Shown one piece after another: positions 1 through 64,000 of a stretch of DNA of 64,000 bases (positions are counted from its first letter, which is position 1; every line of letters starts with the position of its first letter). The notes under the pieces are model-generated. The model made no database searches, was not told the DNA's origin, and was given only the letters and a program-made list of their open reading frames with translations. Source of the DNA: Lophium mytilinum (taxonomy: Eukaryota); contig MU004199.1 of NCBI GenBank assembly GCA_010093605.1, forward strand, positions 186,001-250,000, given 5' to 3'. The position numbers and the translations under genes were made by a program.

Positions 1-140
1 TGGTTGCGCTTGCCCTTGGCGTGTGAGCTAAATGATACCACTATGCCAGGCGTTGGGGGGTTTTTAGGTAGTGTAGCACAGTGAAATGATATCTTGTGCT
101 CACATTTGCTGGAGTTTGAAGATGTTTTGAGTGAGGGATG

Positions 141-478
141 GTACTGTCTGAAGTCCTCTGACAAGTTCCGAGGAATTGGGTGAAAGGTGAATCGGTGGTA
201 TCTGTGTATGTAGGTTTACCACCGTCTGAAGTCCCTCGATGCATTTTTGAGAAACAGGACGACATGCGAACTGCCTACATCTATGTACATAGGGTCGCCA
301 CTGCATGAGGTACTCCACCACGCCATGAAAAGCCTGCTAAGAAAATGCTGAACGGCATGTGTGTACACCGCTTCGCCACTGCCTGAAGTGCTCCACCATG
401 CCTCCAAAAATCTGAGGAAAAAGGATCTCAGCGGTACATGTGTACCTCGCTCACCACCGCACGAAGTCCTTCAACCCC
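141..478. repeat. Degenerate tandem array, 5 units, 78-79 bp period, ~35-bp conserved core with variable spacers
   Basis: Core YGARG anchors at 149, 227, 306, 384 and 462. Cores: gtactgtctgaagtcc / ccaccgtctgaagtcc / ccactgcatgaggtac / ccactgcctgaagtgc / ccaccgcacgaagtcc; the last four are preceded by tgtgtat/tatgtac/tgtgtac. Confidence 0.8.
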
Positions 479-515
479 CCTTCCAAAAAGCAGCCAAAAC
501 AAATCCCCTTCTCCA

Positions 516-3147
516 CTAAAGCAACAACAAATCCCCACCCCCATCCCCCCCCATCTGACCCATCCCACCCATGCCACCCATCCCGTTCGCTCCCCCAGGA
601 CTCTGCACAATCCCCTGCGGCGCATTCTGCGTCACGACATACATACTCGCGCTATTCCCCGCAATCGGAGAACCCCCAAACGCGCTCTCGCGCATCTGCC
701 CCGCGTTCAGATTCGCGAAATACATATCCGCCTCACTAACCGCGGCAGCGAGATTCCCGTTCTGCGGCACGCTGGCCCCATTCCCATTCCCATTCCCATT
801 GCCGTTCCCGTTGCCGTTGATACTCGACAACGCCGCCGTATCCACAACCGGCCTCTCAGCGGCCGCTTTCTCGCGCGCCGCCTTGGCCGCGCGCACGGTG
901 GGGAGCGTGTGGCGCTGCAGCGCGGGGCTCTCGACGAGCTTGCGGGGGCGGGCGGAGCGGAAGACCTGGTTGACGGGCTTCAGGTAGACGGTGGCGAGGG
1001 TGCCGACGCTGAGGCACATTTCCTCGAGGGTGGCGGGGTCGAGCTTCTCGCTCTCCTCGGCCGTGATGGCGGGCTTGTCGCCCATGACGACGCGCTTGGC
1101 GATTTCCGGGGACGAGGAGAGCAGCCGCCAGTACATGTAGCCGCGGTCGCGGAGGTCCGGGTTGTCGGTTTCCTCGGTGGCCCATTTCAGCACTTTGGGG
1201 ACGAGCTCTTGGCCCTTTGTGGGGCGTTGGATGAAGAGTTTTACGGTCGCGGTGAGGAGGGCGAGTTGCACTTCGTGGGGCTCGTCGGCGAAGCTGTAGA
1301 GGAAGTCGTCGAGGAGTACGTCGGAGTTGTCGATGCGGTCGGCGTATTGGCCGATGACCCAGATCATGGCGGCTTTGGCTTCGGGCTCGTCGAGTGAGTC
1401 GAGGTTTTCGCAGAGCGTGCTGATGATGGACTCGTATTGGTTGGGGTACTTGCGGAAGATGTTGCGGATCACTACGGTGGCTTCTTGCACGATGTAGGAG
1501 ACTTTGGTGGCGACGAGCTCGAGCAACGTGTTAATGCAGAGGCGGGCGGCGGGCTCGATTTTGATGGCGAGTTTGCCGATGGCGCGCACGGATTTGCGGA
1601 CGAAGTCGACGTCGATTTCCGTGGCGTATCTGGAGATGGGTTAGACGTGATGGATAAAGGGGGCTAAAAACAACGTACTCTCGTAATTCTGTTAATACTT
1701 CTTTGATGTTACGTTCCGTGGCAAGCATGAAGATGAGTTCCAGCTTCGTCACCTTGACGTAAATCGGGTCGTTGTATTTGCAGAAGAAAACGCGGATGTC
1801 GTTTCGTAGCACCTCCGGCCTCCGTTGTAAAATGAGAAGAGCGTTTCGGAGGGCGAGGTATTGGATTTCGGGTCCTTTTGATAGAAGTGTGACGAGCGGT
1901 GGGGAGAGCTTATTACACAAAGATGCTATTACTTTCTGGTCGGATATGTAGTTCATGAGGTAGAGGATAACGCGAATGCAGGTTAGTACGACAGCGGAAT
2001 TTGAATGCGAAAGTCGAGGGGAGATGCGCTCAGCGAGAAGCGCTGCTTCACTAGTGTCTTGTGGGACGTAGTTCATCATGGCCTCTAAAATGTATGTTTG
2101 GCCCCATCTAGTCGGTGTTAGTAATGATACATCCCTGCAATTGGTCTGCTTACTCTGAGCAGTCAGGCAGAATCTGGACAATCTTCGAGGCACTCGCATA
2201 GTCTATAGTGAGTTTGATGCTCTCGCTCCGTTCCCAAATATCCATTAGACCTGCTAGTGCGCTCGAAACCACTGTTGGATTCTCGTCCCTCAGCATAGTG
2301 TTCAGCCGATCAATAAGATCGGAGGATTCCACTAGATGTTTATCGTGGTCGTACAGCTTCGCAACGCAGAAAGCAGCTGTTTTTCGAACGTAGGGATCTG
2401 AGTCTTTCAGGAGTCGTTTCAGGGGAGGAACGGTCGCTTCCACAAATTCCCGAACGTGGATATACGACATCGTACGTAAGGCAAGGGCCCGCACTAGGGG
2501 GTTATTGTCGTCCATATCCTATGCGACCAGTCAGCATATGAATCCCTAGCTGGCGAGCACGGCGCATACATTGACGATGATAGGCAGTGCCTTCAGTGCA
2601 ACGTCCGGTTTTATCCGAGCGTAGTTGACCAGGTATAGGAAGCACCTAAGTTCCAATCAGTTCCCGGCCCACTATGACTTCCCATAACATCGCATCGCAG
2701 CAACTAACATCTTCTTGATTTCCAGGCTCGAAATGTGCATGCAAGCTACGATATCTGGGAACAGGGCCACCATATCGTTATTGCTCATTGTCATATTCGC
2801 GACAATCTTCTTCAGCGCCGTCTTCTTCGCGGAGAAATTCTTGTCCTTCTTGCCGCCGCTGTTGAGTTCGAGACGTAGCTCCGCTACTTTGCCCTGTGGA
2901 GAACGGAGGTATTGTAAGCGCGCTGTGTTTTCGAATGCAAAGGTAGGAATGAACATGGTGACATCGCTCGACTATGGGAAACCATAGCACGGATGCGCCG
3001 TCGATTCGAGCTTGCGAAAGCGTGCAGTATCATAGACTGCAGCTGTAGAAATCGGAATGTGGTGATAATGTGTGGTAATGTTGACAAAGAAGCGCAACAT
3101 GGACGTACTCTCGCAAAGAGCTTCGCATCTTGGCCGCCTGCACTCAT
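516..3147 (-). CDS. APL1: AP-2 adaptor complex subunit beta (beta-adaptin), multi-exon
   Basis: [32 protein letters not shown]..., [34 protein letters not shown] introns (intron 1 is 3108-2894). Lacks a C-terminal ear domain, as is typical of fungal AP-2 beta. Confidence 0.93.
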
Positions 3148-3537
3148 GGCTGGTGTCCTCGTGCCTAGTCTTCAGCCCCTCCTGTATGCATGTGCTTGGA
3201 ACGAGACTACAGCTCCCCTCTCTTGCGTCCCGGTGCCGTTCTAGCCACCCTCCAACTCGAATGGCGATCCTGATTCGCTGCGGGGCTCTCACGACGCGCT
3301 GATAAGAACGAACATGTCAGATTCGACGCTGGAAAGGGTGCGAGGAGGCGATGAAGGCAGTGAGGAAGTCGATTGAGGGTGAATTGAGCGCGGAGGTTAG
3401 CGGAGGAGTGTTTCGGTGGAGCAGCGACTCGGGCGCCAAGGCTGACGGAAGAACTCGCCGGCCGAAAACGACGTCGACCTCAACACCACGCTTCTATCGC
3501 CAGTCTCGCCATCGCCTGCGCTGTCGAAAGCCTCACG

Positions 3538-4161
3538 ATGTCCTCATTACCGCCGCCGCCCCCGCAATGGGTCCTTGATCTGAACAGCACGCCTGCGAAG
3601 CCCAAGTCGAGCTCCGTGCCTGACCCGCCGGGCTTCACCTCCGCGCTGAGCAAGCAGCGTTCCCAGTCGAAGAATGCACCCACTGCTCGGAAAGCACCGA
3701 CGACCGAAGAGACGGATACGCTGAAGGTCAAGAAGGCCTGGGAGATTGCCATCGCGCCGGCGAAGCAGCTGCCCATGAACGCGTTCGGTAAGTTTCACCC
3801 ATGATCGTGGAGCCGCAAACGCAGAACAACATTGATTGCTGATGATGTCTGAACAGGCATGTACATGACCGGCAATACCCTCCAGATCTTCTCTATTTTC
3901 ATGGTCTTCACCCTTTTCAAGACCCCTATCATGGCCATCATCGGCCTGCCCCGCACATTCGCCCCGTTCACGACGCCCGGCACCTCCGGCCGTCTCCTTC
4001 CCGTACAAGCTACATATGTTGTCATGAATCTGTTGATGCTGGGCCTTGGGCTGTGGAAAGTGAATCAGATGGGATTGCTGCCCACCACCAGAAGCGATTG
4101 GCTAGCGTGGGAGAGCGAGAGGACGTGGAGCGAGAGAGCAGTGCCAAGGGCGTGGCTGTAA
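3538..4161 (+). CDS. EMC4: ER membrane protein complex subunit 4, two exons
   Basis: KKAWEIAIAPAKQLPMNAFG|MYMTGNTLQIFSI and GLLPTTRSDWLAWE motifs; intron begins GTAAGT at ~3788 and ends ...GAACAG at ~3856. Confidence 0.92.
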
Positions 4162-4835
4162 ATATACCACATTCAGTGCTTCCGACAATGAGATTTATAT
4201 CATGTCACTGGAGCCGCCTATTTTCAAGCACGTGGATGGGCCGAAGACTCGACTAATGCGCCTAAGAACCATGTAACGGCGGAAGCCAAGCTTCAGGTCG
4301 CACATCGCCTCTCTCGCCTACATCCCGCATTTTCCTTCAGTTTGCTAACCACCACCAAACCTCCCAGCTTCTGTCCATTCGCCTTCCGCCATCCATTCAA
4401 GTCGACATGAGTATCCGTGAACTGCCCGCGGAGGTATTTCAGCAGCTTCTCCAATCTTGGAAATATGTTCAGAGTACATGAGAGCAGACACCGGGTCTGA
4501 TCACATCTTAACTGCTTCACGTTAGATTGTGCGCGCAGTTCTCTTTCAGATCATATTGATTTCTAATACAGTCCAAATGAACCAAATTGGGTTTCCGTGA
4601 GAGCCAGGTTCCGGCGCAATGGGCCTTCATATTCTTCTATAAAAGCACTCGCCCTGCTCTCAATAGCCTCTACAATCACTCCACTTCTCCATGAGAACTG
4701 TACCTCCAAGACCCCTTTGCATTGGATAGAACACCTTCAGCTCTCCTTGCTTTAGACTTTCATACCTACGAAGTGTCTTCTCATACATTCAATTCTATAT
4801 CTCTCCGGCTATCAGAACTCTTCAGGCCGCTCAAA

Positions 4836-5941
4836 ATGTCCTCTCAATCCGCGATTGCCGTGACAGAGGTTGGCAAACCTGTGACTAGGATCACTTTACC
4901 CAAGCCCGAAGAATCAGAGCTCGCAGAGCACGAGCTACTTCTCAAAGTATCCGTTGCAGGGCGTAAGCGCATCATCTCCTCCAGTCTCCTCATGCACATC
5001 CCTCTATAAAAACCCTACCAGTCGCTCCGCTCGACGCAAAGATGCGAGACCGAAACCCCTTCAGCCTTCCCCTCCCCATCGTCCTCACAGGCGATATCGT
5101 AGGCAAAGTGATCCAGACCGGGACCGACGTACAGTTCCCCATCTCCAACCACGTCTTCGTGCAGCAAGTCATGCAGCGTCCAAACCGGGGCGGTCTCCAA
5201 GAACACACCATCGTTGACGGCCGCTATGCCGCTCTCGTCCCCGAAGGCATCCCCGACGCGGAAGCCGCTCTGTACCCAATCAATGCAGTCACATCTGCGA
5301 AGAGTCTTTTCACGCCGGAGGGGTTCGATTTCCCGTTCCCTGGCACGGCAGAGGCTGCCGGCTTCGACTTTGCGGCGCAGCATGTTGTGGTCCTTGGCGG
5401 TGGTACGAATTGCGGCAAGTTGGCGGTTCAGTTCGCGAGGCTCGCTGGTGTTGGGAGGGTTGTCGCGGTCGCTTCGGCGGCTGGGGGGCCTTTGCTGCGG
5501 AGTCTTGGAGCGACGCTTGTTGTTGATCGGCGGAGTGCTGGCGTTAAGGAGCAAGTCTACGCAGCGGTCGAAGGCGAAGTGCTCAATGTGTATGACACCT
5601 ACGGAAGCCTCGATTTGGGCGTGTCGCTTCTTTCAGAGAAGCGGAAGGGGACGCTGGTGCATACTACTCACGGGAAAGTCTCCGAGGAAGTTATTTCGCA
5701 GAAGAAAGCCAAGTTTGACCAAAAGTTCGTGAAGGGATTCTCGGATTCGATTCCTCTATTTGGTCAACGATTCTGGAAACAGTTCCCGGTCTGGTTGAAG
5801 ACTGGGGACATCAAGCCTCTGGACTACATTGTCATTGAAGGCATGGATGTCGACAAGATCAATGAGGTTCTGGATTTGTACCGAGATGGCAAAGGTGGAG
5901 ACCGCTATCACGTGAGGTTGTCGTCATTACACGGAATGTAG
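4836..5941 (+). CDS. Zinc-type alcohol dehydrogenase-like / enoyl-reductase (MDR family)
   Basis: Exon 1 MSSQSAIAV...LLKVSVAG, intron ~4963-5021, then APLDAKMRD...GDIVGKV and the Rossmann-like VVVLGGGTNCGKLAVQFARLAG. Confidence 0.85.
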
Positions 5942-7775
5942 AAGTTCCCGTTTATATAGCATTCCCACCCAGATCAACATGTAGCCGTCGGCGACGGTTT
6001 CGTTGGGGAATTCTTGGGGAGTCTACGCGAGATATTTTAGTACTTGCACGGTTTTTGCTCTGTTGTGTGGAAACAGACCTTTAGTAACAATTGAGCTTGC
6101 CCTATTCCCATCTGATCAGCAATCCACACCAATGCCTCCCTCATAATACGACGCTGCTGCACCTTGGTGATTGAGAGGCCGGATACTTTGAACAGAGGTT
6201 GCATGAGCAGTAGTCCTCCCAGAGACTTTCCTGGTGTCAAGCGAAACGGAGCACCACTTTCTGCGTTTTGCACCATGTTCGGTACATCGGCACAGAGATG
6301 GAAGCATAGAGAGGCCGCTATGTCATCTACCAGGTCTTGTGCTGTGGAGATTTGAGGCTGGAGGAAGTTTCGCAAGTTCAGCTTGGAGGCACAGTCGATA
6401 ATGGCGTCGATGATCATAAGGCGAACCTTGCGATACGTATTCCAAATCGTGGAGATGTATACTAAGTTGTCGGTAGTGCGTCGACTATACATAGGAAGAG
6501 TACTCACGATCGGCGTAGACATCAACACGCCCGAAGAGCCAAAAATGATTCTCTTTGAAATCCGTCATTAGCGGATCAAATTTGCCAATCGTTCTGTATT
6601 GCCACCTGTGTAGCTGTGTTGTCGCCCAATTTGCTAACTCGTTGTCTAAGTTACTTGCTGTCTGCATGATGGTGTGAAGCTCCTCTGCGATTGCCACCTT
6701 GGCTGAAAGTAGCGTCCGTACTTTTCGAAGAATGGTGAAAGATCTTGAAAATAGTAAGTCCAGACTTTGGAGTGGATGCGCTAAAGGTTGGTTCAAGCAG
6801 TCTTCAGTCTAGAATATTTATAAGTAGAGCTGTATAGGTTCGAAAGGCGGATGATCATACGTAGAGAATAGACTCAAATGCATTGCGAAAGCAACCAGCC
6901 CAGGTTAAGGTAAACAAAGACGCTCCTGCTGTAGACAGCATGGCATATACATCCCGAGAGTGTGTACCATGATTGGAACCATGTTCTTCTGTCGCCGAAA
7001 TCATCTGCTGCAGCATGAATATGAGTCGAAATAACACACAGAGTTGACAAACCTCGTATATGCCCAAGAGCACTACGACCAGCAATGACTCTGGTGTACC
7101 AGAAATGCCTCCATGCGCAAGCCGGGTTTGTAATGACTCCAGGAATTGGGTGTCTAGCACTCTTGCTTTGTTCACAAGAGATGGCCTCCTTGACTTGTCG
7201 CCCATACTGGCCAATGCGGTGATGTTGGCTGCTTTAGCAAGATCAGAAGAAGGATCTGCAGCGACTATGATTAGTTTAAAATCATCCAGAATGCTTCCCA
7301 CGAGGTCCGATGACGGCGAGGCAAGACAGTAGTCATCAAGAAGGTGACTAAAGCTCGATCCTCAAGTACAGAGTCCATTTCGATATAATGAACGTCATTC
7401 CTCAGGGCGGGACGGTACGGTCGAGTGGCTGTTAAGTTGCCGTATGGCTTGAACTGAGTTTCCGAAGATTCTGGGTAGCCCAAGCAAATACGATGCGCTC
7501 GTACGCATCTTTGGCAAGACTAGGAAGAAATGGTCATTATAAAAGGGCCTCACGGTGAAAGCGAGAGGCCGTGGTTTCAGATCAGAATCGACTGTAAGTT
7601 GCCGTTCTCATGACCGCATTCCAGAATAGCAGGATGTAGGACGGAAACATACGGGACGATTTTCATCACACTGTAAACCATAGTTAGCCCATACTTGGAG
7701 TTACAACGAGATGAATACCTTTTTCCGCCGCTTTTTGCATGTTCTGCAAGCGCTCGAGGCTCCATGATTTACCAT
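5927..7775 (-). pseudogene. Zn(II)2Cys6 transcription factor, frameshifted
   Basis: Spliced N-terminus MVNHGASSACRTCKKRRKK|CDENRP|SCQRCVRAHRICLGYP. Frameshift at ~7340 (TTC TT GAT GAC TAC TGT, expected F-x-D-D-Y-C). Fungal TF C-terminus GGLLLMQPL...WIADQMGIGQAQLL. Confidence 0.75.
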
Positions 7776-8514
7776 ATCAACGGTTAGGGTTGAATGGATC
7801 GCTCTCGAAATGCATCATCAAACATAATTTATGAATGACGGGCAGTGGACAGGACACGACTCGTGGACTGATCTAACTTGGTGAGCGTTGCGCGCGCTCG
7901 TCCGAAATAGACAAAATCGGCTGCATCGGTTGTCTGACGATCATTTTACTCTCAAGACGACACGACATCTATGTACGTTTCAAAGTCTTGCTACACGTTC
8001 GATCTTGTACGTATCGAAACTAGGATCGAAATCCAGAGAAATTCGGCACGCGCAAGTCCTCCAGCCGTTATCCCCCTTCTTTGTTTTAGCATACGCTCTA
8101 GTCCTAAGGACTGCTACACACTCTATTTCTCACAATGTTATCAAATCGACGGATCAAAATGTCTCTCTAAAAGTTCAGGAGGTAATGGGTGGTTCTAGGA
8201 AGTTCATCCTACCATCTGTAGAGTTCCTAGCCATTTCCTTCGTCCCTCTTAAAAGCAGCTCTTCTACTCATCACAGTCCTCGGAGCAAGTTTGGATCCTC
8301 TTCTCTGCAACTGCTTGGGTTCCACCTACATGTTTACACAGCCCAAAACACGATGTCACGGCCGATGAGGTAGAGTAAAGCTACTTTTCAACAGGCTGAA
8401 GACCTACTAGCTTAGCTACTCCTGAAAGGGCTGTCAGACCCCCAACGTAGCATTTACGCATTGGTTTATCAGCATGCCGTCCGACCAGACTCATAGTCCA
8501 GCACCGAATACACT

Positions 8515-10561
8515 TTACACCACATCCTCCCCATCCTCCAACTTCCCCTCCACCCCCGTCTTCACGCCCCCCTTATGCAACTTCCTCGCAACATCCCCCA
8601 CCAAAAACTCATCCACATTCGGACAAAAGAACGCCGCAACCAGACTAATCGCCCCAAACGGCAACGTACACAAAAACACAATCCTAAAACTCTCCGAATA
8701 CGCATGCTTCACCGCCTCCCCCACGACCCCCTCAATGCCCCCCGTAATCCCCGGCACCGCCGCATACGACCCCGCCGCAATCCCCTCAAACAGCGCCGGC
8801 AGACTCGCTGCCGGCAGCCCCGCTCCCGTTGCGGCCGGAGTCACATATTGCGGCAGATACGTGCTCAGTTTCGAGGATAGAATGCTCGAGTACATACTCG
8901 TCGCGACGGCGCCACACGCGATGCGAATCGCGCCCGCCGCCCCGCTCACGAGCCCGATGTCGTCGGCCGCGAAGAAATACGCGTAGCTGGACAGCGTGAC
9001 GCTCTCGACGTAGCCGGCGGCCGTCGCGCCGAGCACCATGAACGCGACGGTGCGGGCGCGGGTATGCTGGGTACTCGACGCCAGCGCCGCGACGAAGGCC
9101 GCCATGAAGGCCGACACGACGATCATCTGGATGCGGATCTTGGGCACGTAGCGGTGGCAGAAGCCGCCGAGAATCTGGCCGAGCAGCAGGCCGCCGCCGA
9201 CGGCGCAGGAGAGCCAGCCCGTTTCTTGGATGTTGTTGGGGGCGTAGAGCGCGGAGGCCATGGTGGGCCAGATGACGGTCATGGAGTAGTAGACCATGCA
9301 GCCGACGCTGGCGCAGATGGTGAGGACGTCGTATTTCAGGGATTTGAAGAGGCTCATGGGGATGAGCGGGTATTCGAGCCCGCAGAAGGCTTCCCAGATG
9401 CAGAAGAGGACGAGGGTGGCGAAGCCGGAGAGGAGCGCGCCGAGCGTGTGGGCGGATTTCCAGGGGTAGGAGGAGCCGCCCCAGTTGAGGCCGATGAGGA
9501 AGACGGTGAGGCCGGAGACGAAGAGGGTTATGCCGAGCCAGTCGAGGGAAGCGAGTTGGCGGATTTTGTTTTTGCCGCCTACGTGGAGCATTTCCTAGAG
9601 TGATGGGTTAGTCGCGTGTGGATAGGGGGTCGGGGAAGAGGGTACGCACGTAGGTGGGCGGGTGATAGAAGAAGAAGTACAGCACCACTGCGAGGGTGTT
9701 GACGATGACGCCTAGTATGTACGACCAGCGCCATTGGAGACTTGTGTTTGTGAAAAATGCACGAGCGATTGGAGGGCCGAATACGGCGAAGGGCGTGGAG
9801 GTCGCGAGGATGATGGCGTTGAAGGGGCCACGACGACTGTTGGGGACTAGCTCGGCGATGACGATGAAGAAAGAGAGCTGGCCCGCTGACGCGAGACCAT
9901 TGAGGGTGTTGGTAGCCTGGGCTGGAGGTCAGCATGCAAGGTCTTTCTGGTCTAAGAGTATGGCTTTGAGATTGGCTGCGACGTATCCAGACCCAACTCT
10001 GGGGAGTTCCTGGAAACCGTCGAGAGTATAGAAAGAAAATCCGACTCACAATTAACATCTCCACACTCTGCGCCGCCGCCCCAATGACATTAGCGATGAG
10101 TGCAAGCATCGAGCATGCAATATAAAACCACCGCCTCCCAAAGATATCGCTCAATCGTCCCACAAGCGTGAACCCAACCGAGAAACCAGCCGTCCAAGAA
10201 ACCGCAAGCCAGACGAAGTTCGGCGAAGGGCCAAGGGCCTCATTGACGAGACTGATCGTGTTGGCAGGCAATGTCCAGCCTAGATATCCGGAGACTTGGG
10301 CAAGGCATGTGGCCTAGAAAGAGATCAGTTTATGAAAATAGGAGAGGGTAACGGGATAGGCGTTTTGGTTTCAGACTCACAGCAAAGGTTCCGATAAACC
10401 CGGGGCTCCAGTAATACCCCTTCGGCATACTCGCCAAATCTCCTCCAATGGCCCTGGGGATCAACGATATCGTGGTGGATATCCCCATCTTTGTGATGTT
10501 TATGGGACTTGTCGACGTTCTCGAGCTCGATCGGAGGTGATTTGGTGCCTGGTTGCTGCAT
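8515..10561 (-). CDS. MFS transporter, TRI12/siderophore-transporter-like, with an apparent +1 frameshift in exon 1
   Basis: GRLSDIFGRRWF (MFS motif A), LDWLGITLFVSGL, many hydrophobic helices, several GT-AG introns; extra G at ~10452. Confidence 0.85.
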
Positions 10562-11355
10562 GGTGTCTGTCAAGTAAGAACTTGCGAAATTCGCGCGTGA
10601 ACTTGATGACGGACGGAAAAATGTAAACCAAGGAAGCTCAAACGTAATTTTACTTCATATAATAAACTCTCGATACACAAACTCCGCCATGAGTGGTAAA
10701 TATCTTCAGTAGAAAGTAGTAGTATCAGAAGCCAAAGAAACCCTTTCTCAACGGCGCAGAAAAGTCCAAGTTATACCAGCGCCGGAAAACGCGTCCGAAA
10801 AGCATGATGAATATGAGCAAAACTGTGCCGATGCTCTAAGCGCAGCAAAACGATACCCGGGGCCCACAATCAGGGATTATTGCGGAGTGCTGTGCCCGTG
10901 GGGAACAGGATCAGAAAGGTGGAGCTCAAAAGAATGGGGAGCAGGGAGATCCGAAGCTTCCACGTTCGCTGTCATGGATTATGGAGATGCTTGGCTAATC
11001 CCGACGCTAGTAGGGACGCGACTCGTTGGCGTTGGATAAGAGCGGCGGCGTGAGTCGTGTTGCTTATTGCATCACTGCGTATTGGAACCATGGAGTACGC
11101 AATGATATGTAAAACAGCAAAGTAGAGTAGAGCATCAAGTCACAAGGCCATATGAGCAGGACCTGAAACTGGTATTTTCATGTGCAATGCTTTTACTATC
11201 TATCGTGAATGCATTCGTACCACGACTTCGTGTCATAGAGCCACGTGAGTAGTAATCCTGAACGCCAATCTCATGACTATCCGGTATCATAACGCCAGCA
11301 ACAAGCCCGAAGCCCACGAAATAGCCCGGGAGAACAAGACATAAACACAAACCAC

Positions 11356-13480
11356 TCAACGTCTGCTTGTCTTGCCCATTCCACGCTTGCCGGTAACCAG
11401 ATGCTTCACCAGAGAGCCCGTGGTATGCCTGTCAGCCTCTCCCTGTCTGGCGAACCTGTTCATCTTCTTCTGGCCGAGCTTCTGCAGCCTCTCCGCCTTC
11501 GTGCGCGCAACCTCATCCGTAACACCGTCGTCCCTCCTGTTCGTGCTCTGGCTCCTACCACGGCTCTTGGCCCGCTCGAAAGCAGACATGCCCGACTTGG
11601 GCGTGTCGACATCCATCGCATCTCCATCGGCTTCGGATCGTCCCCTAGCTGTGCTCCTGCCGCGGCTCTGGCTTCGGGCTCGTACAGCGAGGGATGAGGT
11701 ATCGTGACCAAGAGACTCGAGGTGGGCGTTCATCTTCGACAGTTTCACAGCCTTCGCTGATCTGGGGATGACCGCGCGGTTCTTGAGACTCTTCCGCATC
11801 TTGTTTTCGTTTCGGATGAGTATCCTCTTCTCCCGGATGAGCTCTGCCTTGTATCGAATCTCAGCCTCCTCGGCGTCCTCGAGGTCGTCGTCTGAGGCAT
11901 AGTAGCCTTCTGCCTCTAGCTTCTCTTCCTCTTCTTCTAAAGCGGCCAATTTGGCCTCGATTTCGGGGTCTATGTAATCGTACACGTCTAAAGACATTTG
12001 TTAGCATGATGTTCTGGGAACCATGAACCCAACCTCCAAACTCACTCTTTCCATCGAATACTTCGGGTACGCGATCTTCTTTCCAGTCATCATTCTCGAG
12101 TAGATAGTTCTTGCGCAGATTGATGTTGTAGACACCAGCACCGCCATTTTCTTCCTCAATATCTCGTTCCAGCTGGGGCCTATTGGGATCATCCTTCTCA
12201 TACTTGATTTTGTTCTTGACGGCCTCTGGAATGAAGACCTCGCGGGTGACACCACCTATGGGCTGCGCAACGTGGATTCTCCTAAGCAGATCTCCGAGTC
12301 GTCCATTTGGCTCGCCTGAGCTGTTTGTCCCAGCCTTGAGCTTTTCGGCGTTCCGCACAGCGAGAAGTCGATCACAGACAGCATTTCGTACGTTCATTAC
12401 ACCCTCCGTAGTCGTGCAGGAAAGTTGAAGCATCTCGACCTCTCCAGACTTGAGCATACCCTGGAGTTGTTCCTGTGTCTCCGCGTCCAAATCCTCTGGG
12501 CGAGTGACGTCAATCTTGTTGATGACAACGTATACGACCTTGTTGGAGAAGAGCGGTTTTATCGAGTGGAAGAGAGCGATCTGTGCTGCAACTGAATATC
12601 CACACTGCTCCGAGAGATCCATGAAGTACATGATAGCGCTCCGTAAATGAGCAATGGCAGTGATGCTCTGCATTTCAATGGTGTTCATCTCTTCCAACGG
12701 ATGATCGAGAATACCCGGTGTGTCGATGGCCTGGAATCGCAGCATCTTATAGTCGAAATGTCCTACGAATAGTGACTTGGTCGTGAAAGCGTAAGGCTGC
12801 ACATCGACATCGGCGCGAGAAACGCTTTTCAGGAACGAGCTCTTGCCCACATTGGGGTAACCGCAGATCAAGAGTGTACGAGCGTTGGGATCGATCGAGG
12901 GCAAACGGCCCAAATGTTGTCGCACCTGTTCCAAATACACCAGCGGGTCCTTAAGTCTCTTCGTGATCGTGGCCATTCGGCCCAAGGCAGCGCGCTTCAA
13001 TTGCTTGCACTGGTATAGGGATTGTCCATACTTCAGCAGGCGAACATAATCACGAGCCACGGCCTCGATGAGCGATTTCGCGGTCGACAGCTGTCCAAGA
13101 GAAATGCGGAAATGGTCTGCATCGTACAGAGTGTTCAGAAGATCGCGGTGGAAAGGGTGGATATCGTTGAGCTTCGGGAAAGCCTCGAGGGTCGCTCCGA
13201 GTCGGTCGCCAAAGGTTTCGGCGGTGTATTTGACTTTTCGGGTGTAGAACGAGCGAATTCTCGAGATTCTTCGGGTCGTTAGTTTCGAATGTCCAGTCTG
13301 TGCAGATAATGCGCTTACTTGAAGCCGGCTCTAATCTGGGTAGGCAGACGCCTCTGAGTGCGGCTCAAGACGATATCAAGGAATTCTTGACTCGTCGGAA
13401 TGACGGGAATGTCCTTGAACTGGGGGAAGTCAGCGGCATAGAACGTGAAGATGGGAGTCGCCTTGTACAGTAGTCTTCAT
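11356..13480 (-). CDS. NOG1: Nucleolar GTP-binding protein 1
   Basis: [59 protein letters not shown]-terminus [16 protein letters not shown]; three introns. Confidence 0.96.
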
Positions 13481-13904
13481 AGCTGCGAATTCCGGTCAGA
13501 GGACTCGAGGGTGGATGAGAGGCTGTGGAGGGGGACGTCGACTTCACCCACTTGAAAATCCAAAATTTTGCCCGCTGCAAAGTGCCAAGATTTCTGTCGG
13601 CCACACATTCTGCCGATCTCCGATCTTATCTTATCCTCCCATTCTCAACTTCATGTCTTCTATCGTCGCGGTCCTAAAGCCAATTACAACGTTGACTCGC
13701 TAGCTACATCGGATTCTTAATCTCCTCCCCGTTCGCCGCATGTCTCATTGAAAGCTCCACTATGGCAATTGGTTATCAGTATCATTCAGATTCCCCGCGG
13801 TCGTGACCGCAAGCGGCCAGACCTCGTTCGAGCTCGTTGTACCCGCGCCTCTTTCCTTTGTCTCAATTCTGTCGTCAAGTTCCCGTCAGCTCTCAGTCTT
13901 GGCG

Positions 13905-16233
13905 ATGTCTTCTCCAGATGTAAATACAGAATCAATCCACGAAGACCTCACTCTTGTCTTGCCGCAACGTTTGACCGAACACTTGCCCGAGCACATTATT
14001 CGACACTTCATGTCGTCGCATTGCCGTCATACAGATTGCAGATGGCTCTCCTTGACAAACCTCACAAATTACACAGGTGCCCCGCCATTGCTTCCGGACG
14101 CAGATATCTCAGGCATAGGAGTGAGACTGCAAGAAGAATCGCTGTTGGTGCGTGCTGACTACGGCAGGCCATCCTTGGGTTCTCGATAACATCCTACCTT
14201 ACTCTATTGCTGCTCATTGTCAACTATGCCTTCGCATTCGATCCTCACAGATGGGGCGAGAATGGCAGAAGATATACGAATCCATTGGATTCGAAACTAC
14301 TGGGTTTCATTCGTAACGGCGTGAGGTGGAGACCCTCTAGAAGGCTGGAATACTCGCTGGAAAGGGCGAGTCCACCATTTCAGTTCTTATGGAACCATAG
14401 CGCCAACTAACATAACTGAATAGTCCGTCTTGATTCTCAGCGATACTCAACTCGTTACTGGGCTTGCGCTCCTTTCGAGCGGTTACTCTCAACTGAACTG
14501 TGGGATCTCCGCGTATCAGTGAGCTACCGCTTCCCTGACATGTCATTCGTTGGCACCGAACGCCATTTCATTGGGTAACGTGACTGGCTAATATGCTCGC
14601 AGCTGGCAAATCATGGTCTATGTCGCTTGGTTTGCCTCTTTTTCCTTCATCAGCGCCATGACCTTTCTCCAAGCCTTTTTCCAAGCCAATCACAGCCTGA
14701 GGATCATTCGAGTTTGCTTTATGTTCATCCTCGCCACCATGTTGATTGTTGCTCTCCTCCCGACCGGCAGTCAGGACTGGATGAACCTTGCGTGCAAGGA
14801 AGGCGAAGGCTGTTTTTACCCTTCCTTACAGGCAAAATGCTATTACCGTCAGATGACTACGAACAAATTCGACAATGGGCATACCAAAATATACTCTATG
14901 GTTGTGTCTATCTTGGTCGTCAGCCTGAGTTACATCAATTGCGGTGTCAAGATGTTTGATCCCACGTCTGCAGTCACTAGGCGCTACACTCGAGTTTGGC
15001 CTGGAAAACAGATCAAGCGTGTTCTTCGCAGGATGATTAAGGGGTCAGAGAAGAGCATGTGGGCCAACGCTCTTCTACGATTACCTTACTTCGCACTATA
15101 CTCAGCCTTCACAAGTGCACGTGCGCTCTGTGATATCGTGGAATCAATGCTTGGAGAGGTACGTTCTTCGACGGTACCCAGTCAGTATAATATTAAGACG
15201 TGATTCAGATCCTATGGCTATCATTTGCCATCGCCTGGGGCACTATCAAAGTCTGGACAACTCGCACTTCCTCGCACTACGACTCTCATGGCTTCAACAC
15301 GAACGCCAACCCAGACGTTCTGTTAGAGGATTCCTGGTCATTCGGGCAAACCCTCCCCTTAATCCTTCTTCTCTTACCCATGCTATCCATGGCTCAGATT
15401 TATTTTGGTAAGTATCAGCTGCATCACGCTCACACGTTGACCGTCCTAAGAACTCAGCAGACAAACACACCCGAATCCTCGGGGCCTCAAACAGCGAGCA
15501 CTGGATCCGTGAAACCGGCATCCCTGACCGTGAGAAGAAACCCGAATCCACGCCTCGTGCCCCAGTCTCTCTCTCCTCCGTCTCCATCGGTCGCACAACC
15601 AATACCAGGACACAAGAACCCTACAACCCCCCCAAGCGCCCCAGCACCGCCATCGACAACCGAACTCTCGACAGCACATGCGCATGCCCCATATCCCGCT
15701 GCGCCCACCACGCCTCCCGATGTCCATCGCCCCAACCCTCCACACCACCCTCCCCTAACCCCGCCAACTCAATCCTCCACACGCCACCTCCCAACCGGAC
15801 CTTCCCCGCCTACCTAGACCCCGACACCAACCCCTACGACCTGCCCTTCTACACCGACCACCTCATCCTCTGGCTGCTCCAACTCTGCCTCCTCGCCGCG
15901 TTTATCCTGTGGCTGCTCAACGCGACCGAGAACATCTTGGGCATCAGCTTCTTCTTCCGCAATCGGCTGTTTATTATCTGGATCTTTGGGATTTTGCCAA
16001 GTAGTTTGCTTTTGCATCTTGCGTTTTGGCAGATCGCGGGGTGGGTATGGGAGGGGGTGAGGGGTGAAAGGTGGTGGGTGGGGAAGAGGGAGAGGTGGGG
16101 GACAATAGGGAAATGGGTGTATTGGGTGCTCAGGGCGGGGTTGGTGGCGGGACTGGTGGTGTATACGTTTTTGCTGAGTTTTGAGGCGGGCGGGCCGGAG
16201 GCGTTGGTCATTAGTCTCGGGGATTTGGGGTAG
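13905..16233 (+). CDS. Multi-exon fungal hypothetical polytopic membrane protein
   Basis: DADISGIGV, LSDTQLVTGLALL...CGISAYHWQ and WSFGQTLPLILLLLP, motifs recognised from a widespread fungal membrane family; one GC-AG intron at 14366. Confidence 0.75.
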
Positions 16234-16682
16234 GTTGATGCTTAGTTTTGGTTCTGAGAGACCGGTTGGGCGTGAAGAAATAGAAGCGGATAAACTGGAC
16301 CTTCTCGCGCTGAACCCCATACGTATCTTAAGTCATCAGAAGAATGGTAGTCGTATATGAATTACTATTCCGCACTCATCTCTTCATCCTACACGTCCCC
16401 CACAGCACCTGTCCGTGCTGAGAATCTATATCTAGAAAGATATCGCTGAGTGATACCCCGAAGCCACACAACCGGCAACCAACATCCGTTAAGTGTCTCT
16501 ATTTTACAGTTGAAGAGAAGTTTCCGTGAGAGGCGAGGTCGAGTGAAAAAGACGCTAAAGTCAGGACGTGTGCCATGCAATAAAACCGAAACCCCCAGCA
16601 CCCCAGATCCCGTCCCATCTGACATCCGAGATTTATGAAACCGTCTAGCCATCCAGCCATCCGCAGCCCTGGGGTTTTTCGT

Positions 16683-17469
16683 TCATGTCTCGAAGAACAC
16701 TTGTCGCGTAACCTATCATCAAATTAGCCCTTCCACTCCTCTCACCCCAACCAAAGGACGGATACACATACCGCCCAAGCCCCCGCAACACTCGCCACAA
16801 TCCCCCCACTAATCCCCATCGCCTTAACCCCCCTCGTGCTCTTAAACACCATCCCACTCACCGCCCCCGCCAGCACGCTATTCGTCGCATCATGCTTCCC
16901 CCGATAGTACCCAATCGTCGAGTTCACCCCGTTGTACACCATCGCCACCACCCCCGCGCTGTTCCCCAGAAACGGGCCCCGCCGCGTCACCGCGTTGAGC
17001 ACGCCGTTCAGCCGCAGCCGCGGGCTAGCGCTGGCCGAGGTTTTCTGTAAGCCTTCCGCGAGCCCCCATGCGCCCCCGATTGTGAGTGCGGATAGGTAGG
17101 TCACGCCGGTGCCGTAGCAGAGGTCGTCGCTCCAGCCGCGCGAGGGGAGGGCGCTGCGCGCGCCGGGCAGGTCGGAGAGGACGCTGTCTTCGAGGGTGAG
17201 GTAGTCGAGGGTGTCTTGGTTGAGGCCGGCGAGTGGGTGCAGCAATGAGGGGTCGGTGAGGAAGGAGGAGACGTCGGTGGCGGCGGTGGTGGGGTCGAAG
17301 GGGGTTGGGGAGAAGGAGTCCCGGCTGGAGAGCTCGCCGGAGGATGAGGTGTCGGTGGTGGTGGGGGGAGAGGTGGATTTACGGCCGGTTAAGGTGTCCC
17401 ATCTACATTGGCGGTTAGCGGTTGGGCCATCGTGGAAATTGGAGTAGTGGGGAGGACGGACATCGTCAT
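16683..17469 (-). CDS. TIM23: Mitochondrial import inner membrane translocase subunit Tim23
   Basis: LPSRGWSDDLCYGTG, RLRLNGVLNAVTRRGPFLGNSAG; 8-nt first exon ATGACGAT; last exon VTRQVFFET*. Confidence 0.95.
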
Positions 17470-18102
17470 TGTGTCGGTTGTGGATGTCGTTTTCAAGAGG
17501 GCGAGATAGGATGGGGAGCTGGTGGCGGCGCAATCGGCGGCGGGGTTGCGAGTCGAGATGGCGGGATTAGAGGTATGGAAGAGGGAGGGGAGAATATACA
17601 ACTGCGTACGGCTACACGAGACGAGCAGACGAGCAGAGATGGGGGCGCGAGGTAGTGAATGTATGGGTGGTGGTGATGATTTTTTGAGCAGGGAGCGCCG
17701 ACCGCGAGAATCGTGCACGGGCCACGTCTTCGGGCCGGAAAGACGGCGGAATTTTCCGGTCTCTCTTCATCATCTTCATCACCATTACTTCAGGGAATCA
17801 TCAACGCATAGTCTTTCTTAAAGACATCGAGCCTCTATTATGTACAACCCACTCATGAACGGCCTTAAAATACTTCCGGCGGTTCTAGTATGCTTTGATA
17901 AACCTCGTTGCCTTAAACGTTGGAAACTCATACAATAACGCAGTAAGTCCAGGCACAAGGACCACTTTTATTCAGCTCCAATCTTGCTCATTTGATACGA
18001 TTGAGAGGAGTGATCCTGCTAGTTGGTAAGCAGTGAATCCAGCAGCAGTCTGATATGAGCTGCCTGGAACTGGACTTCGCGCCTAGATGTTGGAAACTCT
18101 TC

Positions 18103-18473
18103 GGGGGTACTCCAAGGAGTGGTAAGCAGGTGTGCATAGACTTCTGGCTTGCCACTGTATATCCTAGTACCTGCAAAACGTGTACACTTGCTCGCTACTG
18201 TCTGGGGTCTTTCGGCAAAGTCTTAAGAGTCTAAAGGAGATGTAAAAAGCTAGACAACACTATTGGACTGGTTTCATTGCCTTCATTCGACCTATCTTGG
18301 GCATGACAAAGGCGGCACGCTCAGCAAGCGTTCCGTCTGACATACACTGTCTGCCACTGCTTGAAGTCCTTCAACAAGTTCGCACATAGCCCAAAACTAA
18401 CAATTCCTATCTCATATATACTTTTTCTAATACATTGGAGCACCACAAGCAGCGGCAGACAGGTGTGCACAAG
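18103..18473. repeat. Cluster of four copies of the ~35-bp motif in alternating orientation
   Basis: Reverse 18103-18137, forward 18179-18216, forward 18340-18378 (catacactgtctgccactgcttgaagtccttcaac), reverse 18436-18473. Confidence 0.7.
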
Positions 18474-18642
18474 ACTATTAGTAGCCTGAGTACCTACACA
18501 CGGAACTTCGATATACATCCGCATCTCCAACATGCTAGTCCTTCCCAACGGTCAATCCATTAGCCTGTCAAAGACGTCCTACAACTCGGGTTTCTACAGA
18601 GCAGACCTATAAAAAGCACGCTGTCATAGGCCGCTCGTTCCA

Positions 18643-19921
18643 CTAAGCAAGCCGCTGCTCCGCTTTCCATCTTCTACGGCGTTCAGTTTCAGCTTCGCGT
18701 TGCTCTTGCTTGGCAACATCAATACCGCGTTGAGCCAACGAACACACTTCTCCGTATCGCACTTCTTGCAGTGACATTTCCTTCATCTGGCGATCAAGCG
18801 ATCGATTTTGGGCCACCAAATCCTCGTTTTGGGCCTCTAGGTTCCTCGACAAGCGGTGCTGGTCTTCGAGGGTTTGCTCCAGTTGTCCCCTCATGTCTCT
18901 ACGCTCTGCTTCCATGGATTGCACTGTTATCCTGTTGTCTTTGGCCGACGTCAGCAAATCTGGCTCTGATTTTAACTCAATTTAATACTAACTTTCTTTA
19001 TTAGCAATTTCTATTTCCTCACAATCGCCGCTAACTCTTGTCGTTGCTGCTCGAGAAGACTAGTGAGCTCTTCATTGATAGAAAGCCCTGCTGCAGTCTC
19101 GATCAACTTCTGGTGGTCAACAATAACTTCTTCTTAGATCCTGAGCATGAACGGTGCGTTGTTCACCATGCTCAAGACTATCCTGTCTGCTGACGCCTTG
19201 CTGTTGTCGTAACGGTATGTGGTAGCACCGGCAGCTATGATAGGGCTCCAAAATGTGCCTTCCGCCTTGAGCTCATCTTCCTTTTTCTGTCCAATCCGCA
19301 GGTCGACAGTGTTCCACATGCTCGTGACTAATGCCACATTCGCGAGACTGCCGTCTCCACATAGCTTCCGAAATAGCCTGAGGTTCTTCGTACCCACCGC
19401 CCATCCTCTTCTTCTCTATGTCGTGTAGGTAGATCAAGCCCGACAACAGCATACCCTCATGAAAAGATGCAGTCATCCAGCGAACGATCGCTTCCAGGAT
19501 ATCGACGTCGTCCCTTGTGTCGTCGCCGAAGCCAGGTGTATCCACCAACGTGATGTCGTGTTGACCAACTCGGCATGAGACTTCCTGGACTTCTGTAGTA
19601 CCTGAAGAAGTTAGATACATTACCAGAGGCACGATAAAGGAACCAAAATAACGTACAGGACTTCAACCCATGGCCAATCTTCATCTGCTTCCCAGACTCC
19701 ATTTAGATGAAGGACGACTTTCCACTCCCCGTCATTCCACAGACCGCTATGATGACTCTTTCGGAGGCAAGACGCCTCTGGGTGAAGTCATTCGGCCTTG
19801 GATGCTCTGGCTCACGGAACGAGGACTCCTGCGATGGCGACCGGTTGCGCCGTCGCTGAGTCCCTGGGGGTCCTTGGTACGGCCTCGGGGAACGCCGTTG
19901 TCCTTCTCGCGGGCGATACAT
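18643..19921 (-). pseudogene. P-loop GTPase (AIG1/MMR_HSR1-like) with coiled-coil tail, pseudogene
   Basis: IAVCGMTGSGKSSFI* (P-loop), LVDTPGF (G3), GLIYLHDI, KNLRLFRKLCG, VALVTSMW. In-frame stops at 19703 and 19134, more downstream, and a frameshift at ~19400. Confidence 0.85.
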
Positions 19922-21099
19922 CCTGAGAAGAGCGGGCTAGGAAAACAGATTCACGCTGGAGGTGTTACTGCGCGCAAGTTGATCCGCAGACGAAAGAGGA
20001 AGAAGTGTGGGCAAGTTGAAGAAGGGCTCTGGCAGGTTCACTCAGCTTGCCCCACCTGAGCGAGGCATTTTAAGATAAGAGCCCGCCCAGAGACCCTATG
20101 AGCTGTCCCTGCATGCAACATGCAAGGCTGAACAATTCCTCTCGCCCCGTTGGTGGATTCGCGAGGCTGAAATCAGAGTTCCAGTTAGTAGACTACTGAT
20201 TGGCTGCACAAAGGGTAGAGTCTGACTGGAACACTCTCTCAAGGCGTACTTGGTTGCCCTGAGTTCAGCTGGGAAGATCTCTAGTGATGCATCCTGCGTT
20301 GGAGGATTTGAGGTTGGAGGTGTATCACGTGATCAAGTCGCAGCTTCAGATTTCCATCGTTCAGAAACTCGGGTAGAATACATAGTACACCTTCTTGCCA
20401 CTGTTGGAAAAACCTCGATATACTCCACTTGGTTCGAATGCGAAACCACCATTTCCAGGAAATGGTTTGCACTCATCGGGCCTCAAACGGTAGCAACTCA
20501 TATGTCCATTCGCAAAGGATGCAACGCAAACGGGAGGGTATCTACATACATCCATTTTACATTTATCAAGACACACCAGTCTACGGAGGAATAGTCTGCA
20601 CAGATCCATACTGAGGCACTGTATCTTACCTGAGTAGGACATCCGTTTGTAGAAGCAGCACTTTTATGCTACTATAGAGAGCTGCCGTGTGAGGTAGCCT
20701 AGCGAGGATCAGGTTTGTCGACTTGAAAGCCCTTCACCGCATGAAATAAGCCTTAGCTGAGAGACACGTCATTCACATCACATACGTGGCTTGATGGGAA
20801 GGCTGGCTTTAGCAAAGCCACCACTATCATCGAGAAGTTCCGGTGATTGAAGATTCCTGCATGGGAAAATTCTTGGCGCAGTATCATCCTGGGAACCGGC
20901 GCTTCCCCTCCTCAGCCTTGACATCCTCTCACTTTCAATCTACAAGCTGTTTGTTCATGATCAGAATTAGCAGCGTGACATCGATTTATCGTCATTACGT
21001 CGGCCTGAAAAGCCTTATCCAGGAGCATCTGGTATATATCGCCTTCCTCGTATTATCCTAGGCCTCGCAGCTGCTCTGCCAATATTGTCAACTTTCCCG

Positions 21100-22914
21100 A
21101 TGTCGAACCCGTTTCTAGATACGCCAGCGCCGCCTCCAGAGCCCTTGGATCCTGGTCGAGTATGGGACGAATGTTTCCCGTCCCGACACCTAGAGTTCAG
21201 CGAGACACGGCAAATTCCGTTCGAAGAAGGCCGTGTTTTGGGTCGGGGTGGCGTTGGTATCGTACACAAAACTACTTTGCACGGAGTTGACTTGGCTTGG
21301 AAACGAACCTACACGAGAGTCATTGGCGAGAGGCAGCTTAACGAGATGAAGATTCTGCGCCAGATGCGGCGCGAAAAGGATCGGCATATCGTTGAACTTG
21401 TGGGATCATACGTTCGTCGTGGCAAGGCTGGAAGCGTCCACGAACTCGGCTTGCTGATTTGGCCCGTGGCCTATTGTGACCTCGGAACACTTCTTTCGGA
21501 AATGGATCAAATGAACGCCCGATTTCCCGGTCTCCGTCCTCCGGAAAATAATCCAGAATACATGGCGAGTGCCAGATTTCTGGAAGGTATATTGAGAAAA
21601 AGACCGCCTTACGAACATAATCCATATTACGGCGCCCTCAAGACGTTGAGTCAAGCTGTCGGCTGCATTGCTCATGCTCTCTAATTCCTTCACTACAATG
21701 GAATAAGGCACCGAGATCTGAAACCTGATCAAATTCTCATCTCGCGTGATGGGCTCTGGGTGACTGACTTTGGGTGGTCTAAAGACATTTCCAATTTGAG
21801 CAATAGTTTTTCTGCGAATGGAGAAGTCATGACGAGGAAATACATGGCCCCTGAAAGAGCTTTAAGGCAACCTACAGGCCGATCCGAAGACATATTTGCC
21901 CTCGGATGCACGTATCTACAGATGGCGTATGTGCTTACCGGACGCCCTCTACAACAGCTAGAGGACTTCCGTGTTGGCGATGACCGCTCTTTCCAAGCGA
22001 ATCTGAAAGATCTAGGCAAATGGGTAGCTCCGTTGAGGTTAGATTCGTCGAAGTTCTCGGCTTTAATCTTCTTGATCGAGCAGACTCTCATCAAAGAACC
22101 GGGTCACCGACCGAGCGCGAGAGAAGTTGTTGCTGTTCTAGAAGCCTGCAACAACGTACGGCCACCTAGAGGGTATCATGGATTTTTCGGTGATTGCTGT
22201 TACGATGCCTCGGCACCTAATAGAGGCTCCAAAATTCTGCTGGAAGTCCTGGATAGGGCTATAGACCGTGACAATAGCTTGCACACCAGGGACAATGTTT
22301 GGGGGGTACTGCATCAACAGTACGAACATTCATGTGCAGAAGTCAAGACGCTCCAGAAGGATCGAAAGATTGAAGATTTGGCCACTCAAATGCAAGGTCT
22401 CGGAAGCAAATTTCACCAGCAGAAAGAAAACTTTCAAGAGTTGCTAAGGATTCTACATGGAAACGAAATTTCGCAGAGTGAGGCAAATGGCCTGGAGCCA
22501 TACACAGAGAAGTCAAGAGAAAACGGCCTCGCCGGCTTGAGAAAGCTTATTTTAGTCAAGTTGAAAACGCTGGAGTCAACCTTCCGCGAAGAGTTCAGCA
22601 AAGTAAAAGAGGACCACGTGAACGAAAAAAAATGGCATCATGCAGAAATAGCCGATATTGAAGAGTATAATGAGGAGGAGAGAATGGTCACTCGGAAAAG
22701 ACACGAGCGCGAGCTTGAATCCCTGCATAAGCAGATTTCAAATCAGCAAAGAACTCAAAGTTCAACGACAGACCTTATGAAACAAAAGTTCGATGCCGAA
22801 ATACGACAACTAAAGCAGGTCCACATGGCCGAGATTGAGCAACTGCGCCAAGAAATATCAAGCAATAGGAGGCTCAAAGGGTCGCAACAATCGGCAGAAG
22901 CGAGTCCGGACTGA
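21100..22914 (+). pseudogene. Ser/Thr protein kinase with coiled-coil C-terminus, interrupted by one in-frame TAA (21682-21684)
   Basis: LGRGGVGIV, LAWK, HRDLKPDQIL, TDFG, YMAPE and DIFALGC all lie in one frame across the stop. Confidence 0.85.
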
Positions 22915-24030
22915 TACTTTCGAAACGGATTCTCTAGGCTCTGGAGAGAAAGGATCTCGGCGCCATAAACCGAAATGCAACGATAATAGCACCGGCTCCG
23001 GCAAAGCACAAGAATCTCCACTGCCTTCAAGATCATGTTACAGCCACATCCTCTAGGAGAGTCAAGTGATGAAGCCGAATAGACACCGAGTCCGCCGGAG
23101 GCAACGACACAAATTGCCGATCTCCCTTTCACCGTCGAGTTCGAAGCAGTGGAAGCTTACCAACGGAGACTTCAGCTCCGGCAAGAAACAAGAACCGAAA
23201 CATACCAGTCCTCCTACTCCTCTTCAACCTCTACTTTTTTATCTGGACTTTTGATACCTCTCGACCAATGCACGGCGGCCTCTAGCAAATCACACGGTTT
23301 TGGGGGTTAGTATTGTCGTGTCACTCTTCACATAGAGACCTCGAGATCTTCGTCGAATGCTGCATATTCGGCGATATCGGAAGACCTCCGCCATGTCAAG
23401 GGAGTGCCTAAACTCTACCCATGCTGCCAAAAAGCTGCACTGAAAGTCCGATCTTAGGGTTTTGCACACCATGCCACCCCTCGCCAACACCAAGGGACCG
23501 TTAGAGGACGATGGAATTTAGCGATGATGTCACGCATACTACGTTTCGAATCTCATTTTCTCTTGCTAATGGTTTTCTCGCGATGGTTGGATACTAGAGC
23601 ACACCCAACGGCCCGAAGAGGAATGCATGAAGAATGTCATTTTCTGGAGACGTTCATTTTAGGACAGCTCGTTCCGTTTTTGTTCGGCATTGCGAAGGCC
23701 CTTTCATCACACGCTCGGAGGCTAGGACGCAGTGGTGAATTTTTAAAATGCGTATCGAGTGGCGGTTTCCAACACGCCTGGAATTCCTCCAGGGCACCAG
23801 GAGGCATTAAGACCGATCGCGGATTATACACATGTTAATTCAGGGTTTGATTAGTGAATAGGATACCTAAAGTTCGCTAGGGTCTTTGCAGAGACACCGA
23901 AGACCAATATGAGCTCAGACCTTGACGCTACCAGAGATTGCGTGGGGAGACGGGAAGGAGAGTGCGATGTGAGAAATAGTTTTGGAATAGGTTCTGTCAT
24001 AATAGGACGGGTACAGTGACAGGGCGGGAC

Positions 24031-24177
24031 TTTGTGCACACTCGTTTGCCACTGCCAGGAGTGCCCCCATGGGGTGGACTACAACGTAGATATTATGTCA
24101 AGCTTCAGAAAGCGTGATCTGAGCTTCCTCATGACTAGACGGGGCCGCCCCTGGCAGTGACATCCAGTTTGCAAAAA
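24031..24177. repeat. MITE-like inverted pair of the ~35-bp motif
   Basis: Forward tttgtgcacactcgtttgccactgccaggagtgcccc at 24031; reverse ggggccgcccctggcagtgacatccagtttgcaaaa at 24141. Confidence 0.65.
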
Positions 24178-24983
24178 CGACACCCAAGGAGTGATATTCG
24201 TGTGCTCAGATGGATGGCCTAGTATTGTATTTGTAGATCATAGAATAGCTTGTGAATGCCCGAATGTTACTACTTGGGGCAGCTCAGCGTATCGCCAGGG
24301 AATCGGATATGATGCTGGACCGAAGTTCACAGAGCAAGAATGAAAGATGAGATGGCTGATCATGATTCGTTTACCTAACCAAGTGCCCCAACTTATTCCC
24401 AAGGGCCCTGACATAATCCAAACTTACTCTACCTGACCTCCAAGAAGCTCTTCACGAAGCTTTGTGGTACTTGGTCGAAAATCGTATCCTGCTCGCGAAA
24501 CTGCGAGGCGCGCTAAACTCCGTCCGTTTGCCAAGCTCTATATCATCCACAGCTTTACAGAAACCTCCCCCTCGGTATTCCTTATGCTGCTCAATCTCAT
24601 AGCATAATCTGATGGCACTATCTTCTAGTGACCGTATAAAGTACGAGTCGTCGTAAGCGCGAGTGCAGGCATGACAGGTCTCCGGACTGAAGAAGTATTA
24701 GCGTACGCAATAGACGCTCGTTGTTGTAAGAGGTTGGAATGGCTTACAGATTTGTGCCAGCCGCGATGTACGCGAAGGCCAGTAGGAACACGTTCATGAT
24801 CATGACGAAGTTGTACGTCCACTGTGCCCACTCCATCTCGCCGCTGGCAATGGCGCTCCTGGCGATGAGAAGAGTAGCTAAGATCCCGGCTGGTACGGTG
24901 CTGACCATGATGTAATTTTCCACAAACCAGGCGATGGTGACCTGCTTGCGGACCTAGGAGAGTTATTAGTCGCGTCTTAAGAT

Positions 24984-25618
24984 TCAAGGTAGAACAAATC
25001 TTACATCTTCTGACTCAAGAGCTCCGAACTTGGAGTCAAGATTAAACGGAAGTGTATGGAAAGAGTTGAGGATGATCCACATGTACGAGATGAAGAAGCC
25101 AAGCGCAAAATACAAGCATACGGCGAATCGCTCCTCATTCAAAGCTGCGGCTTCCGACCCCTCATATAAGCCTGCACATAAACGTCGACATAAGTAGAGG
25201 GCCTCCCACAATGCGAGCATGATAGCGCCATAAGTGCACACTGCCCGACGCCCTTTACTGCAGTACTCTACTAACATATAGATTCCGATTAACAGGAGGC
25301 ATGTACCGGAGAGTAGATACATCTGGCGTAACGCGTAATTAATGCACCCGGCTTCCGACTGTCCCGCTTCCGCGATTTGACAGTAATCTTCTGGCGTCCA
25401 GAGATTGTAATTGGGTCGGCCTAGAAGTCGGAAGAAAGCGGCGTCGACGGGAAGTATGGGCAGGAATACCAGAAAGGCCAAGCGAGCGCGGATGACCAAG
25501 TCTATGGGCGTTCTAGGTAGTTTTTCTAGGTCTTGAACTCCATCCTTGGAGTCTTCGAGTCCTTTCTTGGGGTCTAGAAAACCCTTTTCGGGTCGGTAAT
25601 GTGCTTCTCGTCTTCCAT
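24984..25618 (-). pseudogene. Small multi-TM membrane protein, paralog of 34097-34666, with an N-terminal frameshift
   Basis: ATG 25618 reads MEDEKHITDP, then a 1-nt slip at ~25590 into EKGFLDPKKGLEDSKDGVQDLEKL...; hydrophobic helices; visible similarity to the 34097 ORF. Confidence 0.6.
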
Positions 25619-26239
25619 CTGAAGTGTTTGGAATTAGGGGCGTGGATGATGGGATTGGCGATTTTCAGTGTTAGAATGAAGAGGAAACTTTGAAAAGAAA
25701 GAGACGTGGCCGCTTTATGTACGCTTGGTACCGCATTTTCATTACCCACGGTACAGCGTGGAAATCATACCAACGTAAATCAAGACTTACCAAGGGAACT
25801 ACCGCACCTCATACTTGACAAGGTTACTTCGGAGAATACCAGATATCGGTAGTCTGTGTATAGCATTCACAGATCTCGTCTTGATCGATCTTCTGGTTTC
25901 TTGCTAGTATTTCGTTCGCTGCGCTTTTCAAATGAGCAGTCATCGATCTTCATCTTAAGACATGCTTGGCATTTCAGTAGGCCAATTGAGTATGTCGGCG
26001 GAGCCATTACTACATTCTGCGTTACAGAATACCATCATCACGACGATTTTGAAGGAAGGAACGAAAGTCGTCCCAACCCCAAATCCCACCCCCGGACCGG
26101 AAAAACCCATCGGCCAAATTTCTCATCTGCCCCACTACCCCTCCAACGCCATCCCAACTTCTTCACTTTCCGAAGTACCTAACTTTTTCATCACAACTCC
26201 TCCTAACTTCCACACAACACTCCTTACCCCAATCCCAAA

Positions 26240-27067
26240 ATGTCCAACCCCCCCACAACCCCCCTCCCCGCCCACAAACTCACCTTCCTCCAATCCTGCC
26301 TCAGCGCCAACGCCCTAAAATTCGGCACCTTCACCCTAAAATCCGGCCGCACATCCCCCTACTTCTTCAACGCCGGCCTCTTCCACGAGGGGCACCTACT
26401 GCGCTCAATCTCGACCGCTTTCGCCGAAACAATCCACAACTCCCCCCTCTGCCGAGCCACAGGTGAGGCAGCGGCTGGACTCCTGGTCCAGAGTAGAGTC
26501 CCGGTCCAGAGTGTCCTCCCAGGGGAGGTGGGCTTCGACATCCTCTTCGGCCCCGCCTACAAAGGCATCCCGCTCGCCGCCACCACTCTCCTCAAACTCT
26601 GCGACCGCTCCGAAGCCCGCTACGGCGCGCTGTCCTACTCCTTCAACCGCAAAGAAGCGAAAGACCACGGCGAGGGGGGCAACATTGTCGGCGCGCCTTT
26701 GAAAAACAAACGCGTCGTGATCATCGATGATGTTATCACCGCGGGGACGGCGATTCGCGAGGCGATTGAGATAATCAAGGTGCAGGGGGGGAAGTTGGTG
26801 GGGATTGTGGTGGCGTTTGATCGGATGGAGAGGGTGGGGGATGGGGAGGCGCAGCGGGGGAGTGCGATTGGGGAGGTAAGGAGGCAGTGTGAGTGAACGA
26901 TGAGGCGAGGGTTTTGTAAGGATTGCGGCTAATTGTGGACAGATGGCGTGCCGGTGCTGAGTATCTTGAGTTTGGACGATGTGGTGGAGTTTCTCAGGGG
27001 GTTGGGGGGCGAGGAGGATTTGAGGCGGTTGCAGGAATATAGAGAACGATACCAAGCGAGGGATTGA
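26240..27067 (+). CDS. URA5: Orotate phosphoribosyltransferase
   Basis: [56 protein letters not shown]; intron ~26889-26942. Confidence 0.96.
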
Positions 27068-27419
27068 GGGGGCGATGGTAAGCGAGGGATCGAGAGATGG
27101 CTATATGCGTGTTTTTTGGAGTTCGGACGGTCAAGGTAATGGGGGGCATAGATGTTGTAGAACAACATTCTCCAACGAGAGTAGGGCATAGTGATGGGGT
27201 TTGTATACCAAAAAGCGCTTTTGATTTTGGCTGTGCTTATCAAGCAAGCAGTGTTACTATTTTTGTAGGAATCCCAGCGCTGTCTGTTCAGACGCCTTCC
27301 ACGCTCCCGCTCCAATGCAAGATCAAAATCAAAAACTTCGCCCACCATATCTTACAACATCCCCTCTCAAAATCCCGCTCCATACACCCAGGCCTAGGTT
27401 ATGAAGACGCTCATAGAAC

Positions 27420-29045
27420 CTAAACATGATTATCCGGTGCCGTATGCGTCTTTTCCCTCTCCTCCTCCCCCTCCTCCGTCTCACTCTGGCTCAACCTTGG
27501 CTGCTGCATACTCCTCCTAACCGCCATATCCGCCCTCGTCTTCGTCATCAACGCCTCCCTAATCTCCTGCTTGCTCCGCTGCGCCCACGCCTCATACCCC
27601 TTCATGCTCAGCGGAAACAGCACCAAATTCTCCGCCTTCGCGATCCACTCACTACTCTCCGGCTTCGGCGCGCTAGTAATGATATCAATATCCGCGGCGA
27701 GCTCCTCGCAGTACGCGTCGAGCGGGAGGTCGTTGACGTCCATGCCGAAGGGGTTCTCGATCTCGCGGCCGATGGCGGCTATGCCGAGGATGATGTAGGC
27801 GGCGAAGATGGTGCCGGGGATCGTTACCCAGCGCAGCGCGTCCCAAAGTTGGAAGGGCAACATCATGACGTAGACCCAGGTGATTTGTGAGATGGCGATG
27901 GAGTAGGCGACGGGGAGGGGGGTGTGCAGGACGCGCTCGGTGCCGATGAGGACTTCGTTGAGGGCGACGACGGAGTTGACTGGGGGTGTTAGTGGAGGTT
28001 TGAGGGAATGGGGAGGGGAGGGGAGGGGAGGGAGGGGAATGCATACCGGCTTGCGTTTGGTAGATTGGCACGGAGAGGTTACCGTTTGCGATGAGGCCGT
28101 CGATGTAGGAGGAGAGATAGGTAATGATTTCGACAGGGAGGTTGCCGAGCGGCTTCTTGCTCCTCTTGATGAGTTTTCGCGGGTTGGACTCTGCGAACGA
28201 GACGCCAAGGTACTCGCCCACGCTCTTCCAAGGGGACTTCTTGCCTGGCTTCTCGAGGTGGGGTTGGGCGACTTTGGCGAAGGTGTCGAGGTATTCTACG
28301 AGGCCGTGCAGGTCGTCGTATTCAATGCCGGGTTCGAAACGGAGCTTGTGCTTCATGGCGTTGGCGAAAGCATTGATTAGGTTGAGGGCAGTCCTGCATT
28401 ACTTGTCAGTTTTCCACGGTTCGGTGTTCGTAGGGGATGGTTCCAGGTATGCTCACAGCTTGGCGAGCAAATCCTCCTTGCCCACATCGCCATCACGCTC
28501 CTTGCTATGGATCCAAACTGTGCGTGCCAGATTCTGCCCCACGAATGTCAATTGGCCCCAGAACTTCCGGCCCTCAGCGTAGCGTTCGTAGGCGGTGGAA
28601 GTCCGGAAGCTGATAGCCATACCGACGACGAAACCAAGGACCGTGAGCAGCAGGCTTGACACCTTGAGTGGGAAGATGAACTGGGAGATGCAAGTGATGA
28701 GGGTGGACCATAAGGAGACAATGATGACCGGGAGTATCATTTTAGGGAGGACGGAGCCGTGCATTCGCATGAAGAAGGGCCATTTGCTATGCTTGTTCAT
28801 GTCGCGTGGCCCAATCTGCTACTGCATTAGAAACACTACTCCCACGTCCCAATTAAAGTCAAGGGAGTTCGAATGCTTACGAAGTAGTCGTCGAGGTCCA
28901 CGCTCCCACCGGTCATCCTCCGCGTCTGCATCCGCAGTGGCTGCTGCCATGATACAGGCGAGAGCGGGCCTCTATTGGCAGAATTCGTACTGGCTCTAGT
29001 GTCTTGAATCTCAACCTGCTTGGGCTTGGGACGCTTGTCGGCCAT
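27420..29045 (-). CDS. UPF0187 / bestrophin-family (YneE-like) channel protein, multi-exon
   Basis: ISFRTSTAYERYAEGRKFWG, ERVLHTPLPVAYSI, IGREIENPFGMDVNDLPLD. Confidence 0.9.
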
Positions 29046-29890
29046 TCTGGCGAATCAGAAAGATGAAGGATGAGGTTTTAGAAAGAAACTGCCCAGCAGC
29101 TTGCGATTGTGAAAACGAAGAAGTAGTAGAGATTATGAGAGAGTAGCTGGGGTTAGTATTTCAAGTAAAACGAAAAGAGTGAAGATGGCAAGCGGAAGAG
29201 TCCAGAACCATTGATGGAGCGGTGGGAGGGTCTTATGAAGGAAAGATTTTCGGCCCCAGACACTCGTGCTCGTGGTGGATCAAGTGGTGCGTGTCACGAC
29301 TGCAGTCATCAGCATGCCTGTCAGAGAAGCACAGCAGGGGTCCCTCTGTGAGCCTCTCTCCGCCTTGGGGCCTTGGGGGCGTCTCCCCCTGAATCGTCGG
29401 CCAATGGCACGGGTTGTGGGTGGTGAAGGGGCTCTCGTGCAAGGGGCGTGTCGCGGGTTTGCGTTTCAAAACATCACGCTCCGGAAGCTTGGCGTCGCTA
29501 ATGGTGCGGCCCGCAAGTTACCCCCGGGCGCCAAATCCGCCCCCTTTGCCATGCATGTGAGATGCACATTTGCTGAATGCGGCGCCTGCTGCAGAAGACC
29601 GTTGGGGGGGCCATATGTAGGTAACCATAACCATTGGATGTCTATATATGCGCCTACTTGCATACTTTATAGCGCAGTTGGAGTGTCACAGTTTCTATTC
29701 GAGAGCCTAGTTGCTGTTACACATTGCAAAGGCCGGTAAGCACGCGCTATCCCGATGGAGAGAGTGACATTTTTGGACACGACCTGTCATCAAACCCTGC
29801 GTGCAGGACCCACTCGGCATCCGGCAGCCAGCGCAGTGACATCCATCGGGATCCCGTCCACGAAGTCAATTGACTTGCCCAGAGCATCCT

Positions 29891-30784
29891 TCACCTTCCT
29901 CGCAATGCAATTCGCCTCCTCTCGTCCTGACCTCGCTTGAGCTCCAGCTGCAGTTCTCGCGTCCTCCACGTCTCACCGTCCATGCAGACCCTCACCCGCC
30001 CGATGCGTTCGATCAGGAGCCAGTGTGCTGCCGCTACTTCGTGTCTAGGCGCCCAGATGTAGTTCCACACCGCATTGAGCTCCCTGAGTACCGCCTTGGG
30101 ATGCACAAGACCGTCTTCGATCTGTGAAGCGTCCATGTCCTCTGGAAGAAAGCCATCCCGGGGGACCTCTGATGGCGTGACTACATTGAGGACCAACTCG
30201 TCCACCATGAACGTCCTCGACGACTTCTTGTCAGAGGAGAAGTCCGGCCCATACTCAATGATGCGTTTCAATGCTGCACAGATCCCCCATGCAATGCGTC
30301 CTGGCGGTTTCCCAATGATCCATGGGGAGGCCCATTTGCGCTTCCGGTTTCCAGTCAATCGCACGTCTACTTGGAGGTGATGGAGATGGGTGTATGTAGT
30401 CGGTTTCCAGAATCGCGGCCGTTCGACGTGTGTTCTCACCAGCGGAAATGAGAGCCACGTCACGTAGATATTTCGCTCGTCCTCAACCAGACAGTCTAGT
30501 TTGAGTGGCATCTCCCGCCGCGACTTTGCTCGAGTGATTACGTGCCCCATCTCTTCGCGCATTTGGTGGTTGCATCGCAGGAAAGTCGAGCAGGTGTCCG
30601 GCACCCCGTCAAGCGTGTATGAGTTGCCAACTTCTCCAGGCTGCTCCGAATGCGTCGTGACTTCGTGGACTTTCCACATCTGCAGCCGGTCATCGGAGAC
30701 GGACGGCCGCGGGAGTTCGTTGGTGAGGGCGGCGTAATATATCATGTCCCGCAGCTCGCGGGGAAGCTCTAGAAAAGCCGCCAT
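29891..30784 (-). CDS. Hypothetical protein with an N-terminal F-box-like motif
   Basis: MAAFLELPRELRDMIYYAAL; uninterrupted ORF of ~297 aa. Confidence 0.75.
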   Translation of the reverse strand: MAAFLELPRELRDMIYYAALTNELPRPSVSDDRLQMWKVHEVTTHSEQPGEVGNSYTLDGVPDTCSTFLRCNHQMREEMGHVITRAKSRREMPLKLDCLVEDERNIYVTWLSFPLVRTHVERPRFWKPTTYTHLHHLQVDVRLTGNRKRKWASPWIIGKPPGRIAWGICAALKRIIEYGPDFSSDKKSSRTFMVDELVLNVVTPSEVPRDGFLPEDMDASQIEDGLVHPKAVLRELNAVWNYIWAPRHEVAAAHWLLIERIGRVRVCMDGETWRTRELQLELKRGQDERRRIALRGR

Positions 30785-31294
30785 GGAGATGGTGTAACCA
30801 GAATGAGGTTCAGGCCCATTAATGTGAAGGTGAATGTGATACAATTCGGGTGGAGCAGGACTGCATTTGCATTGAGAGAAAGAATGCCCTCAAGTGTCGG
30901 ACTGTTGCATCGAGTCTTTCCGAGGTCTGGTCATCCTACGGCGCGCCACATATTCGCTAACCACATTTAGTCGCCCGTAGCTATCATCTCGCATCTATCA
31001 TCTCTCTCAGCCTTGGGAGTCTTCAGACAACATTCCCAGCCATCACTCTCAATCCTACTCGTCTCGAGCTTATACGTCCTTCAAGTTGCTCATCATGCTT
31101 TGAGGTTCCCCAAGCAGTGCTCCAAACCACCAAGCCAGTGCTTACCAACCGAACTCCCACTGAGCACCCTCGCGGGGAGACGTACAGATTGATCTATATG
31201 CACCCAAGATGCCGACAAAGAGCCCAAGTAACCTAGACAGTGAGCGATAGGAGCCCTGCCAACCAAAGCTTGACAGCTCTTACATCTCATTCGG

Positions 31295-31365
31295 ATCTCG
31301 GATAATACATCAGGGTACTCCAAAAGTCACCAGGCTGGTGTAAACACACCTGTTCCCAGGTACTG
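31295..31365. repeat. Reverse copy of the dispersed motif upstream of the HET gene
   Basis: tcggataat...gggtactccaaaagtcaccaggctggtgtaaaca; shares gggtactccaa...ggtgt with the copy at 18105. Confidence 0.5.
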
Positions 31366-31600
31366 TAGAACTACAGTAATAGGATACAAGTTTGGGGAGG
31401 CTGTCATTTTCATCTTGTACCGTATTATGATCAAGTGCTAGGGACCACAAACAACGGCAAGTCTGCTTATGGTCAGCTTGTGGAAATCCTCTAATTCACG
31501 CTCCTAGGGAATCAACGTTGAATCAAAACTCTTTGAATGATTGAGACACCCCTAACGGTCGTGGACAAGGGTGCCCAGGCTTGTGTCGAAGCACTGTACC

Positions 31601-33697
31601 ATGTCTGTGTTCTCGAGGATACGCCAATCCTGGCAGGCTCGCCGTACCGATTATCCAGAGCTGCCTATCCCTGCTCAGTCCACTGACGAAGCCTGTCCTG
31701 ATTGTTGGGAAATTCTGCACGGTCTGTTACACGCGGTTAACTCTAAGCTCGCCCTAAGAAACGTTGCACACTTCTTAGAACGAAGAGATTGCCCATTATG
31801 CCATGTTATTTTGAGTATATATCCGGGATTAACCCATGAGCGGCGTAAATCGACACTTGCATGTGAATTTTCCGGTTTCACACAGGATGGATGGGTGATA
31901 ATAGTATATGTCAACGGTGGAGAAAGGGGACGCATCCGCGTCTTCCATCCGGAAAATCAATCGAGGTTCTTTCTACGCCCGGAATTCATGGCTGATACTG
32001 CGAATTCACTGGACAGGGCTCTTCTGCCCTGGACTAGGGTCTCTTTTGGGTCTCTTATGTCTTGGAAACGAAAATCTTTGAGCCCTGATTCTAGATATTC
32101 AAGTTCCAGGGTAACACCATCTCCGAAACCCACCCGTTCATTCAGAAAGGTTTCTTCGAACTTTATGAACAGGTTCCAGGATCAAATTTCCATTCCTCTT
32201 GTTCGTGGCTGGCTACACGACTGCGAAGCTCATCATCATAGTACCTGTTCTCGGGCTGTTCTGACCGAACGTCAGGGTAACCCCGTGGACATACTCCTCA
32301 TAAACGTCAAAGGCCAGCGTCTCGTATGGACAACTTCCTCCACGAGATATGTCGCTTTAAGTTACGTGTGGGGCCGCATTGACAGCTTTCAGACGACCAA
32401 ATCTACCTTAAAAAGTCTTGAAGATCCTGGAGGGCTTCTCCTACACTCTCTTCCTCCGGTAGTTCAAGACGCACTGGCATTTGTTAAAGTGATGGGCGAA
32501 ACCTATTTATGGATCGACCAGCTCTGTATTGTGCAAGATGACGCAGATTTGAAGCATCGGGACATTCATCAAATGGATATGATATATAGTCACGCTTGCT
32601 GGACTATTGTTGTCCTATCTGGGGAAAGTGCAGACGCGTACATTCCAGGAATTCGTCCGGGATCTCGCGTCAAATGGCAATCAACGACATCCGTACCTCT
32701 GGACAAGGCATTGGAGAATTCGCCTTTGGAACAACGTGCGTGGACGATGCAAGAAAGGATGCTCTCCCAGCGCTGCGTTTATTTCACGAACCAGCAGGTG
32801 TATTTCCAATGTCTGAACGGCGTCAAATCCGAAGTCCCAGCTGGGATAGGCCAGGAGAACCTCAATGGTACTACCTTGGTGTCAAATCCCCTCGTCTCAG
32901 CACGTCTGCACCAGTACGACGAAAGTTGGAGCTGGAAGTTCGATATCTATAGGGACCTGGTTCAGAAATACTCCCGGCGCCAACTATCGTTTCCTTCGGA
33001 CATCTTGAATGCTTTCTATGGAATTACTAAAGCATTGCAAAAATGCGGTTCCGGGGACTTCGTTAGCGGCATACCAAGAAGCGCATTGAATGTGGCCCTC
33101 TTGTGGGTTCCAGCAGCGCCGCTAGAGAGGCGATATATAAATGGGCGTCATCTGCCTAGTTGGAGCTGGGCAGCGTGGATCGGAGCGGTCGAATGGCCGT
33201 CCAATATCCCTAGAAGTGTGGCTGTTCACTGTGTAACGGCTAGATGCACCTTGCCCTTCCCCGAACTTCCGATGGAATCTGAAGACGCTATTCGCATCCT
33301 TGCGCGAAGAACCAAGGACTTTGACATCCGCCGATCCGGTCTAGTACCCTCGCAGTATGTGGTGTATACTAAGCAAGGCATACGCTGTGGTTGGGTATGT
33401 GGAAAGGATCCTCATGTTTTTGATCATGAGAATACGGCACAGGTCGAATACGTACGGCTATCGTCTCTCTTACTGGAAGACTTGAACTATGAGTCGGCTA
33501 CGTCTATGTTCGATAGCGCGCACTACGAAATCACACCGCGTTGTATCTTCAATGTGATGATCGTCCGCTGGGTAAACGAGGATTTCAAGAATGCGGAGAG
33601 AGTAGCGATCTGCCAGATACACAAAGATGCTTGGAAAGAATTCATTAGAGACCATACGGGAATTGAGCGTCCCGAAGAATGGATCAACCTTTTCTAA
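31601..33697 (+). CDS. Heterokaryon-incompatibility (HET domain) protein
   Basis: YVALSYVWG, YLWIDQLCIVQDD, MDMIYSHA, RAWTMQER, YSRRQLSFPSD, PSWSWAAW; intronless ORF. Confidence 0.92.
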   Translation: MSVFSRIRQSWQARRTDYPELPIPAQSTDEACPDCWEILHGLLHAVNSKLALRNVAHFLERRDCPLCHVILSIYPGLTHERRKSTLACEFSGFTQDGWVIIVYVNGGERGRIRVFHPENQSRFFLRPEFMADTANSLDRALLPWTRVSFGSLMSWKRKSLSPDSRYSSSRVTPSPKPTRSFRKVSSNFMNRFQDQISIPLVRGWLHDCEAHHHSTCSRAVLTERQGNPVDILLINVKGQRLVWTTSSTRYVALSYVWGRIDSFQTTKSTLKSLEDPGGLLLHSLPPVVQDALAFVKVMGETYLWIDQLCIVQDDADLKHRDIHQMDMIYSHACWTIVVLSGESADAYIPGIRPGSRVKWQSTTSVPLDKALENSPLEQRAWTMQERMLSQRCVYFTNQQVYFQCLNGVKSEVPAGIGQENLNGTTLVSNPLVSARLHQYDESWSWKFDIYRDLVQKYSRRQLSFPSDILNAFYGITKALQKCGSGDFVSGIPRSALNVALLWVPAAPLERRYINGRHLPSWSWAAWIGAVEWPSNIPRSVAVHCVTARCTLPFPELPMESEDAIRILARRTKDFDIRRSGLVPSQYVVYTKQGIRCGWVCGKDPHVFDHENTAQVEYVRLSSLLLEDLNYESATSMFDSAHYEITPRCIFNVMIVRWVNEDFKNAERVAICQIHKDAWKEFIRDHTGIERPEEWINLF

Positions 33698-33734
33698 CAC
33701 CCCCAACCTGGATCCAGACTAGGGCTATAGCCGG

Positions 33735-33900
33735 CACTTGTAGCTGTCTGAAGTGGCCCGAGGAGATGTTAAGGTATTCAAAGAAACACATCCACGGGGC
33801 ACGTCGAGATTCGGATAATCTTATGAAGCATCCCCAGCACTGGCAGAGAAGTGTGCATAGACTAGTCACCAGACCCCGCAGAGATGCCAAGCTACCTAGG
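33735..33900. repeat. Motif copies downstream of the HET gene
   Basis: Partial forward ctgtctgaagtg at ~33744; tcggataat at 33811; reverse cagcactggcagagaagtgtgcatagact, whose gtgtgcatagact is identical to 18130. Confidence 0.55.
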
Positions 33901-34096
33901 ACATTCCGAACGTACAACAGCGGTACTGGGTTCTATTCGGTACCATGAAACTCCGGAATGCCACACCTCCAAATCATGCCAACTTGCCTTTCTGACCTCA
34001 AACCAAGCTTTTTTTCGAAAGCATTTCAACAGATCTTAAGAGACCTCCGACTAGATCCTTCAAATCCCGGCGCTTAGTCTTGACTGCTCCTCACCC

Positions 34097-34666
34097 ATGA
34101 CAGGCATGTTCCCCGAAAAGTATTCCACGGATCTAGAGAAGGGCCCAACGGATCTCGAGGACCTCCGCACTGAACGGTCGTGGCTGGATCATGGCGAAGC
34201 GATACTCGCAGTATTGATCTACATCCCAGTCCTCCTCTACGACGAGACGCTCCGGTCGATGCGAGGCTCCGAGAGACTCTTTCTCTACGAAGCCCTCGAG
34301 TATAGTAGCGATAACGACGTCGATGCAGTCTTTGGGACTAATCTTCTCATTCTTTTCTTACACCTTTTCCCCTGGATCTTCATTTGCTTCCTAGCCCACA
34401 TCAAGGCATATCGCACCATTTGCGAGTATGTCGTCATACTTCCGACCCTATGGATGGTACTGTACCTGAGCCGATTTGTCTGTGCGGGAGCCTATGGAGG
34501 GGTAGATAACAACTCTTACAAGGAATGGTTTCTACCCGTGTCCATATTCTGCGGCATCGGTTTCCTAGTGTCTCATATGTGGATTCTTCTCTACACCTTC
34601 CGCTACAAAACTTTCAATAGGAACGAGCACTCAGAGGTATTTACTCAGCCCGCTATCAGCTACTGA
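34097..34666 (+). CDS. Small multi-TM membrane protein of unknown function
   Basis: 189-aa ORF with several hydrophobic helices; paralog at 24984-25618. Confidence 0.7.
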   Translation: MTGMFPEKYSTDLEKGPTDLEDLRTERSWLDHGEAILAVLIYIPVLLYDETLRSMRGSERLFLYEALEYSSDNDVDAVFGTNLLILFLHLFPWIFICFLAHIKAYRTICEYVVILPTLWMVLYLSRFVCAGAYGGVDNNSYKEWFLPVSIFCGIGFLVSHMWILLYTFRYKTFNRNEHSEVFTQPAISY

Positions 34667-35302
34667 ATCTTTATCGCCGTGCAAGCTCCGCGCTTACATC
34701 TTTCAGGGTATCGGGATCTGGTTTTCGAAAGTTAGTTTCAACGCTTGCGCGCCCACAATGACGCTGTTTGGTTTCGTTCTCTGCCTTGGAAGAACGCCGA
34801 ACTTGATCTTCTGGCTCCGGAACTTTCTGGTTCTTTTGGATGTGATGTTGTTCGCTTCGGCTATGTGGGTTCAAACTTCTTCATCAAGGGAGAATTGGGA
34901 ATGCTAATTCAGGTTCTAGTCCCGAGTCCAGCCTCGGAACGCCAGCGTACGAATTGAAAGAGACACTGTTTGAAGAATTGCAAGAATCATGTGGGATGAA
35001 AGAGAAGAGCGGGAAAATAAGGCTCGAGAAATACGAGTGGGAGTGATGAATTACTCAGCGTCATCAGCAATATACACTTCCGCCTTTGCTGCTGTTAGGG
35101 GTGATTGGAGGAATTTCAAGAGTCCGCAGGATCTATCCCTCATAAGTATCAAACTGCACATCAAGAAGCAGTCATATGAGATCGTTTAACGACATCTTTC
35201 TCGTTCACATTCCCAACCCCTATTAAAATACTCCATCTACAACACTCCATCAACAGCGAACCCCACAGACAACTCAATCGACCATCACTCCACCCCCTAA
35301 CC

Positions 35303-36274
35303 CTACCACCCCCTCCCAAACACCTCTTTCTCCCCCTCATCCCCCGCAACCGCCTCCACCGTCCACGCCCACAAATCCTCCTGCTTCGCCACCACCAAAC
35401 TCTCCTTCGAACTCTCCAACTTCTCCCCCGCATTCTGAAAATACACCCCCTCCCCCTCCTCCACAACCTTCCCCACCAACCCCGCCAAATTCCTCCCCGA
35501 CTCCTCCTGCGTATGCACATCCTTACTCACCAACAACCTGAACAACGGTATTAACTTCGGCAAGACGCTCTTCCACACCCACACCTGCCACCCCGGCGCC
35601 TCCCGCGCCAACCCCGTCCCCGGCATCAGCCCCGGGTTAAACACCAACACGCTCTTCCGCTGCCCCTCCGGCGCCTTCTCCATCCGTCGCTGCAGCGCGT
35701 ACGCCCACAACAGGTTGCACAGCTTACTCGTGCCGTAGCGCTGGCGGCCGTTGCCGGTCAGCGCAACGGCTTTGTTTTCCGGCGGCGGGTGCGCGAGCTG
35801 CTCCGCGGTGGCGTAGTACGCGTCCGGCAGCCCCGTCTTCGCGGCGGGGGAGTGCGTCTGGCTGCCGACGAGGATGATGCGTGCGGTTGGGGCGAGGTGG
35901 CCGCCGGCGAGGAGGCGGTGGTAGAGGTGGGCGTTGCCGAGGTGGTTGATGGCGAAGGTGGATTCGTAGCCGTCCGGGGAGAAAGAGGGGGGGCCGAGGA
36001 ATTGGAGGCCGGCGTTGAGGATTAGAGTGGAGATTGGGGGGTAGGAGGAGGTGGACCAGGTGGCGACGAAGGCGCGGACGGTGGCGATGGAGGAGAGGTC
36101 GAGGGGGAGGTATTTGGTGTGGGGAGAGGGGAGGCGGCCGGTAGGAGCGCTGCGGGAGGCGAGGATGAGGAGGGTGGTTGGGGGGAGGGTGCGGGCGAGG
36201 GAGAGGGCGGTTTGCCAGCCGAGGCCGGAGGTGCCGCCGGTGATCAGGATGGTGGTGGTGTAGGTGGTGGGCAT
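35303..36274 (-). CDS. Short-chain dehydrogenase/reductase
   Basis: ILITGGTSGLG, LILNAG, FAINHLG, YGTSK (YxxxK), NPGLMPGTGLAR. Confidence 0.9.
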   Translation of the reverse strand: MPTTYTTTILITGGTSGLGWQTALSLARTLPPTTLLILASRSAPTGRLPSPHTKYLPLDLSSIATVRAFVATWSTSSYPPISTLILNAGLQFLGPPSFSPDGYESTFAINHLGNAHLYHRLLAGGHLAPTARIILVGSQTHSPAAKTGLPDAYYATAEQLAHPPPENKAVALTGNGRQRYGTSKLCNLLWAYALQRRMEKAPEGQRKSVLVFNPGLMPGTGLAREAPGWQVWVWKSVLPKLIPLFRLLVSKDVHTQEESGRNLAGLVGKVVEEGEGVYFQNAGEKLESSKESLVVAKQEDLWAWTVEAVAGDEGEKEVFGRGW

Positions 36275-37265
36275 GGCTGAACTAGGTGGTTGAGTGATGA
36301 GTAGTTGAGAGGAGATTCGAGATCTAGAAATCGGGAGGGATAGGTAGTTGATGTTATGAGCTGAGAAAACGCTCCGGAATTGTTCAATCGAGTGGTCGTA
36401 AGGAGGAGGATTGTGGTTGATATCCAAACGTGAAGGCTGCTAAGCTGCATATATATCCTCGCCCAATTTACTCATTCCACCTTGTTTCGTCCACTGTGCG
36501 GCATTCAAACCGTCCGTACGCTCTGGTAAATCTTCTTTGGCCCATTCCGTTTCCGGCGATACTCACGACGTTACTGTCCCCGAGGCAAGAACCCGGGATG
36601 ACATGGTCGCGTATGGGTGGTTGTGATTGGCCTATACCCCTGAGCGCGGACGAACCGAGTCCTAGCGGCTAGCGATTTCCGTGATATTTTGATCACGAAG
36701 CGGAGGAACTGGGCTTGGCGAGCCTCACCACCCAGTCAGACTTGAGGCATGGGAAATCGTGGGACACCTTCGACGACATGAGAGTTTTCTTTGAATTTTG
36801 TAAGGGGAAGTTTTGAAAGGACTTAGTTGCTGGTGGATGTGCTTTTGGAGCGTTTGACGGAGGTGGAGATGGATTGGATGTAATCAAGGGTCACGTGACG
36901 CTCGCTGAGGAAGTGATGATCATGGACGAGCGAGGGCGGCAGGGAGAATGAAATTCATCTGAGTGTTAGATAGATGAGAGAGCTACAATGTAGATGGTGA
37001 TTGGGATGGATTTACATATTGAACTAATTGCTTCGCCAAGTGAATACCTCTTTGGGGTCTTTCAACCCTCCAGATCTGTAAAAATTTTCTTAGGGTATAT
37101 GGCCATTGTGAGCATGTCATAGAACATCAGGTCAACGCCGATACCCCGTTCAAAACAGTGCTCACAGTCCTGAGAGCAGTGTTTACCGCGATATGTCCTT
37201 CCCAGTCCCGTCCTATTCTCCCCTCAGCCCATCCTTCATTCACATCCTCTGTCTCGAGATCTGCT

Positions 37266-38470
37266 TCACTGGTATCTAGTACCTCGCACACTGGCCCCCG
37301 CCCTTACCATTCTTAACAACCTGAACTGACCCGCACAATTGAGCTTCAACTCCCAGCAGAGTTCGTACGAGACGGCGATGTTGTAGGTCTTGAAAGACGG
37401 TACTAGAGGGCGCTGCTTGAACAGCTCTCCAGGCGCGCGTGCACAGAGGGTACGGGCGATGTGTATGTTGAGGAGGTCGGTCAAGTCGAGAAGGGTGTGC
37501 GCGGGGATCATATGGCCCAACCTTGTGGACACGAGCTCGTATTCGAGCACTTTGTGGGGTTCGCTGAATGTAGACGGCGCGCGGATGTGGGTTGTCGACC
37601 GTAGGAAGAGGCGGAGATGTGTTAGCCGGATTTGTAGGGGGCCACCAGTGGACGCAGGGGTTGGTGTTGGTTCAATGTAGAGCGCGAAAAGAAGGGGCTT
37701 TGGGTGGTATAGCTGGATAATCATTAGGTGAGTTATATGGAGGTTGAAGGCGTATTGGGTTCGCTTCGAGGGGTGTAAGACGCGCTTGAGAGAAGGGAGG
37801 GTGGGGTAAGGGTTGTCGGCGTGTGACGGATGAAGCATGCTACTCCTGATAATGCAGTTCTGCTCGGTCGACCGCGTTTTGAAATCTTCAAGAGGCTCGC
37901 CCGTGGACATCGCTCTCAGAAACAGAATTTTTGTACACACCCTAGATGCCTTCGGTTTCCCTCCCTCAAAACCCACAACGCGGAGATAATTCTCAATATA
38001 CGCGTCTGCTTTAACGAACCCCAGATTTTTTCCGAAAGCCGTGCTGAAAGTCGTCGGCAGGCTGTGCTGCGTCATGTCACCTGCCGTAGCAAGGTAAGAA
38101 GGATATGAGGATGACACAGTCCACTCATCTCCATACTCTTGCCCCGCAGCTGGATATTTTGGAATCTAGATGGCGAATCTCCACGCGTGCTCTTCGGCCT
38201 TGCAGTCTACCTGCCCGATGTGTAGAGTTTGCTGGACGTCGAAAAGTACCCGGCGGCTGCGGTGTGAAGCGCTTTTTGTGCCATTGCTATGTGTTATCTT
38301 GGTTTTGGCGCGGCTGTACAGTCAGAGGCGAAAGGAATAGAAGAATGAGAGTTTTGAGAGATCAAGAACGATGAAGCCGGTTAGTGTGTCTCCCGCCACG
38401 AAGTATGACCGATCTGGCGCGTCATGAGGCCTGGGACGCTTTTCTGCGTTGTGCGACGCATGATTATGGA
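37266..38470 (-). pseudogene. Degenerate arrestin-like gene
   Basis: YFVAGDTLTGFI at the N-terminus and PSFKTYNIAVSYEL...LNCAG near the end, both typical of fungal arrestin-fold proteins; frames are broken and boundaries approximate. Confidence 0.45.
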
Positions 38471-39624
38471 TAAAGTAGGCGTCGTTCGACTGCCTGCAAA
38501 ATGGACTTAACAAAGGAAAGATGAGGTGTTACTCGAATAGATTATAATTATGAGGCAACGAGACTTATCCTTCCGATGTAAATGTAAAGCCTTTCAGACC
38601 TACGATAGCATTATAAAACAGCCCTGAACTGCTAGCAGTGGCTTTGAGCACTGCTAAACAATATCACTGCCCTGTTGTACCATGAAGTGTGCCGCAATCG
38701 ATCTTCCTTCCCAGCAGCGCATTCTTGTTGTGACTGGGGCGCAGCGACAGACCTCTAGCCCTCTGTGATTCGCCCGAAGCATGAAACCGGGATTGTATGG
38801 ACCTCTGCGCCTGTACCTGCCTGCAACACCAAGAGCACAGCCGTGTAGATTGTTTTCAGGGATCGATATGGACGTAGGAGGCGGAGGAGCTGTTCGGGAG
38901 GGAGGATTGGCGTCTTCTCTGCGGCCCGGCATCGTGGTCTAGGGTCCCTAGGCTCTATCAGTTCCATGGAAGTCAGTGACGGCCGTCAGGCCATGGTAGA
39001 GAGCCTTTTGGACAGATTCGAGCATGTCAAAAGCTGCCAGTGGTGTCTTGAATGCTGGAATGGGGTCAAACTGTGGTTGAAGGAAGCTTGAAGGCGTCGG
39101 GAGCCAGCTAGAACGGAAAGGCTTTCCCGTGGTCTAGAGCCAGCGGGGAAGCGGCCCTGAGAACTAAACCGCAACGCTGCCTTTTGCCTATTGCATCACC
39201 ATTTACCATCCATTGTGTCTCCAGCAACATGCCGGCACGCTTTTCTTGTAATACGGATATATGCCTGATCTTAGACGAGCCATCCCGAGAACCCTGCGGC
39301 TTGGCAATGGTCTATAATTAGTGGTAATAGAGGCCTGGAGGTGGCCTTTAGCGCTCAAGCTTCAACTCTCCCACATCGCACAACACATCCTACCGTCCCT
39401 AGCAATGATTGTGAAGTGAAGGCTGCCACTTCTACTGCGTGCTCGACGCTCGCTTGTTCCCATTCCTTCTACCGTCCTCCTCCCGCCTCCCTAGGTCGTT
39501 CATTAGCAACACTCATTCGTGCTGATGCTGATGTGTGCGATTCTTCACGACATTTGTTTCAGCGCTCTGTTCTGCTCTTGTATTTCTTCAAGACTATAGC
39601 CGTACGATCCTTACAATCTCAGCC

Positions 39625-41524
<1,900 letters not shown>

Positions 41525-42111
41525 GGGGCTTGAGGGCGTTCTTGGGGGTTTTGGGGGATATAGAGGGGTGCCTTTTGGGGGTGCCTGTTTGTGTATATAT
41601 CTCACCCGAAAGGATCGGAATGGCATGAGTTTATGGATTGGACACGTTCTGTGTGCTCGCTGCGCTCATTGATGAGTTCGTGAGACGCCCCTGGCCTATT
41701 GAGAGAAGCTAGTAGCAAGACGCAAAGGATTAGAGACTGTGAATTAGATTCGTGGTTGGTAACATCCCCGCAGCTGTGAATTGCAGCAACTCCGTACAAG
41801 GTTTGGAGGTGCTGACGGCCTCGTGAGCTACCTCATAACGTTCAAAAGTAGCTACGACTACGACGTCAAGGTCTCGAGCGTGTGAATCAAGGGGGTTAGG
41901 AAAAAGCCCTCCTAGATATGCAGACCCAGCACACAAAGCCCTAAAACCATACGAGCAACATATTTCTTCATTTTCTTTTGGGTAATGCAGAGCAACCTCA
42001 ATGCGATTGCGGGTTGTTGGTTGTTGGTTGTTGGTATAGTATATACAAGAAGCCCCATCCCCAACCTCCCTTCCTCCCCTTCTCTTCACACTGCACACCT
42101 CAACCCCCATT

Positions 42112-43337
42112 CTAAGCAGACACGCAGTAGCTATACCCCAGCCACAGATTCGAGCAATCGCTCTTCAGCCCCGTATTCCACTTCTCCAAATTCGCCATGC
42201 TAACGCCGAACTTATTCTCCAGCGTCGTGCACACGTTCCCGTTCGAAATGGTGTACCACCCCTTACACGCGCTGCTCGCACCGGGCGCCTTCTGCGCGCT
42301 GGGGGACTTGTCGCCGACCTGCTTCGTCGTTGGGGTAGTGGGCTTCGGGGTAGTGGGCTTTGGGGTCGGCGTGACCTTCGGCGTCGAAACCGGGGTGACT
42401 TTAGGCGTTGTGGGAGTCGTCGGGGTGGTGGGAGTAGTGGTGTCGTCTCCACCGCTTACAGCTTGGCCAGTGACGCTGCCGATGGTCGCTTCAACGCAGC
42501 CGTGCGGCGCCGACACCCACCCCGTCAGGCGGTTCGCGACGTCCGAGACGTAGCAGTGCGTCGCGATGCCCGCGCCGAGGTTGCCGGAGCTGTCGATCGA
42601 GCCCGAGTTGTACAGCCGCGCGCCCTTGTAGTACTTGCTCACGTCGCTCGCGCCGCTGCGGGCGATGGTCTGCTTGAGGCCCTCGCCGGCCGTCGTGCCG
42701 GCGGCGCCGTCGCGGATCATCTGGGTGATGGTGGAGGCGGGGCAGGGGTTCTGCACGCCGTTCTCGTTGCAGGTGGCGGCGCCGTCGTGGTCTTGCATGA
42801 GGCCCGGGTTGCGGACGCCCCAGTTGGTCGTGGGGACGCGCACGCAGCCGTTGGATTCTTGCATCAGGATGGCGAGGAGGTAGCGGGCGTCGATGCCGGT
42901 TTCGGCGGAGACGGTCTTGAGGCCGTCGTGGATGGCGGTGATTTCGGTGGGGGAGGTGTTGGCGACGTTCCATTGGGTGCAGGAGGAGGACATGATGGGT
43001 TTTTGGGCGGAGAACCTGGGGGTTTGTTAGGATGGTGGATAGATGGGTGGGGAGGTAGGGGTAGGGGTATAATATGATAGAGCGTATGAATGATATAGAC
43101 GTACATTGTTTCGAAGTCGGCGACCCAAGCACTCTGTGCCGGCCACCCGTTGGAGACTGCGCCAGTTCCCCCATAGACTTTGTAAACATCCCCGCTGCGT
43201 TTTTCGACAAGATGATGGGCAGCGGTCGCAACAGTATCAATCGCATTTCGAACATTGAGAGCAAACTTGGGGAGCGGAGCCCCAGAGACAAGAGTGGACA
43301 GGCTGCCAGCAGCCAAGATAAAGGATAGGACGAGCAT
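42112..43337 (-). CDS. Secreted lysozyme/transglycosylase-like protein with Thr/Pro linker and C-terminal LysM domain
   Basis: Signal peptide MLVLSFILAAG; GIDARYLLAILMQESNG, NPGLMQ and ARLYNSG (SLT-like motifs); LysM YTISNGNVC...KWNTGLKSDCSNLWLGYSYCV; one intron ~43104-43015. Confidence 0.85.
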
Positions 43338-46300
43338 GATGACTATGATCAAGCTCAAGGGGTATCAAAAAAGAGTGACGGGTGCCGAAGCGGAGCGAAC
43401 GAAGGAATGAATGACTGAATGCGACTTGCTTACCAGAGTGAAGAGAGAAGTCCCCAAGGGGGTGCGACGAGGCTCTTATACATCTTTCGGCTGAAGGGCT
43501 GCTGTATGGCTGTATGGAAGACGGCGTTAGACTACTGCTTCTGGCCGTGATCACCCCTGACCTGACCGTGTGCCTGGCCTAGGAACCTTTAGCTACCTGC
43601 CCGTCATGCGCCTCGACCGTCGAGGTAACCATTCAGACGGCAGACTAAGCGGGGAGACAGGTACAGGGAGGGCTGAAGGGGGGGAAGTAGGCGCATGGAT
43701 CTCGCGGATGATCGACTCAGGTTGGAGCTGCGAGGTTGCAATTGGCAGGCTGTGTTCGCTGCTAGGCAGGGCGCGGCCGGCCCGCGTAGTATAGCGACAC
43801 CATACACTGATCATGGAGGAGCGCGTGCTTCGGGGACTCAGGGTTGCAGCGACTCGAAACAAGTGCTGCTGGTCGCTGACAGGAGGCGGCGAGGCTCCGC
43901 CAGGTACCAGAAGCCGGGAGACGCGACCCCACGTTCTGCGCCGACGCCACAGCTAGGCCCATCTCAGTGTCCTCTCAGGCGGTGGGAGGAAGCAGATGCT
44001 GGGTAACGGCTGCGGTTGGATGCCACCTCGCGCGGCCCGGAGATGCTTTCACACGAGACGAAGGATGGGTGCTGTGATTCGACCACCGCTTGATGCTCCC
44101 TCGCTCCTGCACGCTGTGTTTCCCCGAGCTTAAAATGTGATGCTTAAAACTTTCTTCGCAGGACCCACCGGTCTGAGCGCTTCGGCACGTCTTGCTGCAG
44201 GTGCTTGAACTGTTCGCGCCGCGGTGGAGAAGAAAACCTGCGGTCAAGGAGAGGGCCTGGAGCAACACCCCGTCGTATGCCACCCCAACACACCACTGTG
44301 AGGAATGCACCGAGTCGCACCGTGTGATCCAAGACCTCTGCGCGTTGGCAGCTGAGACAGGCCGTGCCTAGAGCTCTTCCGGATCGTCAGCTTTCTTGGG
44401 TGCCCAAACCAGCACCACAGCCACACCGCCACAGCACCCCAACCCACAAAACCCTTTCCTACAGCCGTGCCCGCCTCGTCCTCCCCGAGATCTCGTAACC
44501 CGCCAAATCCGACTGACAGCAAGCGCCATCTTGGCATGTACGTACTCAGATGTCCCCGCCGGGCCCCTCCACCACCAACCCAAAAAGCACAACCTCAATC
44601 TATGCGCGGCCGCTTGCCCCCGACGTCGCCCTTCGCGCCACCACACTGTACCTGCATCGGCGTCGCGCCGGATCGTCCTCGGCCGCCCCTCGCCGCCGTA
44701 TGTGCTCGCTGGCGCGACGATTGGGTGGTATGGTGTTTCAAGGAAAACGAGCCGGCGTCTCGCGTCGGCTAAGTAGCCCGAAGCAGCAGGTCATCTGGAG
44801 GCGGGCGGCGAATCAGGTGCGCGAGCGAGATGGATGCTGGGAAGGGGTGCGTTGAGCCGGGCGAGCCATGAAACACATATCGCTGGCCCCGGCCCGTCGT
44901 GTCTTGAAGGGTTTTGAGGGGGGAGGGAAGGTGTTGGCGTGATCAGCGGGAGCTTGCCCACGTCCACCCGCCCAGGGTTTGTCATCTGCACATCGCGGTG
45001 GGTGGTTCGTGTGCGCCTGGTGTTTCGCGACTGGCACTGGCATGACCTCTGCACTTCTGTCTGGAGATCTTCGGGTCAATTGTGCGATTCGTGATTTGAA
45101 ACTGACCTGATTGCCACACTCTACCTGGGTAGTTAGGTAGGCATCCTCGGTCTCCGGGCCATTTGTGCTCTTCCATCTACTCAAGAACAACTCGGCATGC
45201 CTACTGTCATCCATTAGATGGGTTCCAGCCCCATTGTACAGGACTAACCCGAAGCCCTGTTCTACAAAAGATCATGCGAACCCCAGCTTTTTCCGTTCTC
45301 GTCCAGTTCTAGAATCCTTCCAGAGAGCACAACTCAAAGCTACTTTCTATAGCCACATCACTCTAAAACCAACAGTATCTTTCTACAAATCGGGAACTTC
45401 CTTCATGTTCGCCCCTTAGACTATTCGCATCCATCATCCAACAACCCGCAATCCCTCACGATCCAACATTCAAGCATCAACCTCTCAGGCCCCCTCCCTC
45501 CCTGCATCTGACAGGTGTCAGGCTGTCATCTGCGATCTAGTGGCACGTTTCCGGTGCTTCGTGTGCGGTTTCGCTGTGACACCTGGCACTGGCTAGATCT
45601 GAGTAGTTGTGGTAGGGTTGGGTTGGTATTAGCACGTGATCCTATATATGAATTGATCTATCTTAACTTCATTTTCGGTTCTTTTTCTTAGAGTATGGTG
45701 CCATCTTCTGCCGCTATTTGGGCCATTGCTAGGGCTATCAAGGCTTTGGAGGAAGTTTAGGTATGATGTTTTGAACGGGTAGTTCACTCGCTAACACGTG
45801 ATCATTTCCCCGCTCTGCTAGCGACTCAGAGTTGGTCAAAATTATGTAGCCACTCATCTTGGCTATACTTTTGATCTGTCAGGTTACTGGCCTTGCAACC
45901 GCCATTTGTAAATGGGATCTTGAGGTTGAAAATTGCTTCTGGAATATTTCAGTGACGGTTGGTCTGTGCGTTGGATTGCCTCACACTTCGTCGTTTCCCA
46001 CAACTCTCCCGTCTCTTTTCATCCCACGCGCATCATACTCATCATGGAAATGATGGGTACCGCTGTTACTGTGACCCCTCCAGCGGTTCTGGCTCCTCGT
46101 ATTTTAGGAGTGTCAGGGAAGCGTAGTTCCTGTTCACTCGGGCGCTTTGTTGGTAGGGGAGAAAGCTCTTTTGCTATGTCCATTCATCTCAGCGACATCA
46201 CTTTCATCGGTCTTCCATTTCAAAATCATTTCATGAAGTTCTTGCCCTATCTGGGCCGTACCACGAGCGTCTCAAACCTACGTTGCGCTGCTTTTCCATG

Positions 46301-46582
46301 CGCAAATGTCTGAACCAGTGTCTAAGATGTTTCTGGTGGATGCATAACTGTCCGAGTTCCGCTGGACCTGGTAGGGCAAATGAAATTAGCTGCGGAAAGT
46401 ATGTTGTGGTACAAATCAACGTCTATTGGGTCTACGAAGTCAATTTAACTATCATGATGTCGTCAAGAACCATTCTTCCTATCGATACTTCGCTCTAACT
46501 TGCAGCCTAGGATATTTTGCCCCACGCTTTACAGGCCGGTCCCTTGCTCGACCTCCAATGCTCGGACAGATCACTCCTCCTG

Positions 46583-49500
46583 CTACTCGTCTGCGGACTC
46601 CTGGCTTTCTCCGGTCGAAGCTCGCGAGCTTGGAGATGAGTCTTCGCCCTCAGATTCCTCATGGCCCGACGACTCATCCATTCCGTCCACAGATCCGTTC
46701 CTGGCGCCTACAAGACCGGCCTCGATGTCGGGATCCATCAAGGCAACGTTAGCCCTGTGCATGGTATCATCGATTCCTTCTTCCGAGTCTTCGCTGGTCG
46801 CACCACCCTCGTCCGGCGCCCAATGCACGGCCGTATCTTCGTCTAATCGACGGTTCAGCTCATGCATCTTTGCTAAGCACTGTTCACCTAGCACTTTGAA
46901 TTCTTCACTCCCTCCTCCGCACATCTCCAGCAGAGCTTTCTCGCAGCGTTTCATCCAATCGTCATCCACGTTGATTCCCTTTCGAGCGTGCAGCATGTTA
47001 AGGAGATTCGGAGTGCCTTGGTAAAGTATCGCCAGCAAGAACGTAACGTTGTCTTCCTGCAACACATGCGGGGCGAATTTCGCCAGACGAGTGCAGTATT
47101 GCCTGTATTTATTGAAGATGATGTCTTCGTCTAGCAAGATGTCTGCGGCTCCTTCAGCGTACTTATTGTCCTTTCCTCGGAGTGGATGGTCCCAAAGATG
47201 CTGTGCAACTTGGCTGCACTTGACAGCATTCTCCTCGTCATACGCGAGCGATTCATCACTGGGGGGATCCTTGGGCTTGTAGACAAGCGACATTTCATGG
47301 AAAGGTATATCGTAACCCGCCCAATCCACATCCTTCCCACTAGAACTGATCTTTTTGTAGGCGGACGAAATTGCCCTCTGGGTAGCCGGGCACTCTGCAT
47401 TCCCGTCCTGGAGTAGCTTGTGATGCACGATGTGGTCTTGTGTGGTTTCATCCTTGGCGAAAACGTATGAGTTATAACTCAGCTGTGGGTTCCAAACTTC
47501 GTCGTGTATGCATCGCTTGAGGATCCGTCTGAGGAGGCTGTCGTGCGGATTCGCTACGAACCCCTTGGGGACAGGAGGAGGTCGATTGGGGGTATCGCTT
47601 TTTCCTCCGACTCCTTTGCGGCCGACACCTGTCCTCTGAACTGTTTTCGCTCCCCCGGTCTTCCCTCCGCGATTCGCCGTTGCTGGACCTCCCCCATTGG
47701 CTTCATCGTCATCAGATGGCTCCTCACGCCCCCGATTCTTCGAAGCTGGAGCGCAGCCGCTGCGTCCGTTGGATTTTGACTTTTCTTTCTGCTTCTGTTC
47801 TCTTAAGTCAGCGGTATACTCATGTTGGAGATGCCCTCGTTCTTGACTATACTTGTACAACGTACCTTTGTTTTTGGCAGCGTGGACGCGGCTTCACCAC
47901 GTTTTCCCTTCAACCCTTCTCTTGCATTGATTTGCGCGGAACCCTCGTCTGGCCTATGGTTTCCAACGCGAGAAGGATGACTCGTCCTCTCTGCAAACAT
48001 ATTCGGCTCTTCGGCTCCGCTTATCTTGGGACCAACTCCATTCTTGGGATCACGATTACCGCCACGACGGAGTCCGAGATTAGCCTGGCCGTTATTCTTC
48101 TTGTGCTTCTTTGGCGGAGAATGTTCGATTTCGGAGGCATCTTCTTCATTGTCCTCAGCACGGACATGCTTGGCGGAGCGCTGGTTAATGGCCGTCCACG
48201 CTTGTCGAGGATTCCCTTCGTTGCGCCTTTCTGCTTGGGCGACTGGAGGTTCTTCGACATCATACATGAGTAAGTCTCTACTAGCGTCATCAGCATCTGT
48301 TTCACCGCCGCGGGCTTGACTTCTTGTATTCGATAGACGCCTGCTGGCGCCGGTTGGATTGTTTCGTGAACGGCCTTTGGGATCCGGCTTCCCAGCTATC
48401 TTCCTCTGCTTTCCTTGGGCGGTAGTTCCTCGTCCTGACTTCTCTTTGGATTGCTGATTCGCCTCTTCTCCACGGCCAGGATCTCCATTGTCGTCGTCCT
48501 TATCAGTGTCGTCGGAACAGTCGGAAGAGTATTCTTCTCCAATGTCACTGCCCACAGCAGCCAGTTTCCTCGCCTCCTCTAACTGCTTCCCGAACTTTTC
48601 AACAGAGAATTGCTGCTGCTCGAGAGTCGCTGCGCTATACCTTCCTCCCACCTCCATCTCATTGATCTTTTTCAGCGTCATTCTCATGTCCTTGTTCAAC
48701 CTAACACCACCCTCCTCCTTGTCATACAAATCGGCCTTATTGAGCAACACCTTACCATATATGGGATGCTTGTATGTGATGTGCCGGCTGAGATTGGCTT
48801 TCCAATTCCTCAACGCCGCATTGTCTTTAACATCTCTCTCGACGCCCCAAGAGTCCTTCCAGCGGATCAAATACTGTACTTCTTTCTTCGGCTTTCCGGT
48901 ATTGTGGTGTGGTACCATGACGGTGCGCTTTGCACGGATGGCGACGGGGTCGTTTTGGTGGTCACTGGTGAGAACGGGTGTGTGGTCCAAGAATCTATGG
49001 AGCTCGGATGGGATGTTATCGGGGGGAGGTTCGTCGTCCTGTTCTTCTTCTTGCTGCACGTTTTCGTCGTCGTCGGCAGCGGGGCCGGCAACTTGTTTGG
49101 TCGTGGCCCTCGTTGCGACTTTTGCTTTCGATCTGGTCGCTCTACCCTTACCCTTATCAACAGCTGCTGTCCTATTGCCGGCCGATGCTTCATCGTCAAC
49201 CGCTTCTTCTTCGTCGCCACGGCCTCCCTCTCTGTCAACGTCGCTTCTGAGCACTTTTCCACCAGATCGTTGTCCGGCCTTGCGTCGGTCACCAGCGGTC
49301 TTACGGCGGGTATCAGCAACGACATCGTCACCATCACCGTCTTCGATCACATCGTTGTCACCCTGCTCTACATCGCGGGAGGGTTCGGCAGCCTCGTCAT
49401 CGCCATCGCCCCTACCCCCGTCCTCAACTTCGGCTTCCGTGCGTCTGCCCCGGGCTGCCGGCTGCGCGGCAGCCGCTCGTTTCCGTATTGAGCGTGTTGT

Positions 49501-49917
49501 CGCCGTCCCCTTCTTCGTGCTGGTCAGTTTAAGCTTAGGCGTCGCTCTGCTTGCGTGAGCAGCATCGCTCCCACCGCCTGCATCGCTTTCGTTGTCGGAT
49601 CCGACGTCTGAGCGATCGTCGCCGGATGATAAAATTAGGCTCTGGGTGCCACGGCGGCTGGCCTCGCGGCTTGCTGCAGCAGGTGTTTTCTTCGTGCTCG
49701 CAGCTTTAGACTTGGCGACCACTGGAGCTGGATCTTCACCATCGTCGGATCCGCTCTTGTCCGATCCGTTGTCGCTCTCGTCACGCTGTGGAGGGGGCCC
49801 TGAGGTACTCAGAATCCGCTTCCTGGGCTCACGCGTTTTGCCTGTTTTGGTTGTTTTGGCTGGTTGGCTGGGGGTTGCAGGGAGCGGACGCTCCTGACCT
49901 TTCTTTCGGCTTGGCAT
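46583..49917 (-). CDS. Large (~1,090 aa) low-complexity hypothetical protein with a chromo-like motif
   Basis: ORFs of 704 and 425 aa are joined in frame by an intron (GTACGT at 47865, GCTGAC branch, CAG at 47795); contains KEVQYLIRWKDSWGVERDV. Confidence 0.7.
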
Positions 49918-51345
49918 GATACCACTGGTTGGATGTTGGTATGTGGTAGGGTGGCGGGTCTGGTGAGTGTTCAGCTTTTCGGGGCAATAGCAAGGGTACG
50001 AAAGCGTTTGTGGGGAGCAGGACTGGGAGCGACGAGAGGGTGGTCTTTATGGGTACGAGTTTGGGGCTGTTGGGTTGTTGGCTTTGTGGGGTTTTGTTCG
50101 CGAGCGTTCCACGGCGATGATGGAATGGCCTGGTTAGTTTGAAGGTTGTGAAAGCTTGAAAGAGGTTACTTCTTTGGTGTTCTAGGTGGAGCCATCGATA
50201 TCTTCAGATGAGGGAGGGCGGCTGGAGCGGATCTTCACGTCAACGTCAGTCCTACATACCACGATCTATGTGACTTCTCACGACTATTACTGAGAGATCC
50301 AAGCTACTCAGCATACCTTGTCACCACCAGAACCCCGTATCGAGACGAACTGCGTCCATCAGGGTCAGGAATCTCCTTCTTTCTTCTTCTCGACCTTCTA
50401 GATCTCTTTGATCAACAACTACGGCGCTAAGTGACAAAGCGGCTAGAAAACTAACTACGAGCTTCTTTCCTACAAACATTCAGTGGACATTTAGTAGCAA
50501 CCAGCTCTATACTACGATTCTGAATTATCCCATCAAGTTTAGAAGGTTCCGGGTATTTTCTGCTCATCATGAAAGAGTAGCAAATGTCTCACTAGGTAAA
50601 AGAATGGAGAACGAAGCGATTTCTGTTTCTATGAGGCTTCTTCGATCCGATTCCGTGAGTTGTGGGCCTGCGCTTGTTCGTGAACAGGAGAGGCAAACGT
50701 CTGCGTCTTGAGGAGGGAGCGGGGATGAAGGCTTATCCAGCGTGGTTACTAAACCGGCGGCCGGCTCAACTAGGTAGCAGTTTAATTAGGTTGTTATATA
50801 TAGAATAAAGATTAATAGATTAGATTAATTAGATTTTTAGATTAAACTATTTAAGCTAGATTATTATAACAGCGCTTAGCCTATATAAGTAAGATATAAT
50901 ATTAGTAGGTTAGCGCGCCCTAATAATAGATACCTAGCCTTATTTACTATAGCCCTGGCCCCCTTTTAGTATAATATAATAATAAGATAGGCTAAAATAG
51001 ATAATAAGAGTTAACTACTAGAGGTTAAATTATATCTAACGCGATTTTTTAAGTCTTCTACGCCTTTAGATTCTTACTACTATAGTACTCTTATATTATA
51101 CTAACTAATTTTATCTACTACTAATTAAACTAATTAGATTAATCTACGCTTAAAACTTTATTAGCTATAGAATTAATCTAATTAGACTAAGTATAAGTAA
51201 TATTAATAAACCATCTATTAATCTAATTAAGGATTAGCCGGTTTACTAACTACGCTAGGCTTATTCTAGCTATAATATTTATTATCTTATACCTAGTAAT
51301 ACTAATATTATATAAAGGTAATATTAAGAATCTCTAGGTATTATA

Positions 51346-51546
51346 TATTATAGCTATATATTTTATACTATAATATATAACTAGGGTTACGTAATAAAGG
51401 CTCTATAGAATAGGTAAATATTACTCTACTCTTTAGGTTATTATAATATCTACTCTAGAAACCTCTTTCTCTCTTATATTTATCTTTTATTAATATTAAT
51501 ACTATTTAATCTAATAATTCTAATATTCTAACCTTAAGCCCTAATA
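51346..51546 (+). repeat. 5' LTR (heavily RIP-mutated)
   Basis: Collinear with 59806-60006; the differences seen are C>T and G>A transitions. Confidence 0.93.
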
Positions 51547-54500
51547 TAAGATAAATACCCTTCTAGCTTCTAGAAGTAATAGAAGTAACCTCTAGAAAAT
51601 TTTCTATAATAGAGTATACTTTTATAATAAGCTATAGTATACTTATATCTTTCTATATAGTAACTATTAGTAGAGTTACGGACCTTTAATAAAGACTATA
51701 CTAATATAGTATTCTATTAGTAGTACCGCGGGCCTCTAATAAAGTAATTTAACTATTATACGTAATATTAGATAATAAACCTTATAACTATAGTAGATGC
51801 TCTATAATAAGCCCCTATAATAAAGGGGTAGTAGTAGTACTCTAGAAAGTCTCTACTAATATATTAATTACTTTAATAGCTCTATAACTTCTCTCTTTAT
51901 CTATTTTTTACTATCGCTGTATAGAGACTAACGCCCGGAAAGCTTAGTATTAATAATAGCGCGTGCTTACGCCTAGTATTACTAATTAATTACTATTACT
52001 ATATAGAGACTAACGCCCGGAAAGCTTAGTATTAATAATAGTAAGCCTGTGTATATACTTAGTATTATAGAATAAAGATCTATAGACTACCTATTTTCTA
52101 TATACTACCTATTTTATAAATAAACTAACTAACCTAATTATTTACTATAGCCCTTAACTAGCCTTTATAACTAAGCGCAACTAGTATACTCCTCTAGAAT
52201 AACTCCGCAACTAACTATAATAGGCGCTAGTTTCTTAAGCCTTTTATGCATCTAGAGTGCGTAGTAAATAATCTAAATTTTATTAATAGTTTATATATAA
52301 ATATAGTAGATTACTCTATAAGCTTTCTCTCTTATATACTAATCTTTCTATACCTTATTATATAGCTAACCCTAACTACTATACTTTTAACTATACTAAA
52401 GCTCTATAGTTTAGCAACTCTATTTTAGGCGGACGCCCTTCTAGTAGATAACCTCTTAGTAATATTAATTATATTCTAATTAATTCTTACTATATTATAT
52501 TATACTAAGATAATAGTTCTTTTAACCTGCGCTACCTTCTCTCTAGAGATAATAATAATTATATAACGTAGATTAATTATAGCCTATAACCTTCTCTTAT
52601 TTAGCTAGTAAATCTACTCTTATAAAGCGCGATCTAGTTATAGTTATAGATATTAGCTACTACTTCTTAATCTACTCTATTTATTAGGCTAATTTCTTCT
52701 ATAATGCCCGCTAAGCTCTAATATTATTAAACTAAGTTTAGTACTATAGGCAAGCCTCTACTAGCTACTCTAGCTCCCCTAGTAGAAACTGCTATAGAAG
52801 AGACTATACTTCTACTCTTCTATATTAGTAGTTATATACTAGATAACTTTAATTTATCTAATAGAATTAAAGATATAACTACCGGCCTTAATAATATAAC
52901 TACCGCCTATAATAAAGACTTCTTCTCTAACTTTAACTTAGCTAATAAATATAATAAATAAGAAGAGGAATATTAGTTTAGTAGTAATATAGATAATAAA
53001 GTTAATAAGCTCTAGATAGCCTATTAAGGTATTAATATTAATATTAATACCCCTAATATAATAGCCTACTATAATACTACCTCTAGGCCTAATTAATAAT
53101 TCTATAATTCTAACTATTTAAGAATAGTACCTTTTTATAGTATACTCTTTTCTAATATATCTTTCTTATAATACTAGTCTACCCGTATTAAGTCTATTAC
53201 TAGATTTAATACCCTAGACCTAGCTTAGTAAGTAGCGGGTATAGAATAGAGTAATAAAACTAAAACTACTATAATATATATTAAGAACTATTAATAATTA
53301 TATTTTATAATTATTTAGTATACTAATAGCTCTATTTTTAAGATACACTATAGAGATAGAGTCTATAAGTAATATAAGCTATAGACCCTATAGAACCTTA
53401 CTAATAATATCTAACTTATACTATAATAGTAGTAGAACTATATTATATCTACTTATATAGAATATAAGAACTATAAGTATAAAATAGACATTACTATATA
53501 AGAGTAAGACGCCGCTAATACTATAGTTATTAGCCTTAATAAAAAATACTTACTTACTAATAGTAAACTCTCTAAGCTTTATATATAAGTTTGCACCCTA
53601 AGTAATATACTAGAAGCTAAGAAGATAAACTTAGTATATATATATTATAGACGTAATAAGAAATATATCTAATTCTAAGCTTAAATAGCTTAGCTTAACT
53701 AGCTAAATATTATATACTAGCGAGCCTTAGATTAAATTACTTAGCTTAAAGCCTAACTTTATTATAATATACTAGTAGAAGGTAACCCGTATATAGACCT
53801 AGATAGATACCTATCTAACTATAACTCTACTAATAATAGCTCTCCCCCTCTACTAAAAGGACTATATATTCTTAACCTAGAGAACTTCTAGCGTAACTAT
53901 ATTCTAGCATAATACTTTACTAGTGCGGAAGGTAGAGAAGAAGGTAATTCTAACTCTAGTAGCTTTACTTAGCTATAAGTTTATAGCCCTATATACTCTT
54001 AATATAGATAATAAGGCCCTTAATCTAAATATATATACCTATAGAACTTTAAATTAGAAGCTAAGGTATACGCGGTATAGAAGAACTATCTACTCTACTT
54101 AGTTTAGGTAGACTAATAGACCTATTCTAATACTATAACCTAAATTTAATTAGTAGTTAGTTATTATAAAGAACGCGTATATAAGGTTATAGAGAACTAT
54201 AGTTTACTTATATCTAGTAATCTATACTAATTACTTAAAGAGCTTATCTAAAACCTAGATACTATATTCTAGAAAAAAGACTCTATCTAATATAACCGCC
54301 TTCTAGATTAACTTAATAGTAAAGGTATAAAATAGCGCCCTAATAAGTATATAGCTAACTTCCTCTAACACATTAATATAGTTCTTAATAGACTTAAGTA
54401 TAATAAGACTAATAATAGACTTATAACCTAATACTATTACCTTAAGAAAATACTACGCATAGACCTTATTAATTAAATTAACTTTAGACTTAAAACCTAG

Positions 54501-57500
54501 TACTAGATAAAGGATAATATTCTCTATAAAGACTAATATCGCCTTTAATATAAGAAGCGCGCTAAAAAGAAGCTTCTTATAGTATAAAGTATAGTATAAT
54601 AATTTAATAATATATATAGAAATAATAGCCGCTATAATTTAAACTATACCCGGCGTAAAGTATCTACTACTAAAACTAATAACTAGATTATAGTTAAGAA
54701 GACTATTATAGTTCTATTACTAAGTATTCTACTATATATTTACATGCGCCTTACTAAAGAAGAGCGTTACTTTAGCTGCTTTAAAAAAAACTACTACGTA
54801 GGTAATCTAGAGTATACTATAGCTAGTAAGACTATATTACAGGCTTAGCGTAATAAATGCTTAGCCGCCGCAGGTATTAATAATATAGAACTTAACGCCT
54901 TTAAGTATAATAGTAATAAAGAGTACTAGTATAAATATAAATATAATAATAAATAGAAATATAATAAGAATAATTATATAGGTTACTCTAATAGCTTAGA
55001 AAAAGCTTAATCTCTAATAAAAGTTATTATTAGAGATAGTTAGAAGATACGCTAGCTTAAGCTCTTATATATATCTAAGAGCTTAAGCTACCCCCTTTAA
55101 AGCCTTCTAATATTAAACTCTCTACTTGCGCTATAGAACTCGCCCTGCTATCTAGTAAATAGATAGACTTTAACTATAAGATTAAAACTTTAACTAGAAT
55201 AGTTAAATCTATTATTCTTATAGACTTTAAATGCGGAGGTTTTATATTTATATCTACTAGCTTTACTAAGTACTATAAGCTTAATATCTATAAGGCTACT
55301 CTATAGAATATTAAGCTACTAAATAGATCTATATCTATTATTAATAAAGTAGCTAAGGTTACTATATAAATTAAAGGTTACTATAATAAATTCTAGGCCC
55401 TAATCTATAACCTTAAAGGCTATAATATTATTCTTAGTATAGGCTAGCTTATTATGTATAACGCCTATATAAAATTTAGCACGCGTATAATATAACTAGA
55501 TTCTAACTATTACTACTCTTAATACTTTATTAACTATAAGCTAGTTTATATTTAGTCTAAAGACCCTATTACCTATACTAGTAAATGCCTATTCTAGTAG
55601 AAGCTTAACGCCTAGCTTACTACTTTTAAGGCGCTTAATATTAGCGTAATATCTAGTAATAAGTACCTATATAACGCCTAGTAATTACTAGAGAAAGATA
55701 CTATCTATATATAGCCTAAATACTTTAAACTAGCGCTTATAGATAAGAAAGTAGAAGTCTAAGTATATACTTAAGAATAGTTATATAGCTATAACCTTAT
55801 TATAGGCCTAGCTAATTTTACTACTAATCTAGCTGCAATTAGCCTCTATACAATATCTAAAGATAACTAGCGGAAGTTCTTTAAGAAAATAGAGCGTAAG
55901 CTAATAACGCGTAATAAACTTAAAGTACTAGTACCTATAGAATACTAGGGCTTTCTTAATATATAGAACCTAAAGAAAGTAAATAAGCTTCTACTATATT
56001 ATAAAGTAAAGAATAGTATAGATATTAACTACTATATAAATATTAAGCTAGAAACTAAGGCACTAGCCTATAAAGTTTATAGACTTTTATAAGATAAGAC
56101 TCTAGTTATTAAAATATTTATTAATAAGATATATAGTAAGAGCTATATTAGAAAAAGTAATAGTTAATATATAGCCTCTATTATTATTATCTATAAGCTA
56201 GGTAGAGGCCTACGCATCTATATTAATTATTAAGGCCTTAACGCGGTTATAATTAAGGCCTATAATATTTCTCTAGCTATAAAGAATACTTTAGTATTAC
56301 TTAAGAATGCTTAGTACTATACTAAGTTTAATATTATTACTGCCTTTAACGCTATTTAAATGCAAGAGGGCAATAAAAAGTATACTATGTTTCTTATAAG
56401 GTATAGCCTATTTAAATTTATAGTCCTCCCCTTTAGCTTATATAATACCCCGGCTATATTCTAAGCCTTTATTAATAATATTCTTTTAGAATACCTAGAT
56501 AATTTCTATATAGCCTATCTTAATAACATTCTTATTTTTAGTAAAACGCTTAAAGAATATATTAGTTATATTAAGAAGATTCTCTAGCGGCTTTATAAAG
56601 CCGGCCTCTTTCTTAATATTACTAAATATAAATTCTATAAATAAGAGGTTAAATACTTAGGCATTATTATTAGTGTTAACAGCCTTAAAATAGATCTAGC
56701 TAAAGTTAAAATAGTTATTAACTAGCCCTAACTATAGAACCTGCGGGATATATAAGTATTTCTAGGTTTCTATAACTTCTATAGATATTTTATTATAGCT
56801 TACTTAAATATTATAGGTTCTCTTACTAGGCTTACTAAGGTAGAAGTTTATAAATAGTTTACTTTTCTATAGTAAGAAGATAGTTTAGAGGACTTCTCTT
56901 TTAAATAAATAAAATAAGCATTTATTAACGCGCCTTAGATAGTATACTTTAACCTAGATCTAGAAATATAGGTAGAATATAACGCATTTAATACTATTAT
57001 AGCTACTATACTATCTTAAATATAAACTAATAGTATACTTTACCCTATTACTTTTATATTATATTAAATAAGCTTAGCCTAGCTTAACTATTAGATCTAT
57101 AATAAGAAACTACTAGTAATTATCCGCGCTTTTAAGAAATAGCGTACTAAACTTACTAGTTATAGATATAGTAACCTAATTAAGATTCTTTTAGACTACT
57201 AGACTCTATAGTATTTTATAGAAACTAAGTAGCTTAATTAAAGATAAGCTAGATAGGCTAAGTTTCTATCTAAATTTAACTTCTAGATTACCTATAGGCT
57301 AGGTAAGGATAATAGTAAGGCTAATTTACTAACTAGGCGTCTAGGTAATATACTAGATTAGAATAATAAACGCTATAAAATCTAATAGTAAACTATTTTA
57401 AAAGACTATAATCTTAAACTAGAAATACGCTACGCTATTAAACTAGTAAATATTATAATAGACGGCGTTACCTATAATATAGTTTCTCTTATAGTAATAA

Positions 57501-59479
57501 TATATAACCTTAGTAAAGTAAAACTTAATTAAGAGAAGTCTTAGAGTAACCTTAATAAAGAACTATAGAAGCTACTAAGGTAGAGGAAGTTATAGAGTAA
57601 CCCTACTAAAGGTATAGTAGAGTAAAATATTATAGATTATATATAAAAAGTACTTATTAATAATGCTATTAGTAATACTATTAAGAATACTATTAGAGCG
57701 AGACTACGCCGTCTACTAATAGATATTATTAAGAACTATAGCATTAAACTTAAACTCTATAACTATATAATTTATAATAGCCTAATTTTTATTTAAAAGA
57801 ACTATCTATATATACCTACTAAGAAGAAACTTTAAATAGCTATTATTAAGAGCCTTTATAAGCCCCCTCTAGTTAGCTATAGTAGAATAATATCTATATA
57901 TAATTATATTTTAATATACTACTTCTAGCTATAGATAACTTATAATATTAATTAATATATTAAGGCTTACTACCTATATAACCGCATTAAGTACGCTTAT
58001 AATATAAAGTAAGGCTTTCTTAAGCTACTACCTATTCTAGATTAATACTAGATAGACCTTATAGTAGACTTTATTAGACCTCTCCCTATATACTTCTAAT
58101 TTAAAAGAGACTATAGATATATTATAGTAGTAGTTAATAGATTCTCTAAGATGCGTAAATTTATTTCTATAATAATAACTAATATAGAGGAAGTTATCTA
58201 AGCCTTTCTAGAATAGATCTAGCGTATAGAAGGATATCCGGAATTAATTATATCTAATTAAGGCTCTTAATTTATTTTAACCTTTTAGTCTTACCTATAT
58301 AAACGCGTTAGTACTAAGCTAAAGCTATCTACTACTTTTTATTCTAAGATAGATAGATAAACTAAAATTACTAATATAGGCTTAAAATAGTTTCTTAAAG
58401 TATATATTAATTATTAATAAGATAACTAGGCTAATTACCTTACTATTACTAAATTTAAGGCTAATTCTATAAAGAATATCTCTACTAGAGTAGCTTTCTT
58501 TATAGCTACTAAAGGCTATATTTCTAGCGCAGGCACTATACTAGCTATATAACTACTACCTAATATAAATATACTAATAATTTAGCTTATAGAATAAGTA
58601 GATAGACTTATAGATAGGCTTAATAAGCTATATACCTTTCTCTATTAAGAAATTAAATAGTTCTAAGCTAAGTAAAAGAAATATACTAACGCTAGATAAT
58701 AACTAGCTTATATATACTATCTAGGTAATATAGTTATACTTAACACACGCTATATTAAGATAACTCGCCTAAATAAAAAGCTTAACTTTAAAAAGCTTAG
58801 TTCTTTTAAGATTCTATAAAGCTATAAAAATAGTAGTATATATAAGCTTAAACTACCTAAAGGTATAGAAAATCTATACTCTATCTTCTATTCTTAGCTA
58901 CTCTACCCGGCTATCGCTATCTCTATAAAAGAATAGTATAATTCTAAGCCCCCGCCTATATAAATAATGCTAATATATTAGAAAGGTAATACTAAAGAGG
59001 TTATTAACTACTATCTTAATAGAAGATAACTTAATCTAGCTATAGGTAAAAGAGGTATACTCTAGTATAAGATTAAGCTTATTAGCTATAATAAGCTCTA
59101 ATAGAATAACTATAAATACGCTAATAGCTATCCCCGCCTTATTATAGACTTTTACTACTACTATCTATACCCTAAGAAACTAAAACCTTATTTATTATTT
59201 AAACTACTATTAGACTAGAAACTAACCTTAGCTACTATTCTTACTATAATAGACCTCTATATAACTAATACTATAGAAGCTATATAATTTAATTACTAAA
59301 CTAGCGGTTAAATTAATTTATTAAGAAGGCCTAACTATAAATATATATAATAATTAATATAATATAATAGTATAGATTATTATAAGTACCTAGTAGTAGA
59401 GTAGTAGCTATAATAGCTATATAGCTCCTTATAGCTCTATTATAGCCGGCCCTAGTTTAAATAAATAATTATTATAAGG

Positions 59480-59572
59480 TAATATATAGTAATACTACTT
59501 ATAGTAATACTATATATAGTAATACTACGTATAGTAATACTATATATAGTAATACTACGCGTAATAATACTA
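59480..59572. repeat. ~15-bp tandem repeat (tatagtaatactaNN) in the retroelement 3' region
   Basis: agtaatacta occurs about five times in succession. Confidence 0.7.
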
Positions 59573-59805
59573 CTAAGCTTATAATAGAAAGACTATACTA
59601 AATAGTAGAGCTATAGAAAACTATATAAAAATAGAAAGAATAAGTAATTTTCTATAAATTAATTTATTTTCTTTATTTACTTATAATTATAGTATAATCT
59701 AGCATTCTATTTAATAGATATTTAAGTAACTATAGATACTCTAGTATAGAAAGAACTCTCTCTTATAAAAGCTTTAATGGGGGGCTTCTTTAGAGGGGGG
59801 AGACG

Positions 59806-60006
59806 TGTTATAGCTATATGTTTTGCACTATAACACGTGACCAGGGTCACGTGATGGAGGCTCTGCGGAACGGGCGAACGTTGCTCCGCCCTTTGGGTTA
59901 TTATAACGTCCACCCTAGGAACCTCTTTCTCTCTTGTATTTATCTTTTGTTAATATCAATACTATTCAATCCAACGATTCCAACGTTCCAACCTTGAGCC
60001 CTGACA
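59806..60006 (+). repeat. 3' LTR (largely un-RIPed, TG...CA ends)
   Basis: Begins TGTTATAGC, ends GCCCTGACA, and is preceded by the polypurine tract. Confidence 0.93.
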
Positions 60007-61642
60007 TTGCGGAGAGAATAGTTGCATGGTGTAGCTTGACAGTTTTCTTGATCGACGCTTGGGTTCAGTCTTATGAAGATCTGATTTCCGAGAACGGATT
60101 CTCACTCTCGTTGGAGCTAGAATAATACTATGTGGTCAGAACCTTCACCGTTAATGAACTAATATCCGACATGGCGTCGAACAGGTCCGTTCCGCTATTA
60201 AATCTGCCTCAGGGCCACCGACCTTCAATAGCGCCGTTCCTATTTCCCTCAGTGGGCAAACTACCTTTTCAACCAGCCACTCCTTCTCGTCTCTCAGCCT
60301 ACCATCAGAGCCACCAGCATCACGCGCAGAGGACCGCACTACAAAGCTTGGGCTTACATACACCTTCCCGTACTCTCCAGATCCCCGCTATATCACACTG
60401 GCTCGCACACTCGCAACACCTCGTTCAAGGACGGGCAGCTTCGCCGCAGCCTCTCTACCAGCTTCAGTACGCTCAAGTTTCCGAAATAAAAATGTCTGAC
60501 GTCGACCTGTCTACCCGCTCAGCATGCTCCGCTTCACAGTTCGCGATCCGGAAGACTATAAATATTGGAAAGCGCGTTACTATCCGCACGACACAAGGGG
60601 TCATCGACCATCTTCCTCCACCCAGTGAGTGTGTCGATGGGCCTGAACTCCAGCGCTTGGGGTATTAGGATGGAGCTCGCTATGATGTCAAACTCACGGC
60701 CCCCTGGTTATGGTCAAAATTGGCTGTACTTTGCGAACATGGAAGTTACTTGGCACTATTTCGAGGCAATAGCTAATGGATTGTCATAGTTACGCCTAGC
60801 CCAGGAGTCCTATACACGGCTCTATAAGAACCGCCATATTAAGCATGTGAGTGCTGCTGGCTGGAGTTAGCAAGGAAATTCAGCGCCTGGTCAAACGGCC
60901 GCTGGCTAACTCCGTTCACTGTCCTGTTTGCCTGCTTATATGACTCCTGCGCAGAAACTCGTTTACGACTAGGCGTGAGAGAAAGGGCCTACATAAGGGA
61001 TATGACTGCCGCAACCCTGAGAGGGCTTTCATCGTTGATGAAGCGTTTTAAAGGGTCGTCGGGTGGTAGGAGAGGGACGAGTCTTGGAGAGGCAAGTTGG
61101 GACGGTCAGTCTATGAAGCTAGGTTCTTTATGTGGCAGAAAGTTGAAGTGGGGTAAGTGTGAGAACAATGATGTTCGACAAGCTTCTGATGGGGTTTCTA
61201 CGCTTAGTTGAGTCGATTTAGAATGTAGTAAGAGTTTGGATGTCGAGGAATTATATCCCTTCTTACAGTCAAATCAAAATCGTACTCGTTCAATATATCT
61301 TGGATCCGGGTTTTAACTCGAATTCGTCTATTACTCATTGATCTATTCCATTGATTCGCTTAATTCGCATCCGAACCGGTAGCCCCTTGCCACAAGTTCA
61401 ACTCTCAAGTTGACTTACGGAATTCAACACCGTAGAAGTCAACCTCCGTCTTGCCCAACCAACCCCCTCCCACTCAAGCCATCCAGACAGTGTTATCAAG
61501 AGAGCATGACTAGAGTATAGGTAGTGATTTATCCACCACCCTACTCATCCACCAACACTGCCATACCCGGCCCACACCCTCCCCCCTCCCGATGCCCCCT
61601 CAACTGCGACGCAAACTGAAACCGCTCCCCGCACCCCGCGCA

Positions 61643-62626
61643 CTAATTCGGCTTATACCGCGCCTCTTTGAACTGCTCCGTCGTGCCCGCCGGATCCGTG
61701 CACCGGTTCTTCGCCTTGTTGACGTGGTAGTGCAGGCCATCCTTCCCCGTATAGGTCTTGCCGCAGTTAGGGCAGGCGTGGAGAAGCGTGCCCTCTTGGC
61801 TGTTCGTCGGCGTTGGAACGGTTGTGGATGTCTGACAGGGCGGAATGGTGGGGCGAGTGCTAGACGCTGGCGGAGGCAATGATGCACGGGGTGGAAAGAC
61901 TGGGGCTGCGTAGGTAGGGGTGTGAAAGGATTGGGGGAGCGGCACAGGCGCGCGTCGAGGGTAGGGCAGCTGGGGTGGGTAGACAGGGCCGTTGTAGGGG
62001 GCGTGGTGGGAGATTGGAAGTCTACCAGGCTCTGCCGCTGGTGCTGATTGGAAAGATGGTGTGGAGGATGTGGAGGGCCGAGGGGTGAGGATTGCGTAGC
62101 CTGGCGGAAAGTAGCCATGGTCAAGGGAACGGAATGAGTTGCTGTTCGTGGATGGGTGGAATGATGGGCTTATGAGGTTCGAAGGAACGCCTCTATAGTG
62201 TTGAAAGGTTGGACGGCGACGTGTAGAGGAGGCGATTGGTGAAGACGTGAAGTTACCCACACCCAGTCTATGAGGCTGACGGTGTACGACCGGGTCTCCA
62301 AGCAATAGAAGGCCCTCGGCGGCTTCAAGCTCTGCGGAAGTGTGTGATGCTGAGGCGGGGGCGTCGGCGCTGCCCTCATCGACAATAGCGTTTTGAACCG
62401 TGCGGCCATTGTTACCATTCTTCGGCGCAGTGTTGCGAATGGAGTCTGTGCTAACGATGTTCGGGTTCCTGGACGCTAAGAAGTGCTTTTCTTTTGCCTG
62501 GCGGGTATCGACCCTTGCGCGCTCTAAAGTCGACAGAGAGCACCGGCCTTCCTTCCCATGGAGGCGGTGGTCTTCATCTGTCATGCAAAGACCGAACATC
62601 TGGTAGCCTGTGGAGTAGTCGTCCAT
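61643..62626 (-). CDS. Pro-rich protein with a C-terminal C2H2-like zinc finger
   Basis: HACPNCGKTYTGKDGLHYHV; LEAAEGLLLL motif; first plausible ATG at 62626. Confidence 0.7.
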   Translation of the reverse strand: MDDYSTGYQMFGLCMTDEDHRLHGKEGRCSLSTLERARVDTRQAKEKHFLASRNPNIVSTDSIRNTAPKNGNNGRTVQNAIVDEGSADAPASASHTSAELEAAEGLLLLGDPVVHRQPHRLGVGNFTSSPIASSTRRRPTFQHYRGVPSNLISPSFHPSTNSNSFRSLDHGYFPPGYAILTPRPSTSSTPSFQSAPAAEPGRLPISHHAPYNGPVYPPQLPYPRRAPVPLPQSFHTPTYAAPVFPPRASLPPPASSTRPTIPPCQTSTTVPTPTNSQEGTLLHACPNCGKTYTGKDGLHYHVNKAKNRCTDPAGTTEQFKEARYKPN

Positions 62627-63257
62627 TTGGTGGGGTTGTTGTGGTGGATTCTGCTCTTGCGGGTTGTGGAGTAACGGTTGGTTGAGGAGCGGATGATGTG
62701 AGTGCTTGACTGTAGTTGTAGAAGGAGCCAGAGTAGATGTACGAAAGCGAAGGAGGCTTGACGACCACGAGATCTGGTGGTTGGAGAGTCGGTAGGTGTT
62801 TGGGGGTGGAGTGAAGTGGAGGAGCAAGTGCGAGGAAGGAGAAGGTTTTTATGCCCCGAAGAGAGGTTGAGGTCGGTGAACTGGGGAGGAAGTGCTCGAT
62901 CGCGGCGCATTCATGTCGTTCAGCCATGGTGAATTGCTCTTGAAGTTGCAGAAAGAGTAAGAAAACTGTTCCTGAGAATCACTGGAAGATTCAGAGCACG
63001 TTCAGCATAATGAGTAAGTGAATGTTTTGGAAGTCCCCTCCTCGTGTAGACCAAAGGAAGTGTTTCTGCCACCAGTAGAGGCGCGCTTGGGCTGCTATTA
63101 CGAGCTCAAGAGCTCAAGACACGACGTGAAGGCCAGATGTCGGGCAACAGGCTATCTCTCAGCTTCCAGGCAGCTCTTGAGTTCTCCTTGCCGAAGTTCT
63201 CGCGGTCCGTAAGCCTAATGTTGTGACAACCGCGCACTGACCCGCCCTGTCTAAGGG

Positions 63258-63265
63258 TATATATT
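63258..63265 (+). promoter_or_regulatory. TATA box of the U6-like gene
   Basis: TATATATT about 30 bp upstream of the predicted +1 G at 63288. Confidence 0.6.
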
Positions 63266-63287
63266 TCCAACAAATGTAACGCACTTC

Positions 63288-63390
63288 GTCTTCGGGCATT
63301 TGGTTAATTTGGAACGATAGAGAGAAAATCAGCATGGCCCCTGCACTAAGGATGACACGCGTCGGTTAAGGGTAGCTCCAAATTTTTTTT
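63288..63390 (+). ncRNA. U6: U6 spliceosomal snRNA, variant or pseudogene copy
   Basis: 5' GTC-TTCG-GGC hairpin; AGCATGGCCCCTGCACTAAGGATGACACGC (AGC triad plus ISL); T8 terminator; ACAGAGA reads AGAGAGA. Confidence 0.9.
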
Positions 63391-64000
63391 GTCATTGTTT
63401 GGGACCAGTGAGCCGAAGTTTGAGCCTTGGAGGTCTCGGCTTTATTTTTTTTAAATCTGCTCGATTATCTATGCCCTTCTGGGAGATAACCGGCTATTCG
63501 GTTGCTTCTTGGACGTATGGCTGAAATAATTCATGTTCTTGCCCTCACCCAATTTTCCGTATGGTCCCGAATTCTTGCTTCGCTCGCGAGGGTTTTGTTA
63601 CTGCTCTCACCCTCATGTGGCCTAGAGTCTCTTCAATTTTCCGCGCCACGTCAACAGATGAGTATACCACATCTACCACAACGAATCTCTCACCAAGCAC
63701 TCCCGCGACGCGTCCAGTTCATCCAGGGTAGTGCATCATACATCATTGTACAGTTCGCAGCCATGTGTGGCCTACTCCCGGAACTCGAAGATAAAGCCCG
63801 CCAACCTTCCTGACTCGGCAATCAGAACTAGACGCGAGGGGTGCAACCTATGAGCTAACTCAATCCAGCTAGTGAGTCACGGCACCAATGCTATAGGAAC
63901 GTGGAAGATATGAAGATAACTAGAAGAGCGGCGAACATACTAACAACGTGAATATCTCAGACTGCTAATGCATTACAAGAGCTCGAGCATTGCGACGTAT

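Follow-up and report, generated by a model that had tools for sequence, protein, structure and literature searches.

The short motif copies that recur in a 64,000-nucleotide stretch of DNA from Lophium mytilinum (the window) very probably belong to a decayed MITE family of this Dothideomycete, one that was probably mobilised by a Tc1/mariner-type enzyme. The family is an ordinary kind of repeat, scattered between the genes of a wood-dwelling fungus, and not a system for recombining gene cassettes. The original prediction had left a choice between an old small TIR element (MITE-like) family and a REP/attC-like family that shuffles cassettes. The first of these is upheld by inverted repeats of ~55–60 nt bounding non-coding elements of 127–181 bp, by TA at five of the eight termini placed by eye, and by dispersed copies.

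The ~35-nt motif family itself is real. In cross-locus tests that scored only matches that were not profile seeds, with 40 dinucleotide shuffles as the control, matches reached 16–20 bits against a best of 8.7 in the shuffles. A profile seeded solely from the array at 200–480 (the array-only profile) matched 18349–18374 at 16.8 bits, 24032–24067 at 16.2 bits and 18180–18213 at 10.4 bits, whereas the best shuffle scored 8.7 bits with this profile and none of the 40 reached 12. A profile seeded solely from the four copies near 18 kb (the 18-kb profile) matched 24032 at 20.5 bits, 360–395 at 18.1 bits and 282–317 at 15.6 bits, with further matches at 33859–33824 (12.4 bits, E 0.011) and 20385 (11.1 bits). 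A de novo repeat search recovered the family independently as group D2, comprising five copies of 35 nt (203, 282, 360, 18179 and 24033), and groups D6, D8, D12, I3 and I6 of the same search also derive from it.

The individual copies fared unequally. All four that were expected at 18103–18473 were found, at 18104–18139 (minus strand), 18179–18214 (plus), 18342–18374 (plus) and 18435–18472 (minus). For the pair proposed at 24031–24177, the left copy stands (16.2 and 20.5 bits with the two profiles); the right copy, 24140–24177, was missed by a 10-seed profile even at E ≤ 100 and is backed instead by a 10-nt exact inverted match and by a genomic contig aligned over 24137–24205. In the pair proposed at ~33744–33862, the right arm is the match scored above with the 18-kb profile, and the left arm at 33744 was missed by the 10-seed profile at E ≤ 100. 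The copy suggested near 31313 is weaker than suggested, being missed by the same profile at E ≤ 100 and scoring 4.1 bits with the 18-kb profile, which alone is not significant. A fuzzy search with the 20-nt core gave 10 matches at up to five substitutions, two of which (19774 and 27013) are not members of the family according to the profiles. The copies are indeed intergenic: no significant copy overlaps a Pfam-positive ORF, and the weak match at 20385–20416 sits in an ORF without a Pfam match. Copies are 45–77% alike, with decayed arms and deletions.

A terminal inverted repeat of ~55–60 nt contains the 35-nt motif as its inner half; its outer half reaches a CAGTG-type terminus (CTCAG-type in one subfamily), often abutting TA. 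Inverted pairs of these repeats make up elements A, B, C, D and E. The head-to-head pairs of 130–150 bp described in the original prediction thus exist, but the true elements extend ~17–20 nt further on each side. The features in the window are:

125–505, plus strand: decayed tandem array, five units with a 78–79-bp period
18031–18157, no strand assigned: element A, 127 bp; CAGTG starts the left repeat (18031) and CACTG closes the right (18157), followed by TA at 18158–18159
18170–18319, no strand assigned: element B, ~150 bp; TA at 18168–18169 before the left repeat; right repeat decayed, with a putative end
18320–18490, no strand assigned: element C, 171 bp; CTCAG at both termini, TA at 18491–18492 after; best-preserved hairpin
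20385–20416, plus strand: weak, isolated copy of the motif within the kinase block
24014–24194, no strand assigned: element D, ~181 bp; TA at 24012–24013 before the left CAGTGAC, TA at 24195–24196 after the putative right end
24206–24290, plus strand: possible decayed relic adjoining D; full-repeat profile match at 24244–24286 (8.7 bits, E 0.15), alone not significant
31238–31365, no strand assigned: possible element F, decayed, lying upstream of the HET ORF; right end GGTACTG, then TA at 31366–31367
33708–33877, no strand assigned: element E, ~170 bp, starting ~11 bp past the HET ORF stop; right arm clear, left arm decayed, internal deletion

Elements A, C, D and E have the structure expected of MITEs, that is, terminal inverted repeats around a non-coding interior under ~800 bp, the elements being 127–181 bp in total; no Pfam-supported ORF overlaps any of these four. 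In A-right, D-left and A-left, the copies stay similar on the outer side of the motif as far as a shared CAGTG end, past which the similarity stops. CAGTG or CAGT ends are present at A-left, A-right, D-left and the right end of possible F; the ends read CTCAG in C and CTGG in E. TA lies directly outside five of the eight putative termini, which were placed by eye on diverged copies, and on both sides in D only; the other three lack it. Given a TA frequency of 0.039, this corresponds to P ~5e-6 for eye-placed termini, or 7e-4 if three positions are allowed per end. A search for longer target duplications of single elements (2–10 bp, ends shifted by up to 3 nt) gave nothing convincing, with neither a clean 8-bp duplication as for hAT nor a longer one pointing to another superfamily. 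Whole-element pairwise similarity lies mostly inside the shuffle range and is clearly above it only for A–D, C–D and C–E, and the elements fold into hairpins not significantly better than shuffles, C being a weak exception (z = −2.13). A hairpin within the single terminal repeat was rejected as a general feature (11 single repeats, z −1.5 to +1.3); A-right, A-left and array unit 203 do fold in this way.

As a seed, the right arm of element A reaches 25.8 bits, and the array-only profile gives it 8.4; a genomic contig aligned to A spans 18043–18159, stopping exactly at the terminus plus TA. At 10.4 bits with the array-only profile, the left arm of B (18179–18214) exceeds the best shuffle (8.7); B has no significant self-inverted match and folds no better than shuffles (z +1.44). 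The arms of C, 18347–18363 and 18446–18462, are 94% complementary, and repeat group I6 comprises 28 nt at 82%. In D, a 10-nt exact inverted match joins 24050–24059 to 24150–24159, and the right end is uncertain by ~11 nt because one contig aligns out to 24205. The right arm of E scores 25.3 bits as a seed. The solo copy at 20385–20416 scores 12.7 bits (E 0.0078) as a non-seed match, and 11.1 and 6.0 bits with locus-specific profiles. Possible element F and the right arm of A have an 11-mer in common, at matching positions within the repeat, and F has a TA|CAGT end at the distance where one is expected; its pairwise scores against A and E lie within the shuffle range, its surroundings show a slight excess of depth in the bin 31009–31675, and there is a weak joint 18413/31210. 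A matched pair of E and F flanking the HET gene was considered and rejected, its score of 20 being one that shuffles also reach (mean 16.8, maximum 24).

The family is both multicopy and dispersed, with dozens of further copies in contigs of the same organism. Two runs of DNA contigs, X1 and X2, possibly come from the very organism that supplied the window, so that contig counts represent copies within one genome, not across strains. Element C matches 20–21 other contigs at 80% or more in X1 and X2, and in X1 four contigs match A and one to four match D. Word depth over element C sums to 4583–5970 in these runs, compared with 155 for a single-copy contig, amounting to 30–38 copy-equivalents, and 66 of the 102 records in X1 are less than 90% alike. 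Contigs matching element C diverge past the element ends, leaving dispersed copies with unrelated flanks, as expected of a MITE. The loose ends before 18347 have a common ...GTGTGTACAC and then disagree (agreement 0.59); those of four other D copies retain TACAGTGACAG and disagree further upstream. Subfamilies have the repeats in common and differ in their interiors, four D-type copies agreeing at 0.91 after 24074. Contigs of both X1 and X2 carry an opposite-strand joint, 18474/24229, involving the relic beside D. Changes among the X1 copies comprise 28 transitions and 29 transversions and hence show no excess like that from repeat-induced point mutation (RIP). No empty-site allele was seen among X1 and X2, which are possibly the source itself, and X3, which shows no differences over the pieces it covers; X3 is an RNA-like run, a label that is a guess backed solely by spliced joints, and its contig depth cannot rank expression. 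A scan of metagenome contigs with the 23-nt degenerate core of element C gave 0 matches.

The tandem array at the left edge of the window has motif matches at 143–158 (weak, only 6–8 bits), 202–239, 281–317, 359–395 and 438–474, with spacings of 79 and 78 (78 in repeat group D6) between units that are 45–63% alike. Each unit resembles the left-end 78 nt of an element, made up of the outer end, the 35-nt motif and ~20 nt of interior, and the last unit continues into sequence resembling the interior of element C. TRF did not report the array (125–505) at a minimum score of 40, and Rfam gave no match on 1–520 at E ≤ 1. The array lies just downstream of the stop of a minus-strand adaptin ORF (ORF end at 516), Adaptin_N being matched in the minus-strand ORFs 516–1640 and 1531–2202. 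Tandem arrays derived from MITEs (minisatellites) are reported in plants and animals. As in those, one element end plus some interior is repeated head to tail here, five times at a fixed 78–79 bp, but this array is small and strongly decayed, is seen at a single locus and may be cut by the left edge of the window.

What genes do the copies adjoin? The HET ORF occupies 31556–33697. The proposed block of GTPase and kinase pseudogenes holds for the kinase (Pkinase, 1.4e-21), the ORF of which is split by one in-frame stop at 21682–21684; the GTPase label comes only from matches at E 0.03–0.1. The closest non-self relatives are 46% identical for the HET protein and 57% for the kinase, and NOG1 is 99% identical to the protein of Lophium mytilinum and 89% identical to that of Glonium stellatum. 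G+C content in the HET and kinase blocks is 0.47–0.52, below that of neighbouring core genes. As foreseen, no recombinase or transposase is visible in the window, Pfam giving no such match among the sets of 29, 22 and 33 ORFs tested. A Starship-type element was also considered and rejected for the window, with no captain tyrosine recombinase (DUF3435) among the ORFs of the window, although such an element could exceed 64 kb. Rfam at gathering thresholds finds U6 only in the whole window, and no tRNA was found there, making a tRNA-derived SINE unlikely. None of 15 ORFs (46–76 aa) in the AT-rich block at 50.5–60 kb has a Pfam match; short elements persist in DNA of normal G+C while the large repeats became this AT-rich block.

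The position of copies next to the HET gene and kinase block might suggest that MITE pairs acted as breakpoints or composite ends, through which ectopic recombination or a transposase inserted or shuffled these genes. The elements do flank the 18.5–24.0 kb block, with A–C to its left and D to its right, the HET ORF is followed directly by E and has possible F upstream, both enclosed genes are fast-evolving or lineage-specific when their identities are set against that of NOG1, and the blocks are lower in G+C than the core genes next to them. We nevertheless regard such gene movement as unlikely: no convincing target duplication marks A..D, C..D or F..E, the putative cassettes, at their outer ends, F is statistically unsupported, C and D come from different subfamilies, and copies are present where nothing is bracketed, as with the array by the adaptin gene and the three elements stacked on one side. 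Of the ~26 intergenic intervals that the first 50 kb contain, the argument concerns only four or five loci, and the genes were labelled accessory post hoc. Most likely, copies adjoin the HET gene and kinase block because weakly constrained intergenic DNA tolerates insertions. Capture of gene cassettes by a site-specific recombinase at attC-like or REP-like sites is highly improbable. Integron attC sites and REP/BIME elements belong to bacteria, with IntI or RAYT as their enzymes. The copies here resemble them as short, imperfect palindromes recurring between genes, at gene borders; in A-right, the motif core reappears in reverse complement as the terminal 11 nt. The host is a eukaryote, however, a fungus in which no recombinase, integrase, IntI, RAYT or Y1 transposase was found among the tested ORFs of the window; single repeats fold no better than shuffles, and TA-flanked, transposon-type ends, with copies dispersed genome-wide and diverging past those ends, fit transposition. 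The cassette-shuffling half of the original prediction is not supported, there being no recombinase among the tested window ORFs, copies that bound no accessory gene, and cassette ends that lack a convincing duplication.

Could the repeats instead be kept by function, as a promoter or UTR module or a small-RNA hairpin precursor? Spliced, RNA-like X3 contigs cover A–C (17814–18963) and E (31507–34634), 15 X3 contigs carry family copies, and element C matches a miRNA model on both strands. This match, to Rfam mir-49 over 18345–18464, scores 28.4 and 21.8 bits on the two strands against a gathering threshold of 60, and is all that Rfam gives for 18000–18520 at E ≤ 1; being sub-threshold and on both strands, it points to a generic hairpin. 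The array has no Rfam match, the fold z-scores are weak, and likeness of 45–77% with decayed arms and deletions is unlike the outcome of purifying selection; moreover, a contig is no proof of a single transcript, and calling X3 RNA is itself a guess. A selected cis element is therefore very unlikely. Chance similarity among G+C-rich intergenic sequences would account for the copy at ~31313, the first array unit (143–158) and the left arm at 33744, all of which are at chance level, but it is refuted for the core copies by the cross-locus scores and the dozens of further copies, and its overall probability is negligible.

We therefore return to the decayed MITE family. A DDE transposase recognising the terminal repeats would have moved its elements in trans by cut and paste; because of the TA flanks and CAGT ends, this enzyme most likely belonged to the Tc1/mariner group, and it may be encoded elsewhere or already have been lost. 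Insertions would have survived in intergenic and UTR DNA near gene ends. RIP has a length limit, and the elements may have escaped it because they are short, the large repeats at 50.5–60 kb having been turned AT-rich by RIP, to judge from their composition. Three elements would have piled up side by side at 18.03–18.49 kb, and one left end may later have been amplified by local tandem duplication into the 78–79-bp array. The copies today are probably passive fossils, some of them in stretches that RNA-like contigs cover.

The mimp family in Fusarium is derived from impala, and Stowaway-like elements are likewise Tc1/mariner-derived MITEs. No DNA transposon superfamily is more widespread in fungi than Tc1/mariner (PMC5751038). 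The mimp 3′ repeat has the consensus TT[TA]TTGCNNCCCACTG and ends in CCCACTG, followed by a required TA target, and mimps are noted there for adjoining a particular class of accessory genes (PMC3599309). The elements described here are similar: short, non-coding, intergenic and near genes, with TIRs that in several copies end ...CACTG beside TA. In contrast with mimps, their repeats are about twice as long (~55–60 nt) and centred on GTGCAC/GTGTACAC, CTCAG forms the ends of one subfamily, the family has no linked transposase, impala-like or otherwise, and the host is a Dothideomycete, not Fusarium. Identity with mimps was rejected, the window having no exact match to the consensus and six at up to three mismatches, compared with 7.85 expected; one of the six is the A-right end, 18142–18157, with three mismatches. 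Searches of the full-text literature and of passages in PMC12910237 gave no description of a MITE in Lophium mytilinum, and the family is apparently undescribed, a provisional judgement made against the literature, with Repbase and Dfam outside the comparison.

It is improbable that insertion or retention of the family favoured sites next to allorecognition-type genes (HET, kinase/NLR-like) of this saprobic Dothideomycete, with repeat pairs acting as breakpoints that placed such genes between core genes. If it were so, the association would parallel that of mimps with effectors in Fusarium, for non-self-recognition genes; and were the family enriched genome-wide near HET, NLR and kinase genes, it could be used to locate fast-evolving recognition genes, as mimps can in Fusarium. 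As matters stand, the finding is a point of repeat annotation, and the family is worth masking and annotating in this genome. In the gene-rich part of the window, it is the only recognisable dispersed repeat.

The 35-nt motif belongs to a real repeat family. An unguided repeat search of the window returned five copies of this length (at 203, 282, 360, 18179 and 24033), together with the inverted pairs I3 and I6, and motif profiles trained at one locus recovered others with scores beyond the shuffle maximum. The 14 candidate copies were aligned and profiles built on subsets. The profile from four units of the tandem array alone (200-480) scored 16.8 bits at 18349-18374, 16.2 at 24032-24067 and 10.4 at 18180-18213, against a top score of 8.7 bits in 40 dinucleotide-preserving shuffles. 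A second profile, restricted to the four 18.1-18.5 kb copies, scored 20.5 bits at 24032, 18.1 at 360-395 and 15.6 at 282-317, with matches at 33859-33824 (12.4 bits) and 20385 (11.1 bits). The original observation was largely correct. Some of its copies are weaker: that at ~31313 reached 4.1 bits with the 18.1-18.5 kb profile, the first array unit is a weak match, and a 10-seed profile missed two copies even at E<=100, the right one at 24140 and the left one at 33744. Profile searches found zero copies between 34 and 64 kb.

When copies were anchored at the motif core and compared outward, similarity extended ~17-20 nt past the motif and then ended. The motif is therefore the inner half of a ~55-60-nt terminal inverted repeat, and the following putative elements can be delimited:

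18031-18157, element A
18170-18319, element B, right arm decayed
18320-18490, element C, with CTCAG termini
24014-24194, element D, right end uncertain
24206-24290, possible relic
31238-31365, possible element F
33708-33877, element E

Elements A, B and C are adjacent, with gaps of 12 bp (A-B) and 0 bp (B-C). The right end of A and the left end of D are alike, each having TA, then CAGTG(G/A)CA..., a GTGCAC-type centre and the motif. TA lies immediately outside five of the eight inferred termini (A-right, B-left, C-right, D-left, D-right); given a window TA frequency of 0.039 this has P ~5e-6, or 7e-4 allowing three positions per end, a test that is partly post hoc since the termini were set by eye. 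No target duplication longer than TA fits the element ends. The right end of D is uncertain because the alignment of one contig extends to 24205, 11 nt beyond it. At the right end of A (18103-18157) the terminal 11 nt, CAGTGGCAAGC, are reverse-complementary to the motif core, with the GTGCAC-type centre between them, so that this repeat could fold on itself; the end of A is in itself a small palindrome. Self-folding of single repeats is inconsistent among the copies (z-scores -1.5 to +1.3).

Three sequencing runs of the same organism were compared with window 15001-35000 at 80% likeness. The two DNA contig sets carry this whole stretch without differences; they may represent the source DNA itself, and their copy counts hold within this genome only. 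In these sets 20-21 other contigs align to element C, whose summed word depth is 4583-5970 compared with 155 for a single-copy contig (~30-38 copy equivalents). Four other contigs align to A, and the match of one contig to A covers 18043-18159, ending at the terminus plus TA; D is matched by one contig and four loose-end records. In the first DNA set 66 of 102 records are less than 90% alike. The loose ends before 18347 have ...GTGTGTACAC in common, after which agreement falls (0.59). Four D-type copies retain TACAGTGACAG before 24033 but are unlike the window farther upstream; past 24074, in the interior, their mutual agreement is 0.91. This pattern marks a dispersed element whose ends are defined and which has several subfamilies. 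In the first set, a single contig joins C-interior-like sequence to DNA just upstream of F (18413/31210; shorter side 21 nt), which hints weakly at a copy in another place that combines C-like and F-like halves. The third set is RNA-like, as judged from its spliced joints (CT..AC, GT..AG). Fifteen of its contigs hold family copies, and contigs span 17814-18963 (A-C) and 31507-34634 (the HET ORF and E), although contigs cannot prove single transcripts.

We conclude that this is most probably a decayed MITE family, one of the two alternatives originally proposed. The inverted repeats, short non-coding interior, dispersal, TA flanks and CAGT-type ends together point to elements that a Tc1/mariner-type transposase would have mobilised; this superfamily is the most widespread among fungal DNA transposons (PMC5751038). 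The other alternative, recombination sites of the attC or REP type, finds no support: the host is eukaryotic, the ends are transposon-type, and neither a recombinase nor a transposase occurs among the 84 ORF translations tested, in agreement with what had been noted for the window. Nor is a selected role as an RNA or regulatory element likely: the copies are in visible decay, element C matches Rfam below threshold and on both strands (28.4 bits vs 60), and the array has no Rfam match. Among named fungal families, mimp of Fusarium comes closest; its 3' repeat consensus ends in CCCACTG followed by a required TA (PMC3599309). The mimp consensus has no exact match in the window, and six at <=3 mismatches compared with 7.85 expected; the family thus behaves as mimps and Stowaway-type elements do, yet is not a mimp. 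The literature searched, PMC12910237 included, describes no MITE for Lophium mytilinum, and on repeats that paper states solely a bimodal age distribution; with Repbase and Dfam outside the comparison, the family is provisionally undescribed.

The array at 125-505, just downstream of the adaptin ORF stop, comprises five units with a period of 78-79 bp and mutual likeness of 45-63%, and was unlisted by TRF at score 40. Each unit corresponds to the left-end ~78 nt of an element, and the final unit continues into C-interior-like sequence. So regular a period speaks for one element end having been duplicated locally in tandem, not for five insertions.

Do the elements bound or move accessory-gene cassettes between core genes? 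By its ORF matches the window is fungal, and among its genes are:

516-2202, minus strand, Adaptin_N ORFs
11861-13330, minus strand, NOG1
16742-17566, minus strand, Tim17-family protein
21685-22911, protein kinase
31556-33697, plus strand, HET domain

Other ORFs match alcohol dehydrogenase, a TRI12/MFS pump, phosphoribosyltransferase, bestrophin, short-chain dehydrogenase and a GH47 glycosidase. The NOG1 exon shares 99% identity with a Lophium mytilinum protein, Glonium stellatum being the next named relative (89%). Elements do lie to the left and right of the 18.5-24 kb block, E directly follows the HET ORF, and a doubtful copy precedes it. The enclosed genes also look lineage-specific, with nearest non-self relatives at 46% (HET) and 57% (kinase) identity. 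Against this, the loci number four or five out of ~26 intergenic intervals, and 'accessory' was a label given once the pattern had been seen. One of these loci, the array, has only a core gene beside it; no duplication is present at the outer ends of the putative cassettes; E and F cannot be shown to be a pair; and C and D are of different subfamilies. On the simpler view, survival of short elements is favoured in long, weakly constrained intergenic DNA, which is also home to fast-evolving genes.

The HET protein is a near-orphan, its best non-self relative covering 65% of its length and others reaching <=38%. For the block labelled 'GTPase + kinase pseudogene', the kinase is borne out; the GTPase (19276-19662, minus) has weak P-loop matches only (MMR_HSR1, Septin, Dynamin_N and AIG1, E 0.03-0.1). 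The kinase lies in a single frame, 20971-22911 (plus), with one stop at 21682-21684. Its public protein model, 361 aa long, begins at residue 49 of the second ORF; the closest relatives (57% and 56% identity) have 477-489 aa, with ~176-182 residues ahead of the aligned part. It follows that the gene is either a pseudogene or one with an unrecognised intron.

Finally, stretches at 21293-21368 (76 bp) and 27850-27964 (115 bp) match other contigs of the organism at ~86-87%, and by motif profiles are unrelated to the MITE family; the second is internal to the bestrophin gene and adjoins a skip joint of 76 bp (27773/27850) present in all three sets. G+C drops to 0.25-0.28 across a 10-kb block at 50500-60300, with normal G+C either side. 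The block is packed with short AT-rich tandem repeats, 15 ORFs from it (46-76 aa) have no Pfam match, and it looks like a large repeat ruined by repeat-induced point mutation. A full-length U6 spliceosomal RNA gene lies at 63288-63387 (plus strand; 71.4 bits, E 4e-16).

Follow-up and report, generated by a model that had tools for sequence, protein, structure and literature searches.

In bacteria, the transcribed DNA between genes harbours REP/BIME elements, boxes of 35-45 nt that are found alone, in inverted pairs forming hairpins, or in regular clusters. In rodents, SINEs carry sites for insulator proteins, so that binding sites for a host factor are spread by transposable elements. Short arrays inside mobile elements have been reported from bivalves: the DTC84/pearl-type elements are MITEs with internal tandem repeats (PMC3879986), and oyster Helentrons bear short satellite-like arrays within non-autonomous mobile elements (PMC7492417). 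Certain nematode satellites are reported to contain a conserved box within a variable monomer, with CENP-B-box-like motifs (PMC3694981).

Here we describe a box family in the window, by which we mean the whole stretch of 64,000 nt analysed, from contig MU004199.1 of the fungus Lophium mytilinum, and a tandem array of five such boxes near its left end (Table 1). The array is like the bivalve and oyster element arrays, as these are reported, in being short and euchromatic (up to about five units), in having a palindrome in each unit and in the association of its repeats with a dispersed family that has inverted repeats. It is unlike them in that no flanking cassette, terminal inverted repeats or target-site duplication were found with it, in that copies of the box family do not share their internal sequence, and in that the host is a RIP-competent ascomycete. 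As in the boxed satellites as reported, drift affects the monomer outside a retained block of about 17-20 nt, and binding of a protein or recombination is the proposed role of this box. In contrast to these satellites, the array consists of only five units and is intergenic, transcribed and located between expressed genes, rather than long and heterochromatic or centromeric, and recognition of its box is a proposal of the present work. Its small size and euchromatic setting clearly keep it from being classed as satellite DNA.

The likeness to REP/BIME elements is by analogy only: the fungal box, too, is found singly, as inverted hairpin pairs and as a regular cluster, but its host is a eukaryote, the array is direct rather than alternating, and the family is not known to have a dedicated transposase. 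With the SINE-borne sites the box family shares the character of a lineage-specific, information-rich site that is copied by a repeat and kept at some loci; unlike in that case, its factor and its mobility are putative. The array is a short dispersed and tandem repeat with a conserved box, which is a known kind of element, and its function is putative.

A five-unit array with unevenly conserved units

Five co-oriented units occupy positions 100-490, with cores that start at 141, 219, 298, 376 and 454. The resulting core-to-core distances of 78, 79, 78 and 78 bp are those given in a preliminary description of this DNA, whose core coordinates were confirmed, and the periodicity exceeds that of every shuffle: the segment 91-495 compared with itself gave identities of 0.419 and 0.415 at lags of 78 and 157, respectively, while the best lag in shuffled versions of the segment (n = 500) had a mean of 0.322, a standard deviation of 0.012 and a maximum of 0.374. 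A hidden Markov model (HMM) built from the five units scored every one of them at E values from 6e-14 to 1e-9. With up to 3 mismatches allowed, the core pattern has seven matches in the window (0.79 expected), five of which are in the array, and none of 100 shuffles reached this number. TRF, which had been proposed as a check, did not report an array at 100-490 even at score 30; the array is thus too decayed for this program. The array is a real and statistically solid feature. Its left edge may hold one more box, and at the equivalent place in organism D, one of two close relatives compared below, the palindrome part of this box seems better kept.

Table 1. Positions of the array, the dispersed box copies and neighbouring features in the window
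Feature	Position	Strand	Basis or remark
Conserved non-coding block left of the array	32..81	.	organism D RNA contig
Possible sixth box, degenerate, out of phase, at the array's left edge	94..117	+	read from the sequence
Five-unit tandem array, period 78 bp	100..490	+	lag identity; five-unit HMM
Unit 1 core	141..156	+	2 mismatches to core pattern; palindrome part degenerate
Unit 2 box: palindrome remnant and core 219-234	200..245	+	
Unit 3 box: 12-nt perfect palindrome 281-292, core 298-313	279..322	+	
Unit 4 box: 8-nt palindrome 361-368, core 376-391	357..400	+	
Unit 5 box: core 454-469, the most diverged of the five	437..475	+	
Beta-adaptin gene, continues past 2893	516..2893	-	Adaptin_N matches; spliced contigs; stop 516-518
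Dispersed box copy	18096..18141	-	HMM, core pattern
Dispersed box copy	18178..18221	+	array-only HMM, E 0.0065
Convergent inverted box pair, hairpin	18335..18475	.	array-only HMM, E 4.2e-5; fold z
Second convergent inverted box pair	24031..24177	.	HMMs, inverted-repeat arms
Weaker convergent pair	33743..33862	core-like 33743-33760 (+), box 33819-33862 (-)	minus copy, E 0.026

The array lies 37-46 nt past the stop codon of the beta-adaptin gene and antisense to it. The preliminary description had placed its end 40 bp from the stop; as measured, the last core is 46 nt and position 478 is 37 nt away. The view that the array is not RIPed was borne out by its indices (TpA/ApT 0.67, (CpA+TpG)/(ApC+GpT) 1.22), which are close to those of the rest of the window (0.68 and 1.19) and unlike those of an AT-rich block at 51-60 kb. 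An origin of the array by RIP was rejected on these values, which are normal for the window. The AT-rich block itself is 9 kb long, with a GC content of about 0.26 and indices of 1.74 and 0.11, respectively; it is presumably a RIP-mutated transposon, and the host genome clearly uses RIP.

The core recognised earlier is part of a larger conserved module of about 45 nt, in which a short TGTRCAC-type palindrome is followed by 7-8 nt, a core of 16-21 nt and about 10 nt of shared 3' flank. Roughly 30 nt of variable DNA are left in each unit, where poorly conserved spacers of about 40 bp had been reported. Their variability is not in doubt, but they are not independent of one another: several pairs of inter-core spacers align above shuffles, with z values of up to 6.5 (spacer 3 versus spacer 4), and the overall identity of units 3 and 4 is 60%, rising to 75% over 59 nt. 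Since the spacers retain residual homology, the array began as a true tandem duplication. The repeat-spacer picture of the preliminary description thus gives way to one in which the spacers go back to a common sequence from which they have decayed, and in which the array belongs, as one locus, to a dispersed family; it arose long ago by tandem duplication of the whole 78-bp unit and has since decayed unevenly and kept its spacing.

The unevenness is pronounced. In an ungapped register of the five units, the mean pair identity is 0.74 over the 16-column core and 0.34 over the remaining columns, which also answers the question, raised earlier, whether the spacers match each other as well as the cores do. 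None of 20,000 column permutations gave as conserved a block of 16 columns. The differences in and around the core comprise 63 transitions and 32 transversions, versus 130 transitions and 204 transversions outside the core, where the positions look near-saturated.

An ordinary decaying minisatellite, in which the better-kept block is due to chance or to local variation of the mutation rate, would have the head-to-tail order, the constant period and the residual homology over whole units that are seen here, including the overall likeness of units 3 and 4. What speaks against it is that the decay is not uniform, as the permutations indicate, and that the sequence is not private to one locus, the same box being present at other loci and in another species. 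A plain minisatellite is accordingly disfavoured, as had been supposed from the beginning, and we regard this reading as very improbable.

Two further identities were considered for the array and rejected. A CRISPR-like array is contradicted by repeats that are only about 74% alike, by the homology of the spacers and by the location in a fungal nuclear region with spliced genes. As for a coding role, the open reading frames in the array (63-74 aa) are found on both strands, overlap in different frames and match nothing; the single 79-bp spacing breaks a 26-codon register.

A dispersed box family in the window and in close relatives

When the window was scanned with the HMM made from the five array units only, as the preliminary description had recommended, box copies were found outside the array, at 18350-18380 (E 4.2e-5), 18176-18228 (E 0.0065) and 24031-24067 (E 0.08), with weaker minus-strand matches at 18471-18423 and 18140-18094. 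A second HMM, made from ten boxes, adds 33862-33819 at E 0.026 and several matches at E 0.2-1.5 near 20.4, 24.2 and 31.1-31.6 kb. A RIP-tolerant version of the core pattern, which is purine/pyrimidine-degenerate, has 11 matches in the window versus 1.11 expected, a number that was reached in 0 of 100 shuffles. Four of these matches are in the array and seven outside, six at the loci at 18.1-18.5, 24.0-24.2 and 33.7-33.9 kb; the AT-rich block at 51-60 kb has no match to this pattern. Since the dispersed copies were located by means of a core model, the conservation of their cores is in part a matter of ascertainment, whereas the test made on the array itself is unbiased.

The dispersed copies are intergenic and lie on the 5' and the 3' sides of genes in both orientations, as judged from a Pfam-based gene map. 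At three loci they form convergent inverted pairs. The arms of the pair at 18335-18475 (18347-18374 and 18435-18462) are 28 nt long and 82% complementary and enclose an AT-rich loop of 60 nt; on folding, the segment 18332-18478 gives a long hairpin (z -5.4 and -4.65). In the pair at 24031-24177, arms of 22 nt (24047-24068 and 24141-24162), also 82% complementary, enclose a loop of 72 nt, and the hairpin is less clear (z -1.6 and -3.8). The pair at 33.7 kb, which sits just downstream of a HET-domain gene, gave no hairpin signal in the fold test. The arms of the three loci can be aligned and the loops cannot, which repeats what the array shows: the box is kept and the rest is lost.

Two other arrangements were seen in this part of the window. 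At 18094-18165, two cores point apart around one common palindrome, a divergent arrangement that stands as a third one besides the tandem and the convergent; its RNA fold z is only -1.9. Adjoining the box pair at 24.0 kb is an 18-nt inverted repeat (24183-24200 and 24261-24278) that is 83% complementary and has a 60-nt loop, and whose arms resemble degenerate cores.

Given that a box of about 45 nt together with its flanks is common to several loci and to two species, the copies would derive from a common source. Judged by these sequence comparisons, this implies that the box family is probably a dispersed transposon-like repeat rather than a set of convergent binding sites. Inverted repeats around a short, non-coding, AT-rich interior, as in MITEs or foldback elements, are present at two dispersed loci; in the array itself all units are direct. 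Other hallmarks of such elements were not found: no flanking direct repeat that could be a target-site duplication was seen at 18335-18475 or 24031-24177, and the interior is not conserved among copies. Old copies of a mobile element could have lost their target-site duplications.

Across the adaptin gene, organism D and the window are about 91% identical, with 227 other letters and 38 gaps between 515 and 2998, and the syntenic spacer of organism D measures 364 nt versus 457 nt in the window. At 80% likeness, only two pieces of this spacer align, namely the block 32-58 and an exact 21-mer. The 21-mer equals window positions 215-235, that is, the core of unit 2, and is located 29 nt from the stop; its chance expectation within the organism D spacer is 4e-8. 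The 29 nt past it resemble the DNA after unit 5, which makes this core the positional counterpart of unit 5. The core of organism D keeps the family consensus, while unit 5 in the window has drifted at 5 of 21 positions; the constraint on a single site is thus not absolute. Box 4 (360-393) has a counterpart on another, non-syntenic organism D contig, with 30 of 34 nt in agreement (0.004 expected by chance), so the family is dispersed in organism D too. An exact match of 19 nt to 215-233 on an organism D contig was dismissed as being at chance level (expected 1.2).

Left of the array, an organism D RNA contig with a depth of 2466 covers positions 32-81 (6 other letters, 3 gaps) and a further 330 nt toward the adaptin stop. 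The differences in this block include frame-breaking indels, and the block could belong to the promoter or an untranslated region of the highly expressed left neighbour. In organism C, a contig covers approximately 270-415, an extent derived from the distances to the contig ends. Among the differences listed, at least 3 fall on 94 box positions versus at least 6 on 52 non-box positions (Fisher p 0.069), so the sparing of the box in this organism is suggestive.

Farther away, the comparison set consisted of 80 fungal adaptin loci from metagenomes, the best of which has a protein identity of 87%. The unit HMM matched none of the 80 at E<=1, and a core match with 3 mismatches was found in four, which is the chance level. 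In a blastn search of window positions 1-700 against the same loci, nothing aligned to 100-460, while the coding part aligned in most; short, low-scoring matches to the C-rich stretch 463-580 were obtained with L001, L002, L021, L042 and L044 (E 0.002 to 0.32). At L001, the closest locus with 87% protein identity, adaptin has another downstream neighbour, and synteny is therefore lost: segment 3989-4400 (minus strand), downstream of adaptin, seems to code for the terminal part of another gene, so that gene order is not conserved beyond close relatives. The box family appears to be confined to a narrow clade, as far as can be judged from a comparison with 80 loci that is limited by lost synteny. 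Six core strings had no occurrence in the literature searched, and the box showed no convincing match to the transcription-factor and Pol III promoter motifs with which it was compared.

How should this pattern be explained? The array could be what remains, under neutrality, of a foldback/MITE-like mobile repeat; unequal exchange would have multiplied it in tandem, and its box would have no host role. The boxes would have stayed alike through ectopic gene conversion, since only the boxes have homologous partners elsewhere, and also because new copies stem from sources whose ends must stay intact. This account agrees well with a lineage-restricted family (the distant adaptin loci having given no HMM match) that is dispersed in both orientations, with inverted pairs whose AT-rich loops allow folding as hairpins, and a long, information-rich box is what one expects under shared descent. 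RIP acts only above a size threshold, and units of this size would escape it in a genome that uses RIP. Tandem repeats inside MITEs are, moreover, known in animals (PMC3879986). Several observations are at odds with this account. The two hairpin loci show no target-site duplications, the loops are not conserved between inverted pairs, and the only transposon-like block in the window holds no RIP-tolerant copy. Nor is it expected from the neutral decay of a dispersed repeat that conservation should be clustered within the array, that a spacing of 78-79 bp should be kept while the DNA between the boxes is near-saturated, or that an exact consensus core should be present at the syntenic site of another species. 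The clustered core conservation, the held spacing and the exact 21-nt core in the related species point to constraint on the core, which is suggestive at the level of sequence. A neutral relic is in our view a doubtful explanation, if one to be taken seriously.

Transcription across the array and a putative docking function

The gene to the right of the array had been named AP-2 beta, and this name is largely borne out: the product has Adaptin_N domains, and AP-2 complex subunit beta is the name that most of its homologues carry; a few sources say AP-1. The best named homologue, which is 83% identical, is from a Mytilinidiales-related Dothideomycete. RNA contigs skip four introns with CT..AC ends (1630-1678, 2108-2153, 2518-2568 and 2644-2706), which confirms these introns; such contigs are present in runs X3, X4 and X9. 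Run X3 is 100% identical to the window and, since it includes a spliced adaptin contig, represents RNA. Another X3 contig, of 1189 nt, covers window positions 1-538 without a joint and extends 651 nt past the left end, at a depth of 1300 versus 729 for the spliced adaptin contig. Thus, the array is present, unspliced, in abundant RNA of an identical strain, as the RNA coverage check recommended earlier has established, with the qualification that RNA contigs carry neither strand nor transcript ends and that one contig may merge two overlapping transcripts.

Some further features were noted in and beyond the adaptin gene. Its 3' part contains short in-frame tandem repeats, at 540-584 (9-mer) and at 777-819 (6- or 12-mers), which encode low-complexity tails rich in Gly/Met and in Gly/Asn. 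The RNA contigs of two species break at about 539-610, coinciding with the low-complexity stretch. At the other end of the window, 63288-63387 (+) is a U6 spliceosomal RNA gene (71.4 bits versus a gathering score of 44, E 4e-16).

The presence of the array in RNA raises the possibility that the boxes act at the RNA level, as untranslated-region sites for an RNA-binding protein or for small RNAs derived from the hairpin loci. The equivalent spacer of organism D is also covered by RNA, the core is close to small RNAs in length, the pair at 18332-18478 folds as a long hairpin, and UGUA, which we take to be an RNA-protein motif, is present on both strands of the palindromes. On the other side, the contigs give neither strand nor transcript ends, and one that spans two genes does not represent a single transcript; the orientation of the boxes relative to the nearest upstream gene is mixed. 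Folding of the array gave no energy excess on either strand (z -0.79 and -0.01), and the consensus structure of 11 aligned boxes contains 0 pairs. Rfam searched over 1-1500 returned best matches with E values of only 4.2 and 6.7, none at threshold, and ARAGORN found no tRNA; for the array, a structured RNA or a known Rfam family was rejected on these grounds, and the RNA-element option of the preliminary description is unsupported as far as structure goes. A mir-49 match at 18345-18464 was likewise rejected, since its 28.4 bits are far below the threshold of 60 and reflect hairpin shape only. An RNA-level role is, in sum, quite improbable.

We tentatively prefer, at somewhat less than even confidence, to see the box as a constrained docking site for a sequence-specific protein, within a lineage-restricted box family of transposon-like character. 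One member of this lineage-restricted set of short dispersed repeats would have been amplified in tandem long ago to give the array, and the family would have a transposon-like (foldback/MITE-like) origin and have been mobile. As the box is maintained and the DNA between boxes is not, we read the box as the place where a protein may dock. It would be recognised as double-stranded DNA by a sequence-specific protein, either a recombinase of the family's own or a host factor; the mixed orientation of the boxes and the absent RNA structure favour recognition at the DNA level. In the array, five docking sites at even phase would then form a platform within the short transcribed spacer that separates the adaptin stop from a highly expressed neighbour; most plausibly it would influence transcription where the two units meet, serving as a barrier, a terminator or an enhancer. 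Among the considerations that weigh against docking, ectopic gene conversion among the dispersed boxes could keep them alike without any function, and a box of 45 nt is far more information-rich than a typical binding site requires.

In a bolder version, purifying selection maintains the box as a working recognition module, which a transposon-like repeat has carried through the intergenic and untranslated DNA of one small Dothideomycete clade, and the host uses it either for phased docking (for example, as a barrier or for termination between packed transcription units) or as a target of small RNAs from the family's hairpins. We consider this version unlikely. If it were true, the selected box module would be a eukaryotic counterpart of the bacterial REP/BIME elements.

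To our knowledge, short dispersed repeats below the size at which RIP acts are poorly catalogued in filamentous fungi. The box family offers a testable case, in which one 45-nt box is kept in tandem, inverted and single form, and across species, amid decaying surroundings. If the box is not bound by a factor, it would be a clean example of conversion, or constraint at the level of transposition, mimicking selection in repeat arrays, and a caution for calls of repeat-spacer-like arrays in eukaryotes. If it is bound, the box would reveal a factor specific to the lineage that regulates the boundaries of genes in a compact genome.
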